NCBI GenBank assembly: GCA_036785375.1 | Contig: JAWMAR010000175.1 | Location: 2,914,001-2,978,000 of the forward strand | Length of the DNA: 64,000 bases | DNA from: Leucoraja ocellata | Taxonomy: Eukaryota | Reading direction: 5' to 3' | In this document: positions 1 to 64,000 of the stretch, in pieces | How the letters are laid out: every line of letters begins with the position of its first letter | How positions within the stretch are numbered: position 1 is the stretch's first letter | Notes under the pieces: model-generated | What the model was told of the DNA's origin: nothing | What the model saw: only the letters and a program-made list of their open reading frames with translations | Database searches by the model: none | Translations under genes and position numbers: made by a program

Positions 1-59
1 AGGCAAGATTATGTTAATGGTGCTCTCGTGGTCCAATCAGACACAGAACAGTGTTATTG

Positions 60-282
60 CTGCAACTTTGATATCATATACAGCATGGATACAGGCCCTT
101 CAGCCCAATTCATCCATGCTGACCAAGACGCCCCATCTAAGCTGGAGCCATTTGGTCCATATCCCTCTAAACCTTTCCTATCCATGTACCTGTCCAAGTG
201 TCTTCTAAATGCTGATATAGTATCTGCCTCAACTACCTCCTCTGGCTGCCCATTCCATATACCCACCACCCTCTGAGTGAAA
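60..282 (-). mobile_element. CR1-type LINE 3' fragment
   Basis: WNGQPEEVVEADTISAFRRHLDRYM C-terminal CR1 ORF2 peptide plus 3' UTR. Confidence 0.75.
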
Positions 283-532
283 GATATATGAAAGGATTTT
301 TTTTGATATACTTGCCAGCATCTCTAAATATGGAGCAGGTTGTGTGTTTAATGTTATGGCCATTGTGGAGAGGATCTTGTGTGCTTTTTTTAATCAACTC
401 GAACCTGACCTGTTATCTTCAGGGTTACATGAGCAGATTCTCTGCTCCTCTGCACTTTGCAGCATTCTCAGATTTATAATGTTACCTGTCTGAAGAAGGT
501 TCGCAACCCAAAACGCCATCCGTCCATTCCCT

Positions 533-2615
533 TCAAGAGTCAAGAGTGTTTTATTGTCTTATGTCCCAGATAGAACAATTAAATTCTTGCTTGCTGCAGC
601 ACAACAGAATATGTAAATATAGTACATAGCGGGAGAAAAAAAAAGTTCAGTGTGTGTGTATACACATGCACACGTACTCAATAAACAAACAAAACAATTA
701 TGGTGCAATAATAATAATAGTCTATTGTAGTTCAGAGCTTATTTGTTGTTGTGTTTAATAGCCTGATGGCTGAAGGGAAGAAGCTGTTCCTGAGCCTGGA
801 CGTTACAGTTTTCAGGCTCCTGTACCTTCTTCCCGATGGCAATGGTGAAATGAGTGTGTGGCCAGGATGGTGTGGGTCTCTGATGATATTGGCTGAATTT
901 TTGAAGCGGCGACTTCGATAAATCCCTTCGACGGTGGGGAGGTCAGAGCCGGTGATGGACTGGGCAGTGGACACAACTTTTTGCAGTCTTTTCCGCTCCC
1001 GGACGTTCAAGTTGCCGAACCAGACCATGATTCAACCACTCAATATGCTCTCTACTGTGCACGTGTAGAGGTTCAAGAGAATCCTCTTTGACATACCGAA
1101 TCTCCGTAATCTTCTCAGGAAGTAGAGGCTCTGATGTGCTTTCTTTATAATTGCATCAGTGTGCTGGGCCCAGGAAATATCTTCGGGAATTTGCAACGCC
1201 CAGGAATTTTAAGTTTTTGACTCTCTCCACCATTGTCCCATTGATGTAAACAGGATTGTGGGTCCTCATCCTTCCTCTTCCAAAGTCCACAATCAATTCC
1301 TTGGTTTTGCTGGTGTTGAGAGCCAGGTTGTTGTGCTGACACTATTTGGTCAATCGGTCGATTTCACTTCTATACTATGTCTCATCACCATCTGTAATTC
1401 GTCCCACAACAGTGGCGCGTTGGCAAACTTGATTATGGAGTTTGCACTATGTCTGGCTACACAGTCATGAGTGTAGAGCAGGGGGCTGAGCACACAGCCA
1501 TGAGGTGCTCCTGTGCTAATTGTGACTGACTATGAAGCATTTCTGCCAATTTGAACCGACTGTGGTCTGTGGATGAGGAAGTCGAGGATCCAGTTGAAGA
1601 GGGATGCGCAAGTTCCGTGAGCTTGGTAACCAGCTTTTTTTTTCTTTTTTTTTTTTAAATCAAAAATATTTATTCAAATATTAAAATAGTATTTACAATA
1701 CAATAAAACAAAACACCACCATAATACAAGACGAACAAATATGCTAAGCAACTGCTAAACAACTATATTGCAATCCTTGTCCAGGATACATTCAACCCCC
1801 CTCGGTGCCCAGCAGTCGCGGAACTCCCTCAGGGTGCCCGTAGACAGGGCGTATTCCCTTTCTATACGCACCCGGGCATGGGCGTATCCCCGGAAAAGGG
1901 GCAGGCAGCTTGGAGGGATGATGGTATTAAACGCCGAGCTGTAGTGTATAAACAACAGCCTGGCGCAAATGTTTTTATTGTCCAAGTGGTCCAATGCGGA
2001 GTGGAGAGCCAGTGAGATCACGTCCTCCGTTGACCTGTTGTGGCAGTAGGCAAACTGTAGTGGGTCGAGGTTCTTGTCAAGGTAGGAGTTGATATGCACC
2101 ACAACCAACCTCTCAAAGCATTTCATCACCACAGACGTTAGTGCCACTGGTCGATAGTCATTGAGGCACGTCACCTTGCTCTTCTTGGGCACCGACCGGT
2201 ATTATTGATGGCCTTTTAAAGCAGGTGGGAACCTCAGACCTCAATAATGAGAGGTTGAAAATGTCCACAAAAACTCCAGCCAGTTGGTCTGCACAGGTTT
2301 TGAGAACTCGACCGGGTATACCATCAGGTCCTGGCGCTTTCCGAGGGTTCACCGCCCTGAAGGATCTTCTGAGGTCAGCGTCTGCCTGTGACTGTAATAC
2401 CATCGGGGTGAATGGGGGCTCGGGAAGGCACATCAGTATTCTCCCTATCAAAGCGTGCGTAGAACGCATTGAGCTCGTCAGCGAGTGATGCTTCGCTGTC
2501 GTTTGAGCTGCTTCCTGATTTTGCCTTGTAGGAGGTGATGGCTTTCAAGCCCTGCCACAGTTGCCGAACAGAGCAGGTCCCTTTTGCCCTTTTTGCTGGC
2601 CTTTTTCAAGGTCGT
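533..2615 (-). mobile_element. Rex1/Babar LINE, 5'-truncated and frameshifted, interrupted by a Tx1 insertion
   Basis: RT peptides [42 protein letters not shown] and PSGRRYRSL..SFFPSAIRLLN; (TCTTGAC)-type 3' tail at 533-547. Confidence 0.9.
1637..1905 (-). mobile_element. L1/Tx1-clade LINE 3' end with poly(A) tail, nested in Rex1
   Basis: Peptide [35 protein letters not shown], then AATAAA and an A-tail on the minus strand; CAGCTT duplicated at 1631-1636 and 1906-1911. Clade assignment is from recall. Confidence 0.7.
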
Positions 2616-3101
2616 ATTCACAGATGCTGCCTGACCTTCTGAGTGCTAAAAGCATTTTCAAAATGCCATTCCTCACTTTTTTGCAATAGATACCTTACTT
2701 AAACAAGATTCCTGATTCCTATCCCTGCACTTGATATTTTATTTGTTTTATTTTGCTGAAGAGTTTTATAACGCTGTGTCATTGACTCAACTGCCTGTGT
2801 ATGCATTTAGCTCAATATTAGCACGTTGGGGTGAAAGTGCCACAGGTTCCTGCTGAGTCCCCTTAACTTATGACTCCACAATCAATAGACCAAACTGATT
2901 TCTTTAGACGTGTAAGAATATACCAATGAGATGCTGCCTCAACGTTCAACTATTTGAGCATAACCAGTGGGTTGGTTGATCAATTTGCAAATAAACTTCG
3001 TTTATAACCATTATATTTGTAGAAATTTGTGGAAATAATTGAATGAATTGATCAAATGGATTGTTTTTTGTTTTGTTCAATGTTGTTTTTGCTTTTAACA
3101 G

Positions 3102-3247
3102 AAAATTTGTCGGTAGACTCTGCACTGTCAAACCCCAGTTCCCTGGCATCTCCAGGTCTGGGAATCGAAGGGCTGAGCCGCAGGAGAAAGAAACGCACCA
3201 GCATAGAGACCAATGTTCGAGTGGCCTTAGAAAAGAGTTTCCTGGAG
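3102..3247 (+). CDS. POU2F1: POU2F1/Oct-1 coding exon: POU linker and N-terminal homeodomain ([49 protein letters not shown])
   Basis: Polypyrimidine tract + AG at 3100-3101, donor GTCAGT at 3248; 146 bp (phase 1 to 0). Peptide matches the Oct-1 linker and [10 protein letters not shown] homeodomain start. Upstream exons lie outside the window. Confidence 0.96.
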
Positions 3248-3421
3248 GTCAGTCAATGGTCATGCTGAAAGCATTTTACAATCCCATTTGGGGGCTGTTC
3301 AGTTACTGGCTGCAGCAGTTTCTTGTCATTATACGCATATTTACCAATTTGAGTTTACTTTCTTAATTTGTAATCATTCGTTATTTTGTCGTTAGTCTGC
3401 TTGACAGAGACAAGTACAAGT

Positions 3422-3786
3422 AGTTTAGAAGGATGAGGGGGGACCTTATAGAAACGTATAAAATTATAAAAGGACTGGACAAGCTAGATGCAGGAAAAAT
3501 GTTCCCAATGTTGGGCGAGTCCAGAACCAGGGGCCACAGTCTTAGAATAAAGGGGAGGTCATTTAAGACTGAATTGAGAAAAAACGTTTTCACCCAGAGA
3601 GTTGTGAATTTGTGGAATTCCCTGCCACAGAGGGCAGTGGAGGCCAAGTCACTGAATGGATTTAAGAGAGAGTTAGATAGAGGTCTAGGGGATTGGGGAC
3701 GATCAGCCATGATCGCAATGAATGGCGGTGCTGGCTCGAAGGGCCGAATGGTCTCCTCCTGCACCTATTTTCTATGTATCTATGTT
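3422..3786 (+). mobile_element. CR1/HER1-type LINE 3' fragment
   Basis: RRMRGDLIETYKI...FTQRVVNLWNSLP; ends in a (TTCTATGT)-type tail. Confidence 0.9.
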
Positions 3787-3962
3787 AGTGAGCTTCACTC
3801 CTGCACCACTGTGGCTGTGGTTCTTGGCTTGCTACACCTTATCTGCAGGGAGAAGGTGGACAGAGCATAACTAGTGGATGTGTTGTAGGAGGTGAATCAT
3901 GGTTTGGGCTCTGTGTGAAATGCTGAATCAAGGCTTCTGCTGCTGCCGTGCCCCTTGCTTTC

Positions 3963-4838
3963 TCAAGAGTCAAGAGTCAATTTAATTGTCATTTGGACCC
4001 CTAGAGGTCCAAACGAAATGCCGTTTCTGCAGCCATACATTACACACAAATAGACTCCAGACACAACATAATTACATTTTACATAAACATCCATCACATA
4101 GCTGTGATGGAAGGCCAAAAAAAACTTATCTCTCCACTGCACTCTCCCCCCCCCCCCCCGATGTCAGAGTCAAAGTCAAAGCCCCCGGCTGGCGATGGCG
4201 ATTGTCCCGCGGCCATTGAAGCCACGCCGGGTGGTGCGAGGTCGCACACCGGGTCTTGGTGTTGGAGCCCCCGGTGTGCGCTCGCAAAGTTCCGCGGCCA
4301 TTCCAGCCGCGCAGGGCGGTGTAGTGAGGCCCCGCTCCAGGAGCTCTTCAACCCCGCAACACGGGCGGGAGAAGTCGCCGTTGCAGGAGCCCCGAAAAGC
4401 GGTCTCTCTCCAGGAAGCCGCGGGCTCCCCGGCGCCGCCGTCCGCAGACCCGCAGCAGCAGCCTCCGACTCAGCAGCGGCATCGGCAGCAGCAGCGGCAG
4501 CGGCAGCGGCAGTGCTCCTCCACCGCTCCACCCGCTCCGGTCTCGGCCAGCTCCGCGACGGCGACGGTGAGTAGCACCAGAGTCCCCGGCTTCTTCCTGT
4601 TGGAGGCCGCTCCTCGTTGCGGCCCCAACGACAATGGAAACTTGACGAGAAAAAGGTCGGGTCTCCAGTGCAGGGAGAGATTTAAAAAGTTTCCCCCCCC
4701 CCTCCCACCCCACTCCCATCCCCCCACACACACACCCCAACAAAAAATAACAAAAACTACATTCAAACACAGACAGAAAATAATAAAAACGCGGACAGAC
4801 TGCAGAGGCCGCTGCTGGCCAGAGCCGCGCCGCCTACC
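3963..4838 (-). mobile_element. GC/CpG-rich non-autonomous element with a Rex1-like 3' tail
   Basis: Same tcaagagtcaagagt terminus as the Rex1 copy at 533; CpG-rich body with (GCA)n/(CAGCGG)n repeats; no credible protein. Confidence 0.55.
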
Positions 4839-5844
4839 GGATACAAGCTCATATCAAGTTATTCATCGCATCTGGGCAGTCAGCTGTCTCAGGCCATTAC
4901 TGCTGCTGACAGATTGTTGAGTACAATCATAATTAGCATTATTATAAAAGGGTCCTGTCACAAAATGTCACCTATCAATGTTCTCCAGAGATGCTGCCTG
5001 ACCTGCTGAGTTACTCCAGCACTTTGTGTCTTAATTTGGTATAAGCCAGCATCTACAATACGGTATGCTTGCCTTCATTGGTCGGGGCCTTGAGTATAAT
5101 AGTCAGGAAGTCATGATATAGCTTTAAAGGACTTTGGTTAGGTCGCATTTGTAGTATTGTGTCCATCTCTACTCTGGTATCTTTTTTGGTATTAAACCAG
5201 AATCTGTGTTTCTTATACTACATTATGTTGCCTTTATTAAAATCTGCCGTGAATTCAATATGTAGACAATTTATATTTATTAACCTGTTTTTCTCTGTTA
5301 TGCTCAATTATTGCATTCTTATATACAAAATAGAGTGTTTATTAGTTTACATTCATAGCATGCAAAGATTTAATTGACAAACCAGGTGATTGCATATGAA
5401 AGCAGAATTAATATATCATTCTAAAGTTTCTGCTGACTTCAATCGGATGTTTATTATGCAAAGAAACCCCAAACTACTCCTTGAAGGTTATCAAATCAAA
5501 CAAAAGGGAAATATTGTAGTAGTGTGATTTCTGTTTACTTGAAGCAATGTCTCTCTGCAGGAGCATATCCTACTTACTTAAGCATGGAGAATTAGGGTCT
5601 GTAATCACCAGAGTTAGTACCACATAAAAGATGATTGCTTGAGGGATTTATAGTTGAAGATATCTAGATTTCAGAATTCCCAGCGTCTTGTAGGGATTAA
5701 AATTATGCTTATTGTTTGAAAGTACTTATCAGCAGCATAAAGTTTCAGAAGCATTTGTTTCTCTGCCCTGAACACAGTAAATAAATAGTATTTACTTGTT
5801 TTAATTAATTTTTTTGTATCACGTTCATTGAACGGTACAGCACA

Positions 5845-6290
5845 GGAACTGGCTCTTGCACCCACAATGTTTGTGCCAACTATGATGTCAATTTAAAATG
5901 TACAAATGCCTACATGGTCTATATCTCTCCATTCCGCTCCTCTTCACATGTTTTGTCTTAAACGCCTCTTGAAAGTTGCTATCCTATCTGCTATCATCAC
6001 TTCCCTTGGCAGCATGTTCCACCAACCACTCTCTGTGAGGGGACAACATTGCCTTGTAAATCTATTTTTGTCCATGCCGACCAAAATGCCCCAATACGCT
6101 AGCCCCATTTCCTCACGTTGGGGCCATGTTCCTCTAAACCGTTCCTAAATACCTATCCAAATATGTTTTAATTGGTGTTATCGCACCAGCATCAACTACT
6201 TCCTTTGGCAACTTGTTCCCCATTCCACCACCCTCTGTGTGGAAAAGGTTGCCCCCATTAAATCTTCCTCCTCTCACCTTAAACTTTGAC
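5845..6290 (-). mobile_element. Old CR1-type 3' fragments (two nested pieces)
   Basis: ggcagcatgttccacc..ccactctctg and ccaccaccctctgtgtggaaaag motifs shared with other CR1 3' ends. Confidence 0.55.
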
Positions 6291-6983
6291 TAGTTAGTCT
6301 AAAGTCTCTTTTGTCTTGTATAATATTTAAATTATAATTTAAATCTCTTTTGCCGTTAGCCTATTTTGACCTGTCAACCAGGAACAATCTACAAACAGTT
6401 GCAATGATTGAAATTTCGACTGATTTCAAATTTATTTTCAAAATGGTTTCACATATTAAATTTGAAAAGAAAACAATGGTTTCAATGGGGCACACCACTT
6501 TAAATTCCCCACGTAGCAACTGTGTTTCAAGTGACAATATGTAAACGATTAGTGCCACTTTTGGAATATTGTAGAATTATAATTTAAAAAGATGAATGGG
6601 CCAGAAATCGCTACCATTTTAGTTCTGCACCAAACTGCTGTGATTTATCTCTAAGTGTCAGGAAATTTAACGCAACCTCAAAAATGCACAGATCCCTACC
6701 TTGAGCACTGGAGGAGATCAGTAGGTCAGGAAGCATCTGGGGAGGGAATGGACAGGCAACATTTCAGCTTGGACCATTCTTCAGACTGATAGTTGGGGGG
6801 AGAAGGCTGGAAGAGAAAGGTGGGGGTGGGACAAAGCCTGGCAAGTCTAACATATTGCTTATAGTTCACTGGGGATTTTCTGACTAGCATTGACCATTGA
6901 AGTAGTTATGTTAATGCATTTCATTGTCTCTGTACTGTACACTGACAATGACAATTAAATTGAATCTGAATCTGTTGGGACAA

Positions 6984-7570
6984 CTTCTTCTGCAGTTGTA
7001 TAGGGCTCTGGTGAGACCACATCTGGAGTATTTGATCTCCTAATTTGAGGAAGGACATCCTTGTGATTGAGGCAGTGCAGCGTAGGTTCACGAGATTGAT
7101 CCCTGGGATGGCGGGACTGTCATATGAGGAAAGATTGAAAAGACTAGGCTTGTATTCACTGGAGTTTAGAAGGATGATGGGGGACCTTATAGAAACATAT
7201 AACATTATTAAAGAACTGGACAAGCTAGATACAGGAAAAATGTTCCCAATGTAGGGCGAGTCCAGAACCAGGGAGCCACAGTCTTAGAATAAAGGAGAGG
7301 CCATTTAAGACTGAGGTGAGAAAAAACCTTTTCACCCAGAGAGTTGTGAATTTGTGGAATTCCCTGACACAGAGGGCAGAGGAGGCCAAGTCACTGGATG
7401 GATTTAAGAGAGAGTTAGATAGAGCTCTAGGGACTAGTGGAATCAAGGGATATGGGGAGAAGGCAGGCACGGGTTATTGATTGGGGATGATCAGCCTTAA
7501 TCACAATGAATGGCGGTGCTGGCTCAAAGGGCTGAATGGCCTCCTCCTGCACCTATTTTCTATGTTTCTA
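6984..7570 (+). mobile_element. CR1/HER1-type LINE 3' fragment
   Basis: LRKDILVIEAVQRRFTRLIPGM..LYSLEFRR; 3' tail ttttctatgtttcta. Confidence 0.9.
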
Positions 7571-8031
7571 ACTGCCTGCAATATCTATACCTGTTTATAG
7601 AGAGGAAAAGTCTAGGAGGGAATAAGAAAAGTATTGATTTATTTAAATTTTTGAATTATAACTTATTTTAGGTAAATGTTTTCTCATGTCTATAAATAAT
7701 TCAACCTTTATAAATTTTTTAAGGATTGTTTTTTAACACTTAATATTTTCAGTGTCCGTTGGCAATAGGTGGCCTGCTTTTCGTGTGTTGACAGCACTAT
7801 GTTGGCCAAACCATTGTTGAGAATCACCAAGAAGGCTTCTGGCAGCAAATTGACGCGAGCAGGTTTAGAAAAGTAAGGGTGCACTCAAAAGTTCAGCAGC
7901 ATGCATGGATGAATCACCACGGCAGTAGGATGTGGCTCAGTAAAATAAATCTCTCGTCACCATGCGCTCTACCTAGATAAAGAAACATTGACACGTTGAC
8001 ATTTTCTGAAAAATTGTCTTTTTTGTTTCAG

Positions 8032-8211
8032 AACCAAAAGCCTACCTCGGAGGAGATCATGATGATTGCCGAACAACTGCAGATGGAGAAGGAGGTGATC
8101 AGAGTCTGGTTCTGTAACAGACGCCAGAAGGAGAAGCGGATAAATCCTCCCAGCAGTAACAGTGGCACTACCACAACTACCAAAACAATCTTTCACACCC
8201 CCACCTCCATG
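8032..8211 (+). CDS. POU2F1: POU2F1 coding exon: homeodomain helices 2-3 ([42 protein letters not shown]...PTSM)
   Basis: ttttgtttcAG acceptor, GTAGGA donor at 8212; 180 bp (phase 0/0); POU-homeodomain [11 protein letters not shown] motif. Confidence 0.97.
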
Positions 8212-8444
8212 GTAGGAGAAGATCCATTAAACACTATCCTAGTAAATCTATTGCAGTGTGCCATTTATATTTCTGCTGATCACTAAACCCAATGAGCAAA
8301 ATGTCCTTTATGCAGCTTGGTTCGAATGATGGGTACAAAGGTTTTGATGCGTAGAAAATTGAAATTTTATGCAAGTTTGTGAAACAATTAATGATGCACT
8401 CTGTTGTTGTGATGCAATTTAGTTTGATGCATGTTAGAAGTTTT

Positions 8445-8757
8445 CACTGGTGGGAGAATCTAGGACCAGAGATCATAGCCTCCGAATTAAAGGGTGCTCT
8501 TTTAGAAGGAGGCAAGGAGGAACTTCATTAGTGAAAGGGTAGTTAATCTGTGGAACCCATTACCACAGAGGGCTGTGGAGGCCAAGTCAGTGGATATTTT
8601 TAAGGTAGAGATAGACTAATTCTTGATTAGAACAGTGTCAAGGTTTATGGGGAGAAGGCAGGAAAATGAGATTAGGAGGCAGAGATCAGCCATGATTGAA
8701 TGGCGGAGTAGACTCGATGGGCCGAAAAGGTCAAATTCTACTCCTATACCTTGTGAA
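8445..8757 (+). mobile_element. CR1 3' fragment
   Basis: Similar to the other CR1 3' ends in the window. Confidence 0.75.
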
Positions 8758-10501
8758 CTGTGGAATTTAAAACAATGCATGAAATATGGAGCAAAATTTG
8801 CAAGTAGAAATTCTTAATGTGAATATTGTGCATATATTAACGTGACAGATTGTGGCTAAAATTCTGTGTAGATTGGACTGCTACCAAAGATAGTTTTAGT
8901 GTTGTCAAGCAGCCGTTTAGATAACTGGGATTCCAGTTGTGAATACGTTCTGATTGAAGGTGACTATTGTGTGTGTGTGTGTTAATGTTGGCAATGGTAA
9001 AATATGCATATATGCAGATAATTCTTCTGTTTTCCATCAAACAAGTTGGATACAAAGCAACTGATGGATCAGGCAACACAGTTTGTATTATGCAGACTGC
9101 ATTGGTCATAACATGATTTTGATCGGAACCTAGAAAACCACTTAAAAGCTATTTTGGAAATTGGTAAGCAGAAAAATGCAGTCTTTGGGGCGGGGGGGGG
9201 GGGATCTTTTTGATCACTTTTCAGATACATGCTACAGTGCTTGTTTATCATTTGCAAATTAAATCTTTATACCCAAAACATTTGACACAAATTGAAAATT
9301 AAAGGTTGGATCTCAGAGACAAAGCATTATCCCATTCTTGCTGATCCAAAAGCCTCTATTCTTTGCTAGGTCATTTAGCCATTGAGGTAATTGTGTTTAT
9401 TTTAGTACTGTTGCTGTCAGCAATAAGCCTCTTGTTTATTTGAGTGCAAGTGAATGCATGCAACCGGCCCTGGCTCTTTTGTATGTAGGCTCTTTTTTCA
9501 AAACTCAGTGAAGTAGTTAAAGATGATATGTCCCTACATCGATGCTTGCTGTCTAATTAGCTTGGGTATAATTCACGTTTTGTTTAAATAGATTTCAGTA
9601 GAATAGGATTTTAGCGGTTGCTTTCCTCTGCTTGACATCCCATAGATACATCTTGGCGATAGACAGATGTACCCATCATTCAGCCTGTATTGTAGGCATA
9701 AAGGAGTGGCAGATGCAGGATTAGAAAAAAAAGACACAAGTTGTTGGCGTAACAAAGCGGGTCTGGCAGCATCTCTGGGGAACATGAATAGGTGATGTTT
9801 TGGGTCATGATCTTTCTTCAGGCCATTCCAGACCTGAAACTTAATTTACCATGTTCTCCAGAGATGATGACTGACCTGCTGCGTTATTCCAGCACGATGT
9901 GTCTTTTTTTTTTTTAATGCAGCCCATAGTGCTGCAATTGGTCCAGAAGAGCCACGTCATGGTATTACAGATATTGGAAGTATTTACCCTAAAAGAGTAC
10001 AAAGTGCTGGAGCAACTCGGCAAGCCAGGTTGCATCTCTGGAGAACATGGATAGGATTCTGACTTGAGTCTGTAGAAGGGTCTCAACCAAAAAAAGCACC
10101 TATCCAGGTTCTCCAGAGATGCTGTCTGACTTGATGAATTACTCTAGCATTTTGTATATACCAGCATCTGCAGTTCCTTGTTTCTACATTTTGAAGGATT
10201 TACCTTTTATTTTATAAATGGTTAAACAAATCTTGTGTTGATCTGTAACTAGTTTGGCTGTGATTGATGTCTGTTTGTAGGGCTGGTATTGAGCTGGACA
10301 TGTACAAGAACCTATGGAGGCACACAAACATATAAAGATGCATGCACATGTACACGCAATAAACTGGGTGGGAAAGTCATTGATTGTCACTGTCACTGGC
10401 GTAGAGGTGTGCATTCTGTGCCATCTACACACATGTACTTCTTGTGCTCATCTATTATGCCTAATTGTTACCACAATATTCAAGGGTTACTTGGACAACG
10501 G

Positions 10502-11890
10502 CAGTGCCCTTCATAATGTTTGGGACAAAGACCCAGCATTTATTTATTTGCCTCTGTACTTCACTATTTGAGATTTGTAATAGAATCACATGTGGTTAAA
10601 GTGCACATTGTCAGATTTTAATAAGGGCCATGTTTATACATTTTTGGTTTCACCATGTAGAAATAGCAGTGTTTATACATAGTCCCCCATTTCAGGGCAC
10701 CATAATGTTTGGGACACAGCAATGTCATGTAAATGAAAGTAGTCATGTTTAGTATTTTGTTGCATATCCTTTGCATACAATGACTGCTTGAAGTCTGCGA
10801 TTCATGGACATCACCAGTTGCTGGGTGTCTTCTCTGGTGATGCTCTGCCAGGCCTGGTGATGTATTGCAGCCATATTTAGCTTATGCTTGTTTTGGGGGC
10901 TAGTCCCCTTCAGTTTTCTCTTCAGCATATAAAAGGCATGCTCAATTGGGTTCAGATCGGGTGATTGACTTGGCCACTCAAGAATTGACCATTTTTTAGC
11001 TTTGAAAAACCCTTTGTTGCTTTAGCAGTATGTTTGGGATCATTGTCTTGCTGTAGAATGAACCGCCGGCCAATGAGTTTTGAGGTATTTGTTTGACCGA
11101 GCAGATAGGATGTGTCTATACACTTCAGAATTCATTATGCTACTACCATCAGCAGTTATATCATCAATGATGATAAGTGAGTCAGTACCTTCAGCAGCCA
11201 TACATGCCCAGGCCATAACACCCCCATCACCATGTTTCACAGATGAGGTGGTTTGCTTTGGATCTTGGGCAGTTCCTTCTCTCCTCTATACTTCGCTCTT
11301 GCCTTCATTCTGATATAAGTTAATCTTCGTCTCATCTGTCCACAAGCCCTTTTTTCCAGAACTGTGTTGCTCTTTTAAGTACTTCTTGGCAAACTGTAAC
11401 CTGGCCATCCTATTTTTGCAGCTAACCAGTGGTTGCATCTTGCAGTGTAGCCTCTGTATTTCTGTTCATGAAGTCTCTGCAGACAGTGGTCATTGGCAAA
11501 TCCACACCCGACTCCTGAAGAGTGTTTCTGATCTGTCGGACAGGTGTTTGGGGATTTTTCTTTATTATAGAGAGAATTCTGCTAGTCCCTTTGCGATTAG
11601 TAAGCTCACCAGTGCTCTCTTTCTTTTTAATGATGTTCCAAACAGTTGATTTTGGTAAGCCTAAGGTTTGGCTGATGTCTCCAACAGTTTTATTCTTGTT
11701 TCTTGGTCTCATAATGGCTTCTTGACTTTCATTGACACAACTTTGGTCCTCGTGTTGATAAACAGCAATAAAGTTTCCAAAGGTGATGGAAAGACTGGAG
11801 AAAGACTAGGAGCTGAGAGCTCTCTTATACCTGCACTAATGAGGCAATTAAACACAACTGAGCAATTACATATGCATGTGAAGCCATGGA
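10502..11890 (-). mobile_element. Tc1/mariner transposon (IR/DR type), degenerate, one TIR lost
   Basis: Left end CAGTGCCCTTCATAATGTTTGGGACA with inner repeat CATAATGTTTGGGACA at ~10702; transposase remnants ISQTLGLPKSTVWNIIKK (HTH) and KHGDGGVMAWACMAAEG. Confidence 0.88.
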
Positions 11891-12191
11891 TAGGAAAGCT
11901 TTGGTGGGAGGTGGTGAAAATAACACATTAGGAGCAATTATTTAATATTATTGCTCTCTTTAACCAATGCATACTTTGTGAAATTTAGGGGTTGCCCTTC
12001 AAATTTAAGTGAACATCTATCACCTGGTGGTGATGAAGATCAAATCTGTTTGGCTAATAAAATAATCTTCCAGAAGCGATTACTGTTTTATTGCTGATGC
12101 TATTACCGAGTTATTATCTGATTTTGCTTCTACTCAAAAGATTAATATTATTGTATGTTGCTGAATGTGTGGATGACTTTGTTTTAAACAG

Positions 12192-12300
12192 GTGGCTAGC
12201 ACTAGTAACCTTGTGACAAGCAGTACACCGACTACTCTGGCTGTAAATGCAATGCAGATGCCTGTATCCACTGCTGGTGTGACCAGCTTCAGCATTTCAG
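12192..12300 (+). CDS. POU2F1: POU2F1 coding exon (VASTSNLVTSSTPTTLAVNAMQMPVSTAGVTSFSIS)
   Basis: AG at 12190-12191, GTGAGA donor at 12301; 109 bp (phase 0 to 1); resembles mammalian VATTPSLVTSSAATTL... exon. Confidence 0.9.
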
Positions 12301-12449
12301 GTGAGAAAGTGCCGCTAATCAATTTGTGGTTATGTGATCCCGTTTGTTCTAACATAGTTTTGAATCTTAATCCTTTTTAACAGTAGTATTCAAAATCTGC
12401 GTTCTAAGTACTAATTGGTGCCGTGCTATTAGCGGATTTTTCTTTAAAA

Positions 12450-25150: not shown

Positions 25151-26199
25151 TATTTTGAGGGTGGTCCAAGGTCGGCAGGCCAAAGGGCCTGCTTCCATTG
25201 CTGTATCTCTAAACTTCATTATCTCTAAAGAATGAAAAGTACTTGGGGTATAAGTGCTTCAGAAATACCTTTACTTCAAAAAAACAACTACTTGTGCTGA
25301 CACAAGGAAACGCAGATGCTGGAATCTTGGGTGGAACACAAAGTGCTGAAGTAACTGAACTGGTCAGGCAGCATCTTGGGAGGTCATGGCTAGGGAACAT
25401 TTCTGGTCAGGACCCTTCTTCAAACTTCAGTGCTCATGTTGTGTCTTTGTGCACTCTAAAATTGAAAAGGCTATTAGATATGTAATTTTGGGGATATGAG
25501 GCTTATAGTGTTGTTGCTCCTGTAAAATATTTATAAAACTGAAGTACTTTGCATTTGAGAAAGTCTTGGACAATAAAATGCAAGTTAAAAAATGTGAGCG
25601 CTAAACATCTCGCCCATCCTCAAAATGGAAATGTCTACTATATGTGGAATAAGCAAGATTTTTATTTTCTTTGATATTAAACTTAAACTATATATTTGAC
25701 TACTAGAAATACTAGATGAACCTTTGCAAATGGTGTCAATGCATGGTGGTGCCTGCTTGTGCAAATATGCAAAATAATTTCACCCTGCAGTTACACACAT
25801 GACAAATAAAGCTCTAGCACCACCATTAACCAAACAAAAATGTTGCTTGGTGTTATAAAAGGAAAACGTAGTGCCAGCATAATGAATCCAAAAAAATAGT
25901 AATGAGCTAAAGACCAGCTGGTGTGAGAATCATGCATAATTACTTGAGTTCTGAAGCGAAACTTTCCCCTTCAATTACATTTCACCTTGTCAAATACCAA
26001 TGGTGGGCAACATTAAATAACAATTATTTAAATGACAATTATTTTAAACATAGTCCCACCTCCCCCTTGTGGAATTCAGCATGTCCTGATTTTGGCAGTT
26101 CCTCACTGAGGCAAAACTATGTCAAACAAAGATAAATTATTAATAAAAGCATTTGGGCTAGTTAATATTTGGGATGGGATGCAGTGGAGGTAATTTTTT

Positions 26200-26502
26200 T
26201 TTAGTCTAGTTTTAAGATACAGGGCCGAAACAGTCCCTTCGGCCCACCAAGTCCAAACTGGCCAGCGATCCCCACACATTAACACTATCTTACACCCACG
26301 AGGGACAATTTACACATACACCAAGCCAATTAACCTACAAACCTGTACGTCTTTGGAGTGTGGGAATGAAAACGAAGATCTCGGAGAAAACCCATGCGGT
26401 CACAGGGAGAACGTACAAACTGCGTACAGAGAGCACCCGTAGTCAGGACTGAACCGGGTCTCTGGCGCTGTAAGGCAGCAACTCTATCGCTCCGCCACCG
26501 TG
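26200..26502 (-). mobile_element. HE1-like V-SINE
   Basis: Same family as 17122-17410. Confidence 0.82.
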
Positions 26503-26671
26503 GAAGTGTGAAATCTTTGTCAAAAGTGAATGATAAAGCTGATGATACCCATCTGGAAATGTAGAAACAAAGAATTGCAAAGATAGACGCAAACTGCTGG
26601 AGTAACTCAACATTCAGGCAGCATCTCTGGAGAAGAAGGATGGGTGACTTTCTGGTTGGATCTCTTCTTTA

Positions 26672-27008
26672 CCCTAACATCGGGAAGATTGTTCCCGATG
26701 TTAGGGAAGTCCAGGACAAGGGGTCACAGCTTAAGGATAAAGGGGAAATCCTTTAAAACCGAGATGAGAAGAACTTTTTTCACGCAGAGTGTGGTGAATC
26801 TCTGGAACTCTCTGCCACAGAGGGTAGTTGAGGCCAGTTAATTGGCTATATTTAAGAGGGAGTTAGATGTGGCTAAGGGGATCAGGGGGTATGGAGAGAA
26901 GGCAGGTACGGGATACTGAGTTGATCAGCCATGATCATATTGAATGGCGGTGCAGGCTCGAAGGGCCGAATGGCCTACTCCTGCACCTAATTTCTATGTT
27001 TCTATGTT
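26672..27008 (+). mobile_element. CR1 3' fragment with a 5' snap-back inverted duplication
   Basis: CR1 3' end; ccctaacatcgggaa / ttcccgatgttaggg 15-bp inverted repeat at the 5' junction. Confidence 0.88.
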
Positions 27009-27164
27009 TAGACTGAATGTGCGGTAGGAGAGGGAGGAGGGGAGGGAAGAAAGAGGTGCAGGACCAAATAGGGCAATGTCCTGCATAAGGTTTACATTTG
27101 CCCCCCCTGATTGGTCCCGACCTTTCCTCGCCTCCAGCTCTTCGCCTTCTTCCCAACCTTCAGT

Positions 27165-27192
27165 CTGAAGAAGGGTCCTGACCCGAAACGTC
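27165..27192 (+). ncRNA. Minimal (Penelope-type) hammerhead ribozyme core, sense to the POU2F1 last intron
   Basis: CTGAAGA-A-GGGT-cctg-ACCC-GAAA-CG-TC: intact catalytic boxes, 4-bp stem II, palindromic ACGT in place of stem III. Confidence 0.7.
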
Positions 27193-27765
27193 ACCTATCC
27201 TTTTTCTCCAGTGATGCTGCCTGATTGCTGAGTTACTCCAGCACTTTGTGTCTACCTTTGATACAAAACATGGGCACAGAGTGGATGTGAGAGAGATGTA
27301 AAGGGTGTGCCAGATGGTAGAAAAATAAAGGCTGGTTATTTTATGAGTGGTGAGTGATTGAAAGGAATTGGTATCGAGAGACCTGCATGTCTTTGTACAT
27401 GAAGTTGGAGTTCAGGTACCTTTAATAAGACAAAATGTATCCTAGACTTTATTATTGGAGGTTTTGCATGCAAAGGTGAAGGTGTCTTACTGCATTAGAT
27501 GGGCCCTGATAAGGCCGTGATTACTGTGCATTGGTCTCTCTATACAAGGCAGATATACTTGTGAAAGAAGCACAATGCACCATTAACATTCTCATTAGCT
27601 TATGCATTCCATTAATTTATCTGTATTTTAGCATTCAGATATTTTGATTTTTGTTAAGATGTATATTTATAAGCACTGTGAATACCATTTTATTTAATTG
27701 TTGCTCTGTAAATGTGCACAAATAGTTTTGATTTAAATCTGGTCTTGTTTCTCCTTTTGTTCTAG

Positions 27766-28064
27766 CGCTTGCATCTAGTGGGACACTTCCTATAACATCC
27801 CTCGATGCCAGTGGGAATCTCTTGTTTGCAAATGCAGCGAGTGCAGGGGGCGCTCACAACATCATTACGGGCCCTCTTATTTTGAACCCACAGAACCTCT
27901 CCTTACTCACCAGCAACCCAGCCGTAAGCCTGATATCTGCTGCCGGGACAACTGGACATGCACCCAGTCTTCAGATGGCCTCGATGACAGCAGATTCCAG
28001 CCAGAACTCTTCGTTCACTGTGACCTCGGCAGGCGGGGCCACCAACACCACCAAGGCTCAATGA
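27766..28064 (+). CDS. POU2F1: POU2F1 terminal coding exon ([24 protein letters not shown]...[13 protein letters not shown]...TTKAQ*)
   Basis: Pyrimidine tract + tctAG acceptor (phase 1), TGA at 28062-28064; ends in KAQ like vertebrate Oct-1. Confidence 0.96.
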
Positions 28065-31000
28065 AACGTAATCCCCAGACTGGATTATTTCATCCAGTGA
28101 TGGGACGTGTAGTCGGCTGCTTCCTGCAAAAGCAAAACTGATGTTTGCCTCATTTTTTTAACTTGCTTGTTTTTCAGGATTGTGTCACCAATGACAAAAA
28201 AAAAGACTTTTACCAAAAAGGATACACGTGAATATTTATCGTTTCAGACGGTCGTAACAATATAGGAGTCATTAACAATGCATAGGCAAGGGTCCTGTCT
28301 CCTCTTGGTATCTATTTTATTAGTTCTTTTTAATTGTGTGTTTATTTTAATTAGGTCTGTTGTACAGGCCTCTTTGTTTCATAAAGGTGTTTATATCATG
28401 TATAAATAGCATGGGTTTCTTTACGTGGTACAGTTTAGGCAGGCCTGTTCTTGGGATGCTTGTGCATCTTTTTTTCCTTGTGTATACCGTTAAAAGAATT
28501 ACGTTACGTTTTTTTTTATTTGGTTCAGCTAATGTCTCTTGAAATGGTTACCTTTCTTAAAAAAAAAAGTTGTTCCTTGTCGGGTACACTGTAGATTTAT
28601 GCACCGTTTGTATAAAGTGGTTTACTGTTGGTTATTTTTGTAGGAAAGATTCAAAGATAGATGCATTGAGACAAAAGTTCATGAACTGGCAGTTTTAAAA
28701 ACATTGATTGTTTTTAAAATTCCTTGAGTTTGTCTGCCCTACCTAACTCTAATGACTGGGCATGTTAGCTCATGTCATATCGTCGTGGAGATATTGATCC
28801 ATTTGGCTGAATTGTGAAAGTCAGTGGATGAGAAGTATCTTGTAATGCTTCTGTCTTTGCTCAGATACTAAAGCTAGTTGGAACCATCATGGGATATGGT
28901 AGAGATGAGCAAACTACAATCCAAACCAGGCCAGCCATGAAAAGGATCTCCAACGGGGAAAGTTCATGACCTAGTTTCTAGAAATGGTTTTATTTATGGA
29001 AACTAGATAATATCTCCCCTGTAGAGCTTGATAACATATCTCATGTTGCCTCAGTTTGGAGTTTGTTTCACAGTAATAGGGAATAGGTTTGCTACGAGAC
29101 AAGAGGCTTACAGTATGCACAGTATGGCTTGAACCATTGCTGTAAGCGTATTGAAACCAAAAATTAAAGGACTGGAGTAAAATGTTGCCGTTCACATGGA
29201 GCAAAAATGGTGCCTCTGATTTCCTGCAGCTCTTGTTAGGAAGAGAGTGAATAACTAAGTACTGCAGCCTCTCTCTTTTGGCTAATGAACAATAATTTAC
29301 TCGTTACATATACATAGCCCACTGGAAATAACTGTAGGGGAATAAGTTTCTTCGTTCAAGAAGCATTTTTTCCCCCTGAATAACACATGACTGATTCTTA
29401 CATCGGTATTAGTTTTGAATCAAGTGAGTGTTCACGTAGATTCCCGCTGCACTGTTGATATGTTGTTTGCCCAAACCGCTGCACTAACTCGGTGTAAATT
29501 TACTTAAACCAGCTGGGTACTTCAACTAATTTTGGCATTTGCATGGTTAGCACTGTTCTTTATACTGGTAACAATAACTGAATGCAGCTAAATGAGTTTC
29601 TTCATTATTTTCAAAGAACGAGAGGCACCATTTCTGTTTCCTGGCAGTAACTACATTTATCTCCTTTTCAAGACATAAAGATTGCAGTGTCGGTGGTAGT
29701 ATGTTACCAAACTGCAAAAATGAATATAGCTGCCTACCAAATATGGACAGCTATTGAAGCTTGAACCAAAGTCAATTTTACCTAGCTGCTGTACCAATGA
29801 CATTGTTTGCATGAGTGCAGTTAATAGGCATCAGTAATTTAATTGCCACTATTTAACAGGTAGTTACTATCTTCTTTTTACTGACATTTTTCAGGTAAAG
29901 GGATCTTTAAACACAGACTTTATGTTGCAGAGTTGTAACCATTTTGTCAAGAGTTTGGAGCAACCAGTTTTCATTGGGCAAATCAAATTTACTGGATGGT
30001 TAAACAGAGACTAGTGTTGTTTGATGGAAGTTGCGTTTCAGGACGTGCAATTTCTAAGAGCGTTAAAATGTGCAGAATAGATCTTGTGATAAATGATACT
30101 GGTGTCCTCAAGATTGTACTACAGCAATACTTGTATCCTCATTGACCTGCTATCCTGACTGGAGTTGTAAATCCAATATCGTTGCTGTCCTTAAAGTAGG
30201 TTATAGGCTTTGGACCAGTGGGAATTGTTTGGAGCACATACCTAAATCTGACCTAATAATCCTTTCCTCCTTCTATGGCACAGATGCCATTTCTTCCAAT
30301 CTCTTTGTGGTTTGCATGCCCACGATATGCAATTCATCCAATATCTCCAATACATACAAACAAATGCAAAAACGTACATCCTGTCTTGTGCCTGGAAAGA
30401 GTGAATGGTACATCAAAAATACAAACTATGCAATGAACGTTTTTTGTTTTTTTTCAAAGACCGGTCACACTTTTCATACTTAAAAATGAAATAGTGCTTA
30501 ATGCCAAATAGTCCTATTCCATAATAACATGCCGTGCAGTGGGAAAATGAAATTCCCATCAAATCTGATGCTGTGTGTTCAGTTACAAGTGAGGTGTGGT
30601 GACCTGTACTCCATATCATGAGGCAGCATAGCTCAAGCCTTGATTGCGCATTGGCCATGTTTAACTTAAATGGTGCATATAGAAAATAAGTTTGCTGGGC
30701 TAGTTTTAACTGCCAGTTTGTGTTGGTATTATTCAAGCTATTTTTGCTATATTTTTGGCAGAGGTATGTTGTTTTAAGTAGACTTTGATTAAAAGGACTG
30801 AAGGTTTTTGCAGCTTCTGAGTAACTTTTATTGCACCATTAATAGTTGTAATTTTAATTGGAAGCTAAGTAAATCAGTAGGGCACATAACAATTAATTAA
30901 TTGCTCCAGTAAATAGAAGTGTATAACTTTTAGTTTGACAGATAAAGATTTTTAAAATGTCGCTCATTAAGGTACGATAATGCTGACATTGATCCTTCTG

Positions 31001-31103
31001 TTTAAATAAATTTACTCCCAAGAAAAATAGCAAATATTTTTTTTAAATTGTTGATGGAAAAAATTAGACAATATCTAATATTTCAGTTCTAAGTGCAGAA
31101 TGA

Positions 31104-31236
31104 GTAAGAAGGAACTGCAGATGCTGGTTTAAACTGAAGATAGACAAAAAAAGCTGGAGTAACTCAGTGGGACAGGCAGCATCTCTGGACAGAAGGAATG
31201 GGTGACGTTTTGGGTCGAGACCCTTCTTCAGACTAG
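31104..31236 (-). mobile_element. Solo Penelope pseudo-LTR with hammerhead-like motif and 11-bp TSD
   Basis: GTGCAGAATGA at 31093-31103 and 31237-31247; core at 31204-31231 with GAAA changed to AAAA. Confidence 0.82.
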
Positions 31237-31544
31237 GTGCAGAATGAAACGTGTGCCGGCAGTTGACAGAGTTAGTGATGCATGGATTGAGAAATTCTCC
31301 TATCGCTGCTTCTGTTGAACCTCAGTTTGCATTTAAGGTTAAAATCCAGCTGGGTTAGAAGTTTCAAACTTTTTCTTGCCTCTGGATAAGACAATCAAAA
31401 AATGGTTGGAGAAAAAACTTAATTTTGTTGTTCTCCTCAAAGGGTTTTCATTTTACTTCATATTATCAGCATATCATTGATTGGTTTCTTGCCAAGAAAA
31501 TCCTGATGAATTTGGGGAATGCAGTTTGAAGATAAAGCAATCAT

Positions 31545-32265
31545 AGAATCATCAATTAGAAATTGGGCCTTTGGCCCAAATTACCCACACTGATGAAATG
31601 TCCCATCTGCACGTGCCCATGTTTGGCCCATATCCCTCTAAACCTTTCCTATCCTAACTATCCAAATGTCTTTTAAATGTGGTTGTAGTACCTGCCTCCA
31701 CCACAGCTTGTTCCATGGACCCACCACACTCCGTGAAAACAGTTGCCCTCGCATTCCTATTAAACCTTTCCCCGCTCAAACATTAAAACTTTGTCCTCTG
31801 GTTCTTGAACTCCCTAATCTGGGTAAAAGACTCTGTGCATACACCCCATGTATTCCCCTCATGATCTTATATACCCGTTTAAGATTACTTCTCAGCCTCC
31901 TGTGCCCCAAGGAATAAAGTCTTAGCCTGCCCAACCTCTCCGTGTAGCTCAGGCGCTCAAGTGCTGGCAAGATCCTCGTAAATCTTCTCTGCTCACTTCA
32001 GTCTGATCACCCGAAACGTCACCTATTCATGTTCTCCAAAGATGCTACCTGACCCACTGTTACTCCGGCACGTTGTGTCCTTCTCTACACCCGTTCTATC
32101 TTAACAACATCCTTCCTATAGCAAGTCGACCAAAACTGAACACAATACTCCAAATGCAGCCTCACATAACGTCCCAGCTTCTATTCTCAATCCCCTGATT
32201 GATGAAGGCCAATGTACCGAAAGCCACCTTGACCATCCCATTTACCTGTGACTCCACTTTCAGGT
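31545..32265 (-). mobile_element. Old CR1 fragment containing a + strand Penelope pLTR piece (~31995-32082)
   Basis: LERLSYTERLGRLRLYSLGHRRLRSNLKRVYKIMRG; nested cagtctga..cccgaaacgtcacc. Confidence 0.75.
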
Positions 32266-32984
32266 ATGATTTTGGTTCCTGCGTAAATTGGGGAACATCT
32301 GCATCATCTGCACCAACATTGCAGTCTCTGATGCTTTATGTGCATTAAATGGACATCTGTCGGATGTGTTAACAAATTTCTCAAATTGAATGTACATGAA
32401 AAATAAAAGTTACCAGCTAAAGTAAGTAATTTATTTGGAAACCAATTAATTCAAAAGTAGGCTATATTCTAGACAATACACTAATTAATTTTATCCAGTT
32501 GGATAGAATTTTATTTCTTTCCCTTTGATAAATATTTAAAAGTAAGTTGCTAACTACGATAAGATGAGGATGATAAATTATAAAATATTTGGAAATGCTG
32601 CATTCTGTAATTTGCTATAGGATTTTCTTTCAAATAAAAAGATTTACATATCTTATGTTAAATAATTAATTTTTCAAATCCAAGTAAAATTCCTTAACCA
32701 GGTGGAAGAATAATGTTATAGCCAATGCACTTCAGAAGGATTAACACATTAATTTGTTATTTTTTTTGTAATCGAATAAAGATAATAATAATAATAATAA
32801 AGATAAAAATAAACAAATAAATCACCCTTCTTGGGCAGTTGAGCTAACACTTGATTGCTGTACCTGCAAAATTTTCATTGAAGATGCACAATCTTACTTT
32901 TAATGACAGAAGTTGACATCAATATGTATAGGTGTTCAGCAAATTTAAATTTAATGTTTTTGATGTTCCTTATTCACTTTCTTA

Positions 32985-33285
32985 TGGAACTGGCATTGCT
33001 GTGAAGGATAGTATTTATTGGCCAACTGTTTGTTTCTTTGCAAGTAGGTAATAGGCAATCAGCAGCTGAGTGTCTTGGCAAGCCGTTTCAGAGGGAATTT
33101 CTGAGTGAGCTCTGTGAGGCTGTGTAGTTGCATATAGTCCAGGCCAGCATATAGTCCATGGCAGAGTTCCTTCCCTGATGGAGGTTAGTGACCAGATAAC
33201 AATCTGATAATGTTCATCGTTACTAAGACTAATAGCTGTTTTTTTTTCCCCAAATTACAAATTATCAATCTGAATTAAGTTCAGA
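32985..33285 (-). mobile_element. Ancient, highly diverged SINE remnant (family uncertain)
   Basis: Residual motifs gccgtttcagaggg, ggcagagttccttccctga, ttagtgaccaga resemble an old chondrichthyan SINE core (from recall). Confidence 0.4.
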
Positions 33286-36200
33286 TTTTGACATTGGTCT
33301 ACAATTATTTAACTTCAAACGTAATTTTAATGTGTATATGTACACTTCGAGAAGCCAAATAATTTTGATGTACATTGAACATATGCCTCATTTTAAACAT
33401 TAGATTGAGTCATAGACATGGTGATTTGGTTTGTTCTATTTCATGAGCATGATCACATTTTTGGTGGCTTGATCAATTAATATCTAATAACTCTGTGAAA
33501 GGCCTCCAAAATTAGATTTTCGGTTAATCTATTGTGATTTATTGCAATTGAACTGTCTTTGGAATGAAGTTGACATTATTTGTTGCCTCAGAAACTGTAT
33601 ACCTTTAGTTTGACATCACATGGTCTAACTTTCATATACTCTTATCTGGGGCTACAACCAATGTGTGTCAAAAATCAACGTTTATGTTTTAGAACAAAAC
33701 AACAGCACAAATAATCACGACAGCAACCAAATCATAGTTCATGCAATAGTTGTTTAAGCTGTTCACTGTATCCTGGTTTTAGAAACTGACCACATTGAAG
33801 TGAGGGCTCTAATTGTACAGGTCTCATGTGTTCATAAGCACTGTTTAGTTGAGATCAAGGCCATTCACTCCTAACAGTAACAATGGCAACATCATTGCTA
33901 CAGATTGATATTTTTCATCTGTAGAGGTGTACAATCTCTGTATCTTTTCTTTTCCCCTTCCTTAACCAAAACATCTGATTTAAATTGACTGCAAACTGAC
34001 TTCTGATTTGTGGCACTAATTCACTTCATTTATATCGCACCACTCCACGTTCTGCAGATGCACACTGTTTTATTGTTAAATATACATGACCCATATTACT
34101 TTATTTACATTGTCTCACAAGCACAAAATATGGAATACTTTATTGAATTTGTGGAACCTATGGGGACACACAGCCTCCATGGTCTTTGATGGGCCTTTCT
34201 ACTTGGTTCCACTCACCTGCTATCCAAAGCCCTTAAATGTTTGATGGATAACAAATTCCCTTGTAAAGATTATTCTAATGATTTTTTTAAAAGCAATTAT
34301 TCCCCTCTCCCTATTTTGCTAATGACCAAATCTGTATCCGTTCTAGATGTTTTAAAATGCTGCTGAAATAGTGAGGTTTTTGATTGTTGTTGGGAGGTGT
34401 ATCATGGTACAATACAGTGACCACTACATTTGGGAGCTCCACCTGATCGGAAAGAAGGAAACTGATATTCCACTGGTCTATTCTAATTGTCGCTGTGTAG
34501 TCTGAGGAGCTGCCATGGCATACAGTTGCAGTTGTCTTGTGTGAAAGTTGCCAGGCACTGAATGGTTCTTGTGTACATGATAGAGCTCCAAAATTAAAGT
34601 CAAGTATTGTACATGCCGTCTTTTAAGTGACATAACTTGGGGGATAGGAGAAATTCCATGAGAATTCATTACTAATATTACCCACTATATAATGACCTTT
34701 TAAAAATCCAGTAAAAAGATGGCTTTAAGATATTTGTGCAAACATTATCGTCGGGAAATAAGACATACTTTGCACCATATAAGTAGAATGTGAGCAACAC
34801 TTCCCATCATTGCAATCCTTCTATGAAAAAATAAATACCTCAGCATCGCTTAGCAATTACAGGCTTGCTTTGCAAACACAAAAAACTATTCCTGAGGGAT
34901 ATGATTGTAGATTTAGAGATTAGTATTAGTTTTTGGATGATGTTCTGTGCTTTAGAAATATTTATGGATTTGGTTTTGTTCTTTAAAAGTTAACCTTGAT
35001 AATTAACAAAAGAAATCAGTTTGTGATTCTAATTGCCAAAGCAAACGCCGCCTTTTGCTACTCAATTAAATTGTGGCCTAAGTTTTAGCATGCCTCATCT
35101 CATGGTTTTTAAACTAGTTGAAATTTGTATTGTACGTGTTTAAGCAGCATCAAAGTGCTCATTTTCCACTGGCCTTTGGTCAGAGAGGTATTAGATTAAC
35201 AATGTCAGGGGATGGGAAAGGGTTCCGCTATGTGAAAGGCGTTTTCTAAACAAAAAGGAAAAAAAAGAATGTTTTATCTGTGTTGTATATTGGAGATAGT
35301 GTTTGTCATTTGAATAGTTGAGCAAGTTTTTAACTTTTTATTATTGTTGATGATAGCAATGCTAAACAATTCAATCTAGACCAAAAATATATCCTGCTCC
35401 TTGCACCCGCTTGACTGATCAAAGAGTAGTTGTATAGATGTGTGGCTATGGTTGGCTCCTGGCATCTGATTTGTGCTTTAGAGAACACTTTGACTATCCT
35501 TGCTCTCATGGCTGCAGACAGTTGAGGGTGAGAATTTGCATACATTTCCTTATTTCACTCATGGGTCAGGCTGACCTGTGTCAACATAGGTGTCTGAAAT
35601 CTGTTTGATTCAGAAGTTGATTTCTAACATCTGAGGCATGATTTAACTGTTCTGAGAAAACTAATATTAAGGGTGTGCAATATTTTTCATAGGTGAGATT
35701 AGTTGGGAAAATTCCATACATTTGACTGGTTTCTGAAGAGGCATTTTATCCTAACGTACAAATATGTTGGTCGATAATTACAAATATAATGCATCTTAGC
35801 TTTACAATCTGAAAATCATATTCACAATTCTCAATTGTTCTGCTGTTGGCAGACTTATCTCAAATGTTTTGCGGTACATCACAAATAGGTGTGAAAATGT
35901 CACATCACATTTTGATGTTATTGTTTTGAATCTGGCCAGTCGTCTTTTGCTCCCTGTAAGAGTCCACATTTTCAATATTATCATTTACATCTTGACAGCA
36001 TGGAATCACTGAATTTTGAATGCATTATATTGCACACCCTTAAATATTCACCTGCAATGCTACCTTCTGAAAGATTGTCTAACATGGGGTATATTCCTCG
36101 GCATGTTTCATATCATTATTTAGAATTATTGCTAAACGAGACAGTACTTCTCAGAGGTGGTTGCAGTGTTGTCAAGCAAGAACCTTGGAGCCTGTATAAC

Positions 36201-39200
36201 AAATACTATTTTAGTGTCAGCACATGCAGCAATAGTCAGTTATTGATACATGTGTATGAACATTGATCAGTGTTGACATTCACTCGGCATTTTGCTTTAG
36301 GAATTGAATATAGTACCCATTGGTACTATATATATGGGCATTACCACACAGTAAAACTGCAGTATCAAAATAGATAGTTTTTTCCATCAAACACGTTCTT
36401 CTTAAGCAGTTATCTTTGCCATGTTTCAAGTGTCATCATGTTTAAATAACAGATAGCAAATCACTTAGTCATTGTATTCTGCAGAATTGAGATGAACAAA
36501 AAAAGTTGGAGCTCAGCTAGCCTGTCCAAGAGTATTTACTTTTTAATCTATTAACTTAAAATAATCCTTCAAAATGGCAAAAATACTACTGTATTTTCAA
36601 TGAATCTTCCATATCTCTCAGTGAGAGGGAGCAATACTCAGACTTTGTGCTGGATTGGTCTTTGCTCCCTTCTGTGTAGCTGAGAAACATTTTCATTCCG
36701 GTGATCTGATGTTCACATTAGAGTACTAGGACATGATTTTTTTAGAAGAAATATATATCAAAAGATGCAACTTGGGAGTACGGTATTCATGAACTACAGC
36801 ATCCAGGCAATTTTGCAAACACTTCTTTTTCTGGATTCCGGCTTTCAAATCAAAAAATTCCAAAACCTCTTGCTCATCCCACATAAGCTTTAAAATATAT
36901 TAGCCACTTCTACATTATCTGTGTGAAAAGCCCAATGAAAACATTGATGCTGACTCAGATTTAAGGAGGCTATTTAGCTTTAGGATGCTTTCTTTGACAT
37001 GCCCTCTGAGGAAAGAAATGTCCGATTTACAGCTTGAAATGCTACAATGGTTCTGTTATCACTTAGTCTTTCCTTTTGTTGAGTTTCTTCCTCTTTTTCG
37101 TGTGCTAGGGCTTGAAACAAACATCACTGTTTGCCTGTAATTTAAACATTCCCTTCGCTTAGAATGGAACCACAATTTATAATTGATCAAACTCTTCAAT
37201 GTAATTAATAACATTTAGGCGAATATTTTATTTAGGCAAGTGATGATTCTTTGATGATTGCTATCAGGAGTGGTGCCTTTAAACTCTGTTCCTTTTCTTC
37301 CCCCTCCTGTTTTCCACCAAGAAAATCTCAAAGAAAGCAGAATAAATTTGTACGCTCTTAATTGATAACTCCATTAATAGTGCTAAGGTCTGTGCTATGA
37401 GTCAATGAGTAGGGTAGGAAAACCAGTCTAGTTGTTCAGTTATTAAATATTAAAAATTTAAGATGAATTAAAGTAGCAATAAAGCAAATTAAGAATTCTG
37501 ATGCTGAAGGTTCATGAGAATGTTACCTGAAGATATGAAGGTAGTAGAATTGATTCTCATTTCAGTGATTGGTTATGTAAAGAGCTCCACAGTCTTGGAA
37601 AATGATGTAAAGAAAAGTCTTGATATGTCCATTTCAGTTATATCAGAGCACTTGGAACAAAAGTATGGATTAGGTTGTATAGCACATTAGTAAATGAAGG
37701 AATTCTGAGGAAGAAAATGAAATGATGTCAGATGTATTTCCCTGATGTATTAGAATACCAGACAGATGTGTACACACCCTAACTTCCAGTGACCTTTGCT
37801 TAAAGTCAACTCACAATTCATAAAAGCTTAATTTTTACCATAGGACAATCAAGCTAACTTTTCTGTAAATCTAGGAATCTTGAGCTGTAACAGAAGGTAT
37901 CAGTCATTGTTTTATTGTTGTGTTAACATTGCACCAGAGCAATTGTTAAAGAACTGTTGAGATGAATTATCTGAGGAAAAAAAATCTGATACTGGGTAAC
38001 AAGATGTAGTGGTATTCCACCATATTTTGATGTGTAATGGAATGCATTTTTTAAATATTGCTGTACAGTCCAGTCAGCAGTTATTAATGTTATAATCTCA
38101 GTTCCCATATTAGTCTATGGACTTGGAAAAGCTATAAATTCCTGAATCACACATGGGATTGTTACAACTTTAGTAGTGGACTTTGAAATTGCTTTATTTT
38201 TCAGTAGGGTGAAAAAAACCTTATTTACGTGTTTGCTGCAGGAATTAGCAAGAGGAAATGTACACCAAATCCAGTGATGTGTTACTGGAGTTTAAATATA
38301 GGTCCCCAAAATGTAAATTATTTCATTTTCTTCCTCAGTTGCTTAAATGCTAGTGTCACCGTTTATCCTAGGTACAGGAGCAGTTGTATACCTCATTTCT
38401 AACTCGTGACTGAGTAACTCACTTTAATATCCCCACCTAATCTCCTCTCCCCAAGTCCCTCAGAGTGGCTGAACCTGCCACTGATGATACTTCTAAAAAC
38501 ATTTTCTGTACATGTATCAATCAGCACTAGCATGACAAGTGAGCAACAACAGTCACAATTGACAGGGTAAGTAAAATTGATCATTTTGCTGTCCCTTAGC
38601 TTTGTAGCCTGGCCATTGATGTCTTTGCCCCTTTCTCCACTGGAATTTTAACTAAAACTGCTGAACCTTCTCTCATCTGTGCTGTAAACTATCGCCTTCA
38701 CAGCCAATGCACTGTGTTCGGAGTTGTTTCCATGACAGCTTGGGCAAGTCATTTGCTTGCTTGCCACTCTCAACCAGCTAAACTGGTGAGATGTTAAGGT
38801 GGATCATCACTTGAAACAATGGATCCCATTAAATAAATTTTAACCCAATATTTAGCAAGTTGAACCCACCTCTGGGGTTCGAGACACAATTTGATCTGAA
38901 GAAGTGAAAATGGTGGTTTGATTTAGCTTGCTGAAATTTTCTGTTAAGCATAAACATAAACTTTGACTCTTTGATCATTGATAACATAGCTTCTATTCTA
39001 CATCTCCAAAGCCCCACATAAATACAAATATATAGTTTGCACTTGATTACCATGTGTAGATCCAGACTTGGTGCATTTGTGTTTACTGGAAGCTACAATA
39101 TGTTTTCTTTGATTATTCTATACCGTTGTCATTTAGTGACGATTCATTTAGTGACGATTCTTCTCCTCAGCTTTGTCCCTCCAGCGTTAGCCAAGTGCAA

Positions 39201-42200
39201 GTAGGCAATTGCATAGGAGAGTGCAAGTGGGCAAATACTGGTTGTATATCAAAAGGCTGTTCAGTTTTGACAATCTTCTATCAGATCAGGTAAGGGTACT
39301 GTTGCCCATCGTTGAAAAAAAAACTACCCTGATGAATAGTGATCACTCTGAATGTAAATGACGGTGATGGTCTTTCCTGCCATGCTTAGTGCTTTTGTTA
39401 CATGACAGCAACCTTACATTGTGCTGATAAAACCAAAGACTTTATTAATGATTGTATGAACTAAATTTTTTAATGTCTTCAGTCCTATACTAATCTTATT
39501 TCTAAAGTGTGAATTGCTTACAGTAACTAAAGAATTGCATAAATTAAAGAAATCAGCTTCATTCTTTCTACCAAAGCAGTAGAGGACTGCTGAAAGTGGA
39601 GCGCCATGTGCTATTTGATTGGTGAAAAGACTGGAGACTCCTGTGGTAGGATTAGCTCTTCTGAGGGGCATTTATCCCTGTGGGCTGGGTAATTTGGATT
39701 TATACACATTGAGGTGCTCTTCAGAACTGACTGTAACTAGCTGGATGCTGCCAATTGATTTTGTGAAAGAAAAATAAAGACTGAAAAAGATGTAGCTTGT
39801 GTATAAAGGTTTCATCTCCTTTTCATTAATACCACTGTGCAACTATGCATTGTATTCCTCAACCTTGTGCTAGATAGACACTCTACTTTTTTTTGTGTAG
39901 AGAAGGAATTTTTTTATGTTATGGAGATTTTTTTGAGGGGGTTGAAGGATCATGCAAGCTCTATCCCAAAGCAAAATACAAATATTAACATGCGCCTAAT
40001 GCAGATACCAAAGATTTGTTTCTTTTTTGCAACCTTAGAATTGTGTATTAAATGCAATTACCCAGCAGGTCTAACCTCAGTCATTCCAAAGCTTAGATGT
40101 ATATTTTGGTATATTTCTGGGATAAAATTGTTTTTTTTTTTGGTTGTCAAATCCTTGTTTGTTTCCGTGTATTGCTCTATAAGTCATGGCATGAGATGAT
40201 AAATTGTCTTTCTTGGTAGTTTAAGATATAGTATTTTTGTATGTTTTGGGTGTGTTTTTGTGTGTGAGAACATAACTGTTTTTCACTGCCTAGTTGTTCA
40301 TAGTTTTAAAACTGTACATATTATCCAATTTTGGACGTCCGCAGGCTTATATTCTTTAGATGTGTTATTTATTGGAAGGTTTTTAAAGAAGATTTTCAAT
40401 AGGCGGTATTCCTTTCTATATTAAAAAAAAATGTATAACTACGTAATATCTTTGAAAGTTAAATCGGTTTAAACAAAATACAGCTTGTTCACAAAATAAT
40501 TTGGTGTTTTTATATGTAAAAAAGACGTGGGTTTCCCAAAATTTCCAATTGGAATAATATAAGATATGGTTATATGTGCCTACTGTTGACGTGTATTGAA
40601 AATAAAATCCTAGTAAATAGCAGAATGAATCTTGTTCGTTCCAGCCTCTTGGTACTAGCTTTGCTCCTTTCCTTCCCACCCTTTGGACTCCACGGGCAGT
40701 GAGTCTCCTTCAGAGAAGTTACACTGTTAGTTGTCATGTATATTGTTCAGTAGACGCCTACTAGATAGAGTCCAACTTAATTTATGATTCAGTCATTTGA
40801 CTGATCACTTTGTTGATGTATACATTCCAGAGGAATGCACCTGATGATTCTATCCAGTCGCATATGATATTGTTTAATAGCGAATTGTGGGAATTAATAC
40901 TGGCCAAAAAAGATATGTAGATATAATTTTTGGTGGTCTTTTACATTGATTCTATGTACAAATTCTGTTAATGATCAAAAGGAATACTGTTATGTGTTAG
41001 TAAATTTCATGATTTGATCATTATGTCTGAGCGAAGATGTGTAACAACTCGGCAAGTGTGATCACACGGTTCTCAGCGGCTTTGAACGATTCGCACATGT
41101 GCATGTTGTATTTCCTGTACAATAAGATGGCAGCACAGGTAACCTGCGGACGTCCCTGCATCCAGTGCACCTTAATGCAGTACTGCAGTTGAGTGTGTCC
41201 ACATATACACAGAAAGTCTCTTTATGTATAAACATCTAATAAGATGATTAAAACTGTCAAACCTTTTACCAGTGCAAATGTTGCAAACAAAAGTAGCACA
41301 TGTCAGTGACATCATCTGAGTGTTGAGAGTTTGTTGACTTTAAGTTTATTGCATCCAATACCTCAAACTGCCCATGTTTGTTTGTTTTAAAAGGGTGTGT
41401 TTGGGGCAAAATTCAGTTCACCTAAATTGAACTGAAAATGTCAACCATGCAACAATGCAAGTCTATAACTATAAAGTCAATTAACATTTTTGAATGGTCC
41501 TTGAAAGAGATTTGGGATGTATTGCAAAATGCATAAACATTTGGGGTTAAAAATGTATTCGTCAGACTATTTCTCACTTTCATCAAAATAGCCTTTTTCC
41601 AGAAATGTTAATAAGGTTTAGGAAAAAAATGTGAAAACATTACTAATTATGAGATTGTGGAATATTGCAAAAATCAGTGTTTCACGAAGGACAATTACAT
41701 TTTTGCATTCTGGTTTCCCCAGAAATATCAATTGTATAGTTGAACAATACATGTTACAAATCTCTTATAACTACGGAACATTTGCAGTTGCTACAGTCTG
41801 TATATTTCTGAATAAGCCCATCGTACCACTTGGTAATACGTACACCATCTGTGATGTTCTTCTGGATGCATGGCTTAAAACCTGTACAAATAGCCCAAAT
41901 CAATACCTTTGATTGGAAATGTTTAATCTTGATGAATTGCAATTGATACTTGCAACTAATATTACATCTAATTAAAGTGCCAGCATAGATTCCAAAGAAA
42001 TCCATCCATGTTTTAAGAATCCTTCAATGTTGGCACAGGATCACCCAGGAAAACTGGCCAAATTCAATAAATTCCAGGTATTTGCAGTCTGCTTAGTTTA
42101 GGTATTTATAACCTTTTTACTCTTGAAGATAAATTGGTAAATCCTTTAACTAATTAAGAAACATTATGAGAACTGAATGACAAGGCATTCATGGAAATTA

Positions 42201-45200
42201 ACTTACGAGGCAAATGTTTTTTAAATCTCTTATTACTTCCCGTTACCAAACCTACTTGTATCGGTTTTATATAACAACTTAATAGACCCTAATTCTGAGT
42301 CTGGTTGCCTTTTCAAAATAAATTATGATATACAAACTAAATGCTTAAAATTTTAAATTTGAGTCGGAACAGTCATATTGATAGACGCCGCTTCATACAT
42401 TTTTCCAGTCTTACCATATTTTGGGGAAAATTTTAATTCAACCAGTATTAATGCTCTGTTTGAGAAATATTCTGATAGTTTAGAAATCTTTTTACTTTCA
42501 GATGGTTTTTATTCTTTTGGCAGGTAATAAATATCCATCCCAAACTGTCCTTCAATTGAGTTTTTTTAACATCTCAGAGGGCAGTTAACGTTGATTTCAC
42601 CATAAATTGACTGCATTTTTAATAATAGATGAACACTATTATCTTAAAATGTTTGTGCTCTAAATGATTGGATTTGTTACCTCCCATTCCTTTATTATCA
42701 AGCCAACCACAGAGCTAAAATGTATCTCCAATCATTTTAATCATTCACTCTTTTTGTTAAAATACTCTTGGAAGAAAAACAATTTTCACAGAATGACAAC
42801 ACATAAATACAGGTTGCCAGAAACACTGGGACCACTAATTAATAATTTGCAGAACTGACACAATACTAGAAATTAGCAGTAAAATGGAGAAACAAGAAAC
42901 TGCAGACGCTGATTTACTAAAGCAAACTTTTGCAAACTGGTCCGACAAAGGGTCCCAATCTGAAACGTCACCCATCTACATGGATACTCGAGCACTTTGT
43001 GTATTATTTTCAATAGCAATTAACAGGTTTAGTTTTTTATAATGTATTGGGAAGTTACTGCAGGGTGATTAAAACATTATTATTTCTAAATCTATTGTAA
43101 TGTGAAAGCATAGCCTTCCCATTGATTTGTCCGATGGTGTCAATCAGCAAGCATCAGTAATAGTTGACAGGTAGCAGCCTTTTAATTAAATATTAATCTT
43201 CACCATCGTATATGCAAACCCAGCAGTAATGCCTAATCTAAAGCTATTCGCTATTTTGACAATAACCACATTAAAATGATTGAGGAAAAAGTTTGGTGTA
43301 AGCAGTTTTTTAAGTAAAGAAAAAGAGTGTGGATATGAAAGGAAAATCTTGCAGCCATTTTGCCCCAGTTATCTTAATGAGTTGTGTTCATCAACGTTCT
43401 GACAAATGCCTTCTTTAATTAAAAACGAATCTTCACTGAGATCCAGAATTGTAACATCACAAGATGGTTTATCTTGTATTACTAACGCATCACTTTTGGT
43501 TTAACTTGCATTCGTTGTGCAACATTTGCTGGTATTTATTTCATGAATAGCATGACATTTTTGAAGAGTAGCAATGAGGAAATTTAAAATCACGAGGTTA
43601 AAAATATGAATGCGACATTTTGTTGTGTATAAAGTAATTCCAACATGACCTAGTGTGAATGCACATTTCATTATATTGTACATTGACACGTTGCAACAGT
43701 GAGGCATTATTGTTAAGCATCGGTTTGCATATTGCTGTGTACTGGTATAACCATATTAACTTACAATGTACAGTATCATTTCTGGCTCAAGATGAACTTG
43801 AGAAAAAAGTTGAACCTTTGGGAAATTGTAAGGACTAAACTGTCAGGATATTAAATTTTACACTTTGACAAATGTAGTTATTTGATGTCATTTGGTGTTT
43901 TCTTCTTTCTGGTCCTAAATATTCTGTTTAGTGTTGGCGCTTTTCCTCAACGAAACGCATGAATATGTGGCTACCCATCGTCCGATCTCAGTTATCTTAA
44001 AAAATTGTATATTGCGTCCTGCAACTCACTTGCATAACATTAACTGGAACCACTGAATTGAATCTCAATGATTGGGGGGACTTTAATCTACTACTGATGA
44101 TTTTGGAAAATAATTTTGCAAAAAAAAATAAAAAATTAAGACTTTTGGAAAAATTATTTATTCTTTTGGGATTCTACACTGAATAATTACTGATGTAACA
44201 TCAGTGCTTCGAGATCAGCATTAACACTGAAGCAGTTAGTGACTTTGTTTTCACTGACCGTTACATTTTTGTTGTCATATATCGCTAATTAAATATCTAT
44301 TTGTGGAATTTAGTTTAAAAATCAATATCTTGTTGAATGGGTATAATTATATAGCTAATGTTTATGGTAAATAGTATTAAAGTTGGAAAAATAATTTAGT
44401 TGGAAATTAAAGATGGTGAAATGCCGTTATATTTGAAAAGACAAAATGTGGGTTTCATATCTACTGTGGTTACCTTTCCCAAGCTAGAAATTAATTAGGT
44501 TTTATGGATATTTGACTTTTTTTAAGTTTATGAATTTCTGATTCTCATCTTTTTTTTGTATTTGAACAAATATGTGTAGATAGTGAAACTTCTTCTATCA
44601 CATCAAACGCCTCAATCCCCTTCACTTAGGAAACTGGTTCATACACATGTAGATAAATCATCTGTCTGTATATAGGTGGGACTGGGACTGTCTATTTGTA
44701 TCGGGAACGCTAACAAAGGAACCAGAAAACAAACCATTCTAAACTAACAGCTGGCAACTCTAAGCACAACTTTTCAAATCCTTTCCAGTCAAGACGTGAT
44801 AACAGAACTTCTTAAATTTAAACTTTTAATGAAGATTTGGTTTGGGTGATTGCACATATAGGTGATGCTGCCTGGTTTTTGAGCCAGTGGCTGCTGGTCT
44901 GATCTGCTGTACATTGGATATATAGTTGAGCTTTAAGGTATTAATTTATTCCCACCCCTTTAATTTAAAAATATATATGCAAACTAAATCCTATTTTTCT
45001 AATTTATTATGAAACCAGATACACAGTGATAAGTATTCTTGATAATTGAGTTGCTCAGTTATATTAGAAATATAACTTTAACAATATTGCTTCTGTCTGC
45101 ATTAAGGCACTTAGGTTTTTTTATTTCCTTTTCCAAAATCATTTCTTTGTATAGTACTCATTGCAGATAAAGCTGTTCTCAACAACTGCCACAAAATACT

Positions 45201-45225
45201 TCCATTGCAGCTTGATTTTTTTTTT

Positions 45226-45370
45226 TGTATTGTAATGTGGTCATTTTATCTAATCATTTTGTATTCATTTTTGTAATGGCGTCTTGGTTCATTAAAAATC
45301 TGACTTAAAATATTGATGGGAAACTTAGTTTTTTTTTCTGCTTACCTTTTTCAGTTCGTTCTTTTCAAGT
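45226..45370 (+). terminator. Candidate distal polyadenylation signal (ATTAAA 45291-45296)
   Basis: Several upstream TGTA elements (45226-45276), ATTAAA, then a downstream U/GU-rich tract (~45328-45366); young TE insertions resume at ~46.1 kb. Confidence 0.45.
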
Positions 45371-46087
45371 ACTTAAGCAGTGGGGACTTGAATGTTTTTG
45401 GTGGTTAATCATACAAGAACGACTAAACCACATTATTACACTAACAGCTCGTACCTATTTTGAGCTGCGGTGCATGTGCTGCAGGCAACATGTAGATGAT
45501 TTGTTACATTTGTCGTGAAAGTGCATAATAATCGCCATTCACAATGAACACCAAAGCACGTGCCCAACTCTTGACATTTCTGCATTTCTCAAGGACGGAA
45601 ACAAGCACAGGTGGATGTTGTGTGTAAGCAGAAGTCATTGGAAGAGGTGAGCAGGTTAAGGATACAATTCAACACAGCATGTTGACTGTAAAGTCCTCTA
45701 AAGTATGTTTGCAGTGTTCTGACTGTTTGCCAGTGCAAGCAGTTAAATGCAACTGGTTGATACCAATGCTGGGCATAGGTAGAGCATGCCACTGTTAATT
45801 CACTTTGTCTTTGCCGCCTCAGTCCTAGTGGCAACATTGGACAGCATTCAGTCTGCCTGCTAGTTTCTGCTAGATTTAGTGGACTGACATCCTTTGAGAT
45901 CATAGGCCACTTTCTCTGCTTCTTGAAGTAGAATATCCACTTTGTTTGCCATCAAACAGGATGGAAATACTCAAGGATACATCTTCACTTTTCTGTAGTT
46001 GAACTATTTCCATATTGTCCATGGTCAACACTTTTGACTTACTATTTGGAGGCATTGGACTTTTTGGAACAACAGCCCATTATATTC

Positions 46088-46395
46088 CGTAATAGCCCAT
46101 AACAGCACCTCATATTCCGCTTGGGGAGTCTTCATCCTGGGGGCATGAACATCGAATTCTCCCAATTTTGTTAGTCCTTGCTATCTCCTCCCCTTCCTCA
46201 GTCCCCCTGCTGTCTCCTCCCATCCCCCAGCCTTCGGGCTCCTCCTTTTTCCTTTCTTGTCCCCGCCCCCCCCCCCCCCCCCCCCCCCCCACCCCCGATC
46301 AGTCTGAAGAAGGGTTTCGGCCCGAAACGTTGCCTATTTCCTTCGCTCCATAGGTGCTGCTGCACCCGCTGAGTTTCTCCAGCTTTTTTGTGTAC
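46088..46395 (+). mobile_element. 5'-truncated Penelope element (GIY-YIG C-terminus + pLTR) with 15-bp TSD
   Basis: QHLIFRLGSLHPGGMNIEFSQFC*; CAGCCCATTATATTC at 46073-46087 and 46396-46410. Confidence 0.88.
46304..46331 (+). ncRNA. Minimal hammerhead ribozyme core in a Penelope pLTR
   Basis: CTGAAGA-A-GGGT-ttcg-GCCC-GAAA-CG-TT. Confidence 0.68.
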
Positions 46396-47559
46396 CAGCC
46401 CATTATATTCAATGTCTCTTTATTATAGTTCCCCTGAAAACCTTAAACTTCTAAATGAGTTGATCTAAGCAAGTTGAGCTAACCACCTCTTAAACATGTT
46501 AAGATTGAATAATTCCTGAAGTTTACATAATATACCAATTAATTGCAAAAAATGGGCTAATACAGAGATTCTCCAACTGCATGTTAAAAGATTATAAACA
46601 CTTCTCTCTTGCCTTTACCATTTTTAATACAGAAAGGTTTACAGGCATTGCAGAAAACAGCTTAAATATAAAAAACATGCAGGGCTGAACAGTGGTTATT
46701 TTTTAAAGAAAATTATCAAAATCAGTTCTGTATATTGAAATAAGTTAAGACAATTCTGGCATACTCACTAGTTTGTCATGGATGGTTTGTTATATTCTGA
46801 TTTATTTCCGCCCCCCCCCCAATTTGTGTTTTTTCAGTTTGTTTAGGAATCAGTTTTTTATAAAGAACTGTTTGGTCAGAAGATTGTGCTTAAATGATCA
46901 TGATCCTGATTGTTGCAGCTATTAATATTAATCCAAAAGCATCCAGAACACAATAACAAATTCTTGTTACTGGCTTGAAGGGAAGTAGCAACAGCTATAG
47001 TTACCATCTACGATTGACTTGCTTGAGTACAACATATTTAAAAGCAAAATCTGATTGAATGGATTTTGAACCTTAGTGACTCTATTAATCCTGGAATCTT
47101 ACAACATAGAAAGAAATAAAGGGTTCATCTTGCGCATATACCAGACTGCCAGAAGACTAAACTAGTCCCACACATTTATTCCTTCTTGTTGTAAATAAAA
47201 CCAGTTTCCATCATTTTTCCAGGCATTGCTCTCCAGATCATAGCAACTTTTTAATTAATAGACGTGTAGGCAAACAAGCCATTGTACTTTTTTTCCTCCT
47301 GTATATATGCATTGCTTGTATTGAATACGTAGACAACAACTGTACAAAATTTGCCCAAAGATCCAAGAATGGCTGAAAATACTGAATACAATTTGCTGAA
47401 AATATTGGTTTTTAAGAATATTTATTAAGAATGACTGTTATATTAACATTTTAATCGTCAATCCGGTGAGAATTAAAATGGACTCCGTTTTATCTTAAGT
47501 GGAAACATACTGACAAGCATTGAGGTAACTTCTGCTCAGCACCTAGTAATGGCATACCA

Positions 47560-48030
47560 GTTCACCAGACTGATTCCTGGGATGTCAGGACTGTCTTATG
47601 AAGAAAGACTGGATAGACTTGGTTTATACTCTCTAGAATTTAGGAGATTGAGAGGGGATTTTATAGAAACTTACAAAATTCTTAAGGGGTTGGACAGGCT
47701 AGATGCAGGAAGATTGTTCCCGATGTTGGGGAAGTCCAGGACAAGGGGTCACAGCTTAAGGATAAGGGGGAAATCCTTTAAAACCGAGATGAGAAGAACT
47801 TTTTTCACACAGAAAGTGGTGAATCTCTGGAACTCTGCCACAGAGGGTAGTTGAGGCCAGTTCATTGGCTATATTTAAGAGGGAGTTAGATGTGGCTAAG
47901 GGGATCAGGGGGTATGGAGAGAAGGCAGGTACGGGATACTGAGTTGGATGATCAGCCATGATCATATTGAATGGCGGTGCAGGCTCGAAGGGCTGAATGG
48001 CCTACTCCTGCACCTAATTTCTATGTTTCT
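47560..48030 (+). mobile_element. Young CR1 3' fragment
   Basis: FTRLIPGMSGLSYEERLDRLGLYSLEFRRLRGDFIETYKIL. Confidence 0.9.
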
Positions 48031-49159
48031 AATAGCTTCACCGCTCAATGCCAGTTCCCTTTGTTTGTAACAAGCAGGGTGAAACAGGCAATAGTTTTTA
48101 CAAAAATAGGTATTTGTAGCATTACTGCAATTCGTACAACACTACAGAGATCAGCAATATCAGCCGCTCATTAGAAAGATGTATAAAAGAGAAAAGATTA
48201 CTGCTTTGTAATGGTATTATTTACATGGTTCTTTATCTACATAATTGATTTTTAAAATATACTGTTCTGACTAGATATAGGTGATTTCTCATTTAAAGAA
48301 AATAATGCCCCATTGACAATGCTGTGCATTCCATTTCCATTTTGAAGTTACCTTTTAAATACAGGTACCTATTTTCACTTGGATAAATGATAAATATTTT
48401 CAGCTCCAGCTGAGGATTTCGTTTTGATTTATGCAAACGGGTAACAAAGATTGACTTCTAAACTTGAATGAGCTTTAGCCTACATTTCTCATTAACTGTA
48501 GATTATATCAAGCTAGTTATATTTTTCGAGGCTTGTAAACTCAGAGATTGGCACCATTACAATGGGACTCTTCCATGTTGTACTATAATAATGCTAATTT
48601 AACTGAGTTTTTAATATTTGCAAGTAAATATTGCAGGGGATCATTTGTAATTTGGCATTACTTTATGTTGATGAAATACGAGTTCATCCTAGAAGGTTGT
48701 CCACTGTTGCTTGTCGTGGGATTACGTTATCCACTCGAGGATGTCAGCGACGTGGAGGTGGGGGCATAGTCGGTAATGGCTGCATTTGCAGTTGGTCATA
48801 TGGGTCTTGTGTTGCTTGACTCAGTCCCTGCAAAATAATTCCACCGAAATCGTTAGCAAAATGTCTGCATCACAAGGAAGTATTTTTCTATTCTACACTT
48901 TTCCCTGCAGGTATAATTTGTATATGCCTTTCTGGTAAAAAACATGTATTCCAGGTGTTGTTAAGATATATTAATGTGCTGATTATCTGTTGTGTAGTTC
49001 CTGCGTACAGTTTGCCTCCTAAATTAACAGAATTTAACCACCCTTCATCGAGGTGGAAGATGAGAGGTCAAAGATATTCCCCAAGAGCTCCCAACCAACC
49101 AGGCATGCAAGAAAATGGCAACCTTTGCTGGGTTTTGTCTGTATGATATATTCAACAAC

Positions 49160-49630
49160 TTATATGTTGCCTGGGTTTCAGCAACTGAGTTACAGAGAAA
49201 GGTTGAACAAGTTAGGGCTTTATTCTTTGGAGTGCAGAAGGTTAAGGGGGGACTTGATAGAGGTCTTTAAAATGATGAGAGGGATAGACAGAGTTGACGT
49301 GGATAAGCTTTTCCCACTGAGAGTAGGGAAGATTCAAACAAGGAGACACGACTTGAGAATTAAGGGACAGAAGTTTAGGGGTAACATGAGGGGGAACTTC
49401 GTTACTCAGAGAGTGGTGGCTGTGTGGAATGAGCTTCCAGTGAAGGTGGTGGAGGCAGGTTCGTTTTTATCATTTAAAAATAAATTGGATAGTTATATGG
49501 ATGGGAAAGGTATGGAGGGTTATGGTCTGAACGCAGGTGTATGGGACTAGGGGAGAATATGTGTTCGGCACCGACTAGAAGGGTTGAGATGGCCTGTTTC
49601 CGTGCTATAATTGTTATATGGTTATATATG
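49160..49630 (+). mobile_element. CR1 3' fragment (different subfamily)
   Basis: LSYRERLNKLGLYSLECRRLRGDLIEVFK..WNELP; (GTTATAT) tail. Confidence 0.88.
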
Positions 49631-49814
49631 AGATGTAAATAACTTTTGAAGACTTTAGCAAATTTAGCTTAAACACTTGGTTGAAGTAAAAAGATTCTTT
49701 GCAAGATAGGCCAAATGTAGGGAGATGGAAGATAGTTCACATTAGGAGGGTTTGTGACAGTGAGGAGAGCTGGCAACATATGCAGTGGGGTTCAGCATGC
49801 AGCATCAGTTACAG

Positions 49815-51420
49815 AAATGGCAGATGGAATCTAATTCGAACAAGTGTGAGGTGGGGCACTTTGGGAGGTTGAATGAAAGGGGAAACTGTACAGTTAATGG
49901 TAAAACCCTAAACAGCATTGATGTACAGAGAGATCTAAGTCAAAGATAGACAGAACCAGCATCTGCAGTTCCTTCCTACGCTTGTGGTCTAAGTACATAG
50001 CTTGATGAAAGTGGTGAAGAAAACGTAACGTGTGCTTGCTTTCATAGGTCAGGGCATTGAATATATGAGGCAGGAATCTTGCTGCAGCTTTATAGGTCTT
50101 TGGTTACTCTACATTTGGAGAATTGGGCAGTTCAGGTCTCCCCATACAGGAAGGATGTGGAGGCTTTGGACAGGGTGCAGAAGAGGTTCACCAGAATGCT
50201 GCCTAGATTAGAGGATAGTAGCTCTAGAGAGAGGTTGGATGAACATGGATTGTTTGCCATGGAGTGTCATAGGCTGAGGGAAGAACTGATAGAAGTAGAT
50301 ATAGTTGTGAGTGGCATTGATAGGCGAGACAGTCAGAATCTTTTTGCCAGGATGGAAATCAAAGATCCTATAGCGAGGAAGATAGATCACTCGACGAAAC
50401 AGACGTGGTACGGTCATGGGCAAATTCATGGGTAATTTTCGGCCCCATTTCCGTAACCGGCTTCCGTCTCCGCACCAAAGATCCCGTAGCGGAGCAAAGA
50501 TACTAGTACAGAGACGGAAGCCGGTTACGGAAACATCCTCGTAAAAATCAAAGACCTTTGGTAAAAAACTTCTCCTCATTTTCTTTGTGCCTCTCTGCCT
50601 CACAATAAAAAGCAAAAAGATGCCTATGTTCCTTCCACAGCGTGTGGAGAGTCTGGCCCAGATCAGCACGGCTGGGACGCCAGGGTAAAGTTGCGGAGAG
50701 GTTTACAATGTATTTTTATGTAATGTTGTCCCTTGTCTGGGTCTTGTGTCCGAAATAAAGTTTACCATTATATATAAAAATCTGGAGAAATATATATGTG
50801 TGTGTTATATGATTATATACATCTATATCACATTCATATATGTGTCTTTCCTACACAATCTAATCAGTTGTATGGTCGCTGAATAAAACACAGCCCGTGA
50901 GCCATTTAAAAATATATTTTTTTAAAACATTAAAATTAATAACATTTTAAAAAAAACATTAAAAAATGAAAATTAACAGAATTACAATTTATTAACACAA
51001 ACTGTTCCCCCGCAACGTTGATTGCACTGCGAGAGGGATCTACAAAGTCAGGTCGGGTTACTGTAATGGCCCATTTTCCGCTCCGTTGCGTACTACACAT
51101 CAGCCCATTGGATTTAGCAGGAGTGGAATATCTTGCTCGTTATAGGATCTTTGATGGAAATGTCAAGCCTTAGCTTTAAAATAAGAGGGTAAACTTTAAA
51201 TAAAGTGTGCGGAACAAGTTTTTTTGACATGGAGTGGTGAGTGCCTGGGATGTGCTGCCAGGGGTGGTGGTGGAGGCAGATATGTTAGTGGCATTTGAGG
51301 CTTTTACACAGGCAGGCAGATATGGATCATGTGCAGCAGAGGAGATTAGTTAAACTTGGCATCGTAATTGGCATGGACATTGTTGGACCTGTTCCTTTAT
51401 TGTACTGTTCTATTTTCTAA
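49815..51420 (+). mobile_element. Old CR1 fragment interrupted by a DNA transposon
   Basis: LQLYRSLV..RKDVEALDRVQKRFTRMLP; sequence resumes after 51161. Confidence 0.75.
50360..51153. mobile_element. Non-autonomous DNA transposon (CA...TG, ~33-bp imperfect TIRs, 8-bp TSD; P- or hAT-type)
   Basis: CAAAGATCCTATAGCGAGGAAGATAGATCACTC ... GAGTGGAATATCTTGCTCGTTATAGGATCTTTG; ATGGAAAT at 50352-50359 and 51154-51161. Confidence 0.85.
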
Positions 51421-51767
51421 AAACATATGTTAAAATTGAAGCCACTGTTGAAGCAAGGTGTGGATTGAGTGAGGATACAACTAGCAGAACACGGGTTTAA
51501 TGTGGGTAGTACATGTTGAAGAAGACCACCCTCGCTTCTCTCCTACCTGATAGATGTCATTCCCTCCTTTGGCTCTTCGTTTCTGTGGGGTATTGAAATA
51601 TGCAAGTTAATTTATTTCTACAATACATGTTAATCAGGTACGCATCTCTGGAAAATGCAGCCAGTTCATCTGATTTTTATTCCTATGCAGCACCTTGTTT
51701 GACATGGACATATCAGAATGTCACGGTTCCTGCAACATCCACTTTGAGCTGCTTTGTTGGGATCTTT

Positions 51768-52410
51768 ACATAGAAATTAGGTGCAGGAGTAGGCCACTCG
51801 GCCCTTCGAGCCTGCACCGCCATTCAATATGATCATGGCTGATCATCCAACTCAGTATCCCGTACCTGCCTTCTCTCCATACCCCCTGATCCCCTTAGCC
51901 ACAAGGGCCACATCTAACTCCCTCTTAAATATAGCCAATGAACTGGCCTCAACTACCTTCTGTGGCAGAGAGTTCCAGAGATTCACCACTCTGTGTGAAA
52001 AAAGTTCTTCTCATCTCGGTTTTAAAGGATTTCCCCCTTATCCTTAAGCTGTGACCCCTTGTCCTGGACTTCCCCAACATCGGGAGCAATCTTCCTGCAT
52101 CTAGCCTGTCCAACCCCTTAAGAATTTTGTAAGTTTCTATAAGATCCCCTCTCAATCTCCTAAATTCTAGAGAGTATAAACCAAGTCGATCCAGTCTTTC
52201 TTCATAAGACAGTCCTGACATCCCAGGAATCAGTCTGGTGAACCGTCTCTGCACTCCCTCTAAGGCAATAATGTCCTTCCTCAGATTTGGAGACCAAAAC
52301 TGTACGCAATACTCCAGGTGTGGTCTCACCAAGACCCTGTACAACTGCAGTAGAACCTCCCTGCTCCTATACTCAAATCCTTTTGCAATGAAAGCTAACA
52401 TACCATTCGC
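51768..52410 (-). mobile_element. Young CR1 3' fragment
   Basis: ANGMLAFIAKGFEYRSREVLLQLYRVLVRPHLEYCVQFWSP...; near-identical to 47560-48030. Confidence 0.92.
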
Positions 52411-52627
52411 ATCTTTAGACAGCTGCAATATTAACAGTGGATGCACATATCTCCATGGGAAATGAGCTGTGTGATATTACAGACTAGTTATGAAGTACAA
52501 TATTCATCCATCTGATAAAATGGCTTTTATTTATTTATTTTGTTACTCCCCAAAGCTTCAGATTTATGCCCTTTGTGGACATTCAGTTTGCTTAGTTCAT
52601 ACAGGGTGTGAAAAAGATACATCTTCT

Positions 52628-52775
52628 AGATGCGCTGGGACGCATCCTCGGTGATGTGACCTGGGGTCATCGGGTGTTTCGGGTCTCACAACATCAGATA
52701 CCCTCGCCCAGCCGGGGTTGACCAGGCCCTGACTTGTGTCCCAGCAGCAACCACCCACGGATCAGCCATCTTAAT
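52628..52775 (-). mobile_element. Probable 3' end of a Hero/R2-group non-LTR element
   Basis: Minus strand ...ctgggacacaagtcagggcctggtcaaccccggctgggcgagggtatctgatgttgtgagacccgaaacacccgatgaccccagg... resembles fish Hero 3' UTRs (from recall). Confidence 0.45.
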
Positions 52776-53278
52776 AACCACCCTGCAGGGGTTGGGAGAC
52801 TCTAGTGCGTAGAGGGACTGGGCTCTGTGCGGGGTGAGAGTCCTGGCCGGGCTCTTCCTGCCTCACCAGGTTCAAGGCCTGTGTGCTGCACCTCTTTCTC
52901 CTTCCCCGACCATTTCATTATTTGACCTGATCTCTACAGCCAGAATCAATGACATTTGTAGCTATTTATTTACAGGAAGTTATAATAATTGACTGCTGAA
53001 TCGGGTCATGTTCACCGTACCTGTTGGGTTGGTTTCAGTTCACCATAAGCTTCATTTCTTGTCTTGGCATTCAGTTTCTGTAAACAAAGTCAAATTTACC
53101 GTGAGTAAAAATACATTTAATTTACAGCAAAAAGAAAGAGCTGGAGCATCTGCGAAGGGAATGGACTGAAAACGTGTTTAATTGGCAGCCTTTATTAAGC
53201 TGATGATTTAGATTATTTTATCTGCCAGTGCTGCTATGCGACCAAAACAACAAGAGAACTGAACAAGAAGCATAAGCT

Positions 53279-53459
53279 ACACAAAAAAGCTGGAGAAACT
53301 CAGCGGGTGCAGCAGCATCTATGGAGCGAAGGAAATAGGCAACGTTTCGGCACGAAACGTTGCCTATTTCCTTCGCTCCATAGATGCTGCTGCACCCGCT
53401 GAGTTTCTCCAGCTTTTTTGTGTAACCTTCGATTCTCCAGCATCTGCAGTTCCCTCTTA
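53279..53459. mobile_element. Palindromic Penelope pLTR insertion (72-bp perfect arms, 3-nt loop, 35-nt tail, 17-bp TSD)
   Basis: Arms at 53278-53349 and 53353-53424; AACAAGAAGCATAAGCT at 53262-53278 and 53460-53476. Confidence 0.9.
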
Positions 53460-53957
53460 AACAAGAAGCATAAGCTTGTTTGTTCTGCAAAATTTAATTC
53501 ATTCTGCTCAGTATCTGTCTTAAAATGTTTTTTTCCTAAAATCGGTACTTTTTAGTATGCCACTAGACTAAAACCTGGAATCTCATTATAGCAAGATTAC
53601 TAATGTTAGGATTTACAGGACAATGTTCTTACTGCGCACATGTTTTGTGATGGGGAGAACAATTCATTAAAATGTAATTTTGCCTCAGATTTTCCCCGTC
53701 TCACCATCCGAAGATGGTTTGCAAACCCTGGCAAGAAGTTTCTATTCATTCATTCACCAACGCACGCTCTTCAGCCCCGCACTCAGTAGACCCTTTGCCA
53801 ACAGGCACAAGAACTGCTTCCTACATTGATGTGAATTCTGTTTATCTAGAGGCACAATAGACACCACGTTTACTCTGCAGCAACTTCCAACAGAAAGGTT
53901 GGTAGTAGCAGCAACAACCAATGCGCCTTTTAAAATCCACAAACTCCTCTTATTAAT

Positions 53958-54157
53958 GATATGATATGATATGCCATTTATTGTCACTATACATGTACAG
54001 TGAAATTGAAAGCTGCTCGTACTCAGTGCATACATATAATTTAGTACAAAAAACAAGAAAACAGAAAAACAAAAAACAAGGGAGAAAGGGGAGGGGGGGG
54101 GGATAGGTGCACAATTCTGCGGCGCTATATACATATATACAGATGGAAGTCCGGGTT
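53958..54157 (-). mobile_element. Short non-LTR 3' tail element with (ATATC)n end
   Basis: Minus strand ..tgtacatgtatagtgacaataaatggcatatcatatc, similar to Rex-type tails. Confidence 0.45.
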
Positions 54158-55735
54158 AAGAATCCTACAATTTGGCCTAAAAACTTCAAACAAAATTGAA
54201 TGCAGACTGGGTCCAAGGAAGGTTAGTGTATTTATCCAACATTTTCATCAGAGTTTCCAAATAATACACTTCACCTCGATAGGTTTCTTTGCATTAGGGC
54301 TAATCTATTGAATAAATTATGAAACTGTTCCACCTACTTCAAATCCACTTCAAAACCATGGTCACTCCAGCCTTATTACTGTGATGAGCAAAGCATACAA
54401 TCCCAGGGCACCTCAAAGTAATCATTGACGTGTTCAATACAAACTAACAGTCAGCTTCCCCAAGTAGCAAGTGTCTCTAAACTTGGAAACCATTTTGTGA
54501 TCTCCAGAGCCCGCCCTCGTTGAAGGCAAGTGTCAGTGATCAAATGTACCTTTTGTTTCTCTGTACCAGCACTCAATTTGGCGGTCCTGAAGGAAAGTAT
54601 TGGAGGATCAGATCTCAAACACATTTCCAAGCTTGTGGTGTCCCATACAGGTAGTGTTTTTCCACCAACGCCTGTATGGTTACCCCATGCACGACTTTAG
54701 GCAGACACCTCAAAGTATTGGAGGTAACATCGCTGCTATTGTAGTCAAGTCCACTGTCAGGATGTGTGAACCAATGTGTGGCATTGAGGCTGTAATACCT
54801 AAGGCACATTCCCTGAACCGGACTCCCAAACGAGGCACAGTGAGTTCCAACATAGCAAGCGATTACCAAGAGGACAGAAGTGATCCAAAGATGTTCTGAA
54901 AGCCTTCTTGAAAACCTGTGACATTCTCACCCGCTAATGGCAATCCCTGGCCAACAATTAGATTGGCGGAGGAGTGCACCACCTCACCTGCTCCATCCAG
55001 TACCTCCTTGTCTGCCGATCCCAAACTCATCTCACCAGCCATCCCATACCTGGAGTGGAAGCAAGTCTTCCTTCAAGCAGAGGGGCTGCGGAACAAGATA
55101 ACACGTCCTCACACTAACTAGAGAGTAGTCCTGTCATCCCATCTACCTCAAACTATCTCTAATCAGACTTTGTCGGACTTTAACTTGTAATAAGTGTTAT
55201 ATCCTTCATTGTGGATGACTTTTGTAATCACTATCTCTGTACAAGTGACAATGATAGACAAAACTAATTTCCACATTTCCTGCTTGTTTCTGGAGAAGGC
55301 CGCAGAAGTTCCCTATGTTGAATAGTCTTGTCTAACCCACAGAAGAGTCATGTGGCAGGAAGAGATTCTGTATTAGAATACATACATACCACACAGCTAT
55401 TGGTCAAATTGCAAGCACACAGTTGGGGTTGGGTGGTAAATCCATCTCCTGCTGTTGGAGTCTGTTACCACTCAGAACAAGACCAGTAATTCCAAGTTGA
55501 TCGCGGTTTCACAGCACACGACTCTCCTGCACTGCATGCTCAGTACATCGTTTGGGATCTACCTGGCCCAAACTCTTAATTTTCCCCTCCCTTCAACCAA
55601 TATTAACGACCAAAGCACTCTTTGCTTCCAAAAAGACCTGGAGTTTAAGCCATACTTACAGAATAGGTGTCACTGGAGGCAGCAGCAGCATTCATCCTTT
55701 CATTCTGAAAGAGAGCAAAACACGAAGGTGATGAT

Positions 55736-57124
55736 TGAAGAAAAACACAAAAAGCTGGAGTAACTCAGCGGGACAGGCAGCATCTCCGGAGAGATGGAAT
55801 GGGTGACGTTTAAGGTCGAGACCCTTCTTCAGACTGGTTAGGGAAAAGTGAAACGAGAAATATTGACAATGATGTAGAGAGATAAAGAACAATGAATGAA
55901 AGATATTCAAAAAAGTAACGAATGTAAAGGAAACTGGCCATTGTTAGTTGTTTGTTGGGTGATAACAAGAAGCTGGTGCGACTTGGGTGGGGGAGGGATG
56001 GAGAGAGGGAATGCTGGGGCTACCTGAAGTGAGATAAATCAATATTCATACCACTGGGCTGTAAGCTGCCCAAGCGAAATATGAGATGCGGTTCCTCCAA
56101 TTTGTGTTTAGCCTCACTCTAACAATGGAGGAGACTGAGGACAGAAAGGTCTGTGTAGGAATGGGAAGGAGAATTAAAGTGTCTGGCAACTGGGAGATCA
56201 GGTTGGTTCAGGCGGGCTGAGCAAAGGTGTGCAGCGAAACGATCGCCCAGTCTACGTTTGGTCTCGCCGATGTACAAGAGTCCACATCTTGAACAACGGA
56301 TACAGTAGATGAGGTTGGAGGAGATGCAAGTGAACCTCTGCCTAACCTGAAAGGACTGTCGGGGTCCCTGGACAGAGTCGAGGGAGGAGGTGGTAGTGAC
56401 AGGTGTTGCATCTTCTGCTGTTGCAGGGGAAGGTACCTGGGGAGGGGGTCGTATGGGTGGGAAGGGATGAGTTAACCAGGGAGTTGCGGAGGGAACGGTC
56501 TCTGTGGAAGGTGGAAAGGGGTGGAGATGGGAAAATGTGGCCTGTGGTGAGATCCCGTTGGAGGTGGCAGAGAGTTTGTAGGATCATGTGTTGTATGCGA
56601 TGGCTAATGGGGTAACTACTAGGGGACTCTGTCTCTGTTCCAACTAGGGGGAGAGTGAGCAAGGGCGGAACTGCGGGGTACTGAGGAGACACGAGTGAGG
56701 GCCTCATCTATGATGGGAGAGGGGAATGAGGACATCTCGGATGTCCTAGTATGGAACATCTTATCTTGAGCGCAGATGCGGCGTAGACGGAGGAATTGGG
56801 AGTTGGGGATATAATCTTTACAGGAAGCAGGGCGGGAAGAAGTGTAGTTGAGATAGTTGTGGGACTCAGTGGGTTTGTAATAGACATCAGTCAATAGTCT
56901 GTTTCTTGTGATGGAGACTGAGATCAAGAAAGGGGAGGGAGGTGTCGGAGATGGTCCAAGTAAATTTGAGCACAGAGGATGAAGATTGGTGGTGAACTTG
57001 ATGAAGTCCATGAGTTCTGCCTGGGTGCAGGAGGTATCACCGATGCAGTCATCAATGTAACGGAGATAGAGTTCGGGGATAGGGTCAGTGTACACCTGGA
57101 ACAGGGATTGTTCAACGTACCCAC
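55736..57124 (-). mobile_element. Penelope-like retroelement (RT + Cys-rich linker + GIY-YIG endonuclease + 3' pLTR), 5'-truncated and degenerate
   Basis: GYVEQSLF..LYLRYIDDC; VYYKPTESHNYLNYTS..IPNSQFLRLRRIC; GTFPCNSRRCNTC; LIYCIRCSRCGLLYIGETKRRLGDRFAAH; HLIFRLGSLQPSGMNI; pLTR with hammerhead-like core at 55805-55832. Confidence 0.93.
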
Positions 57125-57519
57125 TGAAGCCACACTGTTATTTGTATCAGCAAATTTAGACAGGCCTGTGATCAAAATGTTTCTCAGGTGAACAGCTCCC
57201 AGCCTGAACCTTTTCAATGGGTTAGCTCCAGCTCATAGACATCTCCAGGTCCCAGCACTCGGACCTGCATGGTTGTAATTGCTTGTCAACTTATGCCACG
57301 GGTAAAGCAGCTGAAGGTGGTCACACGGCATGTTTCAAATCAACTCTGCAGGGGCTGCCAGCCATCATCTGCAAGTGTACGGTTGTGGCACAGCTAGTGG
57401 GGAAGTCAGGACACCTCGTGCCAGCGTTTACTGCTGGGGAGAGCAGCTTCATATTCCTGTCCAGTGATGTCTCTAGGCCCAGCATGTGAACATGATGAAG
57501 GCACGCCAGCATGTCAACA

Positions 57520-58090
57520 CCAAGAAATGATTTGGCATGTCACCGAATACTTTAACAAACCTCTACAGATGCACTGTAGAAAGTATCTTGGCTGGCTGCA
57601 TCATGGCCTATTATGGGCAACTCCAACACACGGGAACACAAGACATTGCGGAGAGGGGTGGACTCAGCCCTCCCCACCGTCAAAATCAGCTGCCTCAGGA
57701 AGGCGGCATCTATCATGAAGGACCCCCATCATCCATGCCGTGCCCTCTCCTCGCTGCTACCGTAGGGCAGGATGTACAGATGCCTGAAGTCCCAGTCCAC
57801 CGGGTTCAGGAACCATCAACCATCCAGCAACCATCGGGCTCTTGAACCCACCCGCACTAACCTAATCCTACCCCAGGACAAGAACACTGCGGACCATCTC
57901 CTGCACCCCCATGGACTCACTTCTAATTGTGTTTTTGCACCACTGTCTTGCTTTTGCAGTTTTTTTTCACGTTTAGTATCATTTATGTTTGTGCGCTGTC
58001 TAAGTCCACGTGCGTGTGATGCTGCTGCAAGCAAGACTTTCACCGTACTTGTACCTCACTGTGCTTGCATGTATGACTACAAACTGGGCT
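57520..58090 (+). mobile_element. Old Rex1/Babar 3' fragment
   Basis: TLTNLYRCTVESILAGCIMAYYG. Confidence 0.7.
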
Positions 58091-59374
58091 TCACTCACTG
58101 CCACTGACTCTAGCAGTTTCTGTAAGCAGCCACTGGGAGGAACTCCAGGGTAAGTTTCAAAACCCATTACCACAGCAGCCAAACATATGATGTTACGTTA
58201 GTGGAAACGCCCAGGCACTTGGCGAGGCCCAACATGAGTGTAATGAGTGTACATTACCTAATGTAATATTTAATTTTCTTTCATTTTAATTGAAAGAAAA
58301 GTCTCCATGTGGCATTATTTACCTTGTCGATGTAGACCTCAGTAAATCAGTGAACATGCTGCAAAACAGCACATGGTATTCAGACATTGTTGCTCAGAGA
58401 TGTGCAGGTTGCCTGACGTACGGTGATATTCATACTTTTTGTGTTTAAATATCTGTGTCAATATTAAAAACTATATCCACACTGACCTATTCAAGGTTTT
58501 AAGTGTAAAATTTAAATTTCGTTGTACATGGTTCATGTTACAATGACAATAAAGAAACTATTCTATTCTATTCTAAAAAGAATGAACCATCATTCTTCCA
58601 GCATCTTCCCGCAGCAAGACAGTTAAGGTTCGATTGTGTTTCAGAATATCACCTCCAATTCTTCTGCGTCCGAGTAAACAGATGAAGCTGCAAAATCTTT
58701 CCTCACAAGAGAGCCCGTCCCAGGATCAATCTAGTAAACCCACTCTGCTGCGAAGGCAGGCGGAAATAATTGCAACATCTGCAAGATTTTGACTTCGCAA
58801 TACTCTATAAGTGTGGCTTAAAATCCTGCATATTGGCACCAAAGCTTTTTGATTTTGTATTCCATCTTACTTGCAGTAAAGGCGAGAAAGATCTTTACAC
58901 AAGTAAAACACTGCAGCTGATGGAAATATTTAGCAGCTCAGAAAACGTATAGAATCATACGACAAGGATACAGGCCCTACAGCTAGTCTCATTTGCACTT
59001 ATGCCTCTAAACTTTTCCTATCCATGTCTCTGTCCAAGTGGCTTTTCAATGGTGATATTATAGCTGCCTCAACTACTTCCTGTGGCAGCTCATTTTTTAT
59101 ACTCCACCTCTCTCCATGTGATAAAGATCACCCCTCAGATTCACATTAAATCTTGCACCTCTCATTTTAAATGTATGTTCTCTGTTTTTGATCTTCCCTT
59201 CCCCCATCTCCCTGTCCCCCCACCTCTCCTCACTAGTTTCTCAACAAATCCTGCCCTCCTTTATTCAACGTCCATTCTCTGTTTCAATCACCCATTGACC
59301 GGCAGCACATCATACCCACACCCATGGATCCCGGTTCCCTTGGTTTTGTCTGCCTGGAATCCTCCATAACACTG

Positions 59375-60020
59375 ACATAGAAAATAGGTGCAGGAGGAGG
59401 CCATTTAGCCCTTTGATCCAGCACCGCCATTCATTGTGATCATGGCTGATCATCCCCCATCAATAACCTGTGCCTGCCTTCTCCCCATATCCCTCGACTC
59501 TACTAGCCCCTAGAGCTCTATCTAATTTCTCTTAAATCCATCCAGTGATTTGGCCTCCACTGCCCTCTGTGGCAGGGAATTCCACAAATTCACAACTCTC
59601 TGGGTGAAAAAGTTTTTCCTCACCTCAGTCTTAAATGACCTCCCCTTTATTCTAAGACTGTGGCCCCTGGTTCTGGACTCGCCCAACATTGGGAACATTT
59701 TTCCCGCATCTAGCCTGTCCAGTCCTTTTATAATTTTATAATTTTCTATAAGACATAGGAGCAGAATTAGGCTGATCTATTCTTCATTCTTAACCCCACT
59801 TCTACCCGTAACGTTTGACGCACTTACTAATCAAGAACCAACCAATCTCTAGTTTAAAATACTGAAATACATGGCCTCCACTGCCATCTGTGGCAGTGAA
59901 TTCACAGATTCACCACCCTCTGGCTAAAGATAATCCTCCTTATCTCCGATCTAAAGGTACGTCCTTTTATTCTGAGGCCGCGCCCTCTGTTCCTAGACTC
60001 TCCCACTGGTGGAAACATAC
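59375..60020 (-). mobile_element. Two tandem CR1 3' fragments (59375-59735 and ~59745-60020)
   Basis: Reverse complement of CR1 3' ends. Confidence 0.85.
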
Positions 60021-60387
60021 AACTCCCCTGGGCCCTCGGCCCGCTTTGGATTAAGCTCCTGTTACAGAATTTATATTCTGTGTCTTTCTTTGGAAAGCGT
60101 TATTCCTTCGTGGAAGAAAAGTGAAACCTTACCCGCCTGCCTCCAGTTGCTGCTTCAGTGTCCTGCTGTCGTTTGTTAAACCTGAGATCTGAATAGGTTT
60201 CTTGACTCTTCTTCTGCAGGGCCTGTAAAGATTAGAAGCTTCTGTTATTTTCAGATACTATAATAATTGGATCAATCTATCTTCTCTTACTTTAGGCAGT
60301 TAAACTCTGACAATGTGCTCCGATCCAAGCGGTTCGGTATCTAACTCATTCGTTCCCACGCTCCCTTTAAAATTACACAACGCCATT

Positions 60388-61175
60388 GTGTACAGTTTTT
60401 GGTCTCCTAATTTGAGGAAGGACATCCTTGTGATTGAGGCAGTGCAGCGTAGGTCACGAGATTGATCCCCGGGATGGCAGGACTGTCATATGAGGAAAGT
60501 TTGAAAAAGACCTAGGCTTGTATTCACTGGAGTTTAGAAGGATGAGGGGGGATATTACAGAAACATATAAAATTATAAAAGGATGGACAAGCTAGATGCA
60601 GGAAAAATGTTCCCAATGTTGGGGCGAGTCCAGAACCAGGGGTCACAATCTTAGAATAAAGGGGAGGCCATTTAAGACTGAGGTGAGAAAAAACTTTTTC
60701 ACACAGAGAGTTGTGAATTTGTGGAATTCCCTGCCACAGAGGGCAGTGGAGGCCAAGTCACTGGATGGATTTAAGAGAGAGTTAGGTAGAGTTCTAGGGG
60801 TAAGTGGAATCAAGGGGATATAAGGGATATGGGGAGAAGGCAGGCACGGGTTATTGATTTTGGACGATCAGCCATAATTACAATGAATTGCCGGTTGTTG
60901 CCTCGAAGGGCCGAATGGCCTCTTCCTGCAACTCGGACTGGCTGCGGAGGCCACAATAGGCCCGACTATGGGTTAACAGGGGATGGGACTGGACTTTGCT
61001 GCCTTCGCCCACAGTGGGAACCATTGTGGGGGGATGTTTTTATGTTGTTAAATTCTCTAATGTTGTGCCTTATCTTTATTTGGGTGCTGCATTGGGCAAG
61101 TCAAACTTCACTACACCATTTGGTGTATGTGATAATAAATGTCCTTTGTATCCTATTGTCTATGTTTCTATGTTT
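60388..61175 (+). mobile_element. CR1 3' fragment with a ~225-bp short element inserted just before its tail (~60931-61152)
   Basis: CR1 runs to cctcttcctgca; its tail ctattgtctatgtttctatg resumes at ~61153. Confidence 0.8.
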
Positions 61176-61945
61176 CCCGCACCCCCTTTAAAGTCACCTG
61201 GTTCATTATATCGCCCTGCAATGCCTTTTTAAAAGGTGAATTAAATATTTTTGGTGGGTTAATAGGAGCAATGTGGAATACTCCAGACTGTCCGGTTCCC
61301 CAGGATAACACCTTACCTCGTATGGTCCTTCCGTGTTTGGTTGGTTTGCAGCAGTATCTTCTAACTTGCTTTTTGCCTTGGTCAGCTTTTGAAATCAAAA
61401 TGAAAAAAGTTTTGCAGGTTTTCAATTCTATGCCAGAAATGAATATATTTGTAACCACTCCCGTCCATGCCCATTCACCCCAGCCTTTCCCCACACCAAG
61501 CTCATCGCCCCCACACTTCCCCGACCCCTCTCACTGTGGCTGCCACAACCACACTCCCATCTCAACCACCCACTCTTCTTTCCACCCAACCCCTTGACAC
61601 CCACCTCCTCTCACTGCGAGGAATCTAATTCTCGCCCAGGCACCCCTGTTTGTTCTGCAACTCACGGTCCCTCATATTCTCTCCTGTCCCACACCAGCCC
61701 CACTCAACCATTTCCCACCCACCATCCAAGTCCTGCCGCCCTCCTCATTCCCCCTTAATATCCCTCGTGTACTACCTCTCACTCCTTCTGCTCACGCAGA
61801 CTGTACTCACCCCAATAACCTCCCTCTCCCCTCCTCCACTCCACAACCCATAGCTGTACGACTGCACCATGCCCAAAGTAGGCACTCCCCACAGAAACCC
61901 TTTCAGAGCTACAGTGTCCAATGGCACCTGGTGTTGGCAGGCTTG

Positions 61946-62235
61946 GTTTAGTTTAGAAAGACAACATGGAAACAGGCCATTCGGCCCACGAGTCCACACT
62001 GACCAGCGATTCCCTGTACACGCGTACTATCCTACACGCTAGGGACAATTTACAATCTTTACCAAAGCCAATTAGCCTACAAACCTGTAGGTCTGGAGTG
62101 TGGGAGGGGGGGAAATAGAAAACCCACGCAGGTCACAGGGAGAACGTACAAACTCCGTACAGACAGCACCCGTGGTCAGGATCAAACCCGGGTCGCTGGT
62201 ACTGTGAGGTCCCAACTCTGCCACTGTGGCTGCCC
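61946..62235 (-). mobile_element. HE1-like V-SINE
   Basis: Same family as 17122 and 26200. Confidence 0.8.
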
Positions 62236-62519
62236 AAATTTATAGCATTTCATAGAGTCATTTCAGCCATGGTCTTGGTTAACCGGGGCAAGTGTTGGAT
62301 ATGGGAAGGTTCTTTAGGTAGGAATTGCAGAGTCAGGCAAGCGCCACATATCCATGACTCTCCAGAATGATATTTGCACGCATGTTGGTTTAGAATCCAT
62401 AATTGGAGAACCCCCTACACACTCTGACATTTTGGAGAGAATACATTCATACAACAGATGACACAAAATGTTGCACAAATGACCTCGTGTATGTCTTTTA
62501 ACGACAACATTTTTTTTTT

Positions 62520-62648
62520 GTGGAAAGAAGGAACTGCAGATTTCTGGTTTAAAAAAAAGGGCACACAATGCTGAGTAACTCGGCAAGTCAGGCAGCATCT
62601 CAGGGGACCTGAATAGGTGATGTTTCGGGTCAGGACCCTTCATCAATA
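62520..62648 (-). mobile_element. Penelope pLTR copy
   Basis: Minus strand TTGATGAAGGGTCCTGACCCGAAACATC, followed by the pLTR body and tail. Confidence 0.75.
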
Positions 62649-62891
62649 TGATGTAGGGACCTGAATAGCTATTCCTAGTGTCTGGCAGCATTTCAATCTG
62701 TATACCACTTTGGAAAGATGTCCAATAACTTACCCTCAGTTTAAGGTAGAGAGCAGTGATTATAATGCCATAGATAAAGAGAATTCCATCCAGATGTAAC
62801 AAAGTTTCGGGTCATTCAGGTCCATAGTGCCAGCATCTGTTAAAGTTGGAAACAAAAAGTCTGGTCAATGACCCATCCAAACAATATCTAA

Positions 62892-63336
62892 AGGGGCCTG
62901 TCCCACTGCCGTGACCTAATTGGCGAGTTTCGAAGAGTTTGCCCTCGACTCATCCTCTCAGCAATGTCGACACGAGGTCCTAGGAGGTCTTTGTGACTCT
63001 CCTTCATGCTCGAGAGTGGTCTCCGCGTACTCGAGGCCTCAGCTGGGTCCGGGCGTTTTTCTCAACATGCTGACAAAATGCCCGCGAGTAAAAAAAGGTC
63101 GCCATGGAAAAAAATCGAATTTTTTTTTTACTCGTAGGTTTAGTTGAAGTCGGTCGTAGGAGGTCGGCATGTTAGTCGTAGATAATCGAGGGAGGTTAAA
63201 GGTAGTCGAAGGTGGTTGTAGATAGTCTTCATCATAGTCGAAGGGAGGTTGAAGGAGGTCTTCAACATGGCACTTTTCAAACTCTCTTAAACTGTTCTAA
63301 ACTCGCCAATTAGTTTGCCGCAGTGGGACAGCCCCT
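62892..63336. mobile_element. PIF/Harbinger-type MITE
   Basis: TAA|AGGGGCCTGTCCCACTGC..CTAATTGGCGAGTTT ... AAACTCGCCAATTAG..GCAGTGGGACAGCCCCT|TAA; 3-bp TAA TSD. Confidence 0.85.
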
Positions 63337-63911
63337 TAACGATTCCATTGTGTACCATCAGTAGTTTTCAACAAATAACCATGGTTGTATGTCATTATAT
63401 TTCATTTCAATATTGAAAGCTAATTGGAGAATGTGATGATTTCATTGATAATTCTTGGTCTGTTCCTATCGATAATGTGTACACTCACACTTCGTAACAT
63501 CTGATATTGCCCGAATCACTTGTTGTGCTATCTGGCGCACTCATTTACGCTATTGTCATGAAGCTGTTATTCCAATGCTCACCGTTTCCGTTCTTACAAA
63601 ACTAACCGTATCTAAAATAATTTTTGCCACTCAATATTTGTCACATTGTTCTCTTCTTATTCCCAGTTCACTAATATTTTAAATGTCATTGTTGTTTTAA
63701 AAATCCTGTCATGGCCCTGCCCCCGGGCTATGTCAGTAATCTCCCGAACCCTCGCATTCTTCAAGTTCTGTCTGCAATTACCATTTCAGCTATCAATTAA
63801 CATAACTGAATATCCAGATGTTCTGATCATTGCTGTCATTAGGAGACTGTTGTACACAAATGTCATCATTACCATCAGTGACTGCAGTCCAAGGAGTACA
63901 TATGTACATGC

Positions 63912-63996
63912 AGACAAAAGTGCTGGAGAAACTCAGTGGGTGCAGCAGCATCTATGATGCTGCTGCACCCGCTGAGTTTCTCCAGCACTTTTGTCT
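63912..63996. mobile_element. Palindromic Penelope pLTR derivative (41-bp arms, 1 mismatch, 3-nt loop)
   Basis: 63912-63952 and 63956-63996 are reverse complements; the element runs off the window edge. Confidence 0.82.
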
Positions 63997-64000
63997 ACCT

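Follow-up and report, generated by a model that had tools for sequence, protein, structure and literature searches.

The repeat dispersed over the analysed window, a 64,000-nucleotide stretch of Leucoraja ocellata DNA, is on sequence grounds the 3'-terminal pseudo-LTR (pLTR) end of Penelope-like elements (PLEs) of Neptune (Neptune/Nematis) type. Its solo and head-to-head copies are probably by-products of the target-primed reverse transcription of uncleaved RNA by the element itself. Penelope ends with a hammerhead are already known, and the window adds one further lineage. What is unusual is only that many copies share their first base, a possible mark of where the element RNA begins.

Detection and Extent of the Repeat

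A profile built from the window copies gave 23 nhmmer matches at E ≤ 0.01 over the whole 64-kb window and none in the reversed window. The matches covered 3.1% of the window and included all 17 repeat positions named in an earlier, sequence-only reading of this DNA. Two additional pieces beyond the profile, a minus arm at 42885–42938 and a piece at ~49937–49980, were found by eye or by the tail motif. The insertion units in the window numbered 18–20. The motif AGT-CTGAAGA-A-GGGT-n4-RCCC-GAAA-CGTY-RCC was as described previously, while the length of 130–170 bp given then was too long: the measured unit comprised a head of ~92–103 nt that may carry a ~30-nt tail (profile length, 123), and copies with and without the tail formed two 3'-end classes. 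An identity as a SINE was not supported: no Rfam match to a tRNA-, 5S- or 7SL-derived head was found on the unit at E ≤ 5. A pattern scan for the unit in metagenome contigs yielded 0 matches, a 16-mer scan of viral contigs yielded 14 matches, none with the unit, and a protein scan of metagenome contigs yielded 3 weak loci, none with the head. All 17 loci from the viral and metagenome scans were re-examined by the profile (best E = 0.76).

Association with Penelope ORFs and Subfamilies

As had been claimed, the repeat follows a GIY-YIG ORF as its 3' end. The tailless subfamily A head at 55736–55835 (minus strand; hammerhead motif at 55805–55833) was 184 nt behind a broken ORF with RT and GIY-YIG, and the 3' UTR between the ORF stop and the head (55836–56019, minus strand) was pyrimidine-rich with CCAG at its end. 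The 5'-truncated and frameshifted ORF remnant (56020–57134, minus strand) contained RT with a YIDD motif, a C-X4-C-X2-C linker between RT and EN in the window frame, and then a C-terminal GIY-YIG, all in one (broken) ORF of Neptune type. It was 53% identical to the homologous protein P0005 (E = 2e-56), and its Pfam GIY-YIG match (E = 2.8e-4) was below the cut-off. The CX2-5CxxC linker marks Neptune/Nematis (PMC8557442). Of 44 homologs with GIY, 43 were positive for the linker expression, including one that was scored on its EN cysteines. The claim also held for a 5'-truncated PLE insertion of subfamily B (46088–46393, plus strand), which consisted of a related ORF reduced to its last ~22 codons, a UTR and, ~130 nt behind these codons, a head with an intact minimal hammerhead (46301–46393). 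This insertion was flanked by a 17-bp TSD with one mismatch (46071–46087 and 46394–46410). The window contained broken 3' remnants and no full-length element. In tblastn with 60 homologous proteins, the head was unmatched and the ORF start was not placed.

The ORF-linked copies of subfamilies A and B, referred to by their first bases as 55835 and 46301, were 73% identical. Most solo copies were 77–85% identical to copy 27162 of subfamily C (27162–27263, plus strand), which had an intact minimal hammerhead and ~80 nt of pyrimidine-rich sequence upstream but no ORF, and their best match was neither ORF-linked copy. Only the solo copy 31234 (31109–31234, minus strand; subfamily A, with tail and G12>A), which was 91% identical to 55835, and 53344/53358, which were 94% identical to 46301, resembled the ORF-linked copies. 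Thus, the idea that the parent element lies in the window stood for these copies and fell for most solo copies, and subfamily C, the commonest, had no ORF-linked copy within the window. The predicted excess of ORF-less over ORF-linked copies was confirmed (21 vs. 2 of the 23 matches in the window).

Further solo heads with a tail were found at 4944–5061 (plus strand; start of the core lost), 25304–25426 (minus strand; from +1, C3>T) and 62528–62646 (minus strand; C3>T). A divergent head at 6708–6787 (minus strand) had an intact core, a broken helix II and pyrimidine-rich sequence upstream. The decayed head at 26555–26672 (minus strand) had a tail remnant and adjoined a LINE fragment, and a head at 31992–32086 (plus strand), with an internal deletion of the core, was inserted into a LINE fragment. 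Smaller pieces included the decayed 5' half of a head (488–534, plus strand), a short decayed fragment (2618–2657, plus strand), a 3' part with tail (20323–20403, minus strand) and, opposite to it and separated by 180 nt of other repeat, a 3' part without tail (20585–20625, plus strand). In the micro-insertion at 49937–49980 (plus strand), recognized by eye, the tail followed an 11-nt inverted head piece.

Inverted pLTRs, an optional tail at one end (30–40 nt in EN+ PLEs) and TSDs, the features of EN+ PLEs, were found with five tight head-to-head pairs. The pair at 53279–53457 (subfamily B) was centred on the helix II loop, with a tail on the plus arm only and a 19-bp TSD with one mismatch. 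The pair at 9989–10192 combined a tailed plus arm from +1 (10067) with a minus arm from +33 and had a 12-bp TSD with one mismatch. At 9702–9910, the tailed minus arm started from +2 and the plus arm from +15. At 42885–43010, the minus arm was the tail plus a short stub, and the plus arm ran from +2 with an internal deletion. Finally, the pair at 63913–64000 (subfamily B; joint +48/+50) was cut by the window end. The tail was on exactly one arm in all four fully readable pairs, as was published for inverted pLTR pairs (PMC8557442, PMC3846280). TSDs of 12–19 bp accompanied three of the 17 units (p ~ 0.01), and the other 14 had no significant TSD. TSDs, head-to-head pairs and the one-armed tail are published Penelope hallmarks. 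In addition, sub-threshold Rfam miRNA/plastid matches at 53297–53405 and 63912–63996 corresponded to inverted pairs.

Integrity and Conservation of the Hammerhead Motif

The minimal, dimer-type hammerhead architecture that had been proposed, including CUGANGA, an unpaired A, a 4-bp helix II, GAAA and a palindromic ACGU, was recognizable at the sequence level. The core, the extra base between positions 9 and 10.1, G10.1-C11.1 and the palindromic 15.2-16.2, by which PLE minimal hammerheads are defined in the literature, were all found. The contiguous helix I was only 2 bp, compared with the 4–5 bp used to define these hammerheads, and the predicted monomer and cofold minima did not have the hammerhead shape. 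The full descriptor matched 2 of 13 motif-spanning copies (27162 and 46301) and none of 100 shuffles. The other 11 copies were broken, among them the one behind the long ORF remnant (55835), in which G12 was changed to T. G12>A was found in 6 of the 13 copies and the consensus CpG columns were 65% conserved; the decay of the core is CpG-type.

Several expectations of the sequence-only reading did not hold. Rather than varying while staying paired, stem II showed a one-sided U-A to U-G change only, and its covariation score was reached by 248 of 500 shuffles. Across 20 rows, neither helix I nor helix II had a two-sided change, and the changes between subfamilies were wobble changes only. RNAalifold proposed two "two-sided" pairs; these involved CpG columns or spanned an alignment shift and were not taken as covariation. 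Rfam hammerhead models were unmatched at E ≤ 5. In these mostly old copies, the core was not better conserved than the downstream flank (121/141, 86% vs. 553/668, 83%; p = 0.46). All six differences in the 32-nt motif between the intact copies 27162 and 46301, which belong to different subfamilies, were tolerated, while only 0.2–0.4% of random six-change variants kept the descriptor (p 0.002–0.004), suggesting that the ribozyme was preserved in the source elements. In active source elements it was likely under selection, with cleavage being dimer- or protein-assisted, and in the dispersed copies the hammerhead is a decaying passenger.

5' Edges, Read Depth and RNA

Eight of the 14 copies that reached +6 stopped within +1 to +6, where 3% were expected, with the profile itself starting at +1 and extension upstream being assigned by hand for six copies. 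The pile-up at +1 was 3 nt before the hammerhead core. In the head at 55736–55835, +1 is the A at 55835 and the predicted cleavage falls between 55805 and 55804. Among the joints listed (15 of 875), nine had one end at 55831–55836, with 55835 as the mode, and none had an end at 55833 or 55804. A start near +32 was found in 1 of 23 matches, and the listed joints and loose ends clustered at +1. Cleavage-generated 5' ends were rejected because of this single start and the lack, among the ends listed, of a pile-up at the cleavage site. Among the loose-end rows listed (24 of 4790), the commonest loose end in runs X22, X1 and X23 was 55836, whose pyrimidine-rich upstream consensus represents UTR-bearing copies. 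It should be noted that unfamiliar subfamily UTRs would mimic a 5' edge.

YYANWYY with A at +1 was found in all six copies that keep the upstream pyrimidines. YYANWYY is the initiator consensus. Any YCAG|TCT acceptor automatically contains YYANWYY. A DPE-like match at +29 to +33 was dropped because some of its bases are constrained by the hammerhead and +28 does not fit.

The depth of the head was 10–17 times that of the best ORF bin and 26–92 times that of the adjacent UTR in four of four public runs, ratios that are inflated by the better conservation of the head across subfamilies than of UTR or ORF; summed Logan depths were not taken as copy numbers. In X22, an RNA run of a related organism, reads on the head were strand-balanced (49% vs. 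67% on the ORF), as expected from passive inclusion in host transcripts. No RNA end pile-up on the head was found among the matches listed for this run, a fragmented poly(A) library that would hide small or circular RNAs.

Origin of the Solo and Head-to-Head Copies

If the copies are by-products of target-primed reverse transcription, the protein would nick both target strands and initiate cDNA synthesis at two positions beyond the hammerhead on its downstream side, giving the two 3' ends; both steps are modelled on the Anolis enzyme (PMC11167929). Priming of both strands would give the head-to-head pairs. Most cDNAs would then end at +1 if the transcript starts there; this is the step of which we are least sure, and within this model it is put forward tentatively, as is initiation by the protein on the 5' head copy instead of the 3' one. 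A strong-stop-like version is possible, if somewhat doubtful: the transcript would start at an initiator 3 nt before the core, priming by the protein would often occur at the 5' copy of its own start signal, and run-off cDNA (+1 to +92 or +125) would be inserted solo or as a twin-primed pair, leaving on the order of 10^5–10^6 hammerhead relics in ray or skate genomes. If this version is true, the genome would map the Neptune start site and both RT start sites to the base, and the 2-bp helix I would be explained. In vitro, the Anolis protein made run-off products on a 5' pLTR-ORF template and ribozyme cleavage was not needed (PMC11167929).

Alternatively, reverse transcription could have started from the 3' copy and undergone ordinary early 5' truncation, with the apparent edge at +1 being mostly a homology boundary between subfamilies with unrelated UTRs. 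The UTRs of 55835, 46301, 27162 and 6787 barely aligned, high 5' truncation is typical of PLEs, and among the matches listed the loose end 55836 had the pyrimidine-rich consensus. However, three of the eight edge copies abutted an inverted partner, and their edge is therefore physical. Moreover, seven of the listed joints were opposite-strand joints that ended at 55831–55836 with no letters listed between, and among the rows listed the loose ends 55834–55835 were AT-rich with 0.33–0.34 agreement in X1, similar to random flanks, so that this explanation is unlikely. An intron–exon boundary at the edge, by which the UTR would be a spliceosomal intron and the solo heads would come from spliced or splicing-intermediate RNA, is very unlikely, although a donor-like AG|GTAG lies over the ORF stop at 56023 and a polypyrimidine tract with CAG just before the core. 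The last 60 nt were 77–92% pyrimidine, together with CAG, in four copies, helix I of the D. virilis hammerhead provides a precedent in that it begins at an intron acceptor rather than a start site, the 10 nt before 32009 matched the ORF end of 55835, and P0005 runs past the last codon of the element into other sequence, as splicing might give. However, the edges include the AG (mode 55835) instead of running from 55833, no skip from ORF end to head was found in the RNA run or contigs among the joints listed (15 of 875), and the solo copies shared no first exon upstream.

The sequence-only reading favoured a distinct non-autonomous, retrozyme-like family, in which solo or short UTR-head copies would give rise to their own transcripts and be moved again in trans by the Neptune protein, forming a SINE- or retrozyme-like lineage. 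The dominance of ORF-less copies (21 of 23 matches, together with the depth ratios), the lack of an ORF-linked copy of the commonest subfamily in the window and two head-to-tail joints among the 15 of 875 listed are in line with it, as are the sufficiency of pLTR sequences for trans integration in rotifers (PMC3846280) and the non-autonomous PLEs of Chlamydomonas (PMC8557442). However, the window had no tandem array of the unit, so the definition of a retrozyme failed, and the solo copies of subfamilies A and B, 91–94% identical to the ORF-linked ones, were of the same sequence type. The copies did not start at the cleavage site, 11 of 13 motifs were broken, the covariation and core-versus-flank tests were against it, and head reads in X22 were strand-balanced without an end pile-up, with the poly(A) library able to hide small or circular RNAs. 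Such a family is thus improbable.

For annotation, ~3% of the window resembles a SINE, or a microRNA hairpin in the inverted pairs, and is actually a Penelope relic. For the Penelope transposition cycle, this family of very many short copies, which have two discrete 3' ends, a tail on one arm only and a sharply defined 5' edge, is a large natural data set. It could serve as an in vivo test of internal initiation and of priming on both strands, as observed in vitro with the Anolis element. It also bears on the order in which hammerhead action and copying occur.

Comparison with Known Systems

Similar to EN+ PLEs of the Neptune clade (PMC8557442), the window elements had RT, a CX2-5CxxC linker, a C-terminal GIY-YIG, 5' truncation, inverted pLTRs and a one-end tail; different from them, only broken 3' remnants were present. 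Minimal type I hammerheads were described in PLEs of fish (Xena, Poseidon and Neptune), coelacanth (~4,000) and Xenopus (~9,000) (Cervera and de la Pena, 2014; PMC4209133). That report had already noted both opposite-strand pairs and dispersed single motifs, the latter being "probably related to truncated PLEs." Its motifs and ours shared CUGANGA, the unpaired base between 9 and 10.1, G10.1-C11.1, the palindromic 15.2-16.2 and no helix III, as well as location in pLTRs, mostly as dispersed singles, and opposite-strand pairs. The 4-bp helix II and 2-bp helix I of the window motif were shorter than those of S. mansoni motifs, and a 2-bp helix I was also published for D. virilis. Cartilaginous fish were not among the hosts named in the parts of that report covered here. 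If typical, the window density of ~300 per Mb would be far above the counts given there, which are of intact motifs only.

Similar to Anolis Poseidon PAc (Frangieh et al., 2024; PMC11167929), the hammerhead was upstream of two putative RT start sites bounding the optional tail, copies probably came from uncleaved RNA and no RNA ends were found at the cleavage site among those listed. Different from the window elements, PAc belongs to another clade and its ORF starts at helix II, and the parts of that paper covered here do not mention 5' edges piling up at the hammerhead. Animal non-LTR retrozymes (PMC7229834; bioRxiv 10.64898/2026.07.22.740005) also have a type I hammerhead, no ORF, kinship to PLE pLTRs and dispersed monomers, and one chondrichthyan was retrozyme-positive with a mean unit of 363 bp (bioRxiv 10.64898/2026.07.22.740005). 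Retrozymes, however, are head-to-tail tandem units of 150–450 bp with intact (originally canonical) hammerheads and circular RNA (PMC7229834; bioRxiv 10.64898/2026.07.22.740005), whereas the units in the window were ~100–125 nt, solo or head-to-head, and mostly broken.

Copies and source elements of the repeat

The repeat is real. A profile built from the window copies gave 23 matches at E ≤ 0.01, whereas the reversed window had zero, and all 17 places named by the sequence-only reading were among these matches. Motif search and inspection by eye added two pieces beyond the profile, a tail-bearing arm at 42885–42938 and a micro-insertion at about 49937–49980; together with the profile matches, these correspond to 18–20 insertion units. 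The micro-insertion, a tail plus an 11-nt inverted head stub within a LINE fragment, was the smallest insertion noticed. The units were about 92–103 nt long, some of them extended by a tail of roughly 30 nt, and were numbered from the A of AGTCTGAAGA (+1), which is position 55835 in the ORF-linked copy. The window copies fall into at least three sequence types. The copies at 55835 and 31234 (type A) were 91% alike, those at 46301, 53344, and 53358 (type B) were 94% alike, and types A and B were 73% alike. Type C was a larger, older group whose identities to the copy at 27162 ranged from 77 to 85%.

Two remnants of Penelope-like elements (PLEs) in the window have ORF sequence followed by the repeat. 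The remnant at 56020–57134 (minus strand) is 5′-truncated and frameshifted, and contains an RT YIDD motif, a C-X4-C-X2-C linker, and a GIY-YIG domain. It was 53% identical (E = 2e-56) to the homologous protein P0005, and among named proteins the closest relatives of the Penelope element came from Leucoraja, Mobula, and Hypanus, which makes a cartilaginous-fish host likely. A linker of this type is described as a mark of the Neptune and Nematis clades (PMC8557442), and on this motif the remnant can be assigned to the Neptune/Nematis type. A pyrimidine-rich UTR of 184 nt separates its ORF from its repeat. The second remnant (46088–46393) is shorter, belongs to another subfamily, and has a 17-bp target duplication. 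Therefore, the repeat, hereafter the head, forms the 3′ terminus of these elements, in agreement with the sequence-only reading. The additional proposal that the parent-type element lies in the window held in that ORF-linked ends are present, but the commonest type had no ORF-linked copy there.

The ORF stop coincides in part with a donor-like AG|GT at 56023 (minus strand). The Hypanus gene model P0005 has the same last codon as the ORF of the element and then continues into other sequence, which suggests that host transcripts can be spliced out of the element's ORF end.

Hammerhead motif

The head opens with CUGAAGA and a single additional A. Next come a helix II of 4 bp whose first pair is G-C, then GAAA, and then the palindrome ACGU with C or U after it. 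The same features are described for minimal hammerheads of metazoan PLEs (PMC4209133), where one of the two supplements contains no shark or skate term. By descriptor, the motif was intact in two copies (27162 and 46301) and in none of 100 shuffled windows. Between these two motifs, all six differences were at tolerated positions, as happens in 0.2–0.4% of random six-change variants; thus, their source elements kept the motif. Among the dispersed copies spanning the motif, 11 of 13 were broken, and G12, which sits in a CpG, was A in 6 of 13.

Some expectations of the sequence-only reading were not borne out. The core was no better conserved than its flank in these mostly old copies (121/141 conserved letters versus 553/668 downstream; Fisher p = 0.46). 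Stem II had been said to vary while staying paired; however, GGGT/GCCC reflects a wobble change on one side only, in subfamily B, no two-sided change was found in helix II, and its covariation score was reached by 248 of 500 shuffles. Because the window copies are mostly old, these conservation and covariation results are no test of young copies. Checking against hammerhead covariance models, which had been suggested, gave no hammerhead match in the Rfam search of the window.

Helix I has only 2 bp, and predicted folds prefer a different hairpin, formed between the 5′ arm of helix II and bases +32 to +35. This predicted fold is in line with a hammerhead that needs a partner or protein. The hairpin sequestering helix II is predicted at +12 to +35 of the head. 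In addition, an invariant 8-bp complement at +53 to +118, the AGATGCTG box with the tail, encloses a small hairpin; copies at 31110–31234 and 53344–53457 are examples for both regions. The complement with its hairpin is a candidate protein-binding and RT-start structure, and no covariation was seen.

The 5′ edge and depth in sequencing runs

Among the 14 copies reaching +6, 8 stopped within +1 to +6, compared with 3% expected from the within-unit truncation rate (p = 2e-9); the other 6 were scored by hand as extending upstream, and the profile has +1 as its first position. Joints in the runs also pointed to this edge, as 9 of the 15 shown of 875 had one end at 55831–55836, with 55835 used four times. 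None of these 15 was at 55804, the first position past the predicted cleavage. Loose ends accumulated at 55834–55836. Those at 55834–55835 in the public run X1 had random-looking flanks, while those at 55836 were preceded by sequence rich in pyrimidines and probably represent other subfamilies, each with a UTR of its own.

Such an edge might arise by run-off: reverse transcription would initiate on the 5′ copy of the head and end at the first base of the RNA (+1), where the transcript begins. We hold this reading with somewhat less than even confidence. The initiator consensus is YYANWYY, and the +1 A is its central A in all six copies keeping upstream pyrimidines (YYANWYY occurs at 1.2% of positions), a match that is necessarily contained in any YCAG|TCT acceptor. 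The counterpoint to run-off is that the edge may instead mark an intron acceptor. In D. virilis an intron acceptor is described as preceding the hammerhead, about 120 nt past the start site, and the donor-like site overlapping the ORF stop would suit such an intron; however, among the 15 joints shown of 875, none connected the ORF end to the head and none was at 55833, the exon start expected from the AG acceptor. Truncated promoter-bearing copies may also have been mobilised in trans, which would give the same products as run-off in cis; the window copies did not support a separate lineage of solo heads.

Four of the 24 listed runs were aligned to 55600–57200 at 80% likeness. Head depth was 10–17 times that of the best ORF bin, 58–122 times that of the median ORF bin, and 26–92 times that of the adjacent UTR; these ratios are not copy numbers and are inflated by the better conservation of the head across subfamilies. 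Run X22 is poly(A) RNA from the related organism D, of which about 6% was read. Its head reads were strand-balanced (49%), which fits passive inclusion in host transcripts. No position in X22 had many molecule ends, in a library type where small or circular RNAs would be hidden. In its ORF bins (56032–57111), 67% of RNA reads were on one strand, which may be either sense or antisense.

Other features of the window

Exons with a Pfam Homeodomain match were found at 7981–8286, 17830–18409, and 27732–28110 (plus strand), from a POU-type homeodomain gene that we take to be POU2F1-like; head copies between 8300 and 27700 are in its introns. The window also contains LINE and Tc1 fragments. Tc1-type transposase fragments were at 11422–11805 and 21160–21748 (both minus strand), the latter with Pfam HTH_Tnp_Tc3_2 and DDE_3. 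Two copies of a LINE-like RT 3′ region (716–1193 and 16039–16513; 1755–2544), 82–85% identical, had no relation to the Penelope head. Young LINE copies at 47560–48031 and 51768–52243, inverted relative to each other and 4 kb apart, were 99% complementary. A 128-N gap lies beside a long purine-rich low-complexity tract at about 14900–15550.

Inverted pairs and comparison with known systems

Five tight head-to-head pairs were found, and the tail was confined to one arm in all four that were readable to both ends. Small palindromes that occur naturally within the unit lie at the centres of two pairs (53344–53358 and 63954–63956). Significant target duplications, of 12, 17, and 19 bp, occurred in 3 of 17 units and in two cases flanked a whole head-to-head pair; in the other 14 units no duplication was significant. 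The inverted pairs at 53279–53423 and 63913–63996 form long perfect hairpins with sub-threshold miRNA family scores in Rfam; such hairpins are possible small-RNA sources or may lead to false miRNA annotation.

Earlier work on PLEs (PMC3846280, PMC8557442) describes both inverted and solo pLTRs, junctions that are palindromic, target duplications, and a tail on one arm. For an Anolis element, the purified protein is described to nick and extend both strands, with cDNA beginning at two sites that are downstream of the hammerhead and bound the tail; its template is uncleaved RNA and its ribozyme needs protein (PMC11167929). Similar activities would give two 3′ ends and pairs, and we infer across clades that this mechanism may account for those in the window.

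It is already published that PLE pLTRs carry hammerheads, that these are dispersed as single truncated copies, and that they form inverted pairs. Neither this family in cartilaginous fish nor an accumulation of 5′ edges at the hammerhead was found in a literature search drawn largely from outside subscription journals, with most matches judged by listing.

The unit had also been considered retrozyme-like. Animal retrozymes are described as head-to-tail tandem repeats with complete hammerheads and circular RNA (PMC7229834; bioRxiv 10.64898/2026.07.22.740005), and the supplements of the latter survey include a chondrichthyan. Different from these tandem arrays, the Penelope head unit formed no array in the window, and therefore it is not a member of the retrozymes.
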